Shown here one piece after another: positions 1 to 64,000 of a stretch of 64,000 nucleotides of DNA. Below the pieces are notes generated by a model, which saw nothing but the letters and a program-made list of their open reading frames with translations, made no database searches and was not told where the DNA came from. Made by a program: the position numbers and the translations under genes. The stretch comes from a virus (taxonomy: Duplodnaviria; Caudoviricetes), in IMG/VR virus record IMGVR_UViG_3300020577_006271, positions 1-64,000 of that record; one strand, 5' to 3'. Position 1 is the first letter of the stretch. Every line of letters begins with the position of its first letter.

Positions 1-99
1 CGAGGAACAATACTTTATGTTTTGCACGAATATCCTGCAATTGAAAAGGGTTATGTGGTGTTTTCATTTTGCGTTGATCAATTTATTAGAAAAAGCTAA
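1..99 (+). CDS. 3' end of a gene, possibly ASCH/DUF3850-like (partial)
   Basis: Frame 1 reads RGTILYVLHEYPAIEKGYVVFSF...stop at 97-99, resembling the DUF3850 C-terminal I.YVL..Y....GYVV.S pattern. Confidence 0.35.
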   Translation, partial: RGTILYVLHEYPAIEKGYVVFSFCVDQFIRKS

Positions 100-123
100 T
101 TCGGAGCAGTAAGGTAGCATTGG

Positions 124-224
124 TTATAACGGTTTGTGGCTTTGCGTTCGGTTTTTGCCTTCCGAAATGTTCAAAGTTAGCACAAAAGTTAATGGCAACA
201 ACTGACGCAAAACCATTGTTATAA
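124..224. repeat. Long imperfect inverted repeat with attC-like TAAC...GTTA ends
   Basis: Arms TTATAAC/GTTATAA, TTTGCGT/ACGCAAA, TTGCC/GGCAA. Confidence 0.6.
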
Positions 225-241
225 GTAGTTGCGGATTATTA

Positions 242-481
242 ATGATAAACTTAATTAAAATGGAAATTGAAGAAAAAGATGTAAAAGTAAAAATGAGTGT
301 TTGCCCTGAATGTGGTAACGCTATTAGAGTTGCTGTTGAACATACAATGACAACTAAAAGCAAAAACGAATTTGCAAAGGAAGTAATGAAACACGATTTA
401 CAAGTAAAGACAATTTCACTTGAAGAATATCGTAGTTCAAATATTCAGTTGTATTGCAAAGAAAGTTGTTCAAGGAAGTAA
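242..481 (+). CDS. Small Zn-ribbon-like protein
   Basis: CPECG and CKESC motifs; start may be ATG at 260. Confidence 0.6.
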   Translation: MINLIKMEIEEKDVKVKMSVCPECGNAIRVAVEHTMTTKSKNEFAKEVMKHDLQVKTISLEEYRSSNIQLYCKESCSRK

Positions 482-677
482 TGGTAGCAATTACTTATAT
501 GAGTTTATTGATGGGTTTGAATTTGAAGTATATTCAGAAGGATATTGGGAAGATAGTATTGAAGATTTTTGTGGATGGTATGAATACAAATTTGGATATA
601 ATAACTGGCGTGATATTGATGAAATTGAACGCGAATTAAAACTTGAAAATATCCAAGTGTGGTGTGGGAAGATATGA
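420..677 (+). CDS. Hypothetical acidic protein (start uncertain)
   Basis: ORF track; overlaps previous gene. Confidence 0.35.
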   Translation: MKNIVVQIFSCIAKKVVQGSNGSNYLYEFIDGFEFEVYSEGYWEDSIEDFCGWYEYKFGYNNWRDIDEIERELKLENIQVWCGKI

Positions 678-1032
678 ATAATAATGACCCTTATTGGAAA
701 AATGTAAAAAGATAGCAAGTTTGATGAAAGGCAATCCATTATGGATAATCCAGATTCAGGACATTCCAGCAAAAGTAATCCAGCAAGAAGAGTTTAACAG
801 CAATTTGAAAAATTGACTTGCGTAAAAAATACACATTGTGGTCCCAAGACAATGATATTATGTATAAGTACACACAGTATATTAGGGGTGTACTGCTAGT
901 CTTATACATTTACTGTATATGTACATACATGTACCTGTGACTTCTTTTAACCTTTAATAATAGCTTGGATTAAATGCAGGACTGGTCGTCTGCTCCTTCA
1001 TAAAGTCCAGGCCTGAATCAATATACTTATCA

Positions 1033-1374
1033 TTAGACACCAGGTAATAATTTGTTCCAAAGCTTAAAGCTGCGTCTTACTAATTCAAGGTCCGTAGTAC
1101 GGTGATGTAATATTTCTAAGTCATGGTTATCATCCTTGATCCGTAGATCTATATAGCCTTCTTCAGATGTTGTTGGAATATAGAATAATAAAGTCAGTGT
1201 TTGATAATTTATTACGGACCTATTAACAAGATCAGTACTGATTGATCTAATGTGTAACAGATCAGTACTGAATGATCTAATGTGTAACAGATCTAGTCTA
1301 TCTGCTTTGATAATCCTTTCTATTAGATCAATTGCTCGACTTACATATTGTTCAGGTGTCTGTTTATTGTTCAT
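1033..1374 (-). CDS. Hypothetical protein with internal 10-aa duplication
   Basis: DLLHIRSFST/DLLHIRSIST. Confidence 0.65.
   Translation of the reverse strand: MNNKQTPEQYVSRAIDLIERIIKADRLDLLHIRSFSTDLLHIRSISTDLVNRSVINYQTLTLLFYIPTTSEEGYIDLRIKDDNHDLEILHHRTTDLELVRRSFKLWNKLLPGV
1231..1290. repeat. 30-bp tandem duplication (1 mismatch)
   Basis: atcagtactga(t/a)tgatctaatgtgtaacag x2. Confidence 0.95.
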
Positions 1375-1481
1375 TTAAATTCGTTTAACATTGTTTTCCT
1401 TAACGCTGTTGCATTTTATTATATAAGTTAATAAAATATACAGTTTAATAAAAATAACTCATTAGGATCGAGATATATCAA

Positions 1482-1811
1482 TCATTGGAATTTATTTATA
1501 CACCAGTTAATAAAATCTAATCTAACTTGTCTATTGATTTGACGATCATCATAAGGAGATCTTACAACTTGTAAGGTGATCCTGACAAACAAAGCCCCAA
1601 ATTGATCTTTTGCATCTGCCGATATAGTATGGGATTTATTGCCAGACTCAGCTAAGAACAGCTTAGCAAACAGTTGACATTTTTTTCTAAAATAAGGTTT
1701 ATCCCACCATTCAGCGAATATGTTTGACCCATTGCATAAATATGATGCTCCTATAGCCTGTTCAAATTCAGACTTAATCTGCAACCAGAATTCTTTTTGT
1801 GTAAAATCCAT
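1482..1811 (-). CDS. Hypothetical protein, paralog of 1811..2182
   Basis: Shared EFW..K..FE, LC..S..F, FR..C...A..FL.E..NK, R..FI.W.INK. Confidence 0.75.
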   Translation of the reverse strand: MDFTQKEFWLQIKSEFEQAIGASYLCNGSNIFAEWWDKPYFRKKCQLFAKLFLAESGNKSHTISADAKDQFGALFVRITLQVVRSPYDDRQINRQVRLDFINWCINKFQ

Positions 1812-2182
1812 TATTTAGTTTCTAATTTATTAATACGCCAGTCAATGAATTCTGTTCTAATTCGGCGTATGTATTCGTCTCGAATTGCCGACATCTCAAT
1901 ATATGTTTTGGGAGCACCGGAACAACATATTATTTCTGATAATAGACCGGTATTATTAAATAATACTGCACCACGTCGTGGTGCCAGATAATATTTATTG
2001 TTAGTTTCCTGTAAGAACTGGTTAGCTAACGAGCAACATTGTTCTCTAAACCGTGAGCCCGAATGCCATTCGGATTTGAAGGTCTCTGAAGCATAACATA
2101 GAAATGCTTCATCTGTATTTGATTCGAAATCGGCTTTAACTTTTTGCCAGAATTCTAGACTATTTGCTGGATTGTTGATCAT
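1811..2182 (-). CDS. Hypothetical protein, paralog of 1482..1811
   Basis: Same motifs; abutting stop/start. Confidence 0.75.
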   Translation of the reverse strand: MINNPANSLEFWQKVKADFESNTDEAFLCYASETFKSEWHSGSRFREQCCSLANQFLQETNNKYYLAPRRGAVLFNNTGLLSEIICCSGAPKTYIEMSAIRDEYIRRIRTEFIDWRINKLETK

Positions 2183-2585
2183 TGATAAATTTAGTTATAT
2201 GTGATTTAACATCTTCTAATATTTCTAGTCTAGTTTCAAGTATTAATAAATTCTTTTCATCTGTGTAATAATATGATGGTGGCGATAACCAATAACCATA
2301 TAAGTCATTGGATCCAATCATCTGATGTTTGAAAGTCCTAGGAGTTGAATCCCATTTAGGTCGATACTCGTATAATCGGCATATATCAATAAACTTTACT
2401 CCAGTCTTATTTGCCATAGCTAAACATATACCTGAATATAAATCCAACAAGGCTAGAATATCCATTAATCTAGTATGATTTATATCAGGTTGGTTTATTA
2501 TATCGTGGCATTCAGTAATTCCTTGTTGATATAACGCAATGGTTTCATCTATTGCGTTAAAGACTGCTAATTGTTCGTTATTCAT
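2160..2585 (-). CDS. Hypothetical protein
   Basis: ORF in tightly packed minus-strand run. Confidence 0.65.
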   Translation of the reverse strand: MNNEQLAVFNAIDETIALYQQGITECHDIINQPDINHTRLMDILALLDLYSGICLAMANKTGVKFIDICRLYEYRPKWDSTPRTFKHQMIGSNDLYGYWLSPPSYYYTDEKNLLILETRLEILEDVKSHITKFINDQQSSK

Positions 2586-2712
2586 GATTAATTATGGTTT
2601 AGCTTTTAAAGAATATGTAAATGATAGCTTATCATAAAGATTAGCAACCCTATATTTTTTCGATACTTCGATCCAAATTCTGATTTTAAGAATTCACATG
2701 CCGTATTCATTA

Positions 2713-2946
2713 TCATTTTACGGGTTTTGGGGTAGTCCAGAATTCTACTACATGGTATGAATAAAGCCATCCACAGTCATCATCTTCATATAGATTTCTC
2801 ATGACTATAATACCGCGTTCTTTTAAAGGCATGGTATCAACAGATTCCCAATAATCAAAGCGTATTGTACGCTGGTCTTCATTAAAGGTTACCTGACGTT
2901 TTGGATACAATTCTGTAACTATTTTAACTATCTCTTCCCAATTCAT
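2713..2946 (-). CDS. Hypothetical protein
   Basis: ATG start directly downstream of promoter at 2970-3031. Confidence 0.7.
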   Translation of the reverse strand: MNWEEIVKIVTELYPKRQVTFNEDQRTIRFDYWESVDTMPLKERGIIVMRNLYEDDDCGWLYSYHVVEFWTTPKPVK

Positions 2947-2969
2947 TTATCTTTATTTTTAATACAATA

Positions 2970-3031
2970 CAAAGATACTACAATATTACGAAATTAATGT
3001 GAAAATAAGGGATTTTAACACAATTTTAACT
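2970..3031 (-). promoter_or_regulatory. Class I promoter: -7 TATCTTTG plus upstream TTAAC direct-repeat box
   Basis: caaagata 2970-2977; TTAACA 3015, TTAACT 3026. Confidence 0.7.
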
Positions 3032-3219
3032 TCAGGAAAGAAAAGTCTTTTTACATAGGTAGTAAAAAAGTGCGAAAAACGCTTGACTTTCACTGGGGAG
3101 ATTTGAAAATATTTTCACTAGGCCAAGCCTAACCAAATAAAATTTGTTGCTATATATTGTCTACTGCAAGGACATATTATAAAAATAATTATATTATTAT
3201 GAACCTATTTAATACTCAA

Positions 3220-3282
3220 CAAAGGTACTGAATAATACTGATATAACCTATTAATTATCAGTACTTTAACATAATTTTAACG
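3220..3282 (-). promoter_or_regulatory. Class I promoter: -7 TACCTTTG plus box
   Basis: caaaggta 3220-3227; TTAACA 3266, TTAACG 3277. Confidence 0.6.
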
Positions 3283-3522
3283 TTTCAGAAATTGATTAAA
3301 GGGAATCCAGATCCGTTAAAAAAATCCACATTGTGGCCCCTGGTTTTCCCCTAAAATCCCCTGTAATCTCAACTCAAGAAATATTGATTTTTCTAATTTC
3401 CCCACACAATAGATAAACATATATAGTTATGTATATATGTATATACATTAATATGCTGTGTTTATTCAATATCAATTACAGAAGACTATCAAGTCCTGGG
3501 CAAGCTGCTTAGTTTGTTGCTA

Positions 3523-4740
3523 TTATGTAACAGGTGAACTACCCACCCACGCCAAAGGCGATGGGGTGGCTTCGGAGGTCATAGACTCACCTAATGGTAA
3601 CGCCTTACTCCGTTTTTGTTTAGTGTCCGAGTTAGTTCCTAAACCAGACAATATTTTTAAACCTTGTTTTTTAATGTTTATGCTTGCATTAAAATCCCTA
3701 TCGTGTACATAATTACAACTTGGGCAAGTCCATTCTCTATCTTTTAGAGTTAGGTCTTGATTGATGTAATTACATACATTACAAGTTTTGCTACTTGGAA
3801 AAAATCGGTCAATCTTTACAATTGTTTTGTTGTTCCAATTTGCTTTATATTCAAGCATAGTGTAAAAAGCACCCAACGAAACATCAGAAAATGCTTGTGC
3901 TAATTTATTATTTTTCATCATATTTTTAACACCCAAATCTTCAATACAAATTACATCGTGGTTTTTGATGATTTCTGTACTGACTTTGTGCAAATAGTCT
4001 TTTCTGATATTAGTTACTTTTTCGTGTACTCTTGCAAGTTTCGATTTTTGTTTTAATCTGGAATTGCTTCCTTTTACTTTTTTAGATAATTGCCTTTGTT
4101 CGTATTTTAACTTCTTTAGGTTAGCTTTAAGTGTTTTAACATTTTCATACACTTTACCATCTGAAAGTATCGCTAAATCTTTAATACCAGTATCAATACC
4201 AACTTTTGAACTTGTTTTTTCAAAAGGCTTATATTCTACTTCACAAGTTATACTTACATAGTAATTTCCTGTTGTAGATTTTGATATTGTAGCAAATAGT
4301 ATTTTACCTTCAATTTCTCTATGTAAGTTTATTTCAATACCTTTTTTAAATTTAGGTATCCACAACTTTTCATCCTCAATCGTTATAAATTGAGGAACTG
4401 TAAAACTTTGCTTATCATACTTGCTTTTAAATCTTGGAAACTTGGTTTGTTTTCTAAAAAATTTATTATATGCAGTATCTAAATTTCTAAGCGATGATTG
4501 CAAACTTTGACTATTAATTTCTTTCAACCAAACAAAATCTTCTTCTTTTTTAAGTTTTGTAAGGTCATTTGCATTGTCGTAATAGTTAAGTGATTTCTTT
4601 TCTTCAAGATACGTTTCTTTTCTGCTGTTTAGATAGCGATTAAACACGAATCTACAAGCCCCAAAATGTTTGGAAAGCAACTCAATCTGCTCTTTGTCGG
4701 GAGTGATTCTAAACTTGTATGACTTATGTACTAACTTCAT
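3523..4740 (-). CDS. tnpB: TnpB RNA-guided endonuclease
   Basis: HTH start KSYKFRI.P, RuvC GIDTG / IEDL / DRDFNAS, Zn ribbon CNVC...CPSC; likely start MKLVH at 4740. Confidence 0.95.
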   Translation of the reverse strand: MKLVHKSYKFRITPDKEQIELLSKHFGACRFVFNRYLNSRKETYLEEKKSLNYYDNANDLTKLKKEEDFVWLKEINSQSLQSSLRNLDTAYNKFFRKQTKFPRFKSKYDKQSFTVPQFITIEDEKLWIPKFKKGIEINLHREIEGKILFATISKSTTGNYYVSITCEVEYKPFEKTSSKVGIDTGIKDLAILSDGKVYENVKTLKANLKKLKYEQRQLSKKVKGSNSRLKQKSKLARVHEKVTNIRKDYLHKVSTEIIKNHDVICIEDLGVKNMMKNNKLAQAFSDVSLGAFYTMLEYKANWNNKTIVKIDRFFPSSKTCNVCNYINQDLTLKDREWTCPSCNYVHDRDFNASINIKKQGLKILSGLGTNSDTKQKRSKALPLGESMTSEATPSPLAWVGSSPVT

Positions 4741-5324
4741 TCTATTATTAAATAGTCTAAACTTTTGTAAAAGTACAATTTTTTTACAAATACGCAATTT
4801 TTTTGTAAATATTTCCATCGAGTTTGAGAAACATTCACAAAAAAATTGCTTCATTATGTCTAAAAAATCACAGTACATCTCAACAAATCGTTCAAAACAC
4901 TACTTAAAGTGTCATTTAATTTTTGTTTGTAAATATCGTAAACCAATGTTGGTTTGTCAGTTAAATGATGATATTAAGCAAATATTTCAATCTATTGCCA
5001 ATGGTTCTGAATTTGAAATTGAAGTAATGGAAACAGATGTCAATCACGTTCATTTTCTTATTCGTTATATCCCTCGTCTTTCAGTATCGCAATTAGTACG
5101 TAGGTTAAAACAAGAATCTACACGTCAGTTATGGCTATTACATTCTACTACTTTACGTCAATACTATTGGTATCAGCGTCTCCTATGGAGCGATGGCTAT
5201 TTCGTTTGTTCAATAGGTGAAACCTCACCAGAAACAATCCGTCAATACATCATTTCACAGGGATAGCGTTTGTCGCTTACATCCCACCGAGCCTACGGCA
5301 TCAGTGGGTTTTACGCTCCGTTGT
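3534..5324 (-). mobile_element. IS200/IS605-family element (divergent tnpA/tnpB, IS605 group)
   Basis: Right-end hairpin ending TTCAC at 3534; left-end hairpin near 5283-5308 preceded by TTTAT target on the minus strand. Confidence 0.9.
4856..5266 (+). CDS. tnpA: Y1 HUH transposase TnpA
   Basis: HLIFVCKYRK, HVH motif, LWSDGYF, YI.SQ. Confidence 0.95.
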   Translation: MSKKSQYISTNRSKHYLKCHLIFVCKYRKPMLVCQLNDDIKQIFQSIANGSEFEIEVMETDVNHVHFLIRYIPRLSVSQLVRRLKQESTRQLWLLHSTTLRQYYWYQRLLWSDGYFVCSIGETSPETIRQYIISQG

Positions 5325-5513
5325 ATAAAATGAAAAATATCTTGGTCCAGCGAATATCGATGGTTTATAATCAATGCTTTTTACCGTTATCCTATATCCA
5401 TCGGGTCTTGTGTGTTCTTGGATTTCCGATACCTGACATGGACATAAGACATTAGTGGAATCCGTTGTACAACTGGAGATAAAGAATATTATTAATATTA
5501 AAATGTATTTCAT
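5301..5513 (-). CDS. Lipoprotein-like protein whose 3' end runs into the IS left end
   Basis: MKYILILIIFFISSC lipobox-like; codons after FSFY are IS sequence. Confidence 0.5.
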   Translation of the reverse strand: MKYILILIIFFISSCTTDSTNVLCPCQVSEIQEHTRPDGYRITVKSIDYKPSIFAGPRYFSFYTTERKTH

Positions 5514-5537
5514 ATTATTGATTTATTTTTAAATTTG

Positions 5538-5786
5538 TTATTCCACGTAATTATTGGGGTTTATGGTCAAATCTGGAATTTCTCCTGTATAGTCTCTTAG
5601 CATTCTGGATATATCTTGTTCTATCTCTTTTAAAGTATATGTACCGTGATGATTATCCCAAGATAAAGGAATAAGTCCAAAAAATATTAAATATCTGAAT
5701 TGATAATAATACTTATCTACACCACTATGATCTTTGCCGCATTGTTTTGCTCTGTATTCATTGTTACCTATTCTTACTACTTTCAT
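5538..5786 (-). CDS. Hypothetical protein
   Basis: ORF track. Confidence 0.6.
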   Translation of the reverse strand: MKVVRIGNNEYRAKQCGKDHSGVDKYYYQFRYLIFFGLIPLSWDNHHGTYTLKEIEQDISRMLRDYTGEIPDLTINPNNYVE

Positions 5787-5858
5787 TATATGTTGTTTTG
5801 TTGTTGTGAAAAATTTACAATATTATATGTTGTTTTGTTGCTGTGAAAAATTTACAAT
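5785..5858. repeat. 37-bp intergenic tandem duplication (1 mismatch)
   Basis: attatatgttgttttgttg(t/c)tgtgaaaaatttacaat x2. Confidence 0.95.
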
Positions 5859-6238
5859 AAGCCCAATGCGTATATCAAACCTGCTTCTAATGCAGTTTCA
5901 TACTTATCAAAATATTGCCCATTGGCATCTTTGCTAATGAATTCCCATTCTCCCCTATCAGGGCATTGTATCTCAACTTCCCAAGCTATGAAATCTGTCG
6001 TTGGAGTTATTACTATTGGCGTAGGTAATTCCCGTAACCATTTTTGTAATAAACCTTGTGTTGGTGCAGAATAATTATCCCACTCATTGTGATTATATTT
6101 ATCATTATCTCCATCTTCACCACTACTAAATTGTATTGTACTATCTGGCAAAAAGCAATAAAATGTTTTGTAATCAAAACCTTTTTCTTTTGCTAGCATT
6201 GCTGCCTTGAAACTTATTAATTGTTCGTCTTGTCGCAT
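5852..6238 (-). CDS. Hypothetical phage protein, related to 6217..6630
   Basis: A..K.KGF, AP......W.RE, YE.A motifs. Confidence 0.7.
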   Translation of the reverse strand: MRQDEQLISFKAAMLAKEKGFDYKTFYCFLPDSTIQFSSGEDGDNDKYNHNEWDNYSAPTQGLLQKWLRELPTPIVITPTTDFIAWEVEIQCPDRGEWEFISKDANGQYFDKYETALEAGLIYALGLL

Positions 6239-6630
6239 ATTTTTATTAATTTTTTAAGACATTCTAATTCTGCTTCTTCGTAGGTATTGTACCGTATATT
6301 TTCATCCTCTGAATGATATAAATAATCGTTAATTTTTATTTTATCAATTCTAATATACCAATGAGAAGGAGTACAAACATGTAAATCAATACATCCAAAC
6401 AATTCGTACTTCTCTCTAAACCATCTAAATGCTTGTTGATAAAGTGGTGCTGCTACAGAATTTCCAATATGAATTTTTTCTTTATTTCCGTGATTATAAA
6501 ATAATTCTTTAGTATCATCAAAAAAATCTAAGCAAGGCTCATTAAAACCTAATTTCTTTAAAGCTAATGCTTGTTCATATGGTATAAATTCTTGTTCTAT
6601 CATGACATTAATTTCCAATGACTGATTCAA
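6217..6630 (-). CDS. Hypothetical phage protein, related to 5852..6238
   Basis: EFIPYEQALALKKLGF, APLYQQAFRWFREK, YEEAE. Confidence 0.7.
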   Translation of the reverse strand: MNQSLEINVMIEQEFIPYEQALALKKLGFNEPCLDFFDDTKELFYNHGNKEKIHIGNSVAAPLYQQAFRWFREKYELFGCIDLHVCTPSHWYIRIDKIKINDYLYHSEDENIRYNTYEEAELECLKKLIKICDKTNN

Positions 6631-6919
6631 AGTGTTTAATTAGATTATAGGTTTCGTGGTTGATGGCTCGCAATATATTGATTTCTTCCCATAGACGGTC
6701 GGTTAAACAACTGGCATTCTCCATTTTAGGTTCAGTTTGTCCTGGACCATTGGCGAATGGCTTTATAACATTTGCTATCGATTTTAATCTAATTACATTC
6801 TCTTGGGCATTAGCATTTTCATTGGAGATACTTTCTATAATTCTTATGAATTCAGGTCTATCATCCGTACATGGGCTTCCCGTCAGTGTTGTCATCTTTT
6901 GTGCTTCTTCTGTGTACAT
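6608..6919 (-). CDS. Hypothetical protein
   Basis: ORF track, operon context. Confidence 0.6.
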   Translation of the reverse strand: MYTEEAQKMTTLTGSPCTDDRPEFIRIIESISNENANAQENVIRLKSIANVIKPFANGPGQTEPKMENASCLTDRLWEEINILRAINHETYNLIKHFESVIGN

Positions 6920-6932
6920 TTTATTTGATTTA

Positions 6933-7367
6933 TTATAAGGTGTTTAAATATCGTTTTGACTCTATCCAAAAGAGTTCTATACCTTGCGCTACTCGACTAT
7001 CTGGAATATTATTCAATGTATTAATAACTTCACCTATTATAATCGTTACTTTACGTTTTAGATCTTTGCGTCGTTTTTGTGAGATGTTTTCCCAGGTAAC
7101 GACAGATATTTCTTGTCCGTTTATCTGTTGAATTAAATCCCAGACTTTTTCATGTGGTTCGACATCTACTGTATTCCATATTTTTCTTCCTTCAGCGGCT
7201 GCCTTATCTTTAGCTATATTTCTTATTTCGTCTTCGGAATTTGCTACTATAATATGGCCAGCAAAAACGTTATAATGGCCTGTGGGTTGAAATATACCGT
7301 AAATTTTCATTTGATTTTTACGCTCAGTTGAACTATTTTTTGACCTTTTAATATTTGTATCGATCAT
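6933..7367 (-). CDS. Hypothetical protein
   Basis: ORF track. Confidence 0.55.
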   Translation of the reverse strand: MIDTNIKRSKNSSTERKNQMKIYGIFQPTGHYNVFAGHIIVANSEDEIRNIAKDKAAAEGRKIWNTVDVEPHEKVWDLIQQINGQEISVVTWENISQKRRKDLKRKVTIIIGEVINTLNNIPDSRVAQGIELFWIESKRYLNTL

Positions 7368-7395
7368 ATCTTTAAATTTAAAGTTTTTATCTGCA

Positions 7396-7650
7396 TTATA
7401 TCCATTTACTTACTCGATACGCTTCGTAGTCGTAAAGTTCACTTGAGTAATGTGGATAATTTTCGTGAACTGCATATTCAATTTCTTCTCCTGTATTAAG
7501 ATTTTTGCTCTTCCAAGTCCAAAGTCCATCTTCATCTCTAACGGGCAATGTTAATACTTCACATTTAATCCCACATCCATACGCAAATTCGTAATGGATA
7601 TCCCCTACTTTAATATTTTCGACAATTATGTTGCCGTTAGTTGTTGTCAT
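7396..7650 (-). CDS. Hypothetical protein
   Basis: ATGA overlap with upstream gene. Confidence 0.7.
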   Translation of the reverse strand: MTTTNGNIIVENIKVGDIHYEFAYGCGIKCEVLTLPVRDEDGLWTWKSKNLNTGEEIEYAVHENYPHYSSELYDYEAYRVSKWI

Positions 7651-8819
7651 TTCTTGATATTATTTTTAACTATTTCTGTTAATTCATTTGTTAACTTAGT
7701 TAATGCCAGCGCAGAATTATCTTGAATATACTTACCAAAAACGGGCAACATTTCATTGACGCTTAAGCAAGGTTTATTTAGTAATATGTATGATTCTGCG
7801 CTTTCTTTGGTTGAAAAAGTTTTGCACGTTCTGGGATTTGTATAAGATACCCAGCCGCAGCCAACTGAGAGGCAAACAAATGGACCTTTATATGTCAAAT
7901 GATTTATTAATACTGAATGATAAGTATCGCCTGTGAAAACTGATACTCCATCGTATGTTGTGAATACTGGAGTTACTTTTTTTAAGTTTTCTAAGTTTAT
8001 CCACTTTCCCAAGCCTGGATGATGGTCATGGACAAATGTCAATTTGCCCGTGCCTTTATCTGCAGGGGCACATTCAAATTCAATTTCCTTTAATGTGAAT
8101 GAACCTGAGTTTAGATTTGTAGTATCAATCAGTTTATCACCAATGGTAAAAACTTCATAATCCGACAAACGTTTAACAGAGTGAATACTCCATATACCTT
8201 TACTAAGTTGATTTAAAGCATGATCTTCAGACCATCCACCATACATACCATTATGTTGTAGATTGGCGAACCAATGATCATTCCCAGGAATCTTAAAACT
8301 CAATATTTCATAACTTTTAGACTTAACTACATCACGAAGCAACTCTACGATTTGGTTTTTATAGCTTCTTACTAAAATTGTATTAACCGATGAAAGGAAG
8401 AAATTATCAATTGAAAAAGGAGAATACTGGCATTCACCATTATATTTTACAGTATCACCAATGGTGAAAATTTCGCCGTCGGACATACGTTTAACGGAAT
8501 GTATAATAATTTCGTGGTCAGGCCACTCAAGTTCAAGTTCATCGATAGTTCGATAGCCTATCAGGGTGGCACCAGTCCATAAATATTTGCCATCTTTATA
8601 TGAATCCGATGGCTTACCATCTTTTCCTACTCTAATAGATATTATCTCATATGCATTTTCGATAATCACCTGCCAAAATTTTGGATTATTCTCGATGTAT
8701 TCTTTAGAATAATACGCATTATTATCTACGCAATACATGCCCACTTCTCGATAAAAAGTGGCGATTTTCCCTAATTTAGGAGATCCTGGATAGGTTTCAA
8801 TTAATTTATATTGTTTCAT
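7647..8819 (-). CDS. Hypothetical protein with two internal repeats
   Basis: YEI.S...IHSVKR.SD.E.FTIGD occurs twice. Confidence 0.8.
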   Translation of the reverse strand: MKQYKLIETYPGSPKLGKIATFYREVGMYCVDNNAYYSKEYIENNPKFWQVIIENAYEIISIRVGKDGKPSDSYKDGKYLWTGATLIGYRTIDELELEWPDHEIIIHSVKRMSDGEIFTIGDTVKYNGECQYSPFSIDNFFLSSVNTILVRSYKNQIVELLRDVVKSKSYEILSFKIPGNDHWFANLQHNGMYGGWSEDHALNQLSKGIWSIHSVKRLSDYEVFTIGDKLIDTTNLNSGSFTLKEIEFECAPADKGTGKLTFVHDHHPGLGKWINLENLKKVTPVFTTYDGVSVFTGDTYHSVLINHLTYKGPFVCLSVGCGWVSYTNPRTCKTFSTKESAESYILLNKPCLSVNEMLPVFGKYIQDNSALALTKLTNELTEIVKNNIKK

Positions 8820-8834
8820 TTTATTGAATTTACA

Positions 8835-9185
8835 TTAAAAATTTTCTTTATATAAACGCATGCTATCAACGTTGACTCGCATTGTGTTATCAAATGAATA
8901 CTTCCCGTTTAAGATACGCTCAATTAGTTTTAAATTAAGAAAAACGTTTTCTTTATCTTTTGTATGGGCGAAGGCTAACTTAAAAAAATTTAAAATACCA
9001 TGTGTTTGGGTTTTAGAAAGCCGTTCAATTTCACGTTTGTTTAATTCTATGATGGACTCATGAGTTGTCCTCGTAGATATTATTAACCGGTTAAGTTCAT
9101 CTACAGTTTTCTGTAATTGACTAAGTCGGTCCTGATCTTTATTCCAAGCATCATATTTTATAGTGACGGTTTCGGGCTTACTCAT
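8835..9185 (-). CDS. Hypothetical coiled-coil protein
   Basis: ORF track, ATGA overlap. Confidence 0.6.
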   Translation of the reverse strand: MSKPETVTIKYDAWNKDQDRLSQLQKTVDELNRLIISTRTTHESIIELNKREIERLSKTQTHGILNFFKLAFAHTKDKENVFLNLKLIERILNGKYSFDNTMRVNVDSMRLYKENF

Positions 9186-9547
9186 TTATTTAAAAATGTT
9201 CTTAATTTAGTAATAAGACCATATACATCTTCGGTATTTGGCATATTTAATGTCCTGGCCATATAATCCATTTTACTTAACATGTCATCATTTACTCTAG
9301 AGAGTATGTCATCGAATTCTTCAACTATTCTAGCATTGACAAACTCTGGATGTAATTTATATGTTATATGCTCGGGATGCATAATTTCCAGGAAATTTAG
9401 ATCAGCATCTTCTGGTCCAGGTGTATAACATACTCTTATTGGTGTTCCTTGTTTAAATGTACCAATTTCATTTGTGGTTTTCACGTACTGATAAAATTGA
9501 TACCAGGTTTTAAATTCTGGCGGTAACTCATTTAATTTCATAAGCAT
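9182..9547 (-). CDS. Hypothetical protein
   Basis: ORF track. Confidence 0.6.
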   Translation of the reverse strand: MLMKLNELPPEFKTWYQFYQYVKTTNEIGTFKQGTPIRVCYTPGPEDADLNFLEIMHPEHITYKLHPEFVNARIVEEFDDILSRVNDDMLSKMDYMARTLNMPNTEDVYGLITKLRTFLNK

Positions 9548-9656
9548 TATTTTATTGAGTTCTTTTTAAATTGTTCAAACCATTTTTCAACATCATTTTG
9601 CATTATGTGTGCTGATATATTCCCATCCAAGCATAATTGCTATTTGTGCGTTGCGT

Positions 9657-9944
9657 TCATTTGTATCCATGTGTAACCAAATTATATAAGTGTTTTAAAT
9701 ATTCATTAGCAAAATCTACTTCTTCATCTGGAATAACCACCATTGTTTGAATCTTGTCTTTAAGCAATTTTAAAATTTTTGGTTTTAACGTTTTAACTTG
9801 TATAAATATCAGAAACAAATTTGGATAGTCGATAATTATTTTGGTAACCTTAATATTATGGTTACTACAAAAATCTATAAATTGTTGTAAAGCTGTACCA
9901 TCTTTGAAATTTATATAAATGGTTTGCATATTAATCGGGCTCAT
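9657..9944 (-). CDS. Hypothetical protein
   Basis: ORF track. Confidence 0.55.
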   Translation of the reverse strand: MSPINMQTIYINFKDGTALQQFIDFCSNHNIKVTKIIIDYPNLFLIFIQVKTLKPKILKLLKDKIQTMVVIPDEEVDFANEYLKHLYNLVTHGYK

Positions 9945-10125
9945 CGCCAGGATCTTGAATTGAGATAGAAAAAATTACTTCTGTTTCAGTAGACATTTGG
10001 GATTTGTTCACTGTTCTTACAGCTACATCCCAGCATTCTAAAAACTCCCCAAAATGTCCAGATCCCCCTACTTTCATATTATCGTCTATGAACATAATTG
10101 CTTCTTTTAATTCTTTAATGGTCAT
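9931..10125 (-). CDS. Hypothetical protein
   Basis: First gene after promoter 10149-10210. Confidence 0.65.
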   Translation of the reverse strand: MTIKELKEAIMFIDDNMKVGGSGHFGEFLECWDVAVRTVNKSQMSTETEVIFSISIQDPGDEPD

Positions 10126-10148
10126 GTTATTTAATTTTAATTACTCAA

Positions 10149-10210
10149 CAAATATACAACATTTTAAAATAATTTGTGGTGTTTTGTTAAGAATTAACAT
10201 TTAATTAACA
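10149..10210 (-). promoter_or_regulatory. Class I promoter: -7 TATATTTG plus box
   Basis: caaatata 10149-10156; TTAACA 10194 and 10205. Confidence 0.75.
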
Positions 10211-10211
10211 T

Positions 10212-10595
10212 TTACGAATCAAATAAATCATAATACATTGTGACAAACCGATGATAATTAACAGTTAATTTATATTTCTCAACTCTACTGGCACTAAATC
10301 GACCTAATTTAGGTGTAATAACTTTATGATGCAATAAAATTTGTTCTAACTGTTTTTCATTGGAATCGAAATACAAATATCCGTCGGAATAATCATCGGG
10401 TTTGCCAATATCGTTGATATGATCTTGGGCATCATCAAAAAAGCGCTCCACCAACGAACAAGGCACTTTCCAATCTCCAGCCGATAAGAATTTTGTTGGA
10501 ACATTTACAATTTCGATTTTCATAATAACCAGTTTAAAATATTTTAGGTATAAATCCACCTTGGACACATCCCGGAATAGGTAACATACAATCAC
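10212..10595 (-). CDS. Hypothetical protein (true start probably internal MKIEIV)
   Basis: ORF track. Confidence 0.55.
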   Translation of the reverse strand: MIVCYLFRDVSKVDLYLKYFKLVIMKIEIVNVPTKFLSAGDWKVPCSLVERFFDDAQDHINDIGKPDDYSDGYLYFDSNEKQLEQILLHHKVITPKLGRFSASRVEKYKLTVNYHRFVTMYYDLFDS

Positions 10596-11217
10596 CTTCT
10601 ACATCAGATCCTAAAGCGGCAATTCCACGATACCAATGTTTTTTATATGACTCTTCGATTTTTGCAACTTGGATTAATGCATGAAATCCACCCCGAGTTT
10701 CAATAAATACTATCGCATCTTCATTTACCCATTCGCATATTTCATTCTTCAATTTACTGATCGTGGATTTATCTTTCAAATCAAAGTCAAAATCAACATA
10801 ATACTTACTTCCAGGAGATTTTTGAATTGCACTTAGTGCTTCTTGCTGGACATTGTATCCATGAGCATTGTCAGCTATAAGGTCGGCAAGCTTTTTAAGT
10901 AATACCTTGGCTGCTTTAGTTTGTGATCGCGGGTTTGGATGAATATAAACAACTAATGATTCTTGTGGCACTTCTCTATCGCCAAGAGAATAATTACCAA
11001 CTTTTATTTCTAATTGTCTTAATTTTGAAATCAAATTACTCTTGTTACAAGTCAAACGTTTCAATTGTGTTTTGTCGTTAGCCCATATCAGTTCAGGACA
11101 ATATTTTTTTCTCGCAAATAACGAAACATAGAAGCATTCGTCTTGCTTTAGATTTGGTAAGATGATGTCCACGAAATAAATAAGCATTTGCTCATCTTCT
11201 ATTATTTTGTAATTCAT
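10534..11217 (-). CDS. Conserved phage protein with AEP primase-polymerase-like motifs
   Basis: VDFDFD and ETRGGFH resemble AEP motifs I and II. Confidence 0.5.
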   Translation of the reverse strand: MNYKIIEDEQMLIYFVDIILPNLKQDECFYVSLFARKKYCPELIWANDKTQLKRLTCNKSNLISKLRQLEIKVGNYSLGDREVPQESLVVYIHPNPRSQTKAAKVLLKKLADLIADNAHGYNVQQEALSAIQKSPGSKYYVDFDFDLKDKSTISKLKNEICEWVNEDAIVFIETRGGFHALIQVAKIEESYKKHWYRGIAALGSDVEGDCMLPIPGCVQGGFIPKIF

Positions 11218-11270
11218 ATTATATTAGTTTAATGTTCAATGTGTGAAACTTTAATTTTCCTGTATTAAAG

Positions 11271-11570
11271 TCAATCATCTAAATCTGATATATCGTATGC
11301 AAATTGCACGATATCATTGTATTTTAGTTTTAATTTTGTGTCTTCACAATTAGAAATAGCAAAGCATTGCATTCTTTTAATCCACGCTTTAGCTAAAATT
11401 AATTCATCATTCTCCATTCGTTTACGCCACCTCTCTATAATTTCGTCATCTGATAAAACACGAATATTTTTAACACGCCTATTTAATGGTGAATGATGCC
11501 GATTTGTTGAATGTTCAGTTTCAACCAATACCGTTACTCCGTGATCATTAGTTTGAACTTTATTGTGCAT
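11271..11570 (-). CDS. Hypothetical protein
   Basis: ORF track. Confidence 0.55.
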   Translation of the reverse strand: MHNKVQTNDHGVTVLVETEHSTNRHHSPLNRRVKNIRVLSDDEIIERWRKRMENDELILAKAWIKRMQCFAISNCEDTKLKLKYNDIVQFAYDISDLDD

Positions 11571-11766
11571 GTTATATTAGATTGTGATTGAAATTAATTG
11601 TGCTTCTCTTCCAAGAAACTCGTTTTCCCAAATCTTTTTGGTCGTAGAAATGGCTATCTCAGGCGAATTTGCCCATATATTCAAAACATCAGATATTTCT
11701 ATTCCGAAATCGATATATTTTAATTTGCATTCAAAATGTACTATCATATCTTTAATTTTATTACCA

Positions 11767-11828
11767 CAAAGTTATAAAATTATTTAATATAAAATGTAAT
11801 TCAATGATAGTTTAACAAAAATTTAACA
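11767..11828 (-). promoter_or_regulatory. Class I promoter: -7 TAACTTTG plus box
   Basis: caaagtta 11767-11774; TTAACA 11812 and 11823. Confidence 0.7.
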
Positions 11829-12252
11829 TTACCCAATCAATAATTCGTTTGACAGTTGGTTTCTTATGAATTGTAGGGTTACAACCAGAATCAATTAATT
11901 TTTGTCGTGCTAACTTTAAAATATCTATTCTTAATATCGTTCCATTGGTATGTTGTTTATGAAATGGATTGCGCAATTTTCCAGACATTCGGTGTTCGCA
12001 GCCTATCTCATTGGCAGCATCTAAAATTAGTAATTCTTCAAAAATCATCCATATATCACTAGCCCGAATTTCCTCTGGCCAAACTGGCTGGCAACATAAA
12101 TATACAGAATCATGTGAAGATTTCTTACGGACAGACGACAATAATTTATCAACCTGTTCAATTTTATTATAAGACTTCCCATTATATGTAAAATTATCCA
12201 TGTATTTATTTTTATATGTTACAAATTTCACTACACCATTTAATATATGCAC
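11812..12252 (-). CDS. Hypothetical protein
   Basis: ORF track; start probably MDNFT. Confidence 0.55.
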   Translation of the reverse strand: MHILNGVVKFVTYKNKYMDNFTYNGKSYNKIEQVDKLLSSVRKKSSHDSVYLCCQPVWPEEIRASDIWMIFEELLILDAANEIGCEHRMSGKLRNPFHKQHTNGTILRIDILKLARQKLIDSGCNPTIHKKPTVKRIIDWVMLNFC

Positions 12253-12802
12253 TTCCGGGCATCCACTTCCAATGATCTAATGAAAACACGTCATTGCTCA
12301 TAATGATTGGATATGAGTGAGTAGCAATAATATATTGAACTTGGGTTGTTGATTGGATTTTTTTATTAAATCTAAATTGATTTGTTATGGATAATCCAGC
12401 TTCGGGTTCATCCAGTATTAATACGGCGGGTTCGTCAACTATTATATCAATGACCAGCTCTTCCAATACTTCACCATGTGATTTAAACCGAGCAGCGACA
12501 GCATTTGCAAATCCATAACCAATGCTATAGCCATTGACATCAGAATATGTTTGTGGATCTGTTATCCTTGGATTATCCAATTCAGAATTGAAATAGAAAG
12601 TATCTATATTACGACACCTATCAGTTAGTTCTACTGATATTCCAGGATCGTTTTTTCTTAACATTGAAAGAAGAGTCGATTTTCCTGTTCCCTGACCGCC
12701 TACGATTACGGTTAACGGCTTTAATTTAATTGCCTGGGTTCTTAGTACATGTGACCCAGGATAACTTCTCCTGCGTAAGATTTTAATTACATCGGCGTAC
12801 AT
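12212..12802 (-). CDS. ABC-type (AAA_21-like) ATPase
   Basis: Walker A GGQGTGKS, SHGE signature, ILDEPE, IIATHS. Confidence 0.85.
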   Translation of the reverse strand: MYADVIKILRRRSYPGSHVLRTQAIKLKPLTVIVGGQGTGKSTLLSMLRKNDPGISVELTDRCRNIDTFYFNSELDNPRITDPQTYSDVNGYSIGYGFANAVAARFKSHGEVLEELVIDIIVDEPAVLILDEPEAGLSITNQFRFNKKIQSTTQVQYIIATHSYPIIMSNDVFSLDHWKWMPGSAYIKWCSEICNI

Positions 12803-12803
12803 T

Positions 12804-13049
12804 TTATTCTATTTTCATTTTTACATTTTGATTCCATGCTGTCAGATGGGTGTGTATCCGCTCAGCTAAATCGAATATATATTTAGATGTATCTCGTTTT
12901 TTAAAGAACATGTTATCTGATAAAAAATTAATAGAATCAATCATTCGTTGATATATGGGAATTACTAGGTCATCGCATTTAAGACCATATTTTATAATTT
13001 GGTCTTCCAATGGTTTTTTTAACTTAATTTTTATTTTTTTATCTTTCAT
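12804..13049 (-). CDS. Hypothetical protein
   Basis: ATGA overlap. Confidence 0.6.
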   Translation of the reverse strand: MKDKKIKIKLKKPLEDQIIKYGLKCDDLVIPIYQRMIDSINFLSDNMFFKKRDTSKYIFDLAERIHTHLTAWNQNVKMKIE

Positions 13050-13252
13050 TGTTTAAACCCAATTTTAGTTTTTGAACCAGTAACACTAAATTCAAATTCA
13101 CTGACCCAAGCAGTTTCATATTTTCCTTCGTAAAAATATCCAATTTGATACTGAACATATTCAGTTGATTGAATTGATGCCTGTACGATTTTTGCTCGAA
13201 TGTTAGATATAGTGGTGTGTACAATTGTACCTGGTAGGTAAACTTCTATCAT
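13046..13252 (-). CDS. Hypothetical protein
   Basis: ATGA overlaps on both sides. Confidence 0.65.
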   Translation of the reverse strand: MIEVYLPGTIVHTTISNIRAKIVQASIQSTEYVQYQIGYFYEGKYETAWVSEFEFSVTGSKTKIGFKQ

Positions 13253-13953
13253 TTTTTAAGGCGAGTTTTAGATTGAAAATATTCTTTAGTTTCGACATTC
13301 ATGATGGTCAATTTGCCATCATTGCCTCCAGCTCCAGTATCTAAATTCCATATTAAATTTCCAGCAAACATAGGTTTTGTGGTTTTCCAACATAATGTCG
13401 TGGTGTGCCCAATGAATATTTCTGAAAAATTATCTACAGTTTTTAGTCTATCGAACTTTGATACACATAATGCTTTTTGAAAAAGACTACGGTTCCACCA
13501 ATATTCGGAACGGTTCTGCATGCCAATTGGAATTCGACGATCAAACCCACCATGTATAAACAACCGGTTTTTGTCATCTATATATTTTGCATGCATTGAT
13601 CTAAAGAAATCAATGTGTGTTTGTGGGATATCAAATGGATTGATAATATCCTTTCCTACATGCTTAATATAAGATTCCATGGTTGCAGATCCCCCTTGTT
13701 GCCAATATTGTGGATGTAACCCAGTATTTAGCCAGGTAATGAACCAATCATCATGGTTACCGCGAATCTGAATTAAATTTCTAACCTTAAGTAATAATTC
13801 AACACATTCATATATGTACGGCTGATTCCCGTCACAAATATCTCCCAATTGTATCAGCGTGTCGTGTTCGAAATCAAAATTTGATAATTCAAAACATTCC
13901 AGCATTTGATGATAAGCTCCGTGCAGATCCCCCATGCAAAAAACTCGTGACAT
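13249..13953 (-). CDS. Calcineurin-like metallophosphoesterase (NinI/PrpA-type Ser/Thr phosphatase)
   Basis: GDLHG, GDICD, RGNHD, HGG, GHT, LDTG. Confidence 0.92.
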   Translation of the reverse strand: MSRVFCMGDLHGAYHQMLECFELSNFDFEHDTLIQLGDICDGNQPYIYECVELLLKVRNLIQIRGNHDDWFITWLNTGLHPQYWQQGGSATMESYIKHVGKDIINPFDIPQTHIDFFRSMHAKYIDDKNRLFIHGGFDRRIPIGMQNRSEYWWNRSLFQKALCVSKFDRLKTVDNFSEIFIGHTTTLCWKTTKPMFAGNLIWNLDTGAGGNDGKLTIMNVETKEYFQSKTRLKK

Positions 13954-13957
13954 GATA

Positions 13958-14149
13958 TTATGGTTTAAATATTATTTTATCTGTAAATTTAATCGCTCTT
14001 AAATTAAAATTGCGTATTACATCACGTGCTTCATTAGCGTCAATATTAATTGTCAAAACCTTGCCAGCCCAATTACTAATAACCATTTGGTATGCATACA
14101 TCCTGGGTTGATGTTCAATTCGTACAATATTAAGATTCATCATATTCAA
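13958..14149 (-). CDS. Hypothetical protein
   Basis: ORF track. Confidence 0.5.
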   Translation of the reverse strand: MNMMNLNIVRIEHQPRMYAYQMVISNWAGKVLTINIDANEARDVIRNFNLRAIKFTDKIIFKP

Positions 14150-14636
14150 CGATTGTTACTTCTGAATCCGTCAATTCGGTAGTAATTATTTGTAAAATTA
14201 TATTCCAATCACCCCTAGCTCGTCCAGATCCTATCTTAGGAAGACCAATGCGTCTGCCCGTGAATAAACGATTTATTTTCCGCAAGCAAAGGGTCAGCGC
14301 TTCATAATCTAATGGTATAGTCATGGATGTCGGCATATTTCTAGAATGCCAATATTGAGTATATGCATTAACAATAATTAATGGGGCTCCTGACCATTTA
14401 GATGAAACTCGGTATTCGATATTTCCAAGTTTTCCAATGAATCCTGCACTTGCTGGATTCTCCCCTGGATAATAAACCGGATTCGCGGTGTCGAAATGTT
14501 TAGCCATGTGTGGGGCTATTCCTGATCGTTGGGTGCAAAAACAATTACACCCATGCACAATTAAATCGAAATGACCATCAATTGCTAATTTAATCAGGTC
14601 GCCTTTAACGAATTTTATTTTGCCGGGTTGAATCAT
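14130..14636 (-). CDS. Macrodomain protein (ADP-ribose hydrolase/binding)
   Basis: GDL, IVHGCNCF, SGIA, NAYTQ, PKIGSG.A.GDW. Confidence 0.9.
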   Translation of the reverse strand: MIQPGKIKFVKGDLIKLAIDGHFDLIVHGCNCFCTQRSGIAPHMAKHFDTANPVYYPGENPASAGFIGKLGNIEYRVSSKWSGAPLIIVNAYTQYWHSRNMPTSMTIPLDYEALTLCLRKINRLFTGRRIGLPKIGSGRARGDWNIILQIITTELTDSEVTIVEYDES

Positions 14637-14868
14637 ATTTTTGCATTTTTAAAATGTTTTGTTCAAGATCATACGTCAATTTTTTAATTCGGATGTCACA
14701 ATCCGATGTATTAATATATTTGACACGTTCGACATATACCGTATCGACTTGTGGGACTGGTTGCATAAGTTCAATCTGCTTTGGAATTGAACGTGATTTA
14801 CGATAATCATTATACAAATAGACTGTAACAATTATATAAGCTATCCCTGCTAAAATTATATATTTCAT
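14605..14868 (-). CDS. Membrane-anchored hypothetical protein
   Basis: N-terminal hydrophobic helix. Confidence 0.55.
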   Translation of the reverse strand: MKYIILAGIAYIIVTVYLYNDYRKSRSIPKQIELMQPVPQVDTVYVERVKYINTSDCDIRIKKLTYDLEQNILKMQKYDSTRQNKIR

Positions 14869-14871
14869 AAA

Positions 14872-15327
14872 TTAAAAATTAGCATTGATATAATTCTTAA
14901 GCATATTCAAATTCGTGGTTCTAAATCCAGTATGGGCAGGATGACTAAACCCATATTCTGTGATTCGATTAGGTTTAGCCCCGCTTCCAGACATGCTTAT
15001 ATTTCCACCAGTAGGTCGGATTTTTTTGCATAAAACTTGGTATAAGGCCCAAGGATCAGTGTCTTGGGTTGCTTCCCAAATTTCGTTATTTCTAATTCGA
15101 GTTAATGCATTATGATATTTTATGCTATGATTAGATTCTAAAAAATCGGCACATTGTAATATCATATCATCGAAATTGTTTAAGTCGGGATAGACTCCTG
15201 CTGTGAAATACGTTACAAAATCTCGGGCTTTGCCACCTAATTTAAGTGTCAGTGTATCATTATTAAATGTTACATTCGAATTGATGAACATTTCATCTAC
15301 AATTGCGTTTAACTGTTCTAAATTCAT
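14872..15327 (-). CDS. Hypothetical protein
   Basis: Start MNLEQ at 15327; the longer ORF runs through the tRNA-like element. Confidence 0.65.
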   Translation of the reverse strand: MNLEQLNAIVDEMFINSNVTFNNDTLTLKLGGKARDFVTYFTAGVYPDLNNFDDMILQCADFLESNHSIKYHNALTRIRNNEIWEATQDTDPWALYQVLCKKIRPTGGNISMSGSGAKPNRITEYGFSHPAHTGFRTTNLNMLKNYINANF

Positions 15328-15342
15328 TTTTATTTTATTTAG

Positions 15343-15416
15343 TAGGTGCAATGGGATTCGAACCCATTTCACTATCCAGCCCATGCCGGATCGCTTAACC
15401 CTAAAGCTCTACACCT
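15343..15416 (-). tRNA. Degenerate tRNA-like element, anticodon unresolved (TGG/Pro-like or CAT)
   Basis: Acceptor AGGTGTA/TGCACCT, D stem GCTT/AAGC, T arm ATGGG-TTCGAAT-CCCAT; non-canonical anticodon loop; no CCA. Confidence 0.6.
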
Positions 15417-15898
15417 ATTTTTTGAATTTTACCATAAAACAGACCAACCGTGTCGTGTGATAATACATCAATTTGTAACCGTGACCGTTTTGATAATTTA
15501 TCATTGATGACATACTCTCCTTGATACGGACAATTACATAATACTTGAATTGAATCTCCCATTTTAAATCTATCTAGCAAATCTCTTGATATAGCCACGG
15601 ACTTCATCAATCGTTTCGGGTCAATAATTGTGCCATCAGCAGTCTCCAAGTGATTTCCATGGGTTTGCTCTGGAACTGGATTATACACGGTTATTTTAAC
15701 ATATTCATCGACAATATTAAAGTCAACACACTGGTCTGGATGTGATGTAGGGTTCGTATATATTTCAAAGCAATAAATCGAACTTAATAGAAGTATTGCA
15801 GCAAAAATAAAATGTCGAACACTGTAAATTTCACTTTTAATATTTTCTAATAATGTCATATATTTGTTAGATTCATTTTTGGATTGTCGGATACCCAA
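15401..15898 (-). CDS. 3D/RlpA-like domain cell-wall-active protein
   Basis: TM helix, T.YNP..EQT, TADG, VAISRDL, IND, IDV. Confidence 0.8.
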   Translation of the reverse strand: MGIRQSKNESNKYMTLLENIKSEIYSVRHFIFAAILLLSSIYCFEIYTNPTSHPDQCVDFNIVDEYVKITVYNPVPEQTHGNHLETADGTIIDPKRLMKSVAISRDLLDRFKMGDSIQVLCNCPYQGEYVINDKLSKRSRLQIDVLSHDTVGLFYGKIQKIGVEL

Positions 15899-15938
15899 AA
15901 CGCTGCCTTTTTAATCTCAGGTACATTTAATTGCTTGA

Positions 15939-16517
15939 TTAAATATTCTTTAAATTGAGTTCTTTAAGAATTTTATCGATGAGATTTGTGAATTGGGATC
16001 TAATATGTTCCGGCATCAATTTATATATTCTTGGGAATTCGTTCTTATAAGAATCTTGCATGCTCGAACCTGTTAGCTTAGAAAATCGTATATTGGCCAA
16101 ATTGTCACACAATTTGACGTAGGTTGCGTATGGATTTTCAAATAACTCGGCATAAAATTGGTCACTGTGACGCTCGAATCTGTTTCGGCCACGCATTTCT
16201 GTACATAAAAATATCATTTCGGCGACAGCTTCGCCATATCCGCCATGCAAACATTCATTAACTTCAAATTTGATGTCGTTGTAAGAAATGCGTGCATCTT
16301 CAATTAAATCGTGACCAAGTGCTGCAAATCGTAATAACACTACATCGTTATCAGCTATGGCGGGCCAGTTATATTTAATTTCATCCATAACGGTATGTTC
16401 AACAATTTCCAAATGAAATGAATATGGTATGTATCCATGGTATTTCTGGTTACATATTACATTATGCTGGTTAAATACCCAATCTTTCCAACGATAAATT
16501 CCCGTTTTATTACTCAT
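15939..16517 (-). CDS. HD-domain (p)ppGpp hydrolase-like protein (SpoT/Mesh1 type)
   Basis: H...QKY...PY..HL, AALGHDLIED, VKLCDNLANI. Confidence 0.8.
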   Translation of the reverse strand: MSNKTGIYRWKDWVFNQHNVICNQKYHGYIPYSFHLEIVEHTVMDEIKYNWPAIADNDVVLLRFAALGHDLIEDARISYNDIKFEVNECLHGGYGEAVAEMIFLCTEMRGRNRFERHSDQFYAELFENPYATYVKLCDNLANIRFSKLTGSSMQDSYKNEFPRIYKLMPEHIRSQFTNLIDKILKELNLKNI

Positions 16518-16881
16518 GATTATTATATTTGTAAGTTCGATAAACTGCTGATTGAGATTTATTAAATCTATCTTGAGTCCAATTAGGATGTAAAACTTGA
16601 CGAATAGAATCCTGAGTTAACGAATCTAACTCCAAATATTCAACATATATTTGTTCGATGGATGGATCTGGGCAATAATGTGGTCTACGATCAGTAATTG
16701 CATCTATCACTGCTCCTATTGTTATTGCAGGTGGTGCTGGTATTTGGTTGACCACCGGAATTTTGTGTTTATAACGATTGAACCAATATATTGGATGTCC
16801 GTAATTACCTGATCTCGTTTGTGCGTCAACTTTAACAGTTAAACACATAAAAATGGTTAATAATGTTATTAATGTTTTCAT
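16510..16881 (-). CDS. Secreted hypothetical protein
   Basis: Signal peptide MKTLITLLTIFMCLTVKVDAQ; ATG at 16881. Confidence 0.65.
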   Translation of the reverse strand: MKTLITLLTIFMCLTVKVDAQTRSGNYGHPIYWFNRYKHKIPVVNQIPAPPAITIGAVIDAITDRRPHYCPDPSIEQIYVEYLELDSLTQDSIRQVLHPNWTQDRFNKSQSAVYRTYKYNNHE

Positions 16882-16885
16882 ACAA

Positions 16886-16947
16886 CAAAAATACAACGTT
16901 TTTATAATATAAACAAACTTTATTAAACTATTAACATTTAATTAACA
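16886..16947 (-). promoter_or_regulatory. Class I promoter: -7 TATTTTTG plus box
   Basis: caaaaata 16886-16893; TTAACA 16931 and 16942. Confidence 0.7.
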
Positions 16948-17101
16948 TTAGGCTTCACCTACGGTTTGTATTTTTGGAACTGGTGGATACATAATATATA
17001 AATTATATGTACCAATTATTGGATTTGCCCTAATTAATTCCTTAACGATTACCATAATTTGATTAATGCTAATTGGAGACATAACCCAAATTTCATGTGT
17101 T

Positions 17102-17530
17102 TCATGCTTCACTAGGTACTGCATCGTCAGTTGTTTTTGCTTCTAAAGTTTTGATGTTTTCCGCTTTTATGGCGGATAACAATTCTATACTTGATGCCTC
17201 TCCTCTTACCAGTGCCTGGTTTAATAATAAATACCAAATATTTGGCGGAAATGAATTAGGCATTGTTGGAAATCTCTCTTTAATTTCAGTTTGGTATGCC
17301 TTGAATTTTTCTAATAACTCTGGGAAAGTCAACCGCTTTTTCTCTAAGGCTATCTTTCCAGAAATATACTTTGATGCCGCTGCATATCCTTGGTTCTTTA
17401 ACAGTTTCTGCATGACGGTCATGGTCGTCCGTTTTTCTAGCTTATCATCTGTTTGACCAGGATTATCAATTTTGTGCAGTGTGACATATTGGTTTACCTT
17501 TTCTACTAATATTACCGGGACTCGTTTCAT
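17102..17530 (-). CDS. Hypothetical protein
   Basis: ATGA overlap. Confidence 0.65.
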   Translation of the reverse strand: MKRVPVILVEKVNQYVTLHKIDNPGQTDDKLEKRTTMTVMQKLLKNQGYAAASKYISGKIALEKKRLTFPELLEKFKAYQTEIKERFPTMPNSFPPNIWYLLLNQALVRGEASSIELLSAIKAENIKTLEAKTTDDAVPSEA

Positions 17531-18111
17531 ATAACTTCAATTAATTTAGAGTGATCCAATCTATAACTATCAACAATTGATACAATATCTGAAATTTTTG
17601 ATCTAACCTTGTATCGTTTTCCTTGAGTTGGGCGAACAACCATTACTTCTGGTAAAGGCTTAAGACCAGCAAATATTTCGAAACGGCTGTATAATTCAAT
17701 CGTATTCATGACTTTAAATTCATGTTCCATAAACACAAATTCCTTTGGCATATCTTCGAATGAATAATAATCATACCGTAACGATTGCATAAAATCTTCA
17801 ATTATACCAATATTCATTCGGTAAAAGCTTGCCAAAGTTTTATAAACCTCTTGCAGGTTAGTTACTTTTTGGGCCATAATGGTATTAATGTCAGGCCGAA
17901 TGTCAGTGATTGTAACTATTCCCGATCGAGCCATAGTAAATACAAATTCAACAAATTCGTCGTTGCCGAATCCAGGAATGTCTACTTGATATTCGCGAAA
18001 CAATGAATTAGGATCTGTATTTGTTGGGGTCAATTTTCCAAATCTATCAAATATTGCTCGCATTTGATTTGGATCTTGCATCGTCGATGTAGCTATTTTA
18101 AATTTTGCCAT
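17527..18111 (-). CDS. Hypothetical protein
   Basis: ORF track. Confidence 0.7.
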   Translation of the reverse strand: MAKFKIATSTMQDPNQMRAIFDRFGKLTPTNTDPNSLFREYQVDIPGFGNDEFVEFVFTMARSGIVTITDIRPDINTIMAQKVTNLQEVYKTLASFYRMNIGIIEDFMQSLRYDYYSFEDMPKEFVFMEHEFKVMNTIELYSRFEIFAGLKPLPEVMVVRPTQGKRYKVRSKISDIVSIVDSYRLDHSKLIEVI

Positions 18112-18255
18112 GATTAATTTGTGTTTTTGTGTGAATAATATTAATAAGATCCGCTAATGTAATAAGTGTTTCTATCTCAGAATCAGTTATTTCGATTTGA
18201 AATGTTTTTTCTATAGATAGTAATATTTCCATTTTGATTATGAAAAGTTCTTCGT

Positions 18256-18714
18256 TTATTCTTTCGTCCATACATAAATTTTATGGTTATTCCAGGTTTC
18301 TGTACTATCGATAAAATCTAGAAAATGTTTGGTTAAATAATATTCATATATGCGTGTTCGAGTTGTGCCGTCTGCTCCGTATTCGAATGAATTAATATCA
18401 TATTTGTCAACAAAATATCTCAATAACCCGAAGATGCAGGCCAATATTTTATTAGAATGCGGCACATTTAATAATTTAGATAAGTTCAATTGTTTATATT
18501 CAGAATTAGTATCTCCAAAATTTATTGCTAGTCTTTTGGGGTTAAACATTGGCAAAATTAATAACTGATAATACCAATCATTATACTTAATATTTACCAT
18601 AAACCTTCTCTTGCTTTCCGAGATAATTGAATAATCAATTCCGTATTCGTGAAGTTCTTCCGGTTTATATAAATCGATTATTTCAAATAAAATATCTGTT
18701 AATTTAATTGGCAT
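18256..18714 (-). CDS. Putative internal head protein, divergent leader MPIKLTDILFE
   Basis: N-terminus resembles MIKFKDILxE family. Confidence 0.55.
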   Translation of the reverse strand: MPIKLTDILFEIIDLYKPEELHEYGIDYSIISESKRRFMVNIKYNDWYYQLLILPMFNPKRLAINFGDTNSEYKQLNLSKLLNVPHSNKILACIFGLLRYFVDKYDINSFEYGADGTTRTRIYEYYLTKHFLDFIDSTETWNNHKIYVWTKE

Positions 18715-18739
18715 GCCCCATTTTATTATTTTAAATGTA

Positions 18740-18769
18740 AATATAATAATTTTATTTCAGAAAACCAAA
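18740..18769 (-). promoter_or_regulatory. Class II promoter (TTTGG-N19-TATATT)
   Basis: ccaaa 18765-18769; aatata 18740-18745. Confidence 0.55.
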
Positions 18770-19039
18770 TTATTTCTGATATTTTTTTAATCGTTTTTCT
18801 TGGTAGTCAATAAATTTGTTAAAGCCATCTCTTGCTTTACTGTCAGTTGTTTTTAGAAATTCGTTCACGGCAGTTAAAATTTTACGGTTGTTTAAATATT
18901 CATTCATTGAATGAATTTCCATAAGTGTCTGCATGTGCCCTAATGTAAAGGACCATTTTTTTATTTCTTTACGAACCCGTTTACCAACGAGCTTATGTTT
19001 ATCAATTGTTTGTTGGATTGAATCCGAATGAATCTTCAT
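18770..19039 (-). CDS. Hypothetical protein
   Basis: ORF track. Confidence 0.55.
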   Translation of the reverse strand: MKIHSDSIQQTIDKHKLVGKRVRKEIKKWSFTLGHMQTLMEIHSMNEYLNNRKILTAVNEFLKTTDSKARDGFNKFIDYQEKRLKKYQK

Positions 19040-19361
19040 ACACTAAAATTTTTATTTTACATTTCAACACGGTCAATTCGTCAATGACCCATTGTGTTTC
19101 AATACATCCTGGGTGATGAAATAATACGGCACCATCTACCGAATGTTTTAATTCGTCGAATCCGTTATAATATGCTGATTTAGCATTATGTTCGGCAACA
19201 AACCGTTCACAACAATGATCAATATGAGCTATCGAATTGCTATATAACATAAATGTAGATGCACAGATTAAACTTTCAGGCACAATTGTTTCGATAATAG
19301 TCTTGAATTTATTGTAATTCTTGAACTGATATGGACCATTAATAAATAAATTATACGCCAT
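19002..19361 (-). CDS. Possible degenerate SLOG/YspA-like protein
   Basis: INGPYQFKNY..F start and C-terminal G..T...I pattern. Confidence 0.35.
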   Translation of the reverse strand: MAYNLFINGPYQFKNYNKFKTIIETIVPESLICASTFMLYSNSIAHIDHCCERFVAEHNAKSAYYNGFDELKHSVDGAVLFHHPGCIETQWVIDELTVLKCKIKILVYEDSFGFNPTNN

Positions 19362-20577
19362 TAAGTTCGGTTAAAAATGATTCGATAGTTAAATGCCTTA
19401 ATAACATTTGTTCTACAGTCGACATCGTTGTCTGTGGTTTAAAATTTAAATCCTGTGTTATTTGGATACCGTAATAAGTCTCCACGAATTCCTTAATATC
19501 AGATTTCGATGGATAATCAACTAATAAACGGAAATTAATCCTTCCATCTCGATACAACGCTGGGTCGAAATCTTCAATATGATTTGTTGTAAACATGAAA
19601 ATCACATTGTCGGGAGATACTACACCATCCAATATTTGTAACAGTGTCGAAAACGATATGTTGCTTTTCTTGTTTAAATTGGATCTGGTTTTTGTTGATG
19701 TATAATCATCTATGTCTTCGAATAATAACACTGACGATGACTGCAATCCCTGTATATAATTAATTAATTCAGAATCTGATTTAAATGATCCTAAAGATAT
19801 CAGGTTCAGTTCCATTTTATATCGATGCGCAATAGCTTTAGCAATTGAAGTTTTACCAGTACCTGGTGGACCATATAACGATATTCCAGTTTTATGGTTG
19901 ATACCCATCTGATCGGATTTCCATTTATTATTTCTCCAACCATCCAAATATTCAAGCAAAGATTCTTTGCCCGGAAAATATATTTGATCAAATGTTTTGA
20001 ATTTATAAATGGTGTTAAACACCGATTGTCCATATCCTGGATTATAGGTCCTAAATGGGATTCCAGATGAGCCTATTAATGATGTCTGGTGGCTCTCAAC
20101 TACAGAATTGAAAAGATTAAGAATTGCATTGGCTGCAAATAATCCTGATATATGATATTCATCTGTATATGCATCGTGGCTGTTCGAAGCATGTTCTAGT
20201 TTTGCTCTAATTTTTTCAATCCTGATAAATCTACGATGATACCATATATAGTTTACATCTGAGTCTTGACGATATATCGGTTTAACTAGACGTGGACCGC
20301 CTTCAGTTGGGGAAATTACTACAATTTGCCCAATAGCACGTCGATATTTATTTGGATAACGCTGATTATACCAGTCCGAAAATATGTCATAAGTATCATC
20401 ATCGCGGTTTAAATATATACTGATTTCGTAATATATTAATTTCTTCAGTTGCCGGTAAATCGAGCCAGGGATTGGTTTCAATGTGTAAAAAATGCTGCTC
20501 AGTAACGCTATCACCAGACCGCCTTGTGTAAATTGGTTGTTTTCGACGATAGACTTAATAAATTCTATGTTAATCAT
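19351..20577 (-). CDS. BCS1-like AAA+ ATPase with N-terminal membrane anchor
   Basis: LYGPPGTGKTS, LFEDID, LLQILDG, FTTNH, DPAL.RDGRI. Confidence 0.85.
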   Translation of the reverse strand: MINIEFIKSIVENNQFTQGGLVIALLSSIFYTLKPIPGSIYRQLKKLIYYEISIYLNRDDDTYDIFSDWYNQRYPNKYRRAIGQIVVISPTEGGPRLVKPIYRQDSDVNYIWYHRRFIRIEKIRAKLEHASNSHDAYTDEYHISGLFAANAILNLFNSVVESHQTSLIGSSGIPFRTYNPGYGQSVFNTIYKFKTFDQIYFPGKESLLEYLDGWRNNKWKSDQMGINHKTGISLYGPPGTGKTSIAKAIAHRYKMELNLISLGSFKSDSELINYIQGLQSSSVLLFEDIDDYTSTKTRSNLNKKSNISFSTLLQILDGVVSPDNVIFMFTTNHIEDFDPALYRDGRINFRLLVDYPSKSDIKEFVETYYGIQITQDLNFKPQTTMSTVEQMLLRHLTIESFLTELNGV

Positions 20578-20804
20578 ACTCTAGGTATTCTGTGTTCTCG
20601 TTCTTCAGTTAGATATGCGGCTATTTCCCATAGTTTTCGAGCCTTTGTTGATGCAAATTCTGCAAAATAATCTGGGTCGGAATTTGCAATGCCATTGACA
20701 ATAGCAATAACAACATTTTCTTGAAATGCAAATTTATCTTTTGCTCTTCTTGCCGATAAGTCGATATACTTAGGGGTGCCAACATCTGGAAAATTATAAA
20801 CCAT
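20574..20804 (-). CDS. Hypothetical protein
   Basis: ATGA overlap. Confidence 0.55.
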   Translation of the reverse strand: MVYNFPDVGTPKYIDLSARRAKDKFAFQENVVIAIVNGIANSDPDYFAEFASTKARKLWEIAAYLTEEREHRIPRV

Positions 20805-21297
20805 ACGATTTGAAAATTTTTATTAATTTGTTCGTAAACTCTGTAAGAGTTGTATTATTTGTGATGATAATGTCCGCATCTTCTTTGGTTATATCAAATG
20901 AATCGGATGATTCCAATGGAAGTCGTTCACTTGCGTCTATCCATATTATCAAGTCGAACAATTTTTGTTTTTTACATTCTTCAATTTCAGCATGTGATCT
21001 CATCCCCACATACATGTCAGCCTTAGATAATACTTCTTTTGCAAGTCGTATTTTATCAACGGAATTATACAAGCATATTTCATCATACCATGCTTTCCTG
21101 TTATTCATACGGTCGGCAAAGCACTCGCCTATAGATTTGTATGATTTACCATATTTCGTATTCATTATGTCAAATAAGAAATTTTCTGCAGCACATTCCG
21201 ACGACGATTTAAATGTCAATCCAAAATGCTGATTTAAAATTTCAGCAGCGGTATCCTTTCCATGCCTTGCATGGCCAATAATTAGTAGTTTTTTCAT
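20794..21297 (-). CDS. Deoxynucleoside monophosphate kinase-like P-loop protein
   Basis: IIGHARHGKDT; G.R...E; D..I.N. Confidence 0.75.
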   Translation of the reverse strand: MKKLLIIGHARHGKDTAAEILNQHFGLTFKSSSECAAENFLFDIMNTKYGKSYKSIGECFADRMNNRKAWYDEICLYNSVDKIRLAKEVLSKADMYVGMRSHAEIEECKKQKLFDLIIWIDASERLPLESSDSFDITKEDADIIITNNTTLTEFTNKLIKIFKSYGL

Positions 21298-21309
21298 ATA
21301 AAATTTGTT

Positions 21310-21531
21310 TTATAGTTTACATTTCACGGTTAATACATGGTGTTTGATATCTGGTAATTGGGTATCAAGTTCTTTAGCAAGCTCAACGGCGTATGATTTG
21401 TCGGCGCTGATCCAAGCCTTTGAAAAATCAGCGCCGTAAACGCATGAGATTATATATTCTTCAATTACTTCATCGGTAACAAAAAACCCCTTCATTAAAG
21501 GTGCATAAATGACATATATGGATCGGTTCAT
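21310..21531 (-). CDS. Hypothetical protein
   Basis: ATGA overlap. Confidence 0.55.
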   Translation of the reverse strand: MNRSIYVIYAPLMKGFFVTDEVIEEYIISCVYGADFSKAWISADKSYAVELAKELDTQLPDIKHHVLTVKCKL

Positions 21532-22010
21532 TTTAATAATATATTTAAGATGTTAAAGTCATGAAAATCAAATTCTGTGGGAGTTTCTTTCATATAATAC
21601 GGAATATATTTTAGACATTTGATTCCGTTTGAATTCAATTGTTTGACGGTTTCGTCTCGGTCATCAACATGCAAATCAATCTTTAATCGTTTGCAAATAT
21701 CTAATTTATCTGCGGCAACATGTAATGGCCGATCTGGATATCCATTTTTACTAAGCCATCTACGTCTAGCATTTGCCATTGCCAGTGGCACTGCTGAAAT
21801 ATAACATGCAAAATCGAATTCAATCCGTTCTGGTCCATTTAACATTGGCATCGTTTCCCAAAATTCTTCATCGTTTTCAGTGAAGTGAAACAATAAATTC
21901 AGGCGTTCAACTTCCCATTGATTGTAATATTCAAATGGTAGATTAAATTTCACGCGCATGGCAGCATCGAAATCAGCTAATAGTCCATCTATATCTAAAG
22001 AAACCCGCAT
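21528..22010 (-). CDS. HAD-family 5'(3')-nucleotidase-like protein
   Basis: LDIDGLLADF, K, HVDDR. Confidence 0.8.
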   Translation of the reverse strand: MRVSLDIDGLLADFDAAMRVKFNLPFEYYNQWEVERLNLLFHFTENDEEFWETMPMLNGPERIEFDFACYISAVPLAMANARRRWLSKNGYPDRPLHVAADKLDICKRLKIDLHVDDRDETVKQLNSNGIKCLKYIPYYMKETPTEFDFHDFNILNILLK

Positions 22011-22287
22011 ATCTTGATTTTAATGAGTTATTTTTATTAAACTGTATATTTTATTAACTTAACCAATAAAGTTCAACAGAATTGATATAAACTATGTTAT
22101 TCGTAACGGCTTTTAATAGTGTACAATGCACCATCAGCATTAATGAAATGTACAACGTCTGCTTGGTGTAAACAAAGTTGAATATGTTGTTTGAAATGTT
22201 TACATCTAAGATCTCGGCCTTGTATGGATGAATAATCAGCAATTAAATCCTTTCTGGTTAATGTTATTATCATTATTTATTAATTTG

Positions 22288-22947
22288 CTAATTATTGAAT
22301 CTATCCATAACAGTCTGATCATCCTTAAACAACTCATATAGTCGGTCGAAACTGTTTAAATCATCCACAGTGCAACCTAATATAGTAGCAATGTAACTTG
22401 GAGAATCAGACACAAATTCTTCTTTAATTATCCTAGGCTTAGTTAATTTGGTTCCGGATATACCTAAATCTGTTTTATGGACTAACCAAACTCCAGATGG
22501 TACCCTTATATTTAATTCCAACCATTCATTTGGTGACCCAGAAAACAATTGTTCTTTCGTTTTAGATATAAGCGCTGCCATCATCAATTGATTACGTTTA
22601 GTTCCGGCTGACATTATAAACTCTCCCCATCTCATATCCTGAATGCAGAATATATCTAATCGAAATGGATTATGATCATAGTCAACAAATTCCATTGGCA
22701 TTGTTATTAAATGAAATCCAGAAGATATTTTTACATGATCGGTATAAAGCCACGGGAATTTATTAAAGAATTCTGGTATTGTGCAATTCACGATAACATC
22801 AACATCGCCAGATATGGGAACTTTGCCAAGTGATCCAACTATTTTGTGTGTCAATCCAGCTCCTGCTAACAAATTTGTAACCTTTTCTGCTATAAAAGCC
22901 GAATCTTCTAAGTTAATTGGTCGACAATATAAAATAGATTTACTCAT
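22288..22947 (-). CDS. Pol-beta-fold nucleotidyltransferase
   Basis: VGSLGK...SGDVDV and later RLDIF; likely start MSKSIL at 22947. Confidence 0.7.
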   Translation of the reverse strand: MSKSILYCRPINLEDSAFIAEKVTNLLAGAGLTHKIVGSLGKVPISGDVDVIVNCTIPEFFNKFPWLYTDHVKISSGFHLITMPMEFVDYDHNPFRLDIFCIQDMRWGEFIMSAGTKRNQLMMAALISKTKEQLFSGSPNEWLELNIRVPSGVWLVHKTDLGISGTKLTKPRIIKEEFVSDSPSYIATILGCTVDDLNSFDRLYELFKDDQTVMDRFNN

Positions 22948-23263
22948 ATGCTTTAACTTTGTGATCATATACTTCTGTTCCGTATAAATTACGAACTGCT
23001 GGAACAATTTGGGTCCATTCGATTTTTATTTTAAATTCAGCTATTAACTGATTAATCATATAATCAATTTTTTGCATGAAAATTTCTAATGGATATTTAG
23101 TCATCGAAGCACCAACCTGTTCCATTGGAACCGTTTTACCAGTTTTATGATAAACATAATTCCTGATAAATATAACATCTTGCTGATCGAATTGATTATA
23201 CTTGCGGTTATCTGCTAATATTAGCCGATATTTCAAATAATCTAAAACTTCTTCTCGTTTCAT
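22940..23263 (-). CDS. Hypothetical protein
   Basis: First gene after promoter 23281-23342. Confidence 0.65.
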   Translation of the reverse strand: MKREEVLDYLKYRLILADNRKYNQFDQQDVIFIRNYVYHKTGKTVPMEQVGASMTKYPLEIFMQKIDYMINQLIAEFKIKIEWTQIVPAVRNLYGTEVYDHKVKAYE

Positions 23264-23280
23264 ATTAAATAATTATACCA

Positions 23281-23342
23281 CAAATATACATGAATATTCG
23301 TTATAATGTATAATATTCCAATATTTTAACATTTATTTAACA
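23281..23342 (-). promoter_or_regulatory. Class I promoter: -7 TATATTTG plus box
   Basis: caaatata 23281-23288; TTAACA 23326 and 23337. Confidence 0.75.
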
Positions 23343-23962
23343 GATGTGTATTTATTGAATAGATCCATTATGTTGTCAATGGTCTCAACAATATTTTCCT
23401 TTGATACATTACAAACCAATTGATCTATTTGTTCTCTGACGTTTAAATGCCTGCAAACATCATCGAAAGTTGGCACTTCGAATTGTTTAAATCTTCCAAC
23501 CAATTCCTGTGTGTCCTTTTCAAAGGCAATGGTTACATTCTGTACAGAATAATATGCAGAAGGTGGAATGAGAAAATAATGATATTTATCGGTGTTTGGA
23601 TTATAGCACACGACTCGCAATGTTCCTATTTTCTTATAAGCGTTTTTTACTACGGCCTGGAATCTAGGTATTTTAACTTTTTTGTTAAGTTTACCCTTAA
23701 CAGTGGGGTGGAAATATTTCTCCTGGACTGTCACAGTTTTAACGTCGGTGTCGTCAATTAAATCTCGATGCTCTCCAATTGGACACATACCAATTCCGGA
23801 TTTCCTTGATATAGCCAATTCAGCTAATTGAGTGCCGTTAATAATATTGTCTTTTATCAAAGATTTAATCGTAACTTCAAGCCCCATTTCATGATAAGCT
23901 TTGTCCATAAAAAATTCGATCAACCTATCATTATGATGTTGATTTTTTGCAAGCGTGTGCAT
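23333..23962 (-). CDS. Hypothetical protein, possible PD-(D/E)xK nuclease
   Basis: LAE....RDLIDDTDVKT pattern. Confidence 0.4.
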   Translation of the reverse strand: MHTLAKNQHHNDRLIEFFMDKAYHEMGLEVTIKSLIKDNIINGTQLAELAISRKSGIGMCPIGEHRDLIDDTDVKTVTVQEKYFHPTVKGKLNKKVKIPRFQAVVKNAYKKIGTLRVVCYNPNTDKYHYFLIPPSAYYSVQNVTIAFEKDTQELVGRFKQFEVPTFDDVCRHLNVREQIDQLVCNVSKENIVETIDNIMDLFNKYTSVK

Positions 23963-23966
23963 CCTT

Positions 23967-24251
23967 TTAGTTTAATGTAGTTAAATAATTTTTTGTTTCT
24001 GGATAATTCTCATTGATATATTTATCAATGTCGATATCCAATATCGTAAAACGTATATGATTCATTCTGTCTAAATATTCGAAAACCTGACTTATTGGTG
24101 TTTCAATTAATGAAGATTCAATAATTAAGGTCTCAGAAATTTCAGTCATGAATGAAATGAAATTTTCAAATGTTTCATTTGCTGTGTTTAGTTGATATAT
24201 TTTTGGCGATATCACGCCATTTGGATTAAGTGTATTTATAGAGAAAACCAT
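23967..24251 (-). CDS. Hypothetical protein
   Basis: ORF track. Confidence 0.55.
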   Translation of the reverse strand: MVFSINTLNPNGVISPKIYQLNTANETFENFISFMTEISETLIIESSLIETPISQVFEYLDRMNHIRFTILDIDIDKYINENYPETKNYLTTLN

Positions 24252-24254
24252 CTT

Positions 24255-24905
24255 TTAAAATTTATCATCTAAACAAAATTCATAATCAAATGGACGAGTT
24301 GGTGCCAAATAATTTCTATAAATTTGCGTAAAATGTGTTCCATTCCACTGCGATACTTGCCACATGTGCATATCTGCGTTGACACCGATCATTGGTAAAG
24401 CTATTGGCGTATATGCCTTCAATTGTGTATATTGAATTTTATAAGTATATCCAGTATGAAATAAATCAGTCAAAGGACTTGGATATACCATATATTCATC
24501 AACATATTTGTATTCGGATAAATGATTGAATAATGTGTCGGTTGTATGATCTTTCTTATAAAATACAATATCATTATTACACATCACCTCCTTATCGGCA
24601 TTGGTATATGACACTAATGCATAACTAGGCGAAGTTTTCTTTATTTTAATGGAGTCAACATAAAGATAATTGTAGGCAATATAGACTTTTTTAAGCGGCG
24701 CTGCTACTTTTACATTACTAACGGTTCCAGATTTGGGAAAGAATATGTTTGCTAGCGTAATCCCATACCTAGTACCAACTCGTTTGTCGACATAATTAAT
24801 TGGGTTAACCGCAGCGGATGCACCGTTGGTTGGCATTTCTTCATCCTTTAGACAACCAGAAATACACATGGTTATGATCAAAAACATGATATAAATTTTG
24901 TTCAT
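24255..24905 (-). CDS. Putative lipoprotein
   Basis: MNKIYIMFLIITMCISGC lipobox. Confidence 0.65.
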   Translation of the reverse strand: MNKIYIMFLIITMCISGCLKDEEMPTNGASAAVNPINYVDKRVGTRYGITLANIFFPKSGTVSNVKVAAPLKKVYIAYNYLYVDSIKIKKTSPSYALVSYTNADKEVMCNNDIVFYKKDHTTDTLFNHLSEYKYVDEYMVYPSPLTDLFHTGYTYKIQYTQLKAYTPIALPMIGVNADMHMWQVSQWNGTHFTQIYRNYLAPTRPFDYEFCLDDKF

Positions 24906-24927
24906 TTTAAACTCCTGTTTAAATTAT

Positions 24928-26628
24928 TTATGGATAATAGACATATATTTCTATAGTCGATTTGTTATAATCGTTTTCATCGGACAGCACATTGTCCGAT
25001 AATACATTACTATTATTATACGAGTTAATTACAATTAATTGGTCTTCGTACGAATAATAAGCAGTACTTTTCTCCGACATTGTTGTTGGGTTTCGTACGA
25101 AATTTACAAACGTTTGGCCATGTGGAAATGCATCAGCAGCACTAATTATGTAGATTCCTGTGGAATCACGGTATAAATCTAAGTTTATTCCAAATGTATT
25201 TTCTAGAACTGTCGCTGTGGGCGCATTAGACCCAGACTGACTTAAGAAGGCTCTATATACCCTTGTGCCATTTGTAGTTTTGATTAGGTCATCGGGTAAA
25301 CCATATCCAATGAATTGTTTATACTGGAATATATTATTTTTGGCATTACGCCCGGACGTACAATCTATAAAATCACTGTATAATAAATTGGCCTGGAAAT
25401 TTCCCGATATGGTGTTGCCGCTAAATTGCCCGAATATTCGATTTCGAAAAAATCCATAACTAACATTGTTGTTGAAAAAGAGAGTCGCTATTAAATTTTG
25501 GCTAAAGTCACTGCCTATAACATTTTGAACAAATGATGCACTACTTTTGGTCAATTCATTTAACCGAAACGTGGCACCAATAATATTATATATAAAAATA
25601 TCACACATTACAGAATTGCTATCAAAGTTGGTGCCTATACTATTGAAACTAAAGCTAGCTCCAGAAATATTACAATTGTTTATTGGTCCGCAACTATTTT
25701 TACGAAACTCACTCTGTATTACAGTTCTATATAAAGAATATAATGTATTATCCTTGAAGGATCCGTAAATTTCAGTTTCATTTAGTTGGGTAACAGTGGT
25801 ATTATATAGCATATCACCAGCAATATAATTATTTTGAATGTCGATGGCGTTTGCAGTACATAACAATCTGTCTTCATACTCAGCAGTTGTGTTAATATTA
25901 CATGCCGTATAAGATTCATCTTCATCATTAATTACCCACCACCCATTAGGTGTCATTCCTGAATAAGTGGCATTATTAAATTCAAACCGTTTCCACCACA
26001 TAGGATCAGTTACTGGATGATTAATGTTATCATCTTTAAGTGAAACAAAAATCCACGTTTGCTGTGTAGCAGTTCCAGATGAACGTTTAACCGCTTCAAA
26101 TTTCGAATAAAGAGTTGCTGCATCCCAATTGGCTTGGGAAATTTTATAACGTCGATATTTACATGTTCTCCAATCAGAACCAATATTATTATTATTAATA
26201 GTGTCAATTCTACGTTTAATATATCCAGTGGTTGCACCTGGAAAATTAGTCTCATCTGTATCTATACTATAATAAATGATATCACCCGGCCATATAGTCG
26301 ATGATGCTATAGGAGATAGTCTATGTTCGTTTACTGGAGTTACTATTAATGGTTCAATATCTCCCACATTTATATCTACTGTACCTGGAATTATATGAGT
26401 TGTTCTATAATCAGTAATAATGTAATTCACTCCTACCACTAATTGACTCGTCTCCACTAAATTAATCAATTCAGCATAAGACACATTAATTGATGGTTTA
26501 GGAAATTTATGTATATTGTTTAGATGGTCTTTAAGTGATAATTGACCATAATCATCAGTATATAATGTTAATTTCCCGGTTGGTGGAGCTGGGATCGTAG
26601 CGTCTGAAATTTTATTAAATATTCTCAT
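24928..26628 (-). CDS. Probable virion fibre/spike protein with Asn-rich beta-helix-like repeats
   Basis: N.IG..F..N repeats; preceded by AACTATTTAT motif. Confidence 0.6.
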   Translation of the reverse strand: MRIFNKISDATIPAPPTGKLTLYTDDYGQLSLKDHLNNIHKFPKPSINVSYAELINLVETSQLVVGVNYIITDYRTTHIIPGTVDINVGDIEPLIVTPVNEHRLSPIASSTIWPGDIIYYSIDTDETNFPGATTGYIKRRIDTINNNNIGSDWRTCKYRRYKISQANWDAATLYSKFEAVKRSSGTATQQTWIFVSLKDDNINHPVTDPMWWKRFEFNNATYSGMTPNGWWVINDEDESYTACNINTTAEYEDRLLCTANAIDIQNNYIAGDMLYNTTVTQLNETEIYGSFKDNTLYSLYRTVIQSEFRKNSCGPINNCNISGASFSFNSIGTNFDSNSVMCDIFIYNIIGATFRLNELTKSSASFVQNVIGSDFSQNLIATLFFNNNVSYGFFRNRIFGQFSGNTISGNFQANLLYSDFIDCTSGRNAKNNIFQYKQFIGYGLPDDLIKTTNGTRVYRAFLSQSGSNAPTATVLENTFGINLDLYRDSTGIYIISAADAFPHGQTFVNFVRNPTTMSEKSTAYYSYEDQLIVINSYNNSNVLSDNVLSDENDYNKSTIEIYVYYP

Positions 26629-26635
26629 AGTTTAT

Positions 26636-26645
26636 ATAAATAGTT
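26636..26645 (-). promoter_or_regulatory. Putative late promoter motif AACTATTTAT
   Basis: Identical copies at 49575, 52022, 57072, 58281, each just upstream of a gene start. Confidence 0.65.
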
Positions 26646-28347
26646 ATCCTTCACACGAAGTACATGTTAATAAATTTCTTCTAAATTCCTGTGAGCCAGA
26701 AGCTGAATGTTGGTAATACAAGGTCTTTATACCTATTTCATGTGCCTTTAACAATAAATTAGATATATCTTTCGGCGGAGTGTTTTTATGAATTCGTAAA
26801 TTTAATGATTGGCTTTGATCAATATATGGTTGTCTATCTGCTGCCATCTGTATAATATCCAATTGTGATATTTCTTCAAAAGTTCTAAACAGTGCACGTT
26901 CATCATCAGATAAAAAATCTAAATGTTGGACAGATCCATTATTTACCAAAATAGATTTCCAAATTTTAGGAGTATTCTTTTCTTTAGATTCTAATAATTC
27001 AATTAAATATGGGTTTTTAACTACCTGTTTAATATTAGCAATATCTTTAAGATAATAGTTTGAAAATATAGGTTCGCATTGTTGTGATACCTGACCTAAA
27101 ATATAAGATGATGTCGTATTTGGCGCCAAAGTAACTTTCATACCATTCCTTCTACCAAATCCCTTCAGCATTTTAGGTTCCCCAAATAATGCTGCTAATT
27201 TTTCACTGGCTCTATCAACTTGATGTCCAAGAGTTAAAAATATTTGTTTATTGATTATGCGTGATTGAAGTTCTCCATAAATCAATTTACGACTTTGTAA
27301 ATACGAATGAAATCCAGTTGCTCCTACTCCTATATCTCTAAAATCAACCGAAGAACGATATGACTTTTCCAAAAATTTAAATTTCAAGTTATCTTCTATA
27401 TTCTTGCTGTCTCGCCATGATTCCAATTGATTCTGAAATATAGTGTGTAATGCATCTAACGCGAAAGTTAATACTTCAACTGCATCTGTGTCTTTCCATT
27501 CATCGTAGTATAATAAATTCATGGCAGCCAAGTCACAAATAAATGAATATGTATCATTTGACACTTCAGTTATCTCAGAGCATAAATTAGATGCATTGAC
27601 AGTTAAATCATATGCTGCATATACATCCGATGCATATTTTTTTGTTTTGTTGTTAAATGGAATATGGTTAACATTATCAGTGAAGAATATGTACGGCATA
27701 CCAGTTTCAATTCTGGATTCTATAAGTTTAGCCCAGACTTTACGATTTTTTGTATTGCCTGCCTTTAAATCATCGATCCATTTATCTGTAATGCAGACGC
27801 CATAATTCATACGTTGAATCAAATCATTATCACGGCCTATCTCCAGCACATCCATAATATCAGAGTGATCAATTGGCCAGTATCCTGCAAAATATCCACG
27901 TCGAAAGCCCTGACTTATCGAATTTGTTATATTTTCAAAGTCTTTAGCAAATGCTTTAGATCCTTGGCTTTTATATTTGTCTTGAATTGATGATCCTTTT
28001 CCCCTAACGTCACCAAAATATCCAGATGTTCCGCCGCCAACTTTTGTTTGCATTCCTACTTCAGCTAAAGCAAACAATATCGAGCCCATGTCATCAGATA
28101 TGTGTGAATTAAAGCAAGAAAATGGAAGTGCATTTTTTCTCCCAATGTTGCTCCAAAAAGGAGAACTTAAAGCATAATATCCACGTTCAAGATATTCTTT
28201 AAATTTCCCCGCAAATCCATTAATACCATTGGCATTTTCTAATTCTGCGCATATAATGCCAATACGTTCTTCTACCGTTTCACCAGGAAGTAAGTAACCG
28301 TCTTCATTATTTAATATCTCTCTTGATAAATCATTAAGCCATCTCAT
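26644..28347 (-). CDS. nrdA: Ribonucleotide reductase alpha subunit (class I, no ATP cone)
   Basis: SCF, GGGTSG, SNLCSE, APNTTSS, KTLYY, C-terminal CTSCEG. Confidence 0.95.
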   Translation of the reverse strand: MRWLNDLSREILNNEDGYLLPGETVEERIGIICAELENANGINGFAGKFKEYLERGYYALSSPFWSNIGRKNALPFSCFNSHISDDMGSILFALAEVGMQTKVGGGTSGYFGDVRGKGSSIQDKYKSQGSKAFAKDFENITNSISQGFRRGYFAGYWPIDHSDIMDVLEIGRDNDLIQRMNYGVCITDKWIDDLKAGNTKNRKVWAKLIESRIETGMPYIFFTDNVNHIPFNNKTKKYASDVYAAYDLTVNASNLCSEITEVSNDTYSFICDLAAMNLLYYDEWKDTDAVEVLTFALDALHTIFQNQLESWRDSKNIEDNLKFKFLEKSYRSSVDFRDIGVGATGFHSYLQSRKLIYGELQSRIINKQIFLTLGHQVDRASEKLAALFGEPKMLKGFGRRNGMKVTLAPNTTSSYILGQVSQQCEPIFSNYYLKDIANIKQVVKNPYLIELLESKEKNTPKIWKSILVNNGSVQHLDFLSDDERALFRTFEEISQLDIIQMAADRQPYIDQSQSLNLRIHKNTPPKDISNLLLKAHEIGIKTLYYQHSASGSQEFRRNLLTCTSCEG

Positions 28348-29311
28348 CAAACAGTTCATTTGGGTCAATTGAAAATTTATTTTTCGAATAATTCGGGGAT
28401 TTTTTATGGAAGAAATCTACATGGATAGTAGCTAAATCTTCAACATTAAACCATTCAGGCAATTTTGTATCATCTACTTCAAACTCTGCGTCTAAATCAA
28501 TTAAAGCTAACGATTGGTTAAACCGATCTTTGATAAAGTTATCAACCAAGTCATAACTTAAAAAATCTAATTTAGAATCTTGTAATATCCATTTAACGAT
28601 ATCCATTTCGGCAACATACGCTTTCTTACATGCACGTATAATTTTTTCTTTAAATTCATCATCTATTAATTCAGGATATTCATTGCGTATTATCTGGAAT
28701 AAATATGCACCCAATGCAGCATGTATATTTTCTTCCTTAGCGGTTTCCATAATCACGTTGTCAATGTCCTTTAACACTTTTTTATGCTTGTTAAAAGATT
28801 TCACTATAAAAAATTGACTAAATAAGGACACGTTCTCAATAAATAACGAAAATAGTGTCAACGTCAATATATACTTTTCCTTAATATTCGATCCGGCGTT
28901 GGATAAATATTTTTGTAAATAATCCACTCTACCTCTAATCTCAGGAACATCCAATATATTCTTATATTCATCATTCATTTTTAATAAATCGATGATCATG
29001 GAATATGCACGTTCATGCCTAACTTCAGATTCAGCAAAGGTAGCACCTACTGAATTAATTTCAGGTTTCGGAAAATGTTGGTGTAAATTACCCCAAAAAG
29101 TTTTCACAGCAACTTCGATTTGAGCGATTGCGAGTAGGGAACGTTTAACGATTTCTCTCTCTGAGTCAGAAAGTTTATTTTGGAAATCCTGCACGTCGGT
29201 TTTGAAGTCCCACTTAGTGTGGAACCACATTGTACTATTTATTGCATCAACGAAATCAAGAAGCTCTGGATACTCATAGGGCTTAAGCTCTACTCGTTTA
29301 TCAAAGATCAT
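28334..29311 (-). CDS. nrdB: Ribonucleotide reductase beta subunit
   Basis: IEVAVK, ESEVRH..AY, IENVSLFSQF, EENIH, DFF...S.NY. Confidence 0.95.
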   Translation of the reverse strand: MIFDKRVELKPYEYPELLDFVDAINSTMWFHTKWDFKTDVQDFQNKLSDSEREIVKRSLLAIAQIEVAVKTFWGNLHQHFPKPEINSVGATFAESEVRHERAYSMIIDLLKMNDEYKNILDVPEIRGRVDYLQKYLSNAGSNIKEKYILTLTLFSLFIENVSLFSQFFIVKSFNKHKKVLKDIDNVIMETAKEENIHAALGAYLFQIIRNEYPELIDDEFKEKIIRACKKAYVAEMDIVKWILQDSKLDFLSYDLVDNFIKDRFNQSLALIDLDAEFEVDDTKLPEWFNVEDLATIHVDFFHKKSPNYSKNKFSIDPNELFDEMA

Positions 29312-29313
29312 AT

Positions 29314-29682
29314 TTATTTTTTAGATTTCGATGCTTTTTTGGTATCTGCTATTGCTGGAGCTGGTTCAGAGATTAATTCGTCTTCTGGAACTTCAACTTC
29401 TTCCTTTAGCATTTCAACTTCGGGACGAACAATTTTTTCCTTTGGTGGCTCGACCATAACTTTGTCTGCCTTTGATTCATCAGGTAAGGCGTTCCAGAAA
29501 TCATTCCAAGATGCTTTAGTACCAAAACTTTTAAATATTTTGGTTGTCACACTTTTGGTGCCATCTTCTAATTGTAATTGTGTAAATTTATTTGCCGGAT
29601 CTGTTGAGAAATCGATCCCAATGTATTTAGTAAAATATTCTTGATCAGATACTATGTCTGTCGTCTGTAAGATGTTGAACAT
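29314..29682 (-). CDS. Hypothetical protein with charged low-complexity tail
   Basis: ORF track. Confidence 0.6.
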   Translation of the reverse strand: MFNILQTTDIVSDQEYFTKYIGIDFSTDPANKFTQLQLEDGTKSVTTKIFKSFGTKASWNDFWNALPDESKADKVMVEPPKEKIVRPEVEMLKEEVEVPEDELISEPAPAIADTKKASKSKK

Positions 29683-29688
29683 AAATTA

Positions 29689-30057
29689 TTACTTTTTTGT
29701 TGTTTTATTAATAGTTGTCGTTGGTTGGGATGGAGTTATTTCCACGTCAATTTGTGTTTCTTCCTTTACCGGTTCAATAACTGGAATAGATTTTGCTGTT
29801 TTAGTTTTAGCAATTTCTGGCAAACGTTTAAATGTTGGGAATCGTTTCTGCAATATTGCTACTTCAGTTTTCGCTGTGATATCTGGTACTCCAGATCTTA
29901 AAATTTCTACGTTCACATTCATAGTAATATGATTATGACTTTTTGATAAATAGGTATCCGAAAATAACTCACTTGGATCAGTTCGGTAATCACTATCTTC
30001 TACGGCGGCAAAATAAAATTCGCCGGTTTTAAAATTTGTACATTTTATGACTTTCAT
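29689..30057 (-). CDS. Hypothetical protein
   Basis: ORF track; variant motif AACTAATTAT at 30074-30083. Confidence 0.6.
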   Translation of the reverse strand: MKVIKCTNFKTGEFYFAAVEDSDYRTDPSELFSDTYLSKSHNHITMNVNVEILRSGVPDITAKTEVAILQKRFPTFKRLPEIAKTKTAKSIPVIEPVKEETQIDVEITPSQPTTTINKTTKK

Positions 30058-30091
30058 ATATTCTTCTTTTAAAATAATTAGTTTAATGCTT

Positions 30092-31465
30092 TTAAAAATC
30101 CACTTTACCTGACAACGATTTATACTTATTTGCTAATTTTAGTCGTTCGTAATCTTTACTGGTGGTCATGGTATTCTGTACTTCCTTTCCTTCCTTGGTT
30201 GATTCATTATACATTTCTATAATTCCTCTATACGTATCAATTGAAACCGGCAAGGTTAACCCATCTGGGCCAAACCGGTTTTTAATAATATGTGATCTAG
30301 CTGTATTGGATGCTTTATCCTGAACTTTTCTAGATATCGACATTGCAAAGTCTGCTGTAAATATTTTTCCGAATGCTCCGGCTACTTTATCGGCCTCAAG
30401 TATATCTGAATTGTATGATTCCCGTGAACCTTGTGATGCCGACCAAATAGGAAGTTTTTCTTCTCCTGCTAATCCCCTAGCGTCTTCATAATGTGCAGTT
30501 AATGCCAGGTGGTTTTCAGAATTTACTGGCAACTTCATGATATCTAAATAATCAATTATAACCAGGTCTGGATTTCCAAATTCTGATAATCTCACTTTAT
30601 TGATATAACCTTTCAACCCTGCCATCGAAAGTGACTTAGTGGGAAACCATTTAATTTTTAGTTTACCCGGCAAATTATCCATTTTTTTCTTAACAACATC
30701 AGCAGTTAAATTTATAGATGCAGTGCTTGTAAAAATTGAATCATACCGCAATCCAGTGTACAATTCATCTAATTCTAAGGTAACATGTAAAACCTTAAAT
30801 CCTTGTTTAACAGCAGAAGCACCGATGTGCATCAATAACCAAGACTTTCCAGATCCAGTAGCCCCAACCACAACGCCCAATTCACCAGCACCCAAGCCGC
30901 CTTTCATCAATTCATTAACCACTGTCCAGCCTGTAGGAATTGTATTTCTAATATTTTCAGAATACCTTCTATTAATGGCGTCTTCCGATGTATAATCTTC
31001 TCCTAAATCGGATGATTGCCCAACCATCAGTGCATCGTCTATACACTTCTTAATCAGATGTGTTTTTCCTGCCTTTATATAATCAACAGAATCTAGTATT
31101 GCTTGTTTTAAAGCTTGGTTTGCACAAAATTGAATTGTGGTATTTTGAATAAACTCTAAATCTGTAGAATCTGAAGATCTAGCAGAATCTCTTAGTATTG
31201 ATTTAATCTCAGATTTAAGTGTATCATCCTTAGTAGTAAATTCAGATAGCTTAACCTTAAATACATCTAAGTTAGGTGGCGAATGATATTGCTTGTAATA
31301 TTCTAGAATATTTTGGATCGTCCATTTAAACCCTTCTGATTCAAAATAGTCTGATTTTATAATATCGTATGAAGTTGCAATAAAATTATTGCTAACTAAT
31401 AATGATGCGATTAATTTACATTGAAAATCGTATCCATAATTACTGATTAAGTCTGTTTGCTGCAT
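30092..31465 (-). CDS. Replicative DNA helicase (DnaB / T4 gp41-like)
   Basis: GATGSGKS, TLEL, IIDYLD, WSASQ, KNRFG. Confidence 0.92.
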   Translation of the reverse strand: MQQTDLISNYGYDFQCKLIASLLVSNNFIATSYDIIKSDYFESEGFKWTIQNILEYYKQYHSPPNLDVFKVKLSEFTTKDDTLKSEIKSILRDSARSSDSTDLEFIQNTTIQFCANQALKQAILDSVDYIKAGKTHLIKKCIDDALMVGQSSDLGEDYTSEDAINRRYSENIRNTIPTGWTVVNELMKGGLGAGELGVVVGATGSGKSWLLMHIGASAVKQGFKVLHVTLELDELYTGLRYDSIFTSTASINLTADVVKKKMDNLPGKLKIKWFPTKSLSMAGLKGYINKVRLSEFGNPDLVIIDYLDIMKLPVNSENHLALTAHYEDARGLAGEEKLPIWSASQGSRESYNSDILEADKVAGAFGKIFTADFAMSISRKVQDKASNTARSHIIKNRFGPDGLTLPVSIDTYRGIIEMYNESTKEGKEVQNTMTTSKDYERLKLANKYKSLSGKVDF

Positions 31466-32498
31466 GGATTTCGATTTTTGTGAAGGCTGTATTTAGCCAT
31501 TGATCCGGATCCTTAATTTGTAGGTGGAGTCTGTCTTCTACCAACATTTTTCTAAATTTTAATCGATTTAATCGGGTCACACCGCCTTCTAATGAATCGT
31601 GTATTTTTAATTTGGCTTCACCGCTTATATCAACATCGTCTAATTGCATTAATCTAAAATTCAAATTAATTTTATCTTCTGAATCTACGATTGTTTTGAA
31701 AATTTTCTTTTTTGATTTGTTGTCAACTTCAATTTTAGATTTTAGTAATAAATCATCGACAGTAAATTCAGTATTAACCAATTCCGGGAAAGTCTTAATA
31801 AGTGTTGCTATACCTACTCCTTTAACTCCAGGTATATCGTCTGATGTATCTCCATCTATTGTCCTATAGGTTATCATGTTTTCAGGAATTATTCCAAACC
31901 GTTCTTTTATTCCATTGACATCATATAGTTTTTTTTGAACTGGATTATATACATTTACATGCTCTGTAATTAATTGAAAGAAATCCTTATCAGATGATAC
32001 GATCACCGATTTGTGACTGGCGCACTTATTTTTAATTATCCAAGCAATGGTATCATCGGCCTCAACACCCGAAATCGAAAGAACATAAATCGGCAGAATA
32101 TTTAGATATTCAATTATTCGTCGAAACTGTTTAATCATCGATTGTTGTTCATCTTCTAAATTTTTAAATTCGTCGAATCGGTTAAACGTTTTAATTTTTG
32201 TAGAACGGCCTGCTTTATATCCCGGAAATAATTTCTTTCTACGAGCCGAACCGCCTTTTTCGTCAAATATAATAATTGCTCGTGTTGGCTGGAATTGACT
32301 TATAAGAAACCGAAGTGATCTAAGAAACCCTATCAATCCACCCACATGTTCACCGTTATCATTTAACGCTGGAACGGCTGTGAACACCCGTATAAACATA
32401 TTGGTACCATCGATCAGGAGAGTTTTTTCACCCCCCTGATCTGATACTCTGTCGTTGACTATGGTGTTATAAAGATCCTTAAGATTAGTCTTGGTCAT
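31440..32498 (-). CDS. 5'-3' exonuclease / flap endonuclease (T4 RNase H-like)
   Basis: LIDG.N, YKAGR, EADD, SSDKDF.Q, GDTSDDIPGVKGVG. Confidence 0.93.
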   Translation of the reverse strand: MTKTNLKDLYNTIVNDRVSDQGGEKTLLIDGTNMFIRVFTAVPALNDNGEHVGGLIGFLRSLRFLISQFQPTRAIIIFDEKGGSARRKKLFPGYKAGRSTKIKTFNRFDEFKNLEDEQQSMIKQFRRIIEYLNILPIYVLSISGVEADDTIAWIIKNKCASHKSVIVSSDKDFFQLITEHVNVYNPVQKKLYDVNGIKERFGIIPENMITYRTIDGDTSDDIPGVKGVGIATLIKTFPELVNTEFTVDDLLLKSKIEVDNKSKKKIFKTIVDSEDKINLNFRLMQLDDVDISGEAKLKIHDSLEGGVTRLNRLKFRKMLVEDRLHLQIKDPDQWLNTAFTKIEIHAANRLNQ

Positions 32499-33678
32499 CT
32501 TCGTCTATTTCAATATCGTCAATGCCATAATCATCACCATTTTTGTATGTCATTATATACTGATCGCAGACTTGATTATATATATGATCTTTCAGTTCTG
32601 GATTACGCATCATGATGCCTTTAAATTCCCTAGATTGAAATTTTAATTCATTAAGTTTAGCTATAGCTCCTTCAGAATCCACAATGTCCATTTCTGGAAA
32701 ATTAAGTGTGTAATATGCGCCTGCCTGTCTAATTAATGAAAATTCTTTAAGGGTCGTTAACCAAGACCCATAATTATCTACACCAGATTCATAGAATATA
32801 TCAAACTTAACTTGTTTCAACGGTGGACCTAAACGGTTCTTAAAGACCTTTGCTGATGTCTTTATTCCCACCACATTATCTACCCCATTAACTTTCTTTT
32901 TGATCTTTCCTTCGCTGGTTAATCTAATTCTAATGGTGGCGTGAAATCCTATGGCTTTACCACCTGACGTTACCCATTTTTCGGCCCCAAATCCCATTGC
33001 TCCAACATTTGCTCGTAACTGATTAGTAAATATTAAGAGAATATTTCTAGAACCTAACATCCTAGTAATTTTTCTCATGCCTTTACTCAGTATCAGGGCT
33101 TTCTGTGTAGCATATCCATCTTTATCATATCCGGCAGCCGCTTCTATTTTTGTAGTGGTTGCCATTACGGAATCGACTACAATTGTAACCGGAATCGTTT
33201 TATCCGCGGTCCTCACTTGGACTATTATCTTTTCAATTGCCTCAAACACATCTTCGATATGATTTAATGGCACATACATTAATTTAGAATTGTCAATCCC
33301 AATTGCCTGCATATACTCAACCGATACTGCATTCTCAGTGTCTATAAAGACAGCAATTCCACCTTGTTTTTGTGTATCCTTTAGAGCGTACGCAGCCAAT
33401 AAACTCTTCCCCGTTCCTTCAAGACCGGTGATTTCTACGATTCTACCAACCGGATATCCACCGCCTTTTTTATTGGCCATCGCAATATCTAATATATCAA
33501 GTCCTGACGAAACATAATCGGTTACCTTAGCAAATAACGTTGGGTCATCCAAAAAGTAGGATGCGCTTTCGCCACCGAGTTCTTTAGCAAAAGACTTGTT
33601 CAAGTCAGTTATTAAGGAACCGATAATGTTATGCACGTCAGGGCTTTCGATTTTTGTAATCGTTTTTCCCTTAGCCAT
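32485..33678 (-). CDS. uvsX: RecA/UvsX recombinase
   Basis: GLEGTGKS, FIDTENA, VVDSV, NQLR, GGKAIGFHA, KNRLGPP. Confidence 0.93.
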   Translation of the reverse strand: MAKGKTITKIESPDVHNIIGSLITDLNKSFAKELGGESASYFLDDPTLFAKVTDYVSSGLDILDIAMANKKGGGYPVGRIVEITGLEGTGKSLLAAYALKDTQKQGGIAVFIDTENAVSVEYMQAIGIDNSKLMYVPLNHIEDVFEAIEKIIVQVRTADKTIPVTIVVDSVMATTTKIEAAAGYDKDGYATQKALILSKGMRKITRMLGSRNILLIFTNQLRANVGAMGFGAEKWVTSGGKAIGFHATIRIRLTSEGKIKKKVNGVDNVVGIKTSAKVFKNRLGPPLKQVKFDIFYESGVDNYGSWLTTLKEFSLIRQAGAYYTLNFPEMDIVDSEGAIAKLNELKFQSREFKGIMMRNPELKDHIYNQVCDQYIMTYKNGDDYGIDDIEIDEDDQD

Positions 33679-33689
33679 TTAATTTAATT

Positions 33690-34487
33690 TTATTTAAACA
33701 TGTTTGCAAATTCATCGTCTAAATCAGTTAAATTTGTTGATTTAGGAGCTGATGTTGCTGTTTTAGTAACCTGTGAAGCTGTAGATGTTGTTGTAGTTTG
33801 GTCGGTATCATCTTCTTCTAAGACTGTATCAGTTGAACTTTCTTTTGGACCTTCTAAGAATATCTGTAATTTCCTGTCGAGTTCTTCGTAAGTCATAGTC
33901 TTAAATAACGTTTTGACATCTGGCATTTCTTTGATCATTTCCAGCACTTCTTTAGAGTCAGTGACTTTAGATGTCGCCATTTTTGGCCGCAACGTAATTG
34001 TTGGATAAGCATCTGCACCAGCGGCTGGAGTATAATCTACACTGAAGTCTCTACCTGATTTTAAATCTGTGAAGTCTCCGAAATCTTCTTCGTTAGCAAA
34101 TTTTAACAATGCTTCATAAATAGTCTTTGAAAATCCCCAGAATTTAACGCCTTCGGTTTCTTCGCCTCTAATTAGGATTGGCGCGAACCATCTTGTAGTT
34201 GAATGAATCTTTCGGCTTGCTAAGAAGTCTTCTCTGTCGCCAGTCGATTTAAGTTTGTCTGCAAATTCGTTAATTGGGTCAGGCTTTCCAAAACTATTTG
34301 GAGATAATACAGAACCATTAGTAATGTCATAATGGAATTGTAATTCTGTGATTGGCCATTCTGGATCGTATGCGTACGGTAAAAAACGAATGACTTGTGT
34401 GTTCTTTTTTGGTCTCCAGATGCTGTTTGAGCCCTGACTACCACCTTTAAGAGAATCTAACTTCTCTTGAATTAGTTTTAAATTCAT
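33690..34487 (-). CDS. Single-stranded DNA-binding protein (gp32-like)
   Basis: IRFLP, VKFWGF, GDFTD...GRD, acidic C-terminus DLDDEFANMF. Confidence 0.8.
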   Translation of the reverse strand: MNLKLIQEKLDSLKGGSQGSNSIWRPKKNTQVIRFLPYAYDPEWPITELQFHYDITNGSVLSPNSFGKPDPINEFADKLKSTGDREDFLASRKIHSTTRWFAPILIRGEETEGVKFWGFSKTIYEALLKFANEEDFGDFTDLKSGRDFSVDYTPAAGADAYPTITLRPKMATSKVTDSKEVLEMIKEMPDVKTLFKTMTYEELDRKLQIFLEGPKESSTDTVLEEDDTDQTTTTSTASQVTKTATSAPKSTNLTDLDDEFANMFK

Positions 34488-34542
34488 AAGTGTTAAAATG
34501 TGTTTTAAGTAATAAAAATGTTTATGTGTGTAATTGTTATGT

Positions 34543-34573
34543 AATATACAAAAAATTATTCAATTATCCAAAT
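34543..34573 (-). promoter_or_regulatory. Class II promoter, identical 31-bp copy A
   Basis: aatatacaaaaaattattcaattatccaaat; minus strand TTTG...TATATT. Confidence 0.75.
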
Positions 34574-34605
34574 ATTTCTTCAATTATTTTGAATTAAATG
34601 TCATA

Positions 34606-35079
34606 TTAAGGTTTTTTATATTGTATTCGGGGTGGATATATTTTTAGTGATTGACGCAATACGGGTGTTCCTCTTACTACATCACTTGTCCAAGGGTGAA
34701 CTTGCGCAGTATTTAAATTATAATTTGCAGCCAATTTTTTTGCCAAAAGTGTAACTTCTACACCAGTGTTTCCATTTGTGACGTCAATCCATTTACCTAA
34801 TGCATTTTTATATTCCTTCGGATAATAAATATGTATGGTAACAGAATCCCAAGAATCGAACTGTTCTCCATATTCAACAAATATGCTTTTCGCATAACTT
34901 TCGCCGTGTGCCTGAGTTAATTCCGCTTTGATATCTCTTAAATATAATTCAATCTTTTGTAATTCAGCTTTAATTCCCGCAAGTGATGCTTCATAATATC
35001 TAGAAAATCTATCAAAGATCTCATTGTTCACTTCATTAAAAGTTGCATTTTCGTTTAAAATATTTTTAAATTTAATCAT
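34606..35079 (-). CDS. Putative internal head protein, leader MIKFKNILNE
   Basis: Shared N-terminal leader. Confidence 0.7.
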   Translation of the reverse strand: MIKFKNILNENATFNEVNNEIFDRFSRYYEASLAGIKAELQKIELYLRDIKAELTQAHGESYAKSIFVEYGEQFDSWDSVTIHIYYPKEYKNALGKWIDVTNGNTGVEVTLLAKKLAANYNLNTAQVHPWTSDVVRGTPVLRQSLKIYPPRIQYKKP

Positions 35080-35193
35080 GTTATCTTTATATTTTAATTT
35101 AATTTTAAAATCATTTTATCTATCAAATTTTGTCTAGAATCTATGTTAAACAAAAATTTGTTTATTTTACTTCGAAGCTTATTACAGGCTGAA

Positions 35194-35224
35194 AATATAC
35201 AAAAAATTATTCAATTATCCAAAT
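35194..35224 (-). promoter_or_regulatory. Class II promoter, identical 31-bp copy B
   Basis: Exact match to 34543-34573. Confidence 0.75.
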
Positions 35225-35234
35225 TATTTGTCAA

Positions 35235-36011
35235 TTATTTTAAATTAAATATTAAATTATTTATTTGATCTTGCCTCTTGTCAGCTCTGTTTAAATATGA
35301 TTTGATTTTATTTCCAAAATTTTGCAAAGTAGTAAATATTCTATCAAAAATTCCTTCGTTTAACGTCAATGATTCTCCAACATTAACGGAGAGTCGCCTT
35401 TTAGCCCCAGCCTTTACTACGTCAGCTGATGCAATTACCGATGCTTCTTTAATTAATCCATCAATTGTAGTTTTTAAATCAGCATTTTGTGCCAATAATA
35501 ATTCCACGACCTTCTGATAATCAGTAGAAATTATATCTCCAGCTTTTGTAATTACTTTGTCTTGGTTTGTCTCAGTTAATTTACTTAATGTAAAGGAACT
35601 ATTAAGACATTCGACAGTTAAAGTCATTGCCTTTTCACCATCATCAAATATATCAACTACCTTTTCACGAATTTTATTATGTAATTCTTCTTCTTGGGCA
35701 GCGACTTGATTTTTCAGCTCGTTTAATTCGCGTTTCTTTTCTTCAAATAGTGATACTGATTTATCCAATGCTTGCCAAGACTTGGCCAATGATGTAAAGG
35801 CTGCTGCCTTTTGGGCAGAAACTGTTGCAATAACTTTATCCTTTTTAACTTCATATGAAGCATAGGTATTATCTCTGGCTTCAACTATATAATCATTTAC
35901 ATTTTCAGTTTTTAATGTATGATTAATTGTTGCAATTATTTTATTATAATCTGGAGATTGTCCTGGATATAATAAATGTATATTCTCTGCTATTTTATCT
36001 ATTAATTTCAT
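35235..36011 (-). CDS. Coiled-coil protein with several (I/L/V)-x-E sites
   Basis: IAE, IVEA, VGES, LNEG. Confidence 0.6.
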   Translation of the reverse strand: MKLIDKIAENIHLLYPGQSPDYNKIIATINHTLKTENVNDYIVEARDNTYASYEVKKDKVIATVSAQKAAAFTSLAKSWQALDKSVSLFEEKKRELNELKNQVAAQEEELHNKIREKVVDIFDDGEKAMTLTVECLNSSFTLSKLTETNQDKVITKAGDIISTDYQKVVELLLAQNADLKTTIDGLIKEASVIASADVVKAGAKRRLSVNVGESLTLNEGIFDRIFTTLQNFGNKIKSYLNRADKRQDQINNLIFNLK

Positions 36012-36016
36012 AATTT

Positions 36017-37285
36017 TTAAGTTGTGTAATATGGAATCATCTGTCCATATGATTTGCCGTAATTGATAGTACCAACAAATTTGTCTCGATAAATAATATT
36101 TGAAATTCCTTTAATTGTTTCTGGACCATCATCTTTATTAATGTTCAGTAAAAAGGAATCATAAGTATATAAGATTATCTTACTTTTCTTATTTAATAAA
36201 TAGTTTAAAAGTTGTTTAATTGTTAATGAATTGAACTCAGTTTCGAAATTTTGTAATAAATAATTGAACAATTTGTGTTCAGGCAAGTTTTTACCCAATC
36301 CGATGGGTCTTTGGAAAATTACAGATCTAATAAATCCGTTGAATTTATATTCATTATACAGTTTTTCCCTGTATTTTGACACTTCTTTATAAAATGGAAT
36401 TTTTAAGTGCGCTTCGTCAATTGTTCCATAAACTGCCCTAAATGATATCGCTTTGGCTTCATCATATTGTGCTTGGTTTAAAAATGCAGTTCCAAAATAC
36501 TGTGATCCAAAATATTCATGTAAATTTCCTTCTGGCAACTCATAATTAATTAATTTAGAGATCAACCTAATATGGAAAGCTGAATAGTCCCATTCCATTA
36601 ATATTGAGTCGTCGTCTGGAATAATAATATTCCTGGTTCCATCACTTTTATTTAATGCAGCAAGATTAAATCCATGATCTGTATTAGATGGTCGCCCAGT
36701 TGTTGTATATAATTTATAATTTGACCATAATCGATTGGTTTTAATATGTGTTTTAACTTTAATGTGAGTTCGATCAATATTACAACCTGGCATTTCTATG
36801 GCCTTAAATACATTAAATACATTATTGTTATATTGAACAAACAAATCCTTATCAAAATTTAAATCTTTGAATTTACCGATAAATTTAAGTTTTATTTCTC
36901 TGGCATAATCCAATAATATTGTAAATGGAATAAACCGATAATCTAGTTTTCCTAGAATTTTTTTATAGAAATTAAATTTAATGGCATCAAAATTTGGAAG
37001 TTGTTCTTCGGTCAGCCACCAATAACATAATTCTAAATCGTAATTATTAGACAATTTCATTAAATCCTGACGATACACATAACAATCACTTATTTCTGGT
37101 GTTATTTCGGTTTTTGGAAAGTCATTATGCTTGAAATTAATTATATGTTCTTTTTCAGTTAATAAATTATACGAATAATATGCTACTAGGCTTGTTTTCG
37201 TACGATCTGTTGAACTTTCATTAATGAAGGGTATAATTACATTGCCTATAGGATTAAAGTCTGTTAGATCAAAGATATTTAGCAT
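36017..37285 (-). CDS. Compact family A DNA polymerase
   Basis: TTGRPSN, motif A DYSAFHIR, motif B AKAISFRAVYG, NY.LQ, motif C YDS. Confidence 0.8.
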   Translation of the reverse strand: MLNIFDLTDFNPIGNVIIPFINESSTDRTKTSLVAYYSYNLLTEKEHIINFKHNDFPKTEITPEISDCYVYRQDLMKLSNNYDLELCYWWLTEEQLPNFDAIKFNFYKKILGKLDYRFIPFTILLDYAREIKLKFIGKFKDLNFDKDLFVQYNNNVFNVFKAIEMPGCNIDRTHIKVKTHIKTNRLWSNYKLYTTTGRPSNTDHGFNLAALNKSDGTRNIIIPDDDSILMEWDYSAFHIRLISKLINYELPEGNLHEYFGSQYFGTAFLNQAQYDEAKAISFRAVYGTIDEAHLKIPFYKEVSKYREKLYNEYKFNGFIRSVIFQRPIGLGKNLPEHKLFNYLLQNFETEFNSLTIKQLLNYLLNKKSKIILYTYDSFLLNINKDDGPETIKGISNIIYRDKFVGTINYGKSYGQMIPYYTT

Positions 37286-37286
37286 T

Positions 37287-37496
37287 TTAATTTAAAAGTT
37301 CAACTTCTACAATGTTCTCGCCATTTAAGTTTTTTCTATTAATACCTTTAATGACATTCGGGAATTTTGCCGCCCAGACTTCTAAATCATTGAATTGACC
37401 AGGTCTAAAATTAATAAGGGCTTCTTGTGAACTACCCACCCACGGCAGAGCTGATGAGTGGGCTTTCGCTCCCGTTATGTAAATCGTGGTTGTCAT
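37287..37496 (-). CDS. Small ORF containing a 52-bp IS605-derived segment
   Basis: ITGAKAHSSALPWVGSS is encoded by the IS remnant. Confidence 0.4.
   Translation of the reverse strand: MTTTIYITGAKAHSSALPWVGSSQEALINFRPGQFNDLEVWAAKFPNVIKGINRKNLNGENIVEVELLN
37427..37478 (-). mobile_element. 52-bp non-autonomous IS200/IS605 remnant (fused left/right end)
   Basis: gtgaactacccacccacg identical to IS right end at 3534; other side resembles IS left end; TTTAC flank. Confidence 0.8.
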
Positions 37497-37543
37497 TATT
37501 TTTAATTACATCGATTAAATTAAACCCGCCTGTAAAATATACT

Positions 37544-37774
37544 TCAGGATTTTTTCCTCCATAATTTAAGTTCATCATCTACATATGTATATTCATATTT
37601 AAACCTATCAATATCAACTTCTGCTAAGAATTTAAAATCTATTTCATATACATAGGGATTTTCTCTGTCAATTAAAACAGTGTAAAACTTATCACCAGTG
37701 TTTATTTTACGATATAATGTAGAAAGTTCTTTGTTGGCGACACCAACTGACATTTCAAAATCTGGACTATTCAT
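37544..37774 (-). CDS. Hypothetical protein
   Basis: Start MNSPD after class II promoter 37799-37828. Confidence 0.6.
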   Translation of the reverse strand: MNSPDFEMSVGVANKELSTLYRKINTGDKFYTVLIDRENPYVYEIDFKFLAEVDIDRFKYEYTYVDDELKLWRKKS

Positions 37775-37798
37775 GTAACATTTATTTTTATTAGTTAC

Positions 37799-37828
37799 AA
37801 TATACAAAAAATATTTCAGATTACCAAA
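37799..37828 (-). promoter_or_regulatory. Class II promoter
   Basis: aatatacaaaaaatatttcagattaccaaa. Confidence 0.65.
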
Positions 37829-37835
37829 CTTTTAA

Positions 37836-38393
37836 TTAGATAAATTCAAAAATATTTGTTAAATATAAATTCAATCCTGGAATCTTTTTATTCAGTTTAT
37901 CAATTTCTTTTTGGTTTTTGATTGATGCAACTGTTTTATTTAAATACCACATAAGAAATCCTCCTGCATATCTAGTTGCGTCAATACCTTCTACGTTTGT
38001 ATAATTTAATGATAAATATTGACCTAAATCAACTTCGATGATCCTAAGATCATTAGGATTAGTTGACTTTAAAAAATAACGTTCAATAAAACCAGTTTCA
38101 ATATCATATTTGCTGATGATTGGATAGTATGGAATTGGTTCGATATAATTTGATATTTTTTTAACCAATGACTTCTTGAATAACTGCGTTAACTTATTAT
38201 CAGGAACTATTTTATTTTTTCTAAACAGTTGTCTAGATGTTATTCCAGGATTAAACTCAGACCAAAAGGTATCATTTGGATATCGGTGATATGGACCAAT
38301 ATAATCTTTGCCGGCATTATCGGTCAATTCGTTGCCTGCTGTATATAACCCAGTTAAAATTTGGTTGTCATTATAATAAATTGGGTTTGACAT
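37836..38393 (-). CDS. Hypothetical, probably virion-associated protein
   Basis: End of baseplate operon. Confidence 0.55.
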   Translation of the reverse strand: MSNPIYYNDNQILTGLYTAGNELTDNAGKDYIGPYHRYPNDTFWSEFNPGITSRQLFRKNKIVPDNKLTQLFKKSLVKKISNYIEPIPYYPIISKYDIETGFIERYFLKSTNPNDLRIIEVDLGQYLSLNYTNVEGIDATRYAGGFLMWYLNKTVASIKNQKEIDKLNKKIPGLNLYLTNIFEFI

Positions 38394-40403
38394 CTATAAA
38401 CGTTTGTATTGAATGTTATCAAAAAATGTTAATATGCCAGATAATTGAGTTACCCAATCCGAATCAGCTGTAAAAGTGTGAGTCACTGACCTAACCATAA
38501 AATATGATTTTGTGTCAAAATAATTTTGTGTCAGGTGGTTTGTAGCAATGGCATTTCCAATTGTGAATCCATAACAACCATCTAATGTCACATCTAATTC
38601 TAAACCTGGATAGGTTGGTAGATCATGTTGCTTTGAATGCGATGATGGTTTTGAAATTGTTAATGTGTTAACAGCAGATTGCAACGACGATTCTTTTTCT
38701 GGGTTAAACCTAGTTTCAATTAATTCCCCCGGAACTTTAATAAGTTTTAAGACATCCGTTTGAGCCTTATTAAATGCAATTGTTCTTTTTACGTCTATCT
38801 TAGCTAGTTTATCAGGTGTGATATTGTGGACCGGGTCGCCTTGTGAAGTTTGACCTGCCATCATTGCCGATGCCATTTCAGCAGACCCAGCATTAGATCT
38901 AAGATTAATTGATCTAGATGATCCATCTCCATCTATTCCGTTAAATACAATGCAATCTAATTTCTTAGCATATCCATTTCGTTGATCAACAATGACCAAA
39001 TAATCTGTTTTTTCAGGATGTTGTGTTAATGTTAAATTTATAGATCCACCGGATGCTTCTTTAATCGTTGTGAAAATTTTTGAAAGAAAAACCATAACAT
39101 TTATTGATTCGCCAGTTTTTGTTTTATCATTGATTTTGTCTGAGTTGGATTCTTCTTTTTTGGCTGCTTCATCTAAAGCATCTAATATAACAGAGCGTTC
39201 TAATATAATTTTTTTAAAATCAATAATATTTGACGGACCATTTGATCCTTCGACAGCCTTTATTGGCTCCAGACCTGCTCCGCCTACTTTTTCAAAATTG
39301 ATTCCGAGTTCATCTCCTACTGAATATGTTCCAGCATAATTTCCTTTGTTATTTCCTGCGAATACGCATTGCGTAGGTAATCCAGAAATAATTGCTTTAC
39401 TGATATAAGATTTAGAAAGAACTGGATCAAATACAATGGCGGTTGGTGAAAATTGTGCTGCCAATATAACATCATCTTTATATTTCATATGCGTATGGCC
39501 CATAATTAATCGGTTGACAATGTATTCTAACGTGTAATAGACAATATTTACCGATGAAGTAGTTGACGACGCACCTAAATAACCTTCTTGTATAGATTGC
39601 CAAGCTTTACCGACTCTACCGCTGAGATATGTTTTATGTGATGCCTTGTAAACTATAACAGCACCCGGTTTAGAACTAAATCCCTTTTCTGACAATGTAT
39701 ATGTATGATTTCTATCGGGAATGAAAGACACTCCATCATTACCAGACAAATTTATATCGTCGATTGCTTTTTGCCCATTTTGTTGGGCGTCGAAGGTCAT
39801 TAATTCTAATAACCCTTGAACATTTAGGGTTTCTCTGCCTGACAAATATGACAATCCATTAAATTTACCACCAACCAATGTCTCTAATTTCTTTAAAGCT
39901 TCTGTTGCTCTAACTGCAGAACCCTTAACAATGTAACATCCTTGGTCATCTGTGTTAAATTCAAATGTAACCAACAAGAATTTTTCAACCTTAATGTATT
40001 GTTGATCTACTATCCAATGCTTAGGATAACCAAACTCAGCTGAAATCTCAGTTCCATATCGACAAAAGACTTTCTCTATTTCCTTGAATGTTTCCCGATC
40101 AAAACATTTAATTGACCACGACAATCCTTCTTTAAACCCATATTCAGTGGGAGAATATGTAATTGTTGCTTCTTCAAGTGATGGATAAGGTTTAAATTTA
40201 TTGTATTGAGATTCTGGGAATGAATCAGATAATCTTACTCCTGGAACCGTTGCACTTCCACCTTCACCCTTTCCAGTCAATTTAAAGTAGGCTGGGTTTC
40301 TTGTTGCGGCTTTATAATGCGGACCGTTTTTAAAAAGGTCCAGGCGTTTTTGTAAGACTCCTAACGCACCATGAGTTGGATTATTTCTATAAACGTTTTC
40401 CAT
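38394..40403 (-). CDS. Putative baseplate hub protein
   Basis: C-terminal LDVTLDG..G..IG...V.SV.H.F...W.T.L pattern typical of gp27/VgrG-like hubs; position. Confidence 0.55.
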   Translation of the reverse strand: MENVYRNNPTHGALGVLQKRLDLFKNGPHYKAATRNPAYFKLTGKGEGGSATVPGVRLSDSFPESQYNKFKPYPSLEEATITYSPTEYGFKEGLSWSIKCFDRETFKEIEKVFCRYGTEISAEFGYPKHWIVDQQYIKVEKFLLVTFEFNTDDQGCYIVKGSAVRATEALKKLETLVGGKFNGLSYLSGRETLNVQGLLELMTFDAQQNGQKAIDDINLSGNDGVSFIPDRNHTYTLSEKGFSSKPGAVIVYKASHKTYLSGRVGKAWQSIQEGYLGASSTTSSVNIVYYTLEYIVNRLIMGHTHMKYKDDVILAAQFSPTAIVFDPVLSKSYISKAIISGLPTQCVFAGNNKGNYAGTYSVGDELGINFEKVGGAGLEPIKAVEGSNGPSNIIDFKKIILERSVILDALDEAAKKEESNSDKINDKTKTGESINVMVFLSKIFTTIKEASGGSINLTLTQHPEKTDYLVIVDQRNGYAKKLDCIVFNGIDGDGSSRSINLRSNAGSAEMASAMMAGQTSQGDPVHNITPDKLAKIDVKRTIAFNKAQTDVLKLIKVPGELIETRFNPEKESSLQSAVNTLTISKPSSHSKQHDLPTYPGLELDVTLDGCYGFTIGNAIATNHLTQNYFDTKSYFMVRSVTHTFTADSDWVTQLSGILTFFDNIQYKRL

Positions 40404-40873
40404 TATAGTGTGTTAAAATATTGTTCAAGTTCGTAATCAGTCTTAAAATATTTTATGTCTTTGGGCTTATAATGCACCATTTCTCTACCCTTAATAATAA
40501 CACCATCATAACCTTTTTTCATCATTTCATCTTCAATTGTAAATCCTTTCGCTTCAAAATTTCTAACATCCATTACTGATGAGTCCAATCCAAGAGCATC
40601 TTGTTTAAGTTTATGCCTATAAATTTCCCAACTATTCAAACCATCAAAAATTTTAGGGTTTTTAGGAATTGCATTTACAACAAAATACACATCACCATAT
40701 TGTTTGGCCATTGATTTATTTGATAGTGGAACAGTATATAATCCATTACCAATTGAACCATAAACTTGATTATCACTCCCCAAATTTTTTATACCTCGTA
40801 ACGTTACATTTTTTCGTTTCCAATTCTTAAAATCTGAAGTTGATTCTAAAATAATATCTTTAAATTTAATCAT
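40403..40873 (-). CDS. Leader-bearing protein with ADP-ribosyltransferase (ART-PolyVal-like) domain
   Basis: MIKFKDIILES leader; GNGLYT, AKQYG.VY.V, KNP, GYDGVII...E.V. Confidence 0.65.
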   Translation of the reverse strand: MIKFKDIILESTSDFKNWKRKNVTLRGIKNLGSDNQVYGSIGNGLYTVPLSNKSMAKQYGDVYFVVNAIPKNPKIFDGLNSWEIYRHKLKQDALGLDSSVMDVRNFEAKGFTIEDEMMKKGYDGVIIKGREMVHYKPKDIKYFKTDYELEQYFNTL

Positions 40874-40875
40874 AT

Positions 40876-41190
40876 CTAAGTCCTATCATTTGTTTCTTCC
40901 ATCACCAATTCCATCCTTTGAAATATTTCATTAGTTGGATCCGGTATTCTTAAATATATTCCTGGTCCTGGAATAAGATGTCCATTGACCAATGCATTGG
41001 CTTGTGCTATAACCCACCACAATGTCTGATCACCGTAGTATTTAAATGCTAAATTATCAAATCTATCCGATGATTTAGTCACTATAAAAATATCACGATC
41101 CGACTCTTCGAAACTAGGTAAATATTGACTGGCAAAAAATCTATCACCTGTCTCAGTCTTTAATATGTCAGAATTGATGTATCTTCTCAT
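40876..41190 (-). CDS. LysM-like baseplate wedge protein (gp53-like)
   Basis: DRFDNLAFKYYGDQTLWWVIAQAN...LRIP. Confidence 0.8.
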   Translation of the reverse strand: MRRYINSDILKTETGDRFFASQYLPSFEESDRDIFIVTKSSDRFDNLAFKYYGDQTLWWVIAQANALVNGHLIPGPGIYLRIPDPTNEIFQRMELVMEETNDRT

Positions 41191-41195
41191 TTAAT

Positions 41196-41747
41196 TTATT
41201 TGCCCGGGGTCATTTTACCGTCAGACTGATACTTTCCGGTATAATAATCACCTTTATTTTTATAATCTGGTTTCTTTGATCCTACAACTTGCAATGTCGC
41301 CGAACAGTTAATGTATATGGGCAAATTATCTATCCACGGTGTATCATTATTAATATCAATGGTAAATGATGTTAATATACCGTATTCATCGAGCAGCTTT
41401 CCAATTTTCATTTTAGTAAAAATTCCGTTAAATCCTCGCCCAGGTTTATAAATTGGTCTAGTTTGACGGGCTACATTATTTAATGCTTCCAAATAAAATG
41501 TATGCTCTCCATTATATAATGCTGCAGTAATGAAATTAACTGAAATTGTACGTTGGTATGAGTCATATTTCATTTTCGGATCTGCTCTACCTATATCCAT
41601 ATTCGATGACCATGATGGACTATGATTATCAGAAATACTGTGTATAAACGCAGGAAATTTGATAATAGGTCCCGGTCCTTCAGATGGTATGAATGCCTGA
41701 AAGGAAAATTCCGTTGGTATAGCTTCTGTCCGTAAGGTTGCCGCCAT
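41196..41747 (-). CDS. Baseplate / tube-initiator protein
   Basis: FPAFI.SISD.HS.SW...GRAD...Y..Y.R.IS..F. Confidence 0.6.
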   Translation of the reverse strand: MAATLRTEAIPTEFSFQAFIPSEGPGPIIKFPAFIHSISDNHSPSWSSNMDIGRADPKMKYDSYQRTISVNFITAALYNGEHTFYLEALNNVARQTRPIYKPGRGFNGIFTKMKIGKLLDEYGILTSFTIDINNDTPWIDNLPIYINCSATLQVVGSKKPDYKNKGDYYTGKYQSDGKMTPGK

Positions 41748-41989
41748 TAAATATTTTTATAAATCAATTTAAATTTTGGTAATGCCTTCTCCATCTCAGT
41801 AATTAGAAATCCTAAATTAACTGAATCTAATTTACCTGAATCCATAGCTTTTTTTGTAGTGACCATCGTTTTAAATAATGGTAACATTGTTTGCTGAGCC
41901 ATTCTAGTGCCATTCGAATTTTCATTCAATTTTTTACTAATTGCAGATTCAGTTAATTTAACTATTTGTTTGATTTGTTCTTTTGTCAT
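41747..41989 (-). CDS. Putative internal head protein, long leader
   Basis: MTKEQIKQIVKLTESAISKKLNE. Confidence 0.7.
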   Translation of the reverse strand: MTKEQIKQIVKLTESAISKKLNENSNGTRMAQQTMLPLFKTMVTTKKAMDSGKLDSVNLGFLITEMEKALPKFKLIYKNI

Positions 41990-41990
41990 A

Positions 41991-42512
41991 TCAATTTTCC
42001 TTTAAAATTTTCGTTGAATTTGTTTTATTTATAAATGATGGTTCTGTCGTTAAATGTGCGTCTGCAACTATTGCATAATCATATCCATATAATGACCAAT
42101 CATCCTGTGTTATACCAATAGCAGCATTTGGATTTCTACCTGACCAGTAATTTGTTCCCGAAACTTTATCAACTTCAAAATATTTGTCGTCATACCAAAT
42201 AAAGTCGCCTTCTTCAACTGTTAAGTTTTTTTCTTTTAATTCTGATTTAATGAATGAAAAGGTAAATGTTTTTGAAAAAGACATGGTTGAGTCATCATCC
42301 TGTGGATCTTTTGTTCCCGGTCTAATAACTGCATATATTCTAACTGGTTCGTAGAAGTGTTTATCAGATGATTCTCCATATATATTAGTCTTCGTTTCCA
42401 ATATATTTAATTTAAAGATAGCAACTTCCATTGAAATAATTTTTTGAACTATTTCTTTTGTTACTCCTTTAAGGAATCCACTGTCTCGACCTAAAGTATA
42501 TAGTGGACACAT
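41991..42512 (-). CDS. Neck/head-closure protein (gp14-like)
   Basis: NIYGES..K.F, EGDFI, YFEVD; position. Confidence 0.6.
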   Translation of the reverse strand: MCPLYTLGRDSGFLKGVTKEIVQKIISMEVAIFKLNILETKTNIYGESSDKHFYEPVRIYAVIRPGTKDPQDDDSTMSFSKTFTFSFIKSELKEKNLTVEEGDFIWYDDKYFEVDKVSGTNYWSGRNPNAAIGITQDDWSLYGYDYAIVADAHLTTEPSFINKTNSTKILKEN

Positions 42513-42694
42513 TATAATATTTCCTTAGTAATTTTAATTACACACCCTGCCCATCTACCTTTTAAAAAAGGTTTATTGGAATCTCTATATACACCAACTG
42601 TACATCGATGATAATCACATTCATACATAAAATCGTTCAACGATTCGAACGTATCGATAATAACATCATCTTTAATCAAATAGCAATATTGCAT
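42512..42694 (-). CDS. Small hypothetical protein
   Basis: ORF track, abutting genes. Confidence 0.45.
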   Translation of the reverse strand: MQYCYLIKDDVIIDTFESLNDFMYECDYHRCTVGVYRDSNKPFLKGRWAGCVIKITKEIL

Positions 42695-42709
42695 TAATAT
42701 GAATTTATA

Positions 42710-42985
42710 TTATAAATGAGAAATCATTTTAATTTCATCTTCTAACGTATCGTGAAATCTATAATCCAATTTACTCATTTCTTGGTGTAATTCTCGGATT
42801 TTAGTATTGCCTGGGTTAGATTTTCGCATTTTACCTAATGTGATAGCCATATCTTCTATAGCAGTTTGTGCAAGTCTATGCGAATGCCTAAGTTGGTCTC
42901 CATCAGGTGAATTACCTTCATTCAATTTTTTATTAACGATTGTTTCCGTTAATTTAACTATTTGTTTGATCTGTTCTTTTGTCAT
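42710..42985 (-). CDS. Putative internal head protein, long leader
   Basis: MTKEQIKQIVKLTETIVNKKLNE. Confidence 0.7.
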   Translation of the reverse strand: MTKEQIKQIVKLTETIVNKKLNEGNSPDGDQLRHSHRLAQTAIEDMAITLGKMRKSNPGNTKIRELHQEMSKLDYRFHDTLEDEIKMISHL

Positions 42986-43012
42986 TGTTTTACCTGTTCT
43001 TTTGACATTGTT

Positions 43013-46000
43013 TTACCTATTATTAAACGCTTTTACTTTTTTGGCCAAAGCTGGAATTTGATCATTTCCAACCACTGCTGGAATTGGATTGTTTGCTACT
43101 TCGGACATAATAGCAACTAATTGTGCCAACAATTGTTCAGTCTTGTTAGACGTAGACGATTGACCCATATTGGTTGTATTGTTATAATTAGTTTCAGTTT
43201 TTGAATATTCTTTATCGCTGACCAATTGGGAAGATAAATTAGATACATTCGGTATATCTGGTTCAGACGTTGATGAAATGGTACTCAATTTATTTAACTT
43301 AGTATCATCCATTTCAACAGATGTAGCATTAAATTCTTTGATTGCTGCCACCAGCGCCGTGAATGACGATGCCAACAACGCTATCCCTGGGGCTGCTGAC
43401 GCCAATTGAGTCAGTTTAGTAATTGGATCACCAGTTAATAAAGTCATCATTGAACCTACTGCACCCATACCAGTAAATGCTGTGAATGCCATTGATATTG
43501 CACCAAGTCCTGTGGCAATTCCAATTAATTGGGTTGGATTAATGTCTTTCAATCTTGTTATAGAATTTATAATTCCATCAGTAACTTCGGATAATTGACC
43601 TATACCAAAAGCTGCTACGGTTAATCCTGCACCAAATACTGTTAACGATGCTCCTAAGGCTGTTATAGCAATTGATCCAGATAATATTAAAGGTAATATT
43701 GCACCCATACCAGCTGCAACAACTCCAAACCCAACTAATGCTGCTGCACCTTTACCCAATGAATCCCATTTAACGTTATTGAACATATTCAACGCATACG
43801 CAAGTGGAATCATAGCTAAACCTAAAATTGCCATGGCAGCAGAACCAATTAACATTTGTGGTGCTGCAGTGCCTAATAACATAGCAATACCTGCTAAACC
43901 GGTAAGTGATATCAACCCTTTGGCAACAGATTCCCATTCAACTGAATTAAATTCTTGTAATGCTTTTGATGTAACCCATAATGCGCCAGATATTATTAGC
44001 AATGAAGCAGCGCCAATTGCTGCTTTGGGTGTAAATTTATTTAATCCATCTGCAATGCCACCAAGAATTGATTTAAACACATCTCCTATTCCTGCCCCAA
44101 TTTTTTTAATTGGCTCAATAATTGAATCAGCTAAACCGTTCGTGAATTCTTTTAATGAATCCATTCCAGATTTAATTTTTTCTTGCAAAGATTTAGATGG
44201 CCCAGAAGATTCAGTAGATGTTTCTGATGTAGATGTAAATCGTTCAATTAATTTATCTTTTTGTTCCTTAATTTTGTCCATCACAGTAGAAGAAGCACTT
44301 TCGGTAGTTGAATTGGTGACTGTTGACGTAATTGTTGATGCGATATCAGTACCTTTACCAAATAGACTTCCCATTCCAGTTAATTTTCTGGCCATGTTCA
44401 CCATACCTTTCATCATGGACATTGGAGCTGTGAAAATGCCTGAGACTAATGATCTAATTTTTGACCATTGTGAAATCATCAAACCGCCGAGCAATAAAAA
44501 CGATCCGCCTATCTTAACCCACTCTCCCATACCATCGCCAATACTTTCACCTTTAGTTATCCATCCGTCTAAGATTTGCATCCATTCGGATAACTTAGTT
44601 GATGCTAAACCTATTAACCAAGATATACTTTTCAAAGCTGGTATAAATGGTTTAATTGCCAATCCAATTAATTTAAAACCTAAACCTATAATATCAATTA
44701 CCGGTGCTAAGGCAACTAATATATCCGAAACAACTTCTACTATTGGAAGGAAAGATCGCGTCAGTGTGGCGGTTATACGAGCCCAGGCCATATCCATTGC
44801 TTCTGTGGCTGCGAATTGTTTTGCTTTGGCTTCAAGGTCAGATTTAGTCATACCTGTGATGTCTCCCATTGTATCGAGTTGACTGTTTAATGCCGATTGT
44901 TCCGCTTCTGTCAATGATAAATTCATTTCAGACATTTTAAGCATATTTTTCATTTCACCGACGGTCATACCAATTGTCTCTGCAATTTTCTTTTGGGCTT
45001 GCGGTGAATAGTTATTCAACTCGTCTAGTGATCCAAGTGCTGACAATAGTGATTCTTGAAAAGCTTCAGCGTCTCCATTTATACCAGCATCAAAGACCCC
45101 AGATAAATTAATTTCCGATCCAGTTAATTGAGCCACTTCATACATATCAGTCATGAAATTTTCAATATTCCATGTTGATTGCATTTGTTCTCCAACTTTT
45201 TTAATGTTGGATCCCATCCTTCGTATATTAATGGCAGCTAAAGCCGCTCGTTCTGGCATATTACCAAAGTACATCGAAATTTCTTCAGCGCCATCTATTA
45301 AATCTTTAGCTATTATTTTTGGAGATATTTTAGCTAATTCGGCTGCTTTTAATGTAGATGCAGCTAAATTATTAGCTAATCCGTCATCAGCTCCAATTTG
45401 TTTAAACAATTCAATCATCGATGCTGCTTCGTCTGCAGCAATACCATATGCAGAAGACATTAATGAACTGTATTCAACTAACTCTTTACCTTCTTTGGAT
45501 GTCAAATCAACCAATCTACCATATTTTTCTAGATGGGCAGTTTGGATTTGCATTATACGTTCCTGAGTTACTGCTATATTTCCAGCAGCACCTTCCATTT
45601 TTAACATGGCATCGTATAATTTAAATGCTTCTCCCTTTGATACACCTAATTCAGTTGATATATCCTTCACGCGACCCATTACGTTATACACGGCAACGGC
45701 CGCTAAAGCAAAACCTGCAGCCATCAATTTGATTGGACTAATTGTACCCAATAATCCGCCAGTAAAATCTTTAACATAACCTGAAATAGCGTCGAAGAAA
45801 CTTGATGGGTTTTCCTTATTAAACAACTTTTCAGTCATTGAATTAAAGGCTTTATCCGACGATATCGTTATCGTATCTAGTATTTTATCAGTGCCTATCA
45901 AACTTTGTGTCCACAATGGTAATGATGTCAACGCATCCTTTAATTGATCAGTCATATGCTCTTGAGCACCTTTGATCGATTGAATAGTCGATCTATATTT

Positions 46001-47335
46001 GGTCATAACATCTAATTCAGCTTTAGATAGTTTAATTTGTTTATTTTGCATGGCCAGAGTTGCCATAGCTGAACTATGAATATGGAAGAGCAATTGTTCT
46101 TTTTCACTAAGTGTTTTAATTTCAGCTTCTGCAGCATGTACGTGATCATTTAGATAATCTAACCTATCCTTGTCAGTTAATAATAAATTATCTGTAAGCA
46201 TGCCCATTTCAATATGGCTTGCAATTAAATCATTGGCAAATTTTAATTTGGATTGTTCTAATTTAATCTGATCCTTACCGTCCCGTATAATCATAGCGTT
46301 ATGTTCAGCCATTAAATTATACATGTCTTGCATTCTTTGAGAATTGGCTAATATTGCATCTTGAGTTTCTGGAGTTACTGGAAGACCATTAGATGTCATA
46401 GATGTATTACCGGAAGAATCTGGTTGCATTGAGAAACCACCAATTGCCATGATACCTGCTAAAATATTATCTTTAATGTCCATGACTCTGTCTTCAATAG
46501 TTGACAGCTCAGTATTAAACCTATTAGACATTAAGGTTGCTGCATCATTAAAATTTAACCCAACTTCTCCAGCTAAGTCTATGCTATCCGAATTTAAATT
46601 TGATTTAAGTTTATTAAATTCTGAGATTGCGTCATCGGCAGACATGGCAGGAATATCCATAACAGACAGCATATCTGTATATTTCGATGCCGTAATAATT
46701 AAATTATCTATAGAATCTTTAGATGCATTAATATTAACCCCAATGATATCTTGATATATACCCTGTTTCTTATATTCGGCTGACAACTTTTCCAGCTGTT
46801 TATGAAATAAGGCAAGATTGCCGAGTGTATCGTCAATAATATCTGCATTATCAGTTAAATGTTGAGTAACTGAATCTAAATCAGTGTTTAATAAATCTGC
46901 TTGTTTTTGAGTAGCTGTAATTAACTTGGTAATCTTAATATAATCATCGTCATTATCTAACTCAACTTGCATTTTGTTATTTTGAATGACATCTTTTAAT
47001 AACAGTTTCTCAAGTTCCTGTACATCCGATCCTGATTTTAATGCTTTATTTTTGTTTAAAATCCGAATAATATCTTTAGCATTGGTGTCATTAAGTAAAG
47101 ATATATCCTTAAATATTTTTTCCAAAGAATACCCAGACGATTTAAAATCCACGAAGCCATGTTGCATTGATTTAAGTACCGAAGCGAAGTTTTTCGTTTG
47201 AGTATCTAAACCACTCTTAACCGCATTTAAAAACTCCTTGGTATTAGAACCATCAGATTTCATTAAGCGCTTGATTACCGATCGTAATTGCTCAATGTCA
47301 GATTCAGTTAAATTGGTTTTTTGTTTTTCTGCCAT
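43013..47335 (-). CDS. Tape measure protein
   Basis: 1440 aa, helical, Ala/Gly-rich hydrophobic repeats, follows chaperone genes. Confidence 0.85.
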   Translation of the reverse strand: MAEKQKTNLTESDIEQLRSVIKRLMKSDGSNTKEFLNAVKSGLDTQTKNFASVLKSMQHGFVDFKSSGYSLEKIFKDISLLNDTNAKDIIRILNKNKALKSGSDVQELEKLLLKDVIQNNKMQVELDNDDDYIKITKLITATQKQADLLNTDLDSVTQHLTDNADIIDDTLGNLALFHKQLEKLSAEYKKQGIYQDIIGVNINASKDSIDNLIITASKYTDMLSVMDIPAMSADDAISEFNKLKSNLNSDSIDLAGEVGLNFNDAATLMSNRFNTELSTIEDRVMDIKDNILAGIMAIGGFSMQPDSSGNTSMTSNGLPVTPETQDAILANSQRMQDMYNLMAEHNAMIIRDGKDQIKLEQSKLKFANDLIASHIEMGMLTDNLLLTDKDRLDYLNDHVHAAEAEIKTLSEKEQLLFHIHSSAMATLAMQNKQIKLSKAELDVMTKYRSTIQSIKGAQEHMTDQLKDALTSLPLWTQSLIGTDKILDTITISSDKAFNSMTEKLFNKENPSSFFDAISGYVKDFTGGLLGTISPIKLMAAGFALAAVAVYNVMGRVKDISTELGVSKGEAFKLYDAMLKMEGAAGNIAVTQERIMQIQTAHLEKYGRLVDLTSKEGKELVEYSSLMSSAYGIAADEAASMIELFKQIGADDGLANNLAASTLKAAELAKISPKIIAKDLIDGAEEISMYFGNMPERAALAAINIRRMGSNIKKVGEQMQSTWNIENFMTDMYEVAQLTGSEINLSGVFDAGINGDAEAFQESLLSALGSLDELNNYSPQAQKKIAETIGMTVGEMKNMLKMSEMNLSLTEAEQSALNSQLDTMGDITGMTKSDLEAKAKQFAATEAMDMAWARITATLTRSFLPIVEVVSDILVALAPVIDIIGLGFKLIGLAIKPFIPALKSISWLIGLASTKLSEWMQILDGWITKGESIGDGMGEWVKIGGSFLLLGGLMISQWSKIRSLVSGIFTAPMSMMKGMVNMARKLTGMGSLFGKGTDIASTITSTVTNSTTESASSTVMDKIKEQKDKLIERFTSTSETSTESSGPSKSLQEKIKSGMDSLKEFTNGLADSIIEPIKKIGAGIGDVFKSILGGIADGLNKFTPKAAIGAASLLIISGALWVTSKALQEFNSVEWESVAKGLISLTGLAGIAMLLGTAAPQMLIGSAAMAILGLAMIPLAYALNMFNNVKWDSLGKGAAALVGFGVVAAGMGAILPLILSGSIAITALGASLTVFGAGLTVAAFGIGQLSEVTDGIINSITRLKDINPTQLIGIATGLGAISMAFTAFTGMGAVGSMMTLLTGDPITKLTQLASAAPGIALLASSFTALVAAIKEFNATSVEMDDTKLNKLSTISSTSEPDIPNVSNLSSQLVSDKEYSKTETNYNNTTNMGQSSTSNKTEQLLAQLVAIMSEVANNPIPAVVGNDQIPALAKKVKAFNNR

Positions 47336-47410
47336 ATTATAATTAGTTAGGAAACTAATATATAAAGAATGACCCGCTAGCAGATTTTACGGTATGCTGA
47401 ACGGGTACTG

Positions 47411-47632
47411 TCAATGTTTGCGTTTGGCTTTGTTTATGGCTTCGGCTTTTTCATTCAATTTATAAATTAATCTAGATATATAGAAATTGCGAATTGAAAC
47501 TGGCATCGAATACACATCATTAAATGTTATTGCGCCTTTACATTCGTAAATAAAATCAAAAATTTCAGTGTGTAATTTCTGCTTATAATCTTCTGTTATT
47601 CCAAAAAACTTATAATCGAATATAAAATTCAA
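47411..47632 (-). CDS. Tail assembly chaperone, second ORF (no N-terminal ATG; possible frameshift extension)
   Basis: FFG...Y...IF...G...VYSMPVSIRNFYI; directly upstream of tape measure gene. Confidence 0.6.
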   Translation of the reverse strand: MNFIFDYKFFGITEDYKQKLHTEIFDFIYECKGAITFNDVYSMPVSIRNFYISRLIYKLNEKAEAINKAKRKH

Positions 47633-47636
47633 CTGA

Positions 47637-48434
47637 TTATTTTTCGAAATCTGGGTAAAACATTGTAATTCCCAATTGTATTTTACCACGAAAGGTTTCC
47701 CCAGTATCGGGATCCTCCACATCTAATTCAAGATCGATATCTGGCTGAACACGTTGTACAAATTCTCTGATGAACCTGGTATCTGCTACAACCAAATTAT
47801 TAATTGCTTCAACCAATTTATCAGGAGTTACTCCATCAATGGATTTAATTAAATATCTATACATTGTGGTTGCCGTTGCATCTGCACCTTTATTAAAAGA
47901 TTTGATTTTTTCATTTGCGGCTACGGAAGCTTCGTAATCCTTCAATTTACCAACGGTAAACAGTTCAATTTGAATTGTTTTTCCAGAAACTGGTAATTTA
48001 CATGTGAAGATATTCGAACTATTAAATAGTTTTTCATCTAAGGATTTATGCCCAATTTCAGTTAAATCAATGGTTAATGGCATATCTTTACCATTAGGCT
48101 TTCTAACAGTTGTTTTATAATCTTTACCATACCCATAAATACGGGCTGCGATCATAATTGCATTCCTATCCCCAACTAATAAATCATCATAATTAAATTT
48201 AGTCACGATAAGCGATTGAAGCAATTTGTCAAGGACAACATTTTTATCAATGTACGATTTCGTTGACAAGATATCTTCTTCCTTAGCAGTCATGTATTTA
48301 ATTTCGATTTCTCCAGAACGAAGTGGATGACCTTCAGGATATAATAAACCCTTAGATGGTAAAGTTACGATTTCAGTTGGAAATCTTTCTTGTGATGCAG
48401 CCTTAATTGTTTCAGGCGTGATAATTTCAGTCAT
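47637..48434 (-). CDS. Baseplate hub / tail assembly chaperone (T4 gp26-like)
   Basis: LPSKG..YP, KYMTAKEEDIL, GDRNAI.IAARI.GYG. Confidence 0.8.
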   Translation of the reverse strand: MTEIITPETIKAASQERFPTEIVTLPSKGLLYPEGHPLRSGEIEIKYMTAKEEDILSTKSYIDKNVVLDKLLQSLIVTKFNYDDLLVGDRNAIMIAARIYGYGKDYKTTVRKPNGKDMPLTIDLTEIGHKSLDEKLFNSSNIFTCKLPVSGKTIQIELFTVGKLKDYEASVAANEKIKSFNKGADATATTMYRYLIKSIDGVTPDKLVEAINNLVVADTRFIREFVQRVQPDIDLELDVEDPDTGETFRGKIQLGITMFYPDFEK

Positions 48435-48447
48435 ATGTAATTATAAT

Positions 48448-48681
48448 TTATTTTCGTATTTCTTTTTTGTATGTTATATTAACTCTACCTTTGCACATAG
48501 GAGAATCTGGATATGCTTTACAATACCAAGACATATTGTCTTCTAATTGCTTAATATCCTGTTGTACTTTTTTAAATTCTCCTTCTAATCCAGGATCGGT
48601 TACTTTTATGGATGCTGCTATTTTTCCCATTTCAGCTGACATGCGTCTGGATATTAGCATTTTTATTAGTGATCCTATCAT
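48448..48681 (-). CDS. Hypothetical protein
   Basis: ATGA overlap. Confidence 0.55.
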   Translation of the reverse strand: MIGSLIKMLISRRMSAEMGKIAASIKVTDPGLEGEFKKVQQDIKQLEDNMSWYCKAYPDSPMCKGRVNITYKKEIRK

Positions 48682-48905
48682 GATTTATTATAGGTATTTC
48701 GAATTGAACGGAATTCACTGATGTCACTTAATGCTTCACTTAAATTATCCATCAGGATACTGTATTTTTCCTTAAGATCCGTTTCAATGTGCAACGCTTT
48801 CATTTTTTTCAAACTTGTCCAAATATCAGTTTCGACATCGTTTAATTGTTTATCGATTTCGTCTGTCATGTAAGACTCGAAAAGTATGTCTTTAAATTTT
48901 ACCAT
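48678..48905 (-). CDS. Putative internal head protein, leader MVKFKDILFES
   Basis: Shared leader. Confidence 0.7.
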   Translation of the reverse strand: MVKFKDILFESYMTDEIDKQLNDVETDIWTSLKKMKALHIETDLKEKYSILMDNLSEALSDISEFRSIRNTYNKS

Positions 48906-48964
48906 ATACAATATATAGTTAAATTAAATTAATTTTCTTAATTAAGTATGCCATTATTCATCTA

Positions 48965-49026
48965 CAAATATACATACAAATTTTAAATCGTCAAAATTAA
49001 ATTCAATTATTAACATTAAATTAACA
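48965..49026 (-). promoter_or_regulatory. Class I promoter: -7 TATATTTG plus box
   Basis: caaatata 48965-48972; TTAACA 49010 and 49021. Confidence 0.7.
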
Positions 49027-49035
49027 ATTAAGGTG

Positions 49036-49068
49036 AAAAAAGAGCCAATCGTTGTGAAAGGCTCTTTT
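49036..49068 (-). terminator. Intrinsic terminator after tail tube gene
   Basis: AAAAGAGCC...GGCTCTTTT hairpin with U tract on minus strand. Confidence 0.7.
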
Positions 49069-49092
49069 AATCTAATATAGTGCGATTATTGG

Positions 49093-49554
49093 TTAACCAA
49101 GTACTGCGTAATCATAACACAATTCAAGTTCTATTGTCTTTGCTTCATCTGTACTCCAGTCCATCTGTCCCCAGTTTGAGACTTTAATAAATGTACCATA
49201 CAAGGTCCAAGTTTCCACGGCTGAGATTTTTGGATCCATAGCCTGTAGAGTAATGTCTTTTTTGTATTCACTGAATGCAAATCCGTCTATTCCAGATTGG
49301 CTATCGTGATGAACTTTAATCCAATCGTGTACCGCTTTGGCTCCGGATGGATCTACTGGATCATACAAGGTAATACTTATATTCTGCCATCTAGACTTAG
49401 CTTTCACTTTAAAGTCTGTATTATTAAAATCGATATTAATCTGACCATTGTCCAAGTTAGGCATGGCTGCAGTTTTTATAATATACGATGGTATGCCAGC
49501 TATGGTCATCAAAAACCGAAACGATACTTTTGGTTCAAATGGTGTAAACATCAT
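49093..49554 (-). CDS. Tail tube protein (gp19-like)
   Basis: FEPK..RF, ITLYDP, YKKDI, ETWTL.G.F, L.YDYA. Confidence 0.9.
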   Translation of the reverse strand: MMFTPFEPKVSFRFLMTIAGIPSYIIKTAAMPNLDNGQINIDFNNTDFKVKAKSRWQNISITLYDPVDPSGAKAVHDWIKVHHDSQSGIDGFAFSEYKKDITLQAMDPKISAVETWTLYGTFIKVSNWGQMDWSTDEAKTIELELCYDYAVLG

Positions 49555-49583
49555 ATCAATTAATTCCTTTTATTATAAATAGT

Positions 49584-51995
49584 TTAATTTTGAGTTTTTA
49601 CTGTGTCAACTGGAAATACTGCCCCGGTTGGTAAAACATTAAAATCAACTATAATAAATTCTGCTGTTTTAGCAGGCTTTAAATAAATTTGTGCACGCAT
49701 TTCGTTTCTATCGACTACTTCAGGACTATTGTTTTTTTCATCTATAATAATTCTAAAGTCGTATAAACCCTGTTTTCTTCTACAATCTTCAAACCATGGA
49801 TTAGTGATATTTAAGAAATTATTTCGAGTTTCTATTGTATTTTGTTCAAATACTAAATATTTACTCGTTGCTGCTACATGTCGTTTTGCTGCGATTAATA
49901 ATCTTCTTACATTAATTCTATCTAATGCTGAACGTTTTTTCTGTAATGTTTTTTGACCCCAAACAACTACACCATTTCTAGGGAACGTTGCAATTGGATT
50001 AACAGATTTTTGATATAGATTATCTCGGTCGCCTTGTGTCATAATCCGTTCAGTTTGAATTGCTTGTTCCAATCCACCTCTGTTTAGACCTGCTGGCGCG
50101 AACCATTTTTGACCAAAATAGTCATTAAATGAAAACACCCCAGTCATAACAGCACTTGGTGGCAACCATACATTATCTCCTAAATTAGGATCAGTGAACT
50201 GAATCCATGGATAATACATACCTGCATAATTACTATTTCTTCCATCAGCTGCTCTTTGAGCATCACCTACATTCTTACCGTAAGGAACTGGGTCAACTAT
50301 GTAGAAACAGTCTCCTCTATCTTCAACCATTGATATCGCTCTGGTTATAATTTGTGCGTGTGATGGCAATAAATCAAATAAACCTGGAGTAACTAATAAG
50401 TCAAAATCAAATTGATCTTTATTGCTCATCATATCAATGGCGTCTAGATAATTGGTTTGACCATATTCAGCTCTGGCAACATTTAATCCTTGTGTATTGT
50501 ATTCCCAAATATTTTCATTCATTGCTTTTGGATTGGCAACATTTCCGTCAGAACCAAATGCTAATATTCCCAATAATGGAGTTTGAACAGTGGATGATAT
50601 AGTAGTTACCTTAGAGAATTTACTAATATCAGTCGATTCAATAATACCTAATGTAACTTTCGATGGCATCACACCAGCAGCAGTTGCAACAGCAGGAGTT
50701 GCTAATACCAACGTTGTATCATTAGTTATAGTCGCAATTGAATGCCATTCAGTTCCAAATTTAATTACATCGCCAACTTTCAATTCTGTTGTAAATAATG
50801 TATTTACTCCAGTTACAGCAGTTGAAGCAGCCGTAACACTAATTGTACCAGTTAATCCTGTGGTTGGTGTGGTATTAGTTACACCAGTAATATTAATTTT
50901 TCCAACATAAGTAGGAGTGAATGCTGCTGGCAAATGTTCAACATTGTTGAAGTCTCTGACGAAGCCATCTTCAGTTAAATAGTTAAGAGTTTTTCTGAAA
51001 ACGACCACTCTAACGTATCTAGATTTGTTTGGATAGTTTCCTTTTAATTGTAAATAAGGCACACCACTTGAATCAGCTTGTAATGCGTAATATTGAGTAC
51101 CAATTACTTTTTCAATATAGTTTGGTTGAGTTGGGTCTAGTGTAACTCCACTGAAACTTTCTAGGATAAATCTTCTTTGGCTGGAGTCATCACCACGTCT
51201 AATGTTAAGATCGAATGTACCTCTTAATGGATCTACATTTGTAACTTCCCATCTAATATTGTACGGTGTTCCTTCACGTAAGATATCTAAATCTTCCATA
51301 TCCCCATTTGGATTATCCTGAGCATCATAAACGCTCGTTTTACCATTCAGTGCTGAAATTTTAGTTCCCGAATTTGTTGAATCTCCATCTGACAACGCGA
51401 CTAATTGGAATGACATTTGTGATTTCGCGGCATCAAATGATGTCTGCCAAGCACTATTATAAGCTGAATCAATTAAATCATTAATAGCCGCAAATTCTGC
51501 TTCAGTTAGTGCATTATTAGTAGATGTATTATCTACCATGCTATCATAATCAGCTCTTAAATATGAGGTTGAATTAGCTGCATTAAAATCTGCAATTGCA
51601 TCATCAATATAATCTTCACGATTCATTAATGTTGGTAATGTGATTGCAGCACCAGAAGCAGATTTAGCTAATACATTACTTTTTGCTGGGGCAAACCTAT
51701 TACCCAATATTCTAACAACTGTAGCAACTTCTCCATATCGTAAATATTCTTCTACTGCGTATGATGTCAGATATTTAAACTCTCTTTCTTCAATTCCTGA
51801 TCCAGATGTAAATACATCTCCGAACCATCTAAGATATTCTGAATATGATGATACTGGAGTCGGTACCATCGCTGGACCTCGCATTGTTGGTCCGATAACG
51901 GCCATGCCCACTGCTGGTGAAACAAGTGGATAGAATGATAAATCTATTTCACGTGTGTAGACACCTGCGGACAAAAAGCTATTTTTTAATGCCAT
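49584..51995 (-). CDS. Tail sheath protein (gp18-like)
   Basis: SAGVYTREIDLS, YYPW, WFAPAG.NRG, GQKTLQ, RINVRRL, AEFI. Confidence 0.95.
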   Translation of the reverse strand: MALKNSFLSAGVYTREIDLSFYPLVSPAVGMAVIGPTMRGPAMVPTPVSSYSEYLRWFGDVFTSGSGIEEREFKYLTSYAVEEYLRYGEVATVVRILGNRFAPAKSNVLAKSASGAAITLPTLMNREDYIDDAIADFNAANSTSYLRADYDSMVDNTSTNNALTEAEFAAINDLIDSAYNSAWQTSFDAAKSQMSFQLVALSDGDSTNSGTKISALNGKTSVYDAQDNPNGDMEDLDILREGTPYNIRWEVTNVDPLRGTFDLNIRRGDDSSQRRFILESFSGVTLDPTQPNYIEKVIGTQYYALQADSSGVPYLQLKGNYPNKSRYVRVVVFRKTLNYLTEDGFVRDFNNVEHLPAAFTPTYVGKINITGVTNTTPTTGLTGTISVTAASTAVTGVNTLFTTELKVGDVIKFGTEWHSIATITNDTTLVLATPAVATAAGVMPSKVTLGIIESTDISKFSKVTTISSTVQTPLLGILAFGSDGNVANPKAMNENIWEYNTQGLNVARAEYGQTNYLDAIDMMSNKDQFDFDLLVTPGLFDLLPSHAQIITRAISMVEDRGDCFYIVDPVPYGKNVGDAQRAADGRNSNYAGMYYPWIQFTDPNLGDNVWLPPSAVMTGVFSFNDYFGQKWFAPAGLNRGGLEQAIQTERIMTQGDRDNLYQKSVNPIATFPRNGVVVWGQKTLQKKRSALDRINVRRLLIAAKRHVAATSKYLVFEQNTIETRNNFLNITNPWFEDCRRKQGLYDFRIIIDEKNNSPEVVDRNEMRAQIYLKPAKTAEFIIVDFNVLPTGAVFPVDTVKTQN

Positions 51996-52070
51996 ATTTT
52001 TAATCCTTCAAATTTAATAAAATAAATAGTTAGAAGGCGTGGCAAACGTAGGTTTTATCAGTGGTAAATT

Positions 52071-52904
52071 TCAAGATAGGTCATCGGATAGCATGGTTGG
52101 AGTTATTTTTAATCCAGGCGGCCCAATGATTTTTGGTCTAGGCATGTAATCAACAGCAAAGTCTGGTTCGCCCCATTCATTTGTGAAATCAACTCGCTTG
52201 ATGGTATATGCTTTCTGAACATCTGCTTGGTTTGCTGTAAATTCATTTCTTAGCATACCATGAACCGTTAACGGTACCGTAGCTTTAATGACTCGGTCTT
52301 CACCTGAGTTATTTATTTGTTCGAATTGAAACTCTCCCACATCCGTCGAAAATTGAAAATTATCTCCCCAAAGGCTTTGATCATACGTTAATACCTGTTC
52401 AACAATTGTATTTAATTGACTCTGTTGGTGCGTCCATATCATTAATTCGTAGTTAACTATGACAGTGGTAGGTATGACCGAAATCAAATATTCATATGAT
52501 TCATTGGTATTATCAGTGCGAGATAAATTGTTGAACTTATCCGCTTTATTTTTTGGTGGTAAATATAATAATTTACCAGCAACATCCGAAAATTGAAACA
52601 TTTCATCTTCTAATAATGAAATGCGTTTAATAACAATTAATGGCGCCATTAATTTATTGTCAGAAGTTCTTAATAACGCTCCATATTTTTGTATTTGTGC
52701 CCACTTTTCTCCGGCGGCCATTATGACTGGGACTTCTATCATTTCATTATCGGATTCAATCCGAAGTTTCATACCATTTTGTAATTGCCAAAGAATAGCA
52801 TAATCAATATCGTAGATAGTGATGGCAGGAATTAACTTACTATCACTATTTTCATCTTTCCTGATTAAAGACTTGTTGATATCTTTGGATTCTCTGAATT
52901 GCAT
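52071..52904 (-). CDS. Tail terminator / sheath stabiliser (gp15-like)
   Basis: VPVI....EKW, P.I.IKR, Y.L.IWT....Q.N.IVEQ; position. Confidence 0.65.
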   Translation of the reverse strand: MQFRESKDINKSLIRKDENSDSKLIPAITIYDIDYAILWQLQNGMKLRIESDNEMIEVPVIMAAGEKWAQIQKYGALLRTSDNKLMAPLIVIKRISLLEDEMFQFSDVAGKLLYLPPKNKADKFNNLSRTDNTNESYEYLISVIPTTVIVNYELMIWTHQQSQLNTIVEQVLTYDQSLWGDNFQFSTDVGEFQFEQINNSGEDRVIKATVPLTVHGMLRNEFTANQADVQKAYTIKRVDFTNEWGEPDFAVDYMPRPKIIGPPGLKITPTMLSDDLS

Positions 52905-53188
52905 TATAATACGGTTCCGCCGCTAATGTCGTCAAGTATGCCGATTGCTTTTCTGAAATCCCAATAAGAATGCCTTGTCGATTTGTCCCAATCGGCTATG
53001 TCATATTGTCTCATTATTTCCAAAATTTTATCTATATATGGAGCCATCTTCTTAATCGAGCGTTGTATAATTCGAGTATCTTCAGGAGTCCAGCCTTCAA
53101 GAGTTTTTTTAGTTGAAGATTCGTTCAATTTTTTATTAACGATTGATTCAGTTAATTTTACTATTTTCTTAATTTGATCTCTTGTCAT
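52904..53188 (-). CDS. Putative internal head protein, long leader
   Basis: MTRDQIKKIVKLTESIVNKKLNES. Confidence 0.7.
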   Translation of the reverse strand: MTRDQIKKIVKLTESIVNKKLNESSTKKTLEGWTPEDTRIIQRSIKKMAPYIDKILEIMRQYDIADWDKSTRHSYWDFRKAIGILDDISGGTVL

Positions 53189-53189
53189 A

Positions 53190-53528
53190 TCATTTATCCT
53201 TATTTTTTATGCCCTTCTTCAAGGAGCGAATTACCCAACGTAAAGTTTCAATGATATCATAATCGTCAAACTTTAATTTTTCTGAATGAAATTTATTTCC
53301 GTCGAGTGGTTCGGTATATTTAATGGTAATATCTGTTTTACCAATTGTTATTGGCTTAAACTCATAAACAGATTCCCATGTACCATTCGGTTCAATTGCA
53401 TACCATTCATCTTTAATGGATTGATCAATCAACGTGTTTGCTTCGTCAACCAATTTTTTAACTTGGAACGGTATATTAGTTCCTCCAGTAGCTTCGTTTA
53501 ATTGAAATATGTCTTTAAATTTTATCAT
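53190..53528 (-). CDS. Putative internal head protein
   Basis: MIKFKDIFQLNEA. Confidence 0.7.
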   Translation of the reverse strand: MIKFKDIFQLNEATGGTNIPFQVKKLVDEANTLIDQSIKDEWYAIEPNGTWESVYEFKPITIGKTDITIKYTEPLDGNKFHSEKLKFDDYDIIETLRWVIRSLKKGIKNKDK

Positions 53529-53540
53529 TTTAATCCTTAT

Positions 53541-53747
53541 TTATCGTATCCTAGGTTCAATATAATCTAACGCTTCAAGGGCATCGCGTTTAGTATATAT
53601 TTGACGTCCAGTTTTTTCTTGAGCTAAATTAATTAATTTTTGCAGGGCCACTTTATATTCAGTTCCCGCTTTCCTTTTTTGCATAATTGATAGCAAATTA
53701 TCAATTTCTGAATTAGACTCATTTAATATATCTTTAAATTTTATCAT
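53541..53747 (-). CDS. Putative internal head protein
   Basis: MIKFKDILNES. Confidence 0.7.
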   Translation of the reverse strand: MIKFKDILNESNSEIDNLLSIMQKRKAGTEYKVALQKLINLAQEKTGRQIYTKRDALEALDYIEPRIR

Positions 53748-53793
53748 TATATTGCTGCCTTTATTGATGAAAGAAATCTTGTTTTAAATAATT

Positions 53794-54192
53794 CTACAAT
53801 TTGGTTTGTCTAATTATTGAATCGGGTATTATTAATCTAGGAAATTCTTTCCTATCAAACCATTTAAAATTTAAATTGAATTTGGTATTTAATAGGTTTT
53901 CAATCGGTTCTATAAATGATTCTAAATCATTAGGTATATTTCTACGATTGATAAAATATATTTCTACCGCATTCCATGCATCTTTAGTTGCGTAAACTTT
54001 ATAATCACCAGCGGATGTAATTTTTCGTTGAGTTTTACCATCGGTTCCTCTGATTATAGTTGGGGCCGCCCTTTCTATATAACCCCCTTTTAAATCAGTC
54101 GTTGACATATATTTTTCAATCAACCTTTTAATTTGTTGTTGAACTCGAATCACATCATTTGATTCTAATAATATATCTTTAAATTTTATCAT
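53794..54192 (-). CDS. Putative internal head protein
   Basis: MIKFKDILLES. Confidence 0.7.
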   Translation of the reverse strand: MIKFKDILLESNDVIRVQQQIKRLIEKYMSTTDLKGGYIERAAPTIIRGTDGKTQRKITSAGDYKVYATKDAWNAVEIYFINRRNIPNDLESFIEPIENLLNTKFNLNFKWFDRKEFPRLIIPDSIIRQTKL

Positions 54193-54204
54193 TTTTTTTC
54201 CTGT

Positions 54205-55299
54205 TTATACTGCTGCGCTCAATGCTGTTAAAAATCGGGTTTTGAATAATTCAGATATTTGGCCTGTCTTTTGTAATTCGTTTGCCAATTGACTTATTTG
54301 ATCTGCTGTGCCATTGGGGTTGGCTTTCTTTGCCTGGTATAAAAATTGCTTGGCCATTCCTGCAAACGAATTACCTAGAAATTCAATCATATCTAATTTC
54401 CAAGCTGGATCAACACCTTGTACAACTGGTGCTGCTGGTGCAGGTGCTGTTACTGGTGCAGGTGCTGCTAATGGAGCTTCATTTATTTTTTTTGATTCTG
54501 TTAGATTTCTTCCGTTGATAGATATAATATCCAGATCGCTTGATTTTTTATCATCCCATTTACCTTGGTTAGTTAATATGTATTCTTGTTTATGAAAAGA
54601 TGATTTTAATCCACGTTGATTCATATCACGCACACTATACTCTTCTTCAACATATATCGAACGTATTGGGTTAGTATGGTCAAGTTTAACAACCTTTAAT
54701 ACATCTCCATTTCTAATAGTAACGCTGTCACCAACCTTTAGTTTTTTTGATATGTCGATTTTTTTAGATTCATTTACCGTATAAGTTTGCCTAAAACCAT
54801 TTTTATCCATCGGATGACCTAAGGTAACTTCATCAGTTTCTCCATCATCAGATTTTAGAAATAACTCCTGATATGATCCGTAATTTTTAAAATCGGTTAC
54901 CTTGAATTTCTTTTTATCCAATTTACGATAAACGAATGTGTTTTTCCAGCCGCCATCAACAGATTCACCTAAATTAGGATTGAACACATCTGAACCTGGA
55001 TGATATTTATCAATTAACCTGTCAATTATTTGTTCAAGTTTAACGCCAGCAGATTTTGCATCCGTTCTAAGTTGACCTAATATTAATTTGAAATTATTTT
55101 GATCTATTGTTCCAGCTCTTTTTGCCGATGCTAATTGATTGATGAAATTTTTCTGGGTCATCGTTCCAGATATTACATCTCCGATTGCAAAGATTGCTTC
55201 TCTTTTATTTTGGAATGGTGCAACTGTTGATTCATTCAATTTTTTATTGATTGTCGTCTCAACTAATCTAACAATTTCTCTTAAACTATTTTTATTCAT
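54205..55299 (-). CDS. Putative internal head polyprotein
   Basis: Start MNKNSLREIVRLVETTINKKLNES at 55299; internal LGES, VNES, LTES, INEA. Confidence 0.65.
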   Translation of the reverse strand: MNKNSLREIVRLVETTINKKLNESTVAPFQNKREAIFAIGDVISGTMTQKNFINQLASAKRAGTIDQNNFKLILGQLRTDAKSAGVKLEQIIDRLIDKYHPGSDVFNPNLGESVDGGWKNTFVYRKLDKKKFKVTDFKNYGSYQELFLKSDDGETDEVTLGHPMDKNGFRQTYTVNESKKIDISKKLKVGDSVTIRNGDVLKVVKLDHTNPIRSIYVEEEYSVRDMNQRGLKSSFHKQEYILTNQGKWDDKKSSDLDIISINGRNLTESKKINEAPLAAPAPVTAPAPAAPVVQGVDPAWKLDMIEFLGNSFAGMAKQFLYQAKKANPNGTADQISQLANELQKTGQISELFKTRFLTALSAAV

Positions 55300-55400
55300 T
55301 TTATTTTCCTTTAATGTTTTAAATTGCAATTTACCTGCTACAAAATCGCCATTTTCTTTTTTAAAATAATGATGCCATTCACCAGGATCATTTTCCTGAG

Positions 55401-55574
55401 TCAAACATCTAACAAATCCATTACTGACATATACACATTCTTCGGGTTATCTCCAACTAATATGTCAAAGGCATTATTAGTATCAATACCTTTTTCAGCT
55501 AAATAATCTTCTATTTCAGAAAATTGAATTTTATTTATATTAGTTCCCCGGATGTTATATTGTTGACTTTTCAT
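55401..55574 (-). CDS. 57-aa ORF (MKSQQYNIRG...), possibly frameshifted
   Basis: ATGA overlap with neck gene stop; translated by hand. Confidence 0.4.
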   Translation of the reverse strand: MKSQQYNIRGTNINKIQFSEIEDYLAEKGIDTNNAFDILVGDNPKNVYMSVMDLLDV

Positions 55575-56725
55575 TTAATATATATTTTCATTGGCACTGC
55601 TGACAGTTGTGTCATCAACGCATCCGTTTGCTCAGTACGTTTGGCCATCTGAGCTTGATATCCTAAAGCATCTAATAATTCTTTTAATTCAGTGGTCATA
55701 GTTTCTTGTTCTGTTTTTCCCTGCTCAACCAACATATCACCATTTAATGTAATTTCAGTATCTGGTATTGGTAAGGTCGAATATTTGTTTCTTATCAATC
55801 CCAACATTATCTTAGCTGATGCTAAAGCATATCGGCGAATCCAATGTTTAGAAATGGAATTTAACCTAGAATAACTTACAACTTCATATGGTATATTACT
55901 AATATCCGAAATTATATGATTTAAACCGCCTAGGGCTGATTCTGTTAGACTTTCTAAGTCTTCACTATCCAAAGTATAATTAAACCATAATTTGCCAACA
56001 GATTGAGGGATAGGGAATATTTGGAATCTGCTACCAGTCAATTTAAATGAATATCCAGATTTAAGTATTTCATCTTGTAACTCTATGGCTTGCATTAACT
56101 GAACAGAATAGTTTAATGGCATTAACACCATTTCACCTTGACCTACTCCAAATTCGGCATCGAAATCTTGTAGACCCATACCACGGCCGTATATTCGCTT
56201 GCTGGCAGGAACTCTGTTATGAAAGATTTTTTTAATTGTGAATTTATCAGTGGACGCATCTCCCATTTCTAAGTCGGTGTCGACATCACTTGTTAAATCA
56301 TAAACCTGCCTGCCAGGCTCTAAATTAATTGATCCAGAATACCAATTTTGTTTTCCACCCGATGGACCTGCAATACCATATTGTTCAGATAATTTAAAAA
56401 TACCTTTCAATGTTGGTTTAACATATTGTCCAGTCAAATTAATATCAACGGACGACCCTTGCAAATCTAATAAAGTATCCTTTGCTTGAGCTGAATTTAA
56501 AAGCTCACAATAATATAGTATAGATTCTTCATATGCTGCATAAAAGTTAATATCAATTAATTCCACATCTACAATTGGATAACCTAAAGATGTTGCCGCC
56601 CATTTAGCAAATTTATCAATATCCTTACGAAAATTCGAATCGCTATCAAAGTAGCCATATGGAGTTTTTCCAACAGCAAAAGTAGATTGGCCAGGCCATG
56701 TATTAACAATTGGTTCTTGTGCCAT
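55571..56725 (-). CDS. Neck protein (gp13-like head-tail adaptor)
   Basis: LGYPIVDVEL, WIRRYALA..K.MLG.IR.KY...P.P...I.LNG. Confidence 0.8.
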   Translation of the reverse strand: MAQEPIVNTWPGQSTFAVGKTPYGYFDSDSNFRKDIDKFAKWAATSLGYPIVDVELIDINFYAAYEESILYYCELLNSAQAKDTLLDLQGSSVDINLTGQYVKPTLKGIFKLSEQYGIAGPSGGKQNWYSGSINLEPGRQVYDLTSDVDTDLEMGDASTDKFTIKKIFHNRVPASKRIYGRGMGLQDFDAEFGVGQGEMVLMPLNYSVQLMQAIELQDEILKSGYSFKLTGSRFQIFPIPQSVGKLWFNYTLDSEDLESLTESALGGLNHIISDISNIPYEVVSYSRLNSISKHWIRRYALASAKIMLGLIRNKYSTLPIPDTEITLNGDMLVEQGKTEQETMTTELKELLDALGYQAQMAKRTEQTDALMTQLSAVPMKIYIK

Positions 56726-57060
56726 TAAATATCTGTGACCTCATTATTGTTTACGATTAAATCATTTTTCAATGCTTGATATGCAGCTTTATATGGATTT
56801 CCTCCAGACGTATAATCATATGGGAATATAAATCCAATTCTAGTTAATGGACGAACATTTTGTTGGCGTGCTTCCTGTGATGCATATATAAAAGCAAAGG
56901 CAGCACATTCAACAGTTGGAGTGAATTCAATAATTGTTCTATCCGATAATTCCTTTTCAGTTTCCATATCAGATATAGAAATCGTTATCTTTTGAATCCT
57001 AGCATATACGTCTTGGAATTCTTGATCCTGAAATGTGTATGATTTTAATTTTAGTGCCAT
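56725..57060 (-). CDS. Hypothetical late protein
   Basis: Preceded by AACTATTTAT (57072-57081). Confidence 0.65.
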   Translation of the reverse strand: MALKLKSYTFQDQEFQDVYARIQKITISISDMETEKELSDRTIIEFTPTVECAAFAFIYASQEARQQNVRPLTRIGFIFPYDYTSGGNPYKAAYQALKNDLIVNNNEVTDI

Positions 57061-57081
57061 AAGTTTTATTAATAAATAGTT

Positions 57082-57312
57082 TCAAAAAACTTTTATCAAC
57101 GAACTTTGGATTTCAGATAATTGTTTGAATTTAAGCTTATAAATTTGTCCAAATTTATTATCATCTTGACTGTCTAATATTGAATCGATTTTAATATCAA
57201 TTCCGTGCTCATCCTCATCAATAATAATAGCAGAAAAACAATGGTGAAACTTATCCAACATAAATTTATTTGGATCTACATTTGCCAATCGGTACTTTCC
57301 TAAATATTTCAT
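57082..57312 (-). CDS. Hypothetical protein
   Basis: Own TTTG...TATATTTG promoter at 57329-57359. Confidence 0.6.
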   Translation of the reverse strand: MKYLGKYRLANVDPNKFMLDKFHHCFSAIIIDEDEHGIDIKIDSILDSQDDNKFGQIYKLKFKQLSEIQSSLIKVF

Positions 57313-57363
57313 TTTAATATATTTTCAACAAATATACAACATTATTTTTATATTACAAAAAAT

Positions 57364-57855
57364 TTATTGAAATGAAACTGATTTTAATTCAGTTGGCGAT
57401 TGGTTTACAGTTACGACTGAGTCTTGTGTTTTTTTCAAAGTCATAAAATAATTTGCTTCTCCGGCAGTTGTTGTGAATCTAAAATATTGTCCGGCTGGAA
57501 TAATATAGATAAGGTTGTGTTTTAACACATGCCCAGTAACGTTTTCAATTATGTGACCTGATTTCAATTGAATATAAATATCGAAATCGGCAATGGCCGT
57601 TATTCCTTTATTGCTGTCATCAGTTACATGCACATCATAATTAATTATCGATTCATTTGTAGGTAAAAACAAACGATGAACAGTTTGATTGCCGATTGTC
57701 ATGACTGTGTTAATTGGTTGCACATCCAGTATATCATATTGCAAATCTAAAGTGTGTTCATATTTCGAATGGCTTTGTAAAGCATACTGACCATTTGCCC
57801 ATTCAATGAACACTTTGAAGAAATTTTCTTTTAAGTTATCTAGCATTTTGTTCAT
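57364..57855 (-). CDS. Hypothetical late protein
   Basis: ATGA overlap. Confidence 0.6.
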   Translation of the reverse strand: MNKMLDNLKENFFKVFIEWANGQYALQSHSKYEHTLDLQYDILDVQPINTVMTIGNQTVHRLFLPTNESIINYDVHVTDDSNKGITAIADFDIYIQLKSGHIIENVTGHVLKHNLIYIIPAGQYFRFTTTAGEANYFMTLKKTQDSVVTVNQSPTELKSVSFQ

Positions 57856-58235
57856 TGTATATTCCCCGGAATAGATTCATTATTTAATTTGTCTATAATT
57901 ATATTCAACTTATGAATTTCATTTTTCTGAGTTGTTATAATTTCATCTTTTTGGCGAAGTTCGTTTTGAAGACTATCGACAATTGTTGCAAATTCAGTTC
58001 TCTGTGCAAGTGTTTTTTCCGTCATTTTCGTAACGAAAGCATTTAAGTTTTCAATCGTTTCAATTGACGACTGTGAAATTCTTTTAACCGTATCATGTTC
58101 CGTGCCAGTGACTTCAACTTCACCAAGACGTTTCTTGAATTTATTAAAAATAATAGCGGTAAAAGCTCCAAAAATAGCTGTTATCGCCGGTACAATAAAA
58201 TTAAAGTACTCGGACCATTTAGTTATGTCAATCAT
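57852..58235 (-). CDS. Membrane protein with coiled coil (holin/lysis-accessory candidate)
   Basis: Single N-terminal TM helix then coiled coil; AACTATTTAT at 58281. Confidence 0.45.
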   Translation of the reverse strand: MIDITKWSEYFNFIVPAITAIFGAFTAIIFNKFKKRLGEVEVTGTEHDTVKRISQSSIETIENLNAFVTKMTEKTLAQRTEFATIVDSLQNELRQKDEIITTQKNEIHKLNIIIDKLNNESIPGNIQ

Positions 58236-58415
58236 TCATTCATCCTCTTTCTTATAAGTACTTCAATCATTTTTCTATTTATAAATAGTTAATTTTTTAT
58301 TTTTCAATGTTTACTGGTTTATAAGTAACATTGTAAATCACTAATTCATTAATTTTCAAAGACTTATCATCAAATGATGTTGCATAAGTTTGTATTTATC
58401 TTACCAAAAATGATG

Positions 58416-59345
58416 TTATTTTGTTAATTGCCCATCCATCCAACATGTATATTGCATATTATCAATTAATTTTGCTGGATCTTTAATTGAAAGCCATACA
58501 TTTTTATTAAATAATCTAGCAATAGCCCCTGTATGGCACATTGAACCACCACGTGTGGTTAATATTGCTTTGAATTTTAATAATTTTTCAAGGTCGTCAA
58601 AGGTGGTATCGTCAGTTAGAAATAAGCACTCACTTGGACATGCATGATTAATATCTCTAGTTAAGATGCCAGTAACTCGATCTGTTGCGATTGTATATAC
58701 TGCAAATGTGACATGTTCTCCAGACACCGCTATGACTTCTTCTAGAGTTTCGCTGGCAGTATCTTTAAGGTTTCGTGTCTGCAAAAAATATACCGTACCA
58801 TCACTGACAGTAATTTCTATCTCTTGATCACAATTAAAATGTTTTAAAATTTTTTGTATATCAGAATATATAGGTAAATTCCGAGACAATGTAATCTCCA
58901 TTGGTGTAACAGCCCCAGCCATCAATTGATCGCCTGGAACATTTGCATATTGCATAGTACTGTCTCCATTCAACCTAGCGTGGATCACCGCAGAAAAATC
59001 ATTAGATGCAATTACTGGAATATAATTTTGTATGATACACTCAACTTGAAATAACCCAGCATAATTAATCTGTGTCAAAAATTCTCTAACTCGTTTGGAT
59101 TGTCCTGAATTGAAGACTTTTTTAACATATTCAGAAATCTCTTCCTTCTTTATGTCTAGATATGTGTTCATACGACCCGGAGTTGATATCGTACCGGATG
59201 AACGGACTGAAACCCGATCTGTTAAAAATATATCGGATATTGCTAAATCAACTTCATCTTCCGACTGTAAAGTTCTGAAATATGGGACATTTAATCCCAG
59301 TTCCATCAATTTATCTAGGTTACTGGCTTTACTCATTTGTAACAA
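58416..59345 (-). CDS. Miniature PEP-synthase/PPDK-like dikinase (ATP-grasp plus phospho-His domain)
   Basis: SKASNL..L...GLNVP.F, VSVRSS, PG.M.T.L, EIE, YFLQTR, T.GG..CHTGAIAR. Confidence 0.85.
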   Translation of the reverse strand: MLQMSKASNLDKLMELGLNVPYFRTLQSEDEVDLAISDIFLTDRVSVRSSGTISTPGRMNTYLDIKKEEISEYVKKVFNSGQSKRVREFLTQINYAGLFQVECIIQNYIPVIASNDFSAVIHARLNGDSTMQYANVPGDQLMAGAVTPMEITLSRNLPIYSDIQKILKHFNCDQEIEITVSDGTVYFLQTRNLKDTASETLEEVIAVSGEHVTFAVYTIATDRVTGILTRDINHACPSECLFLTDDTTFDDLEKLLKFKAILTTRGGSMCHTGAIARLFNKNVWLSIKDPAKLIDNMQYTCWMDGQLTK

Positions 59346-60034
59346 TATTTATAATTAAATGATCCATCATCATTAAATAACTGATCTAATTCATTTAGAT
59401 CATATTCATGATAATTGAAATTAATTTTAGTACTGCCTTGGGCAAGTTTATATGCTCTCATGGCAGCTATTTGTTCTGGAGTTATCCTGAAATGTTTCTT
59501 ATTTTTTTCAAATTTACCATCGCTGTAATTGTTATAACTAACTTCAAATTCAAAGGTGAATTCACAATCTGTTAGCATTGCACCAGTCAATTTAAGCCAT
59601 CCATTACGTTCAAACGCCGAATATCCATCCGAAGAATCTTTAAATTTTCCATGTTCGAGCAATTCATGGCTTAAATAATGATGCTGACTGTAACCACATT
59701 CGTAAAAATCACCGTTGGGTGCTATAGCACCATATAATGTATCTCCTGTAGATACTGATGTTATATCATCCGGCTGAAGTGGATTATTTGCGATTATACG
59801 GTATTGTATGGTTATTGTATCTTGAGTATCAATAACCTTTACATCTTTATCTCGTTGTAATTGAAACTTCTCTCCAGCATAAATATCATTTGCTATCTCG
59901 GAAAATTTATATTCATACATATACAATGGATATGTAATTACGCAGGAGCCTTCAACAACTTTAATATTGCACATTTCAACTTCAACATCTAATGATGTCA
60001 ACGTATCATAAACGTATTGAATTAATTCTTCCAT
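59333..60034 (-). CDS. Hypothetical protein
   Basis: Coupled between methyltransferase-like and dikinase genes. Confidence 0.7.
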   Translation of the reverse strand: MEELIQYVYDTLTSLDVEVEMCNIKVVEGSCVITYPLYMYEYKFSEIANDIYAGEKFQLQRDKDVKVIDTQDTITIQYRIIANNPLQPDDITSVSTGDTLYGAIAPNGDFYECGYSQHHYLSHELLEHGKFKDSSDGYSAFERNGWLKLTGAMLTDCEFTFEFEVSYNNYSDGKFEKNKKHFRITPEQIAAMRAYKLAQGSTKINFNYHEYDLNELDQLFNDDGSFNYKYCYK

Positions 60035-60513
60035 TATTTTTTTATTTTTAAAATTACTTCACCATCTTCAGATGTACCAGCAAGAGTTATTGGTTCATAA
60101 TCAAATCCACCTAAATCTTGTTCAATATTTTTAGGAAGTCCAATATATAATAATTCAGCGGACCCTGATACAAATATTGCCCCGTCAATTAAATCACTGT
60201 GGTGGCAAGGTCTGCATAAAAGGAACAGTGCTCTGTCTGGATTCAAACCTAACATCTTAGCTATATGGCACTGCAAAATTTCTTCCGGAAATAGATGTAT
60301 TGATCCTTCCCCATTTGTCAAATCTCGTAGGATTGAATAAGATTTGTGATAATCTAAAAACATGTCTATTCCGATTATCTTTTTAGCTCCTGCGATTACT
60401 AAGGCTTGAAGTAGTTCAGCTTCGGCACCACATCCAACATCTACTATAATTCTGTCACCTGCGTATTCAACAATACTTTGGCATAATTCTTTGTTTGGTT
60501 TGAAAAATCTCAT
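60034..60513 (-). CDS. Class I SAM-dependent methyltransferase-like protein
   Basis: IVDVGCG, IIGID. Confidence 0.6.
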   Translation of the reverse strand: MRFFKPNKELCQSIVEYAGDRIIVDVGCGAEAELLQALVIAGAKKIIGIDMFLDYHKSYSILRDLTNGEGSIHLFPEEILQCHIAKMLGLNPDRALFLLCRPCHHSDLIDGAIFVSGSAELLYIGLPKNIEQDLGGFDYEPITLAGTSEDGEVILKIKK

Positions 60514-60544
60514 TTTACTTTTATTTTATTTTTAATTAATACCG

Positions 60545-60596
60545 TAAAGTTATAATGATAATTTGACATTACCAAATAATTAACAAAATTTTAACG
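60545..60596 (-). promoter_or_regulatory. Promoter for methyltransferase/dikinase operon, with shifted TTAAC box
   Basis: TAACTTTA at 60545-60552, TTTGG at 60572-60576, TTAACA 60580, TTAACG 60591. Confidence 0.5.
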
Positions 60597-60600
60597 GAAA

Positions 60601-62508
60601 TTAAAAATTAGTCAATAACCATTCGAATTTAGGCTGTCTAGATTTTGAAAAATGTGAAGGATTGGTTTGGATTCTATATTCAGTGTTAAAATCCAAAAAG
60701 ATACCCTGTAAATTAATGGGAACATTCAATGCTAAATTATTTATAAGTTTTATTTTGCCGCAAAACCTATCAGTCCATTCTTCCATATTGGAATATGTAA
60801 TGGCATTTGAATATGTTTCTAAATTATAATAAGGAATACTGGTAAATGCTAAATCGTAATCAAAGCTAACATGAAAATCTTCTAATTTACAATTATGAAT
60901 ATAAACATTTGCCATATCTTTTGATAATTCTAATAACTCATTATAAGTTTCGATATTGGGCTCTATTCCAATATATGTACCACTTGGATAAATCGATTTA
61001 AACCCTATTAACCGACCACCAAATCCAGCACATGGATCAAATACAATTGGAGATACTTTGTTTCCCAAAAAATATTTATAAATAGATGCTGCCAACACTG
61101 GTTTAAAAAATGAAATAGTATATCGATTTGCTGATATACCTCTTAATAGTTGATGTTGACTGAAATCAAATGTTTCTTTCGTTTTATTGTCTCCAATACG
61201 ATATTTAATAATTTCGTACATTTTATCATCGTCATTCCATACATCCATTGGAGACATCTTTCCTCTATAGGATGATTTCCAATACGAATTGCTTTTAGAT
61301 TTAATTAATTCTACACCCAGATTGCTGCAATTATTATTAAACACATTATCCGATGGCATATTAATCTTTTTCGGTATTATATTTAATACTGTTTCAAGTG
61401 TTTCCGTTGTAACTATTTTAGGGAATTTAGTTTCGAATGTTCTAATCAATTTCAAAATTAAAAACGGTATCTTCTTATATTGTGGGGTATCTGTTTCACG
61501 TAAATGAATTAAATAATCCTTTTGAAGCAACACTTCTTTATATGCTGGCAATGAAATTGGATATTTAAATACTTCATTATTTTTAAGTATGGTATTGATA
61601 TCGTAATGATCTGGTATATTGTCTTCTCTAATTCGTATTATTTCTGGAATGTTAATATTTTTCTTTCTATCATTAATTGCCGACTGCAATAATTGTGCAT
61701 TCATATTAATTAAACTTAACGGATGCCAATATGTTCCATCAATTTCTATAAAATGGATTCCATCTATGCAAAAATCAATTACCCCATACTTGGTATTAAC
61801 TTGTGTTTTATATTTAATACAAGCCGACTCTAATAAGGCCTTAAATTTTAACTCTGGTTTTGTGAATTTTCCTTTAATTTTAGACATCCTACTAATTGAT
61901 TTGGCAGACATAATTTCTTTACTCGTTTGTTTATGTCTCCTACCGGACATCCCATTTGGGGCATGGCCTAAAATATAGTTTGTTCTATATGGTGGTCTAG
62001 GTGTAATTTTCATGTCATTGCCACAACCACATTTGCATTTAGGATAAACCCCAGAAAATATATATTCCAAAGCATATTGTTGCATCGGCACGTTGTGACT
62101 AACTCTAATATGATGTGCCAGTTGAATATGGTTTGAAAATTTAGTTTCATTACATATATAACATTTAAATTTGTCAGTTGATCTTAAATTATAGGATATT
62201 TTTGACGGTCGATATTCTGCATAGTGTTTAGCATATTCATCTGGCGATAAATCATGTTCGTCACGAAGATGTACAAACATTCCAACGGTTGAATATTCAT
62301 TATTGCAAATTTCACAAACAGTTCTTGACAAATTTCGTGTTGATGCATGTTTAATCTTTCTAAATTCGCCATACAAACTAACATATTCATTTATTAATAT
62401 TTCCTTATGTGCATGTTTAATGTGTGAAGACATTGAATATGCAGAACATTGTTTTTTACATATTGCGCACTCAATTGACTTAGGTTTGTTTTTTATGTTT
62501 CGTTTCAT
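60601..62508 (-). CDS. C2H2 Zn-finger / NUMOD3-like / Vsr-like endonuclease / amino-methyltransferase fusion
   Basis: Three C..C...H...H fingers, CKCGCG, G.RH..TSK.IMS, TKPE...DF...EIDGTYWH, FDPCAGFGGR, FTSIPYY. Confidence 0.75.
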   Translation of the reverse strand: MKRNIKNKPKSIECAICKKQCSAYSMSSHIKHAHKEILINEYVSLYGEFRKIKHASTRNLSRTVCEICNNEYSTVGMFVHLRDEHDLSPDEYAKHYAEYRPSKISYNLRSTDKFKCYICNETKFSNHIQLAHHIRVSHNVPMQQYALEYIFSGVYPKCKCGCGNDMKITPRPPYRTNYILGHAPNGMSGRRHKQTSKEIMSAKSISRMSKIKGKFTKPELKFKALLESACIKYKTQVNTKYGVIDFCIDGIHFIEIDGTYWHPLSLINMNAQLLQSAINDRKKNINIPEIIRIREDNIPDHYDINTILKNNEVFKYPISLPAYKEVLLQKDYLIHLRETDTPQYKKIPFLILKLIRTFETKFPKIVTTETLETVLNIIPKKINMPSDNVFNNNCSNLGVELIKSKSNSYWKSSYRGKMSPMDVWNDDDKMYEIIKYRIGDNKTKETFDFSQHQLLRGISANRYTISFFKPVLAASIYKYFLGNKVSPIVFDPCAGFGGRLIGFKSIYPSGTYIGIEPNIETYNELLELSKDMANVYIHNCKLEDFHVSFDYDLAFTSIPYYNLETYSNAITYSNMEEWTDRFCGKIKLINNLALNVPINLQGIFLDFNTEYRIQTNPSHFSKSRQPKFEWLLTNF

Positions 62509-62514
62509 AATATA

Positions 62515-62544
62515 AATATACAAAAAATATTTCATTTATCCAAA
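62515..62544 (-). promoter_or_regulatory. Class II promoter
   Basis: aatatacaaaaaatatttcatttatccaaa. Confidence 0.65.
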
Positions 62545-62555
62545 TTTCAGTCAAT

Positions 62556-62587
62556 AAAAAAGCCTAATAAAATTAATTATTAGGCTT
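62556..62587 (-). terminator. Intrinsic terminator after capsid gene
   Basis: AAGCCTAATAA/TTATTAGGCTT 11-bp stem plus U tract. Confidence 0.8.
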
Positions 62588-62613
62588 AATGTGTTTATAA
62601 TCAGTTAGTTATC

Positions 62614-64000
62614 TTAAATTGTATTAACACCTTCAATAAAGATCTTTCCATAAAATTCAGGTCGTAACATTTTCTTAGCGTATCTAGTAGATATCGCCTT
62701 TCTTGGCACGAAGTTAATTGGATCCAAAATGGTTGGTGTTGTCATCAATGGAATATAAGGACTGTAAACAGCTCCACATTCTAAGTATGATCCACCTCTG
62801 TAACCCATTAAGATTGAATTTTCAGTCATATACGGAACTTTGTAAACATCCCATCTATTAGAAATTGTACCTACTGCGCTTGGTCCCATTCCAAATTTAC
62901 CCTTAGTTCCATCAGTTGATGCTGCGTAACCTGGAATAGATTCAAGAATAGTTGCAATAGTAGGAGAAACCACCATGAAATTGGCACCGTCAGACATTGT
63001 CAATCTTCCGATTTCATTACTCATTTTTTGAATAGTTGTACCTAATGTTTGGAACCAACTTCCCTGTGTATATGCTGCAACATTACTTGGTGTTTGCACA
63101 AAACTGTTACTAGCTTTATCATATGCAAATCCTAATCTAGCAGACCAGTGACCTGTAGATTGTGCGTTATTGTACAACATGTCTATCAATTCTAAATCGA
63201 TTTCTTTAGTAATATAATCACCAAGCAATGCAGTCATTTCTGCTTCAACATCAATTGAATGGTAAGCGTTAATGTCTTGTTCAAATTCTGTAGTCCATAC
63301 CGCTTTCAATTTTCTAGTCACCGCACTAATTGATTCAGATTTAAGTGACAAGTCTAAAGTTGGAATATCCAACGGAGCATTAGCTGGTAAGTTTGCCTCG
63401 AAGTCACCTCTTGTGATGTCAGTAGTTTCTTTATGATATGAAACGATTACTGCAGCAGCTGCGGCAAATGTTATTGCTGTTTGAGAATCTTCAAGTAACG
63501 CAATCCAATGTATATTCGTTCTGTCGGCATTAGTTCTAGTATATCCCGCCAAATGTGCTTTAATCTGAGTTCCAGCGGTATCAGTGACTGTAAATCCTCT
63601 GACTCCATGTAAATCCGGACTGGTTAATGCCGAAACCGGAGTTGTGAATTTTACTACTCTTCCTGCTGCTATTGCGTCAGTCAGTACTGCAATCCTTTCA
63701 CTGTCGAAATTCAAGTCTGCAGGTGCTGTTGCTGGAGTTACTGCTGTTATGGTTGCTGCGACTGTATTGGCAGACACGTCATTAAGTGTATATCCAAATC
63801 TACCTGGACCATATAAACCACCGGTTGCTACTTCCGCTCCGCGTCTGGCATCAGTGACACCATATAAAGAGTCTTCTTGTGAGCCTTGCTGTGACCCAGT
63901 TGTAAATCCAGGTTGTCCACTTGCGTATTTATGGTCATACCAGAATACCAATCCAGTTGGCATTGACATACTTTGTGTTGACAAGAAATCTTTTGCTGAT
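62614..64000 (-). CDS. Major capsid protein (T4 gp23-like), 5' truncated by window
   Basis: Q.M..PTGLVF, TRKLKA.WT.E..QD..A.H.ID.EAE, GA.Y.PYIPL, PRKAI.TRY. Confidence 0.95.
   Translation of the reverse strand, partial: SAKDFLSTQSMSMPTGLVFWYDHKYASGQPGFTTGSQQGSQEDSLYGVTDARRGAEVATGGLYGPGRFGYTLNDVSANTVAATITAVTPATAPADLNFDSERIAVLTDAIAAGRVVKFTTPVSALTSPDLHGVRGFTVTDTAGTQIKAHLAGYTRTNADRTNIHWIALLEDSQTAITFAAAAAVIVSYHKETTDITRGDFEANLPANAPLDIPTLDLSLKSESISAVTRKLKAVWTTEFEQDINAYHSIDVEAEMTALLGDYITKEIDLELIDMLYNNAQSTGHWSARLGFAYDKASNSFVQTPSNVAAYTQGSWFQTLGTTIQKMSNEIGRLTMSDGANFMVVSPTIATILESIPGYAASTDGTKGKFGMGPSAVGTISNRWDVYKVPYMTENSILMGYRGGSYLECGAVYSPYIPLMTTPTILDPINFVPRKAISTRYAKKMLRPEFYGKIFIEGVNTI

Follow-up and report, generated by a model that had tools for sequence, protein, structure and literature searches.

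We analysed a window of 64,000 nucleotides, comprising the first 64 kb of the 162.7-kb IMG/VR genome of an uncultivated, distantly T4-like myovirus. The initial annotation had reported shared N-terminal leaders, in two classes, on 11 proteins encoded in this window. All 11 leaders were found at the starts of open reading frames (ORFs) on the minus strand, and the presence of five tandem genes at 52904–55299 was confirmed. The genes, designated below by their start positions, and the capsid protein gene at the end of the window are as follows.

18256–18714, minus strand: divergent short-leader gene, leader DNA 18682–18714 (11 aa); 152 aa; weakest member
34606–35079, minus strand: short-leader gene, leader 35050–35079; 157 aa; HMM 20.2 bits
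40403–40873, minus strand: short-leader gene, leader 40844–40873; 156 aa; predicted ADP-ribosyltransferase-like fold
41747–41989, minus strand: long-leader gene, leader 41921–41989; 80 aa; HMM 55 bits
42710–42985, minus strand: long-leader gene, leader 42917–42985; 91 aa; HMM 53.7 bits
48678–48905, minus strand: short-leader gene, leader 48876–48905, beginning M-V-K-F-K-D; 75 aa; HMM 20.9 bits
52904–53188, minus strand: long-leader gene, leader 53120–53188; 94 aa; HMM 54.2 bits
53190–53528, minus strand: short-leader gene, leader 53493–53528 (12 aa, ending L-N-E); 112 aa; HMM 15.8 bits
53541–53747, minus strand: short-leader gene, leader 53718–53747; 68 aa; HMM 22.4 bits
53794–54192, minus strand: short-leader gene, leader 54163–54192; 132 aa; HMM 20.3 bits
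54205–55299, minus strand: long-leader gene, leader 55231–55299; 364 aa; HMM 46.5 bits
62614–64000, minus strand: gp23-type major capsid protein gene (PF07068, E 9e-54), continuing past the window to genome position 64251

Most of the genes had been placed among neck, tail and baseplate genes. Gene 40873 lies within the baseplate module, gene 42985 immediately follows the tape-measure gene, and gene 48905 is flanked by the genes for the tail tube and the baseplate hub. However, gene 35079 adjoins a gp32-like single-stranded DNA-binding protein gene and thus replication genes, while gene 18714 is surrounded by non-structural genes. The assignment of gene 18714 stood in part: it does carry a leader (M-P-I-K-L-T-D-I-L-F-E), but its HMM score of 2.4 bits is not significant, and its membership is supported solely by akin leaders in other phages (M-I-K-L-T-N-I-L-x-E and M-K-L-T-D-I-I-V-E). 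Its product has a weak match to DUF6934, under the cut-off. The product of gene 55299 consists of a variable middle and a conserved C-terminal domain of ~90 aa. Its 11 relatives, except the weakest, share this domain at the C-terminus, while the middle is replaced in several. Since most of these relatives begin with a variant of the long leader, we assigned the start of this gene to the ATG at 55299 rather than to an upstream TTG.

Leader classes and their boundaries

The short class has the consensus M-I-K-F-K-D/N-I-L-x-E in genes 35079, 40873, 48905, 53528, 53747 and 54192 and spans 10–13 aa, while the long class (genes 41989, 42985, 53188 and 55299) spans 23 aa and terminates in K-K-L-N-E. 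In gene 41989 the long leader contains two nested sites, an inner L-T-E and the terminal L-N-E. Six further short leaders lie outside the window (genome positions 87060, 87541, 88414, 89114, 150675 and 151048), as does a third leader family with two members (starts 101506 and 104420). The genome thus has ~19–20 tagged genes: 12 with a clear short leader, one with the divergent short leader, four with a long leader and two of the third type. They are spread over at least six loci, among them a tRNA cluster and the modules for neck, tail and baseplate.

Leader sharing is far beyond chance. When 1258 candidate ATG starts were clustered de novo, a short-leader cluster of 12 members emerged, while chance clusters had at most three. 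When leader HMMs were run against the six-frame translation, short leaders scored 9–22 bits (next best 5.9) and long leaders 46–55 bits (next best 5.1). All matches, 12 short and four long, were at ORF starts, and the scan returned no internal leader copies. A leader DNA pattern gave 11 matches, versus 0 in a reversed control.

The similarity stops as abruptly as had been claimed: mean pairwise identity is 0.88 over residues 1–8 and 0.09 over residues 11–20, and at the level of BLAST the downstream parts in the window are unrelated. All 17 leaders examined terminate in L-x-E or I-x-E, and the following residue is mostly S, N or A. In codons 2–7, departures were synonymous in 12 cases and non-synonymous in three, and the DNA upstream of the leader ATG is unconserved. 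A promoter motif scan gave no usable result. From these patterns, selection appears to act at the protein level and to be confined to the stretch from Met1 to the Glu. Within the cargos, internal [LI]-x-E sites are weakly depleted (17 observed versus ~24 expected), a difference that is not significant. In structure models pLDDT is below 50 at residues 1–13 of one cargo and 1–6 of another. Because of this low pLDDT, and because the Pfam ART-PolyVal match of a further cargo begins only at residue 14, past its leader, the leader is predicted to lie outside the cargo fold.

Cargos and their turnover among phages

Pfam and fold matches bear out the suggestion that some cargos resemble effectors. 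The cargo at genome positions 86725–87060, outside the window, scores 45.3 bits with ART-PolyVal (PF18760), for which the curated cut-off is 31.2 bits (E 2e-11). The 40873 cargo was modelled by AF2 with a pLDDT of 87. Its best Foldseek match is the anti-CRISPR protein 6KYF (probability 1.0, E 7e-4), followed by a cyanophage pre-ejectosome chain and then by diphtheria-toxin and PARP folds; VIA Z scores to diphtheria-toxin/PARP domains are a middling 5.0–6.5 over ~100 residues, and an atlas lead pointed to ART-PolyVal. None of the 40 family members examined had a Pfam match. R26, Y46 and E131 are invariant in this family and could constitute a candidate ADP-ribosyltransferase triad. Since the 40873 protein is strongly conserved and encoded amid baseplate genes, its role could instead be structural or in assembly, in which case it would not be an injected cargo. 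A third cargo, of 401 aa, is predicted from a middling fold match to join a Cys/His domain to a nucleotidyltransferase-fold domain, with an I-R-E in the linker between them, where pLDDT is below 50. At least some cargos, namely the two ADP-ribosyltransferase-fold proteins and the Cys/His–nucleotidyltransferase protein, are likely to be enzymes acting on host proteins or nucleic acids.

Comparison with related genomes, which had been proposed as a check, revealed cargo swaps exactly at the leader end. A close relative shares 94–99% nucleotide identity with this phage across its backbone, and the homology is interrupted at the final base of three leaders. In gene 42985 the homology extends precisely to 42917, past which the relative has another cargo; in gene 53188 it stops at 53117, the same leader preceding a different cargo of 129 aa; and in gene 53528 the two leaders are identical, homology is lost at 53494 and the relative again has another cargo. 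The 54192 cassette is missing from the relative, deleted between two leader repeats with the junction inside the repeat (54169/53811). Gene 41989 is kept, and genes 48905 and 53747 are conserved at 99% and 96%, respectively.

The converse is also seen: the same cargo domains occur behind many different leaders in other phages. The 40873 cargo family has more than 300 relatives and 102 distinct leader strings, whose lengths peak near 9–10 and 17–18 aa, with a smaller group at 21–24 aa. A hydrophobic-x-Glu is found no more than 12 aa ahead of the domain in 109 of the 111 anchored members. The two domains of the 401-aa cargo each turn up on their own in other phages, behind at least five other leader types. 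In these two cargo families, therefore, leaders vary while the hydrophobic-x-Glu stays just before the domain. Conversely, the exact leader of this phage precedes at least eight other cargos across 24 IMG/VR contigs. The S77 prohead protease was found in three of five large leader-bearing contigs, including the sole complete genome.

One explanation is that the tagged genes are diverged paralogues of one family, with the N-terminus alone conserved. Genes 40873 and 87060 are weakly similar (E 0.003) and both look like ADP-ribosyltransferase folds, and the three small proteins with a long leader differ little in length. However, mature cargos, with the tag removed, range from 38 to 391 aa, predicted folds differ (ADP-ribosyltransferase versus nucleotidyltransferase with a Cys/His domain), identity collapses within two residues, and cargos are both replaced exactly at the leader end and found elsewhere behind unrelated leaders. 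We therefore regard common descent as scarcely credible. A second explanation places the function at the nucleotide level, with the repeat enhancing translation initiation or serving as a site of recombination or homing, and the peptide itself having no function. The leader, which is AT-rich, is located at the start codon, and recombination breakpoints fall on it. Yet its amino acids are kept while synonymous codons vary freely, and across phages the peptides differ while the hydrophobic-x-Glu boundary stays at a near-fixed distance before the cargo domain. Recombination at the repeats is, moreover, compatible with a functional peptide, and a purely nucleotide-level role is highly improbable.

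Prohead protease and proposed capsid loading

The proposal of capsid loading presupposed a T4-style prohead protease, and the phage encodes one: an S77 protease of the gp21 type (PF03420, 118.6 bits) that aligns with the T4 gp21 structure 5JBL at E 1.5e-22. Its His77 and Ser131, which are invariant in seven relatives, sit where the T4 crystal chain has Ala, and we take them to be the gp21 catalytic residues. Portal and terminase genes are also present. The full capsid protein has 545 aa, with L-L-E at 47 and L-R-E at 56; residue 1 of mature T4 gp23 maps to about residue 44, near these two sites. By this alignment the capsid protein appears to have a propeptide and to be a substrate of the same gp21-type protease as is proposed for the leaders. 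A scaffold-like protein of 284 aa begins M-S-L-L-N-E, and the protease has N-L-S-E in its own N-terminus. [LI]-x-E occurs ten times in the 358-aa core protein following the protease, the background rate being 1.27 per 100 aa, and four of the ten are (K/R)(K/R)-L-(N/K)-E or D-L-N-E. On inspection, then, capsid and core proteins share the hydrophobic-x-Glu site type with the leaders.

This shared site bears on whether the leader could instead be recognised by some other machinery of the phage, for example a chaperone or a modifying enzyme. The tag ends in the same site as the capsid and core proteins of the phage, and the leader genes have no non-structural neighbour in common across their loci. 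The sole radical-SAM-like ORF scores 13.5 bits and stands beside no leader gene; FolE, QueC and QueD of the 7-deazaguanine pathway, Pfam-confirmed elsewhere in the genome, suggest that pathway as its role. We consider recognition by another machine very unlikely.

Targeting of proteins to the capsid is an established principle in T-even phages (PMC3012670, PMC9026906). The T4 capsid-targeting sequence, M-K-T-Y-Q-E-F-I-A-E, and the short tag both span 10 aa from Met1. In each, position 4 is aromatic, position 6 acidic and position 7 hydrophobic, with L or I at position 8 and Glu at position 10. The sequences themselves differ, and the likeness is one of pattern, 10 aa being too short for a significant alignment. 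For targeting in T4 it is positions 4 and 7 that count, and for processing positions 8 and 10 (PMC9026906). T4 propeptides span 10–19 aa, so that longer leaders occur there too; the long class described here has 23 aa, is amphipathic and bears two nested sites. Both phages have homologous S77 proteases, a gp23-type capsid protein and a portal, and in both the cargos are otherwise unrelated and vary among relatives. They differ in that T4 has three internal proteins versus ~19 tagged genes in this phage. Here the tagged genes are also scattered over many loci, and one cargo consists of two modules joined by a predicted protease site.

Separable determinants in T4 allow that the leaders are merely removable propeptides, which might keep an enzyme inactive until maturation and carry no address, the protein arriving in the prohead, or elsewhere, by a different route. 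Across phages, the terminal hydrophobic-x-Glu is indeed the sole feature common to all leader classes. However, a bare cleavage site needs just three residues, while conservation of residues 2–7 is as strict as that of the cut site. The corresponding 10 residues of T4 suffice for packaging, and cutting by a protease confined to the prohead requires that the protein already be inside it. We judge a propeptide lacking an address to be unlikely.

All computationally testable predictions of the capsid-loading interpretation held. Given the directly established tags, protease and other substrates, module boundaries and cargo turnover, we assign a probability of about 0.8 to the reading that the leaders are T4-type capsid-targeting propeptides, from which we infer targeting, cleavage, head retention and injection. 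Under the capsid-targeting reading, proteins would be made with either the 10-aa tag M-I-K-F-K-D-I-L-x-E or a 21–23-aa amphipathic tag ending K-K-L-N-E. During assembly of the capsid shell, the tag would draw the protein into the prohead's scaffolding core. The gp21-type serine protease would then cleave behind the Glu of hydrophobic-x-Glu, as it presumably does in the capsid, scaffold and core proteins, and the mature cargo would be retained in the head and exit with the DNA on infection. Because the tag would be a self-contained module, any gene gaining it would become cargo. The near-identical leader repeats of 30–69 nt may double as recombination joints, through which cargos would be swapped, gained and lost between related phages.

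Several known systems resemble this arrangement. T4 Alt is an ADP-ribosyltransferase that is packaged in the head, trimmed by gp21 and injected (PMC9026906, PMC5512222), and the ADP-ribosyltransferase-fold proteins described here likewise bear a protease-type N-terminal propeptide. Alt-family genes associate with baseplate genes (Iyer et al., PMC5512222), as gene 40873 does. However, Alt belongs to the R-S-E-2 clade (Iyer et al., PMC5512222), while the enzymes predicted here are ART-PolyVal or diphtheria-toxin/PARP-like. For the polyvalent proteins that phages and conjugative elements encode, effector domains including ART-PolyVal are predicted to be delivered along with the DNA (Iyer et al. 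2017, PMC5512222), and the 401-aa cargo strings together two such modules. Polyvalent proteins are giant and multidomain, whereas most of these cargos are small, consist of a single module and are tagged individually, with release predicted through the head protease at L/I-x-E joints. In the giant phages phiKZ and SPN3US, propeptide-bearing ejection proteins are reported to be processed by a gp21-like prohead protease (PMC5694885, PMC7411985, PMC10052503); there, many head-internal proteins are cut by that protease and head proteins are ejected into the host, as is proposed here. Most likely, the leaders represent an expanded instance of the known T4 loading principle and not a new system.

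A broader reading in three parts is possible but rather doubtful, namely that a cassette-exchange system, class-specific addressing within the core and an injected proteome readable from sequence all exist together. In its first part, a fixed tag would be both capsid address and recombination joint for environmental T4-like phages trading the enzymes they inject, ADP-ribosyltransferases and nucleotidyltransferases among them, in some cases joined as protease-cut polyproteins. In its second part, short and long tags would lead to different places in the prohead core or to different copy numbers, with scaffold-like helices as assembly partners of the long amphipathic class. If this reading were true, then the injected proteome of uncultivated phages would be legible from sequence alone.

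Inventory and conservation of the leaders

The 11 leaders reported in the initial annotation were all found at their claimed starts on the minus strand. They form a short class of 10 residues (M-I-K-F-K-D/N-I-L-x-E) and a long class of 23 residues ending in K-K-L-N-E; the part of a protein that follows its leader is termed the cargo. Outside the window, in the remainder of the IMG/VR record (162,683 bp; 32% G+C; CheckV completeness estimate 88%), six further short leaders, a decayed-looking copy and a third leader-like family were identified. The total number of tagged genes is about 19.

Starts of leader-bearing genes
18714, minus strand: short leader, divergent
35079, 40873, 48905, 53528, 53747 and 54192, minus strand: short leader
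41989, 42985, 53188 and 55299, minus strand: long leader
Genome 87060, 87541, 88414, 89114, 150675 and 151048: short leader, outside the window (n = 6)
Genome 87881: short-leader copy, decayed-looking
Genome 101506 and 104420: third leader-like family, 2 members

When 1258 candidate starts were clustered without supervision, a 12-member short-leader cluster was by far the largest, and chance clusters had at most three members. Leader HMMs run against the six-frame translation matched at these ORF starts only, with no internal match, while a degenerate leader DNA pattern gave 11 matches versus none for its reversed control. Thus, the recurrence of the leaders is not due to chance. Genes 101506 and 104420 were also tried as members of the long class, were ruled out by the HMM (3–4 bits) and were kept as a separate family.

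At genome 101324-104970 (L041, a part of the genome outside the window) a two-gene unit is duplicated in tandem. Each unit comprises a small gene whose leader-like N-terminus starts M-S-T-K-L-R-Q-I and ends in I-N-E or L-T-E, followed by a paralogous gene of ~152 aa. Leader-like N-termini ending V-N-E and I-S-E were seen at 138678-139106 (L004:14678-15106, plus strand) and 85886-86182; these two genes were left out of the 19. The former combines a Y-H-G-T motif with a weak PHROG match to RNA 2'-phosphotransferase, and may encode another cargo with an ADP-ribosyltransferase (ART) fold.

The DNA 5' of the leader ATG is unrelated among the genes, and conservation begins at the ATG. The abrupt end of similarity at the leader Glu, as first described, was borne out by a mean pairwise identity of 0.88 over residues 1–8 versus 0.09 over residues 11–20. 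In leader codons 2–7, 12 departures were synonymous and three were non-synonymous. Since conservation runs from ATG to Glu and synonymous departures prevail, selection on the leader acts at the peptide level. The alternative that the leader is a nucleotide-level element only is contradicted by this synonymous variation and by a peptide boundary that is conserved across lineages. A search for T4 late-promoter-like motifs 5' of the leader genes gave no usable enrichment. The leader might also be a bare cleavage propeptide with no address function; this is unlikely because residues 2–7 are as strictly conserved as the cut site.

Exchange of leaders and cargos

The initial annotation had proposed scanning related genomes for cargo turnover, and such turnover was found in a close relative, contig IMGVR_UViG_3300012020_000006, whose backbone genes share 94–99% nucleotide identity with the phage. 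At three sites within the leader islands, homology runs up to the final leader base and no further, and a different cargo follows: 53494 (gene start 53528), 53117 (53188) and 42917 (42985). In addition, the cassette 53794-54192 is absent from the relative, with the junction inside the leader repeat. The position of these breaks at leader ends, together with a cassette-loss junction within the repeat, indicates that leader repeats behave as recombination joints. Reviews of T-even phages report a comparable situation, in which the sets of internal proteins with CTS-like (capsid-targeting) sequences vary (PMC3012670, PMC9026906).

The relative also holds a 51-aa ORF (L010:6908-7063) in which the exact 12-aa leader of gene 53528 is joined to the C-terminal end of a sheath-stabiliser-like gene. 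This C-terminal part is a diverged copy from the neighbouring 277-aa sheath-stabiliser-like gene, and the ORF is probably what a recombination event at the leader left behind. A 57-aa ORF (55401-55574, minus strand) separates the neck gene from the 364-aa long-leader gene (54205-55299); the relative lacks it, and its neck and long-leader genes are directly adjacent. ORFs at genome 86273-86728 and 142413-142946 have N-termini that, judged by sequence, resemble GIY-YIG homing endonucleases, and one of them adjoins the five-gene leader island at 86.7–89.1 kb.

The same cargos were found behind other leaders. The 156-aa protein (40403-40873) has more than 300 relatives. In 109 of 111 family members anchored on a conserved W-K-R-K-N motif, a hydrophobic-x-Glu lies at most 12 residues before the motif. 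The family has 102 distinct leader strings, and leader lengths peak near 9–10 and 17–18 residues, with a smaller group at 21–24; therefore, the same cargo is served by short and long tags in different phages. The 401-aa protein (genome 151048-152253) consists of an N-terminal Cys/His domain and a C-terminal domain, joined by I-R-E in a linker of low confidence in the AlphaFold model. Elsewhere, the Cys/His domain occurs behind two other short leaders and within longer proteins, where it follows a T-E or D-E joint; the C-terminal domain is found on its own, preceded by at least four other types of leader. Among relatives of the 364-aa long-leader protein, most retain a variant of the long leader together with a conserved C-terminal domain (~90 aa) and differ only in the middle, and so this protein may be more than tag plus cargo.

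The exact short leader begins ORFs of at least eight other cargos on 24 IMG/VR contigs of 27–40% G+C. An S77 protease is present in three of the five large contigs among them, including the sole complete one. Those genomes hold one or two exact copies versus 11 here, which makes the leader set of this phage unusually large. The long class is more thinly documented than the short, as its exact DNA pattern matched only the close relative in IMG/VR. The 277-aa leader protein of L007 had no tblastn match in cultured phages. Flavobacterium phage immuto has no M-I-K-F-K-D leader and carries instead three two-copy N-terminal families; the leader type of Microcystis phage Mel-JY01, a culturable relative, is M-I-K-L-K-S-L-L-x-E, with copies at 60276, 60923, 62056 and 96964. 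In the head modules of more distant relatives, a long-type leader gene directly follows the protease gene.

If the leader were an integral part of one shared domain, it should be folded with the cargo. In alignment-based AlphaFold models of two cargos this is predicted not to be the case: pLDDT is below 50 for residues 1–13 of the 401-aa cargo and 1–6 of the 156-aa cargo, and the domains are confident. In the cargo at genome 86725-87060 the Pfam domain starts at residue 14. Cargos that differ in fold and size, and swaps exact at the leader junction, contradict the idea that the tagged genes descend from a single paralogous family that diverged. In these genome comparisons, the evidence for modular exchange of tags and cargos is unusually clear.

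Protease, predicted substrates and likeness to T4

PHROG and Pfam scans assign the source virus to the myoviruses of the T4 superfamily. Sheath, tube, baseplate hub, tape measure, baseplate wedge subunit, gp13-like head-tail adaptor and sheath stabiliser genes were identified, as were a UvsX-like recombinase, a gp32-like SSB and a DnaB-like helicase. Terminase, portal, gp21-type protease and gp23-type capsid protein are encoded immediately past the window end. The cultured phages with the most similar capsid proteins are Mel-JY01 (48% identity), immuto (45%) and Rhodothermus phage RM378 (33%). A megablast search of 16 kb of the window against the phage collection returned no matches, and hence no close phage there at the nucleotide level.

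The capsid-loading reading needs a processing machinery, and the genome does encode a gp21-type protease together with capsid and core proteins bearing the same sites. The protease (gene at genome 70561-71187) matches Peptidase_S77 at 118.6 bits and aligns to the T4 gp21 structure 5JBL, with His and Ser at the two sites where the crystal chain has Ala; both residues are invariant in seven relatives. Its own N-terminus contains N-L-S-E. The capsid gene (62614-64251) spans the window end. The N-terminal propeptide of its complete product carries L-L-E at 47 and L-R-E at 56; mature T4 gp23 residue 1 aligns at about residue 44. A scaffold-like acidic 284-aa protein (genome 64271-65125) begins M-S-L-L-N-E. 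Directly after the protease gene, a 358-aa protein (genome 69481-70557; L001:5481-6557, minus strand) with no Pfam or PHROG family match has 10 [LI]-x-E sites (background 1.27 per 100 aa). These include K-K-L-N-E, R-R-L-N-E and R-R-L-K-E, the site type that terminates the long leader, and one inner stretch resembles the second half of that leader. By its sequence, this protein looks like a core protein cut into pieces by the protease.

In the T4 CTS (M-K-T-Y-Q-E-F-I-A-E), residues 4 and 7 act in targeting and residues 8 and 10 in processing, and propeptides measure 10–19 aa (PMC9026906). The short leader has the same length and a matching pattern, with an aromatic residue at 4, an acidic one at 6, a hydrophobic one at 7, L/I at 8 and Glu at 10. 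The likeness is one of pattern, a decapeptide being too short to demonstrate homology. In the T4 tag, Asp in place of Glu 10 prevents processing and leaves targeting intact. T4 internal proteins are uniformly basic, whereas the cargos of this phage are not.

A leader could also be a recognition tag for a modifying enzyme, such as a radical-SAM enzyme. This has no support here and was rejected for this genome: the sole radical-SAM-like ORF scores 13.5 bits and adjoins no leader gene, and Pfam-confirmed FolE, QueC and QueD elsewhere in the genome suggest a 7-deazaguanine role for it. GTP cyclohydrolase I, QueC, a QueD/PTPS-type enzyme and this weak ORF lie at genome 115427-118691, 125177-125608 and 160115-160969 (L003, L004 and L005), a gene set that suggests 7-deazaguanine DNA modification; a myo-inositol-1-phosphate synthase-like gene and a methyltransferase gene adjoin them.

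In conclusion, the tags of this phage, a distant relative of T4, probably (roughly 0.8) represent a system for capsid targeting and protease processing of the T4 type, expanded to ~19 genes and with two tag classes, short and long. We infer that the tagged proteins are packaged, cleaved and injected, and that they function as effectors.

Candidate effectors and significance

The cargo at genome 86725-87060 matches the Pfam family ART-PolyVal (E 2e-11). For the 156-aa cargo, the predicted fold (pLDDT 87) has as its best Foldseek match the anti-CRISPR entry 6KYF (prob 1.0, E 7e-4), which we take to be AcrIF11; AcrIF11 has been described as an ADP-ribosyltransferase. A cyanophage A4 pre-ejectosome chain and then diphtheria-toxin and PARP domains follow, and ESM Atlas points to an ART as well. 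The VIA Z is only 5.0–6.5, and the ADP-ribosyltransferase-like assignment is therefore a fold-level lead. The C-terminal domain of the 401-aa cargo is similar to aminoglycoside nucleotidyltransferases and to CD-NTases (E 2e-4). Above the Pfam and PHROG cut-offs, most cargos gave no match, the hits being ART-PolyVal and two PHROGs of unassigned function; ESM Atlas was uninformative for the 364-aa protein (best score 0.76). Mature cargos range from 4.5 to 45 kDa with mixed pI, and a tally of internal [LI]-x-E sites showed a weak, non-significant depletion.

The short-leader genes 150675-151055 and 151048-152253 (plus strand) sit, distant from the structural modules, within a cluster of 12 tRNA genes at about 141,980-152,940 (L004 17979 to L005 8938). 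One tRNA has a 4-base anticodon (L005 1385-1461, ARAGORN).

The leader string K-F-K-D-I-L was found in no paper. The principle is already published for T-even phages and the mechanism as such is not new; what this case adds is breadth and candidate effectors. This phage is a clean case, with ~19 tagged genes, cargo swaps that a near-identical relative places to the base at the end of the tag, and two cargo families that show tag exchange across many phage lineages. If the tags act as in T4, the proteins that an uncultivated phage injects with its DNA would be listable from sequence alone. Such first-minute effectors would be prime candidates for host takeover and anti-defence, and the tags could be exploited as packaging handles when phages that infect non-model hosts are engineered.

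Follow-up and report, generated by a model that had tools for sequence, protein, structure and literature searches.

The open reading frame at 40403–40873 on the minus strand of the window (the whole 64,000-nucleotide stretch of phage DNA analysed) probably encodes a minimal ADP-ribosyltransferase (ART)-fold enzyme with an R-Y-Y-E site, which would be packaged in the head by means of its N-terminal leader, cleaved, injected and used for NAD+-dependent modification of a host target; we put the probability of this reading at roughly 55%. A virion-packed, injected host-modifying enzyme is the most likely reading because a predicted ART fold, conserved site residues and a T4-style tag come together in one protein. 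The sequence-only reading, in which the gene encoded a small injected ART, is supported, and packaging, cleavage, injection, NAD use and target are the parts that we infer. The ORF comprises 156 residues plus stop (18.1 kDa, pI 9.2), and the plus-strand frame at 40403–40873 is full of stops. The protein begins MIKFKDIILES and displays TLRG at residues 24–27, GNGLYT at 42–47, AKQYGDVYFV at 56–65, KNP at 71–73 and GYDGVIIKGREMV at 121–133, motifs which coincide with invariant columns of the family alignment. Homologues fall into 317 clusters at 90% identity (E ≤ 0.01), constituting a viral family without annotation, and into 171 clusters at 50% identity, among 1.84 billion representatives. The ORF and the motifs first quoted for it are thus real, and conservation of this kind marks the frame as more than a chance ORF.

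The AF2 model of the 156-residue protein has a pLDDT of 88.2 and a pTM of 0.78, with a pLDDT of 47 for residues 1–10 and 85 for residues 11–20. Residues 11–156 (40406–40843, minus strand) form the predicted mature ART-fold domain of 16.9 kDa and pI 9.2. The model displays the ART core, a split β-sheet in which helices separate strand 4 from the final three strands. In the Foldseek comparison with ART folds that had been proposed as a check, the best PDB match was 6KYF (AcrIF11, a phage ART; E 6.9e-4), followed by SAIP, exotoxin A, tankyrases, MbcT and diphtheria toxin. A structure search independent of Foldseek returned diphtheria toxin (Z 6.2, rmsd 3.4, 96 residues), SAIP (Z 5.8) and MbcT (Z 5.0), and about 33 of 42 entries among the matches listed belong to the ART superfamily. 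PARPs, ParT, RES toxins and Arr are also structural neighbours and, among the viral models of BFVD, ART-PolyVal proteins were retrieved at E 1e-6 to 1e-3. The structural matches have middling scores (Z 5–6.3, TM 0.4–0.6) and such Z values can reflect a mere common arrangement, so the case for the fold rests on the consistency of the match list and on the profile–profile match described below. The model retrieves ART-superfamily structures almost exclusively, in both PDB and BFVD, and the protein as modelled has an ART fold. As a separate lead, the top VIA match was chain B of the cyanophage A4 pre-ejectosome (Z 6.3), aligned over a very wide chain range (631–1603); the paper on that complex describes no ART domain.

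Searches with the single protein gave nothing meaningful in Pfam (E ≤ 10), PHROGs or the PDB (phmmer), the A1 profile recovered only noise from PDB sequences, and annotated ARTs were reached by neither route. No homologue was found by tblastn in 50,697 GenBank phage records, and weak Pfam HTS matches in 10 of 42 members (best E 0.0011) were taken as noise. The HMM of ART-PolyVal (PF18760; gathering score 31.2 bits) did not match the protein at E ≤ 10 and matched a single one of 42 homologues, at E 0.1; its sole match in the whole genome was a paralog at 86725–87060. The first hhalign comparison, made with the low-diversity A1 alignment (Neff 1.9), aligned 32 C-terminal columns at 63% probability, and a diverse alignment of 101 copies was needed for the comparison with PF18760 domains. 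The latter gave 94.6% probability and E 6.9e-8 over 107–133 columns with co-linear motifs, pairing R26 with His, Y46 and Y59 each with Tyr, KNP with KNP and GYDG with GYDG, and an Atlas feature search placed the protein at 0.93 to ART-PolyVal clusters. The resemblance to ART-PolyVal that had been recognised by eye therefore stands at the level of hhalign and the Atlas search, whereas membership does not: an invariant Arg replaces the strand-1 His and the PF18760 HMM failed, and the proteins are thus best regarded as a sister family.

The likeness between the two families extends beyond the shared G-x-G-[FL]-Y-[FT], A-x-x-Y, KNP, GYDG and x-P-x-x-[IV]-K motifs, which follow one another in the same order. 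Each is confined to viruses and mobile elements and is found within polyvalent proteins, where the two are often tandem neighbours (arrays of a PF18760 domain, an R-Y-Y-E domain and a second PF18760 domain were found), and in two phages both proteins carry the same leader. The polyvalent proteins in which the present domain is embedded are 250–5166 residues long. Among 82 multidomain representatives PF18760 is found in 14, NUDIX in 6 and GNAT in 3, and other domains in the same polyvalent proteins include Topo IB, RadC, Zeta toxin and CCA/polyA polymerase.

The putative active site is very strongly conserved, R26, G27, Y46, D123 and E131 being present in all 101 diverse copies and Y59 in 99 of them. 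R26 (40796–40798, minus strand), located in TLRG where strand 1 ends, stands where H-Y-E/D ARTs have their NAD-binding His, and R26-G27 aligns with the H-G of PF18760, providing the [HR]-G-x of ART motif I. ART motif II, a strand-2 Tyr followed by a helix, is provided by Y46 (40736–40738, minus strand) of GNGLYT, which aligns with the strand-2 Tyr of ART-PolyVal, the model placing a strand at 45–48 and a helix at 53–57. Y59 (40697–40699, minus strand), in AKQYG beyond the helix that comes after strand 2, is a second Tyr of the kind found in H-Y-Y-E-type sites. The invariant E131 (40481–40483, minus strand) of GREMV is positioned at the front edge of strand 131–134 and, judged by strand order and aligned ranges in the model, is the putative counterpart of the catalytic Glu of PARP and diphtheria toxin (E148). 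D123 (40505–40507, minus strand), which matches the invariant GYDG Asp of ART-PolyVal domains, is as invariant as E131 (both 101/101) and hence its rival, and may be an alternative or auxiliary catalytic acid. The H-Y-D configuration of PF18760 (PMC5512222) is altered here, with an invariant Arg in place of His and with the Tyr and the GYDG Asp retained. Because of this replacement, and because the loop from the GYDG strand to the next strand is cut to K-G-R and the latter strand opens with an invariant Glu, the configuration is read as R-Y-(Y)-E/D. To our knowledge, an R-Y-E triad lies outside the three classical ART configurations. Of the Alt/ModA/ModB motifs (R, S-T-S and E/Q-x-E) the Arg is present, strand 2 reads L-Y-T and G-R precedes the catalytic strand; Alt/VIP2/C3-type ARTs are absent among the structural matches listed, an absence compatible with kinship.

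The invariant basic residues K19, R20, R26, K71 and R130, together with the pI of 9.2, would suit nucleic acid or phosphate. They belong with a reading in which an NAD+-using ART-fold enzyme, packaged or not, acts on something other than a host protein, be it DNA or RNA ends (DarT-like, or Tpt1-like 2'-phosphotransfer in RNA repair) or NAD+ itself through hydrolysis or phosphorolysis (RES/MbcT-like). The presence of MbcT, RES toxins, ParT and Arr beside protein ARTs among the structural neighbours points the same way, as do direct fusions of the domain to CCA-adding/poly(A) polymerase, 2H phosphoesterase, cREC_REC (cyclic-phosphate processing) and NUDIX, although adjacency is weak evidence in polyvalent proteins, which mix unrelated activities; a NUDIX partner sought in the phage genome was not found. 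Yet protein ARTs (AcrIF11 and the diphtheria-toxin group) head the structural matches, ART-PolyVal (Tox-ART-HYD2 clade), the closest homologous family, has been grouped with protein-modifying ARTs (PMC5512222), and NAD depletion would hurt the phage's own replication. A substrate other than host protein is, on balance, rather unlikely.

The first ten codons (40844–40873, minus strand) encode the leader MIKFKDIILE, with a predicted cut after E10. Translation of the 162,683-bp genome in six frames yields KFK[DN]I 13 times, in 12 cases directly after an initiator Met, and 12 genes start with M[IV]KFK[DN]I..[IL]xE. The bodies of these 12 genes are unrelated and have no Pfam family in common; one is a canonical PF18760 ART (E 2e-11). 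Further leader genes on the minus strand lie at 34606–35079 (MIKFKNILNE, with an unrelated body), at 48678–48905 (MVKFKDILFE) and, as three tandem genes (53190–53528, 53541–53747 and 53794–54192), in the block 53190–54192. With three long leaders added to the 12 short ones, the tagged set of the genome amounts to 15 genes, two of them ARTs. In another phage the homologue, its adjoining gene and a PF18760 protein carry a different common leader, MKD.RK.L.T.A..YL.E, and leader sharing was found at 8 loci among 33 viral loci against 0.03 expected. The tag noticed at the start of the protein is thus a genuine one, common to 12 unrelated genes in this genome and co-varying by phage elsewhere.

The leader closely parallels the capsid-targeting sequence (CTS) of T4, MKTYQEFIAE, in which positions 4 and 7 serve targeting and positions 8 and 10 serve processing (PMC9026906, PMC8442874). 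F4, I7, I8 and E10 of MIKFKDIILE fit all four mapped positions, with aromatic/hydrophobic residues at 4 and 7 and an [LI]-x-E end. A matching protease is encoded at 70669–71172 of the genome, where a Peptidase_S77 domain (PF03420, gp21-type prohead protease) was detected at E 2e-35, and at E 2e-54 against phrog_207. The protease lies in a head module of T4-like order, TerL-portal-...-protease-scaffold position-MCP, and the putative scaffold shows enrichment of [LI]xE and, internally, a segment similar to the long class of leader. Peptidase_S77 was also found in three of five related IMG/VR records, both negatives being fragments. T4 Alt is itself packaged in the head and cut at ITE-6, and Alt-family genes associate with baseplate genes (PMC5512222). 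The tag speaks for packaging in the head, as with T4 Alt, over a role as baseplate cargo.

The terminal L-x-E deserves separate consideration. A [LIVMF]xE motif is present in the extension of 133 of 142 stand-alone homologues, compared with 85.5±5.4 in shuffled sequences, and it also stands 7–11 residues upstream of the invariant Trp in 51 of 58 embedded copies, for which reason it may belong to the structure of the domain's first helix rather than to a cleavage site. The idea that L-x-E is a general boundary of polyvalent domains was dropped because embedded canonical PF18760 copies show no excess of it on their upstream side (4/13, where 5.7 were expected). A motif intrinsic to the domain would leave room for a leader that does not target the head, and which would instead be a signal for loading into the tail tube or baseplate, as in extracellular contractile injection systems, or the 5' edge of a cassette, serving translation control or recombination, on an enzyme that is not injected and acts in the infected cell. 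The high conservation of the leader at the DNA level, and the position of the gene between LysM-like and hub/spike-like genes with coupling to the latter, are consistent with such a role. Against it, conservation begins exactly at the ATG, not upstream, and synonymous variation is tolerated, while the tagged genes are spread over four genome regions, mostly far from tail genes. The leaders of the other phage differ at many residues but retain the amphipathic pattern and the terminal L-x-E, and the fit to all four T4 determinants, the gp21-type protease and the leader-like segment and [LI]xE enrichment of the putative scaffold likewise favour the head. A leader with a function other than head targeting is therefore considered unlikely.

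The position of the gene within a baseplate operon, as originally described, was borne out. A gap of 2 nt separates its start from the stop codon of the upstream gene (40876–41190, minus strand), which encodes a 104-residue LysM-like baseplate protein (phrog_7145 'baseplate wedge subunit', E 6.6e-10). Its stop overlaps the ATG of the downstream gene (TAATG), to which it is translationally coupled and which encodes a protein of 669 residues (38394–40403, minus strand). Structural relatives of the latter are viral proteins of about 950 residues fused to Amidase_2, lysozyme or Hydrolase_2, and the protein is read as a hub-spike of gp5/gp27 type because its relatives carry those fusions. A tape-measure-like protein of 1440 residues (43013–47335, minus strand) heads the same late tail/baseplate block. 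The gene order of the block, with the ART-like gene between baseplate genes, is conserved in a close relative (L002); this and the existence of pseudo-ART domains (TASOR and PARP13 are among the structural matches listed) might suggest that the protein has kept an ART-like fold without catalysis and serves the structure or assembly of the baseplate. A tail-operon context was sought in more distant phages and was absent, the gene lying there among small non-structural genes. The structural reading was rejected because the context is lost in those phages and the domain is embedded in polyvalent effectors, beside enzymatic domains; with the putative catalytic residues invariant in 101 diverse copies, it is very improbable.

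An injected ART-fold enzyme would work in the manner of T4 Alt or AcrIF11, from a different family. The predicted logic is that of Alt, a late gene beside baseplate genes, an N-terminal propeptide that is short and closes with [IL]-x-E, a protease of gp21 type and delivery with the DNA, and both proteins have an Arg in strand 1. In contrast to Alt (Alt/VIP2, R-S-E-2 clade), the ART-like protein has no S-T-S or E-x-E motif and, at 156 residues, is about one quarter the size of the 68-kDa mature Alt, whose packaging is demonstrated and not, as here, predicted. AcrIF11 (6KYF), a mini-ART of phages and plasmids that ADP-ribosylates Csy1 through the key residues H-F-H-D, is likewise encoded by mobile elements and has a diphtheria-toxin-like minimal ART core of 132–137 residues. 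It shares no sequence similarity with the R-Y-Y-E protein, however, and is not known to be packaged in virions. [quoted passage not shown] The tag sequence differs, the present set is larger (12 short and 3 long leaders) and spread over the genome, several of its cargoes have recognisable enzymatic folds, and their packaging is predicted from the genes.

The proposed mechanism would begin with late transcription and translation of the gene within the tape-measure/baseplate-hub block. MIKFKDIILE would then act like the T4 capsid-targeting sequence and direct the protein to the prohead's scaffolding core, and the gp21-type protease would remove the leader after I-L-E10. The resulting basic enzyme of ~17 kDa would remain in the head and enter the cell with the DNA, where it may use NAD+ to ADP-ribosylate a host target, leading to take-over of the cell or the disabling of a defence. 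A broader and more tentative proposal, possible at best, is that tagged singletons and polyvalent proteins are interchangeable delivery formats of one pool of injected effectors. In T4-like phages of this group, the prohead protease of gp21 type would then recognise the [LI]-x-E that stands 7–11 residues before this domain in proteins with two or three domains (such as NUDIX-ART) and cut the precursor in the head into several free enzymes. R-Y-E would represent a novel catalytic arrangement aimed at its own target, perhaps a defence protein or a nucleic acid.

If confirmed, a widespread ART family absent from Pfam, with an unusual invariant R-Y-Y-E site, would join the host-modifying enzymes of phages. 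The leader would become a simple sequence rule listing the injected proteome of a group of uncultured large phages, with the tagged genes the likeliest place for new anti-defence and take-over functions. It would also tie the domains of Aravind's polyvalent proteins to T4 capsid targeting, suggesting a route to the host. Being small and basic, with a deeply sampled family, the enzyme is a tractable candidate for biochemistry. The gene at 14130–14636 (minus strand), which had been called a macrodomain and a possible eraser of the ART, encodes a protein of 168 residues that gave no Pfam match at E ≤ 0.01. The eraser role is speculation; the macro-like assignment holds at the level of fold, with matches to 2fg1 (E 4.6e-7) and to 5e3b, a 'Macrodomain protein' (E 4.7e-4).

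The 156-aa product of the open reading frame at 40403-40873 is best described as a member of a new, widespread sister family of ART-PolyVal (Pfam PF18760) with an R-Y-Y-E site. The sequence-only reading had located a genuine ORF, present in the ORF listing of the window, and its strand is here corrected to minus, the plus-strand frame over this interval being full of stops. The product begins MIKFKDIILES and contains every other string quoted for it (TLRG, GNGLYT, AKQYGDVYFV, KNP and GYDGVIIKGREMV). It is matched at E<=0.01 by 317 protein clusters of 85-273 aa (90% identity level), none with a functional name or Pfam domain, while a profile run against 1.84 billion representatives (50% identity level) matched 171 clusters, of which 117 reach E<=1e-30. 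Thus, the gene is not a chance ORF. Single-sequence searches gave nothing meaningful in Pfam (E<=10), PHROGs or PDB sequences, and GenBank phages yielded no homolog. Stand-alone homologs on very large IMG/VR viral contigs (L014, L024, L027 and L029; 420-676 kb, up to 675,678 bp) show that the family reaches jumbo/mega phages, and carry their own leaders, such as MLKYIDFINE.

The start codon lies 2 nt past the stop of the upstream 104-aa gene and the stop shares nucleotides with the start codon of the 669-aa gene that follows (TAATG), thus embedding the gene in a tightly packed late operon. Read in the sense of transcription, this block comprises a tape-measure-like gene (43013-47335, minus strand), followed by two long-leader genes with small ORFs, a 183-aa ORF and the LysM-like 104-aa protein, which matches phrog_7145 'baseplate wedge subunit' (E 6.6e-10). 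The 669-aa protein (38394-40403, minus strand) has no PHROG or Pfam match and resembles viral proteins of ~950-990 aa in an Atlas structure search (TM 0.62-0.67 by query), its structural relatives carrying Amidase_2, lysozyme, Hydrolase_2, DUF2272 or DUF5675; it is probably a hub/spike protein without a lysin module. Upstream of the block are the genes for sheath, tube and a hub protein. The proposed position within a baseplate operon holds, the gene lying between LysM-like and hub/spike-like genes. The gene order is kept in L002, a close relative. In more distant phages the homolog lies among small non-structural genes and the order is not kept, so the place in the operon is explained by the time of expression and not by a structural role. 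Similarly, Alt-family genes of T4-like phages adjoin baseplate genes owing to late expression (Iyer et al., PMC5512222).

An AlphaFold2 model built on a 42-sequence alignment displays a mean pLDDT of 88.2 and a pTM of 0.78, with pLDDT <50 in residues 1-6 only (mean 47 for residues 1-10 against 85 for 11-20). Its best PDB match by Foldseek is AcrIF11 (6KYF, E 6.9e-4), a phage ADP-ribosyltransferase of 132 aa whose core resembles that of diphtheria toxin; SAIP, exotoxin A, tankyrases, MbcT and diphtheria toxin rank next. VIA, a Foldseek-independent search of 48,161 chains, aligned diphtheria toxin (Z 6.2, rmsd 3.4 over 96 aa) and SAIP (Z 5.8), together with other diphtheria toxin homologues, plant and human PARP domains, MbcT, ParT, RES toxins, Arr and AcrIF11; ART-superfamily entries make up ~33 of the 42 VIA matches listed. 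In BFVD, Foldseek matched ART-PolyVal or 'PolyVal ADP-ribosyltransferase' proteins at E 1e-6 to 1e-3. Since single scores are middling, with Z values below 8, a range for which the tool advises caution, the weight of the case lies in the uniformity of the match lists, and the agreement of three independent searches supports the ART fold that had been recognised by eye. The top VIA match is chain B of PDB 9k3a, the cyanophage A4 pre-ejectosome (Z 6.3, 131 aa aligned), second by Foldseek, with which BFVD A5HL40 (Pf-WMP3 gp26) is grouped as a large podovirus ejection protein. This match may reveal an ejection protein with an ART-like module not yet annotated, PMC12002296 making no mention of an ART-like domain, or may be an alignment artefact, as suggested by the very wide chain range.

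The suspected resemblance to ART-PolyVal was borne out by an hhalign comparison of 12 canonical PF18760 domains, taken from the profile-search proteins, with 101 diverse copies of the target domain (probability 94.6%, E 6.9e-8, 107-133 aligned columns); a low-diversity alignment of the family aligned through the C-terminus alone. The motifs are co-linear: PF18760 VVYHGT, G-x-G-F-Y-F-T, A-x-x-Y and x-E-Y-h-h-F-x-P-x-Q-I-K pair with VTLRGI, G-x-G-L-Y-T, A-K-x-Y and R-E-M-V-x-Y-x-P-x-x-I-K, and KNP and GYDGV are common to both families. ART-PolyVal clusters are also among the nearest neighbours in an ESM-Atlas feature search (score 0.93, 14 of 30 matches). Membership of PF18760 itself is excluded. 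The PF18760 HMM does not match the target at E<=10 and at best reaches E 0.1 with one of 42 homologs; in addition, the strand-1 His that defines ART-PolyVal, with strand-2 Tyr and strand-5 Asp (Iyer et al., PMC5512222), is without exception Arg.

Residues W18, R26, G27, G42, G44, Y46, G60, P70, G121, D123, G124, E131 and P137 are invariant in all 101 copies, and Y59 and R130 are each kept in 99. This conservation suggests an active enzyme family rather than pseudo-enzymes. The strand order (R/H strand; Y strand; helix then Y; two strands; helical insert; strand; E-initial strand; strand), with model residues 20-146 aligned by VIA to diphtheria toxin 15-165, predicts that E131 corresponds to the catalytic Glu of the toxin. 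Asp-123 of GYDG, common to ART-PolyVal, remains an alternative or auxiliary acid. The predicted configuration, best given as R-Y-(Y)-E/D, combines elements of the classical R-S-E and H-Y-E sets.

In many representatives the domain is part of a multidomain protein, with lengths from 250 to 5166 aa. Pfam partners in 82 of these comprise ART-PolyVal (14), NUDIX (6; directly upstream of the domain in homologs P0130, P0135 and P0138), GNAT (3), DUF5661 (3), CCA/poly(A) polymerase (2) and one case each of topoisomerase IB, cREC_REC, Zeta toxin and NT5C; RadC and 2H phosphoesterase are also found in the five longest proteins. Canonical ART-PolyVal often directly adjoins the domain and flanks it on both sides in P0166. 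The architecture is of the 'polyvalent protein' type and the family is an effector module; polyvalent proteins are interpreted as effectors delivered with invading DNA, their ART part being modelled on T4 Alt (Iyer et al., PMC5512222). The fusions with NUDIX, CCA-adding enzyme, 2H phosphoesterase and cREC_REC make a nucleic-acid or NAD-metabolite substrate possible; no NUDIX was found in the target genome. In tandem arrays (P0166 and the P0144 entry), as many as three ART-type domains from two families stand side by side, and a conserved linker, 'APNG.PSNLT..Q...VRTPEFKAWFGDW', precedes canonical PF18760 copies.

The leader tag named in the sequence-only reading is real and is not confined to this gene. 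M[IV]KFK[DN]I starts 12 genes of the 162,683-bp genome, and 12 of the 13 occurrences of KFK[DN]I in the whole six-frame translation lie directly behind an initiator Met. [IL]-x-E occupies residues 8-10 in nine of these genes and ends at residue 12 or 13 in the other three. Their bodies are unrelated, Pfam recognising one of the 12. A second leader-tagged ART is encoded outside the window (genome 86725-87060, L006:725-1060, minus strand; 111 aa), where MIKFKDILRE precedes the PF18760 core (YIVYHGT...GFWFTDN) of a canonical ART-PolyVal above the Pfam cut-off (E 2e-11). Immediately upstream of this gene are three more MIKFKDI genes (87053-89114). At the nucleotide level, conservation of the leader sets in precisely with the ATG, the sequences before it differ, and leader codons vary synonymously (ATT/ATA, TTT/TTC, GAT/GAC, AAA/AAG), which points to selection on the leader peptide. 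A longer leader, MTKEQIKQIVKLTE..KKLNE, is common to three further small genes (class MT[KR][ED]QIK.IVKLTE..KKLNE; window 41747-41989, 42710-42985 and 52904-53188), and a '..IV[KR]..E..I.KKLNE' segment lies near the N-terminus of a 399-aa ORF (window 54205-55404).

The leader co-varies with the phage. In L002, MIKFKDILFE, MIKIKDLIQE and MVKFKDILTE start the homolog and two other genes, while in L003, from a different phage, the homolog begins MKDSRKLLVTIARGYLNE, its neighbour MKDSRKLLATIAKGYLSE and a canonical PF18760 protein 6 kb away MKDLRKFLSTTAKQYLNE. An IS605-type OrfB/TnpB (Cas12f-like TNB) gene is also located at L003:4348-5634, ~4.4 kb upstream of the ART homolog. Leader sharing, defined as another ORF within +-10 kb with >=7/11 leader residues in common, occurs in 8 of 33 IMG/VR loci with stand-alone homologs, a lower bound given the +-10 kb view, against 0.03 expected from shuffled leaders; three further leader types are found among the eight. 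[LIVMF]-x-E is present in the N-terminal extension of 133 of 142 stand-alone homologs (shuffled 85.5+-5.4, maximum 100), the commonest spacing from its Glu to the invariant Trp being exactly 7 residues. Among embedded copies, 51 of 58 have the motif 7-11 residues upstream of Trp (shuffled 23.8+-3.5), and the largest polyvalent proteins show it weakly or at a shifted position. In the small multidomain proteins it may mark either polyprotein cuts at domain borders or part of the domain's first helix. A generic polyvalent boundary is ruled out by canonical PF18760 copies, in which the motif is not enriched (4 of 13, 5.7 expected).

The leader is best read as a capsid-targeting sequence (CTS), by analogy with T4, and the protein as a CTS-type leader-tagged stand-alone late protein. 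All T4 internal head proteins reach the scaffolding core via an N-terminal CTS; in the ten-residue IPIII tag, MKTYQEFIAE, residues 4 and 7 chiefly govern targeting and residues 8 and 10 processing, gp21 cleaves after Glu, and Alt sheds its propeptide at ITE-6 (PMC9026906, PMC8442874, PMC5694885). Similarly, MIKFKDIILE displays F4, I7, I8 and E10 at the mapped determinant positions. The genome encodes a gp21-type Peptidase_S77 protease (genome 70669-71172; E 2e-35, phrog_207 E 2e-54) within a T4-ordered head module of TerL, portal, 272-aa ORF, protease, 358-aa ORF in the scaffold position and gp23-like MCP (62614-63984). [LI]-x-E is enriched in the 358-aa ORF (10 against 4.6+-1.8) and the 272-aa ORF (12 against 5.8+-2.1), z being about 2.9 for both, and the 358-aa protein (L008:5481-6557) holds an internal '..LIERIVKRVIAKKLNE' segment resembling the long leader. 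The protein most probably acts as T4 Alt or AcrIF11 does. We infer that it would be packed in the virion, shed its leader by cleavage and be delivered with the DNA as T4 Alt is, and that the injected enzyme would use NAD+ on a target molecule in the manner of T4 Alt or AcrIF11. Within the reach of sequence and structure analysis, the interpretation made from sequence is supported. ART-PolyVal, T4 Alt and the T4 CTS were already known; the sister family with its R-Y-Y-E site is new.

The 168-aa protein at window 14130-14636 (minus strand, 26 kb away), named a macrodomain from sequence, has no Pfam match at E<=0.01. Full-length matches to Bacteroides BT1257 (2fg1, E 4.6e-7), to 2afc and to 5e3b, annotated 'Macrodomain protein' (E 4.7e-4), make a divergent macro-like identity reasonable. 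The role suggested for it, as eraser of the modification made by this ART, is speculative.

Peptidase_S77 is present in three of five related leader-sharing records, including the sole complete one, the two negative records being 47% and 59% complete. In two records the match is split (G003:C1:25261-26904 and G004:C1:77554-79197), profile positions 33-97 and 97-189 lying ~1.1 kb apart inside one 616-aa open frame, which indicates that a large insertion interrupts the domain of the prohead protease.
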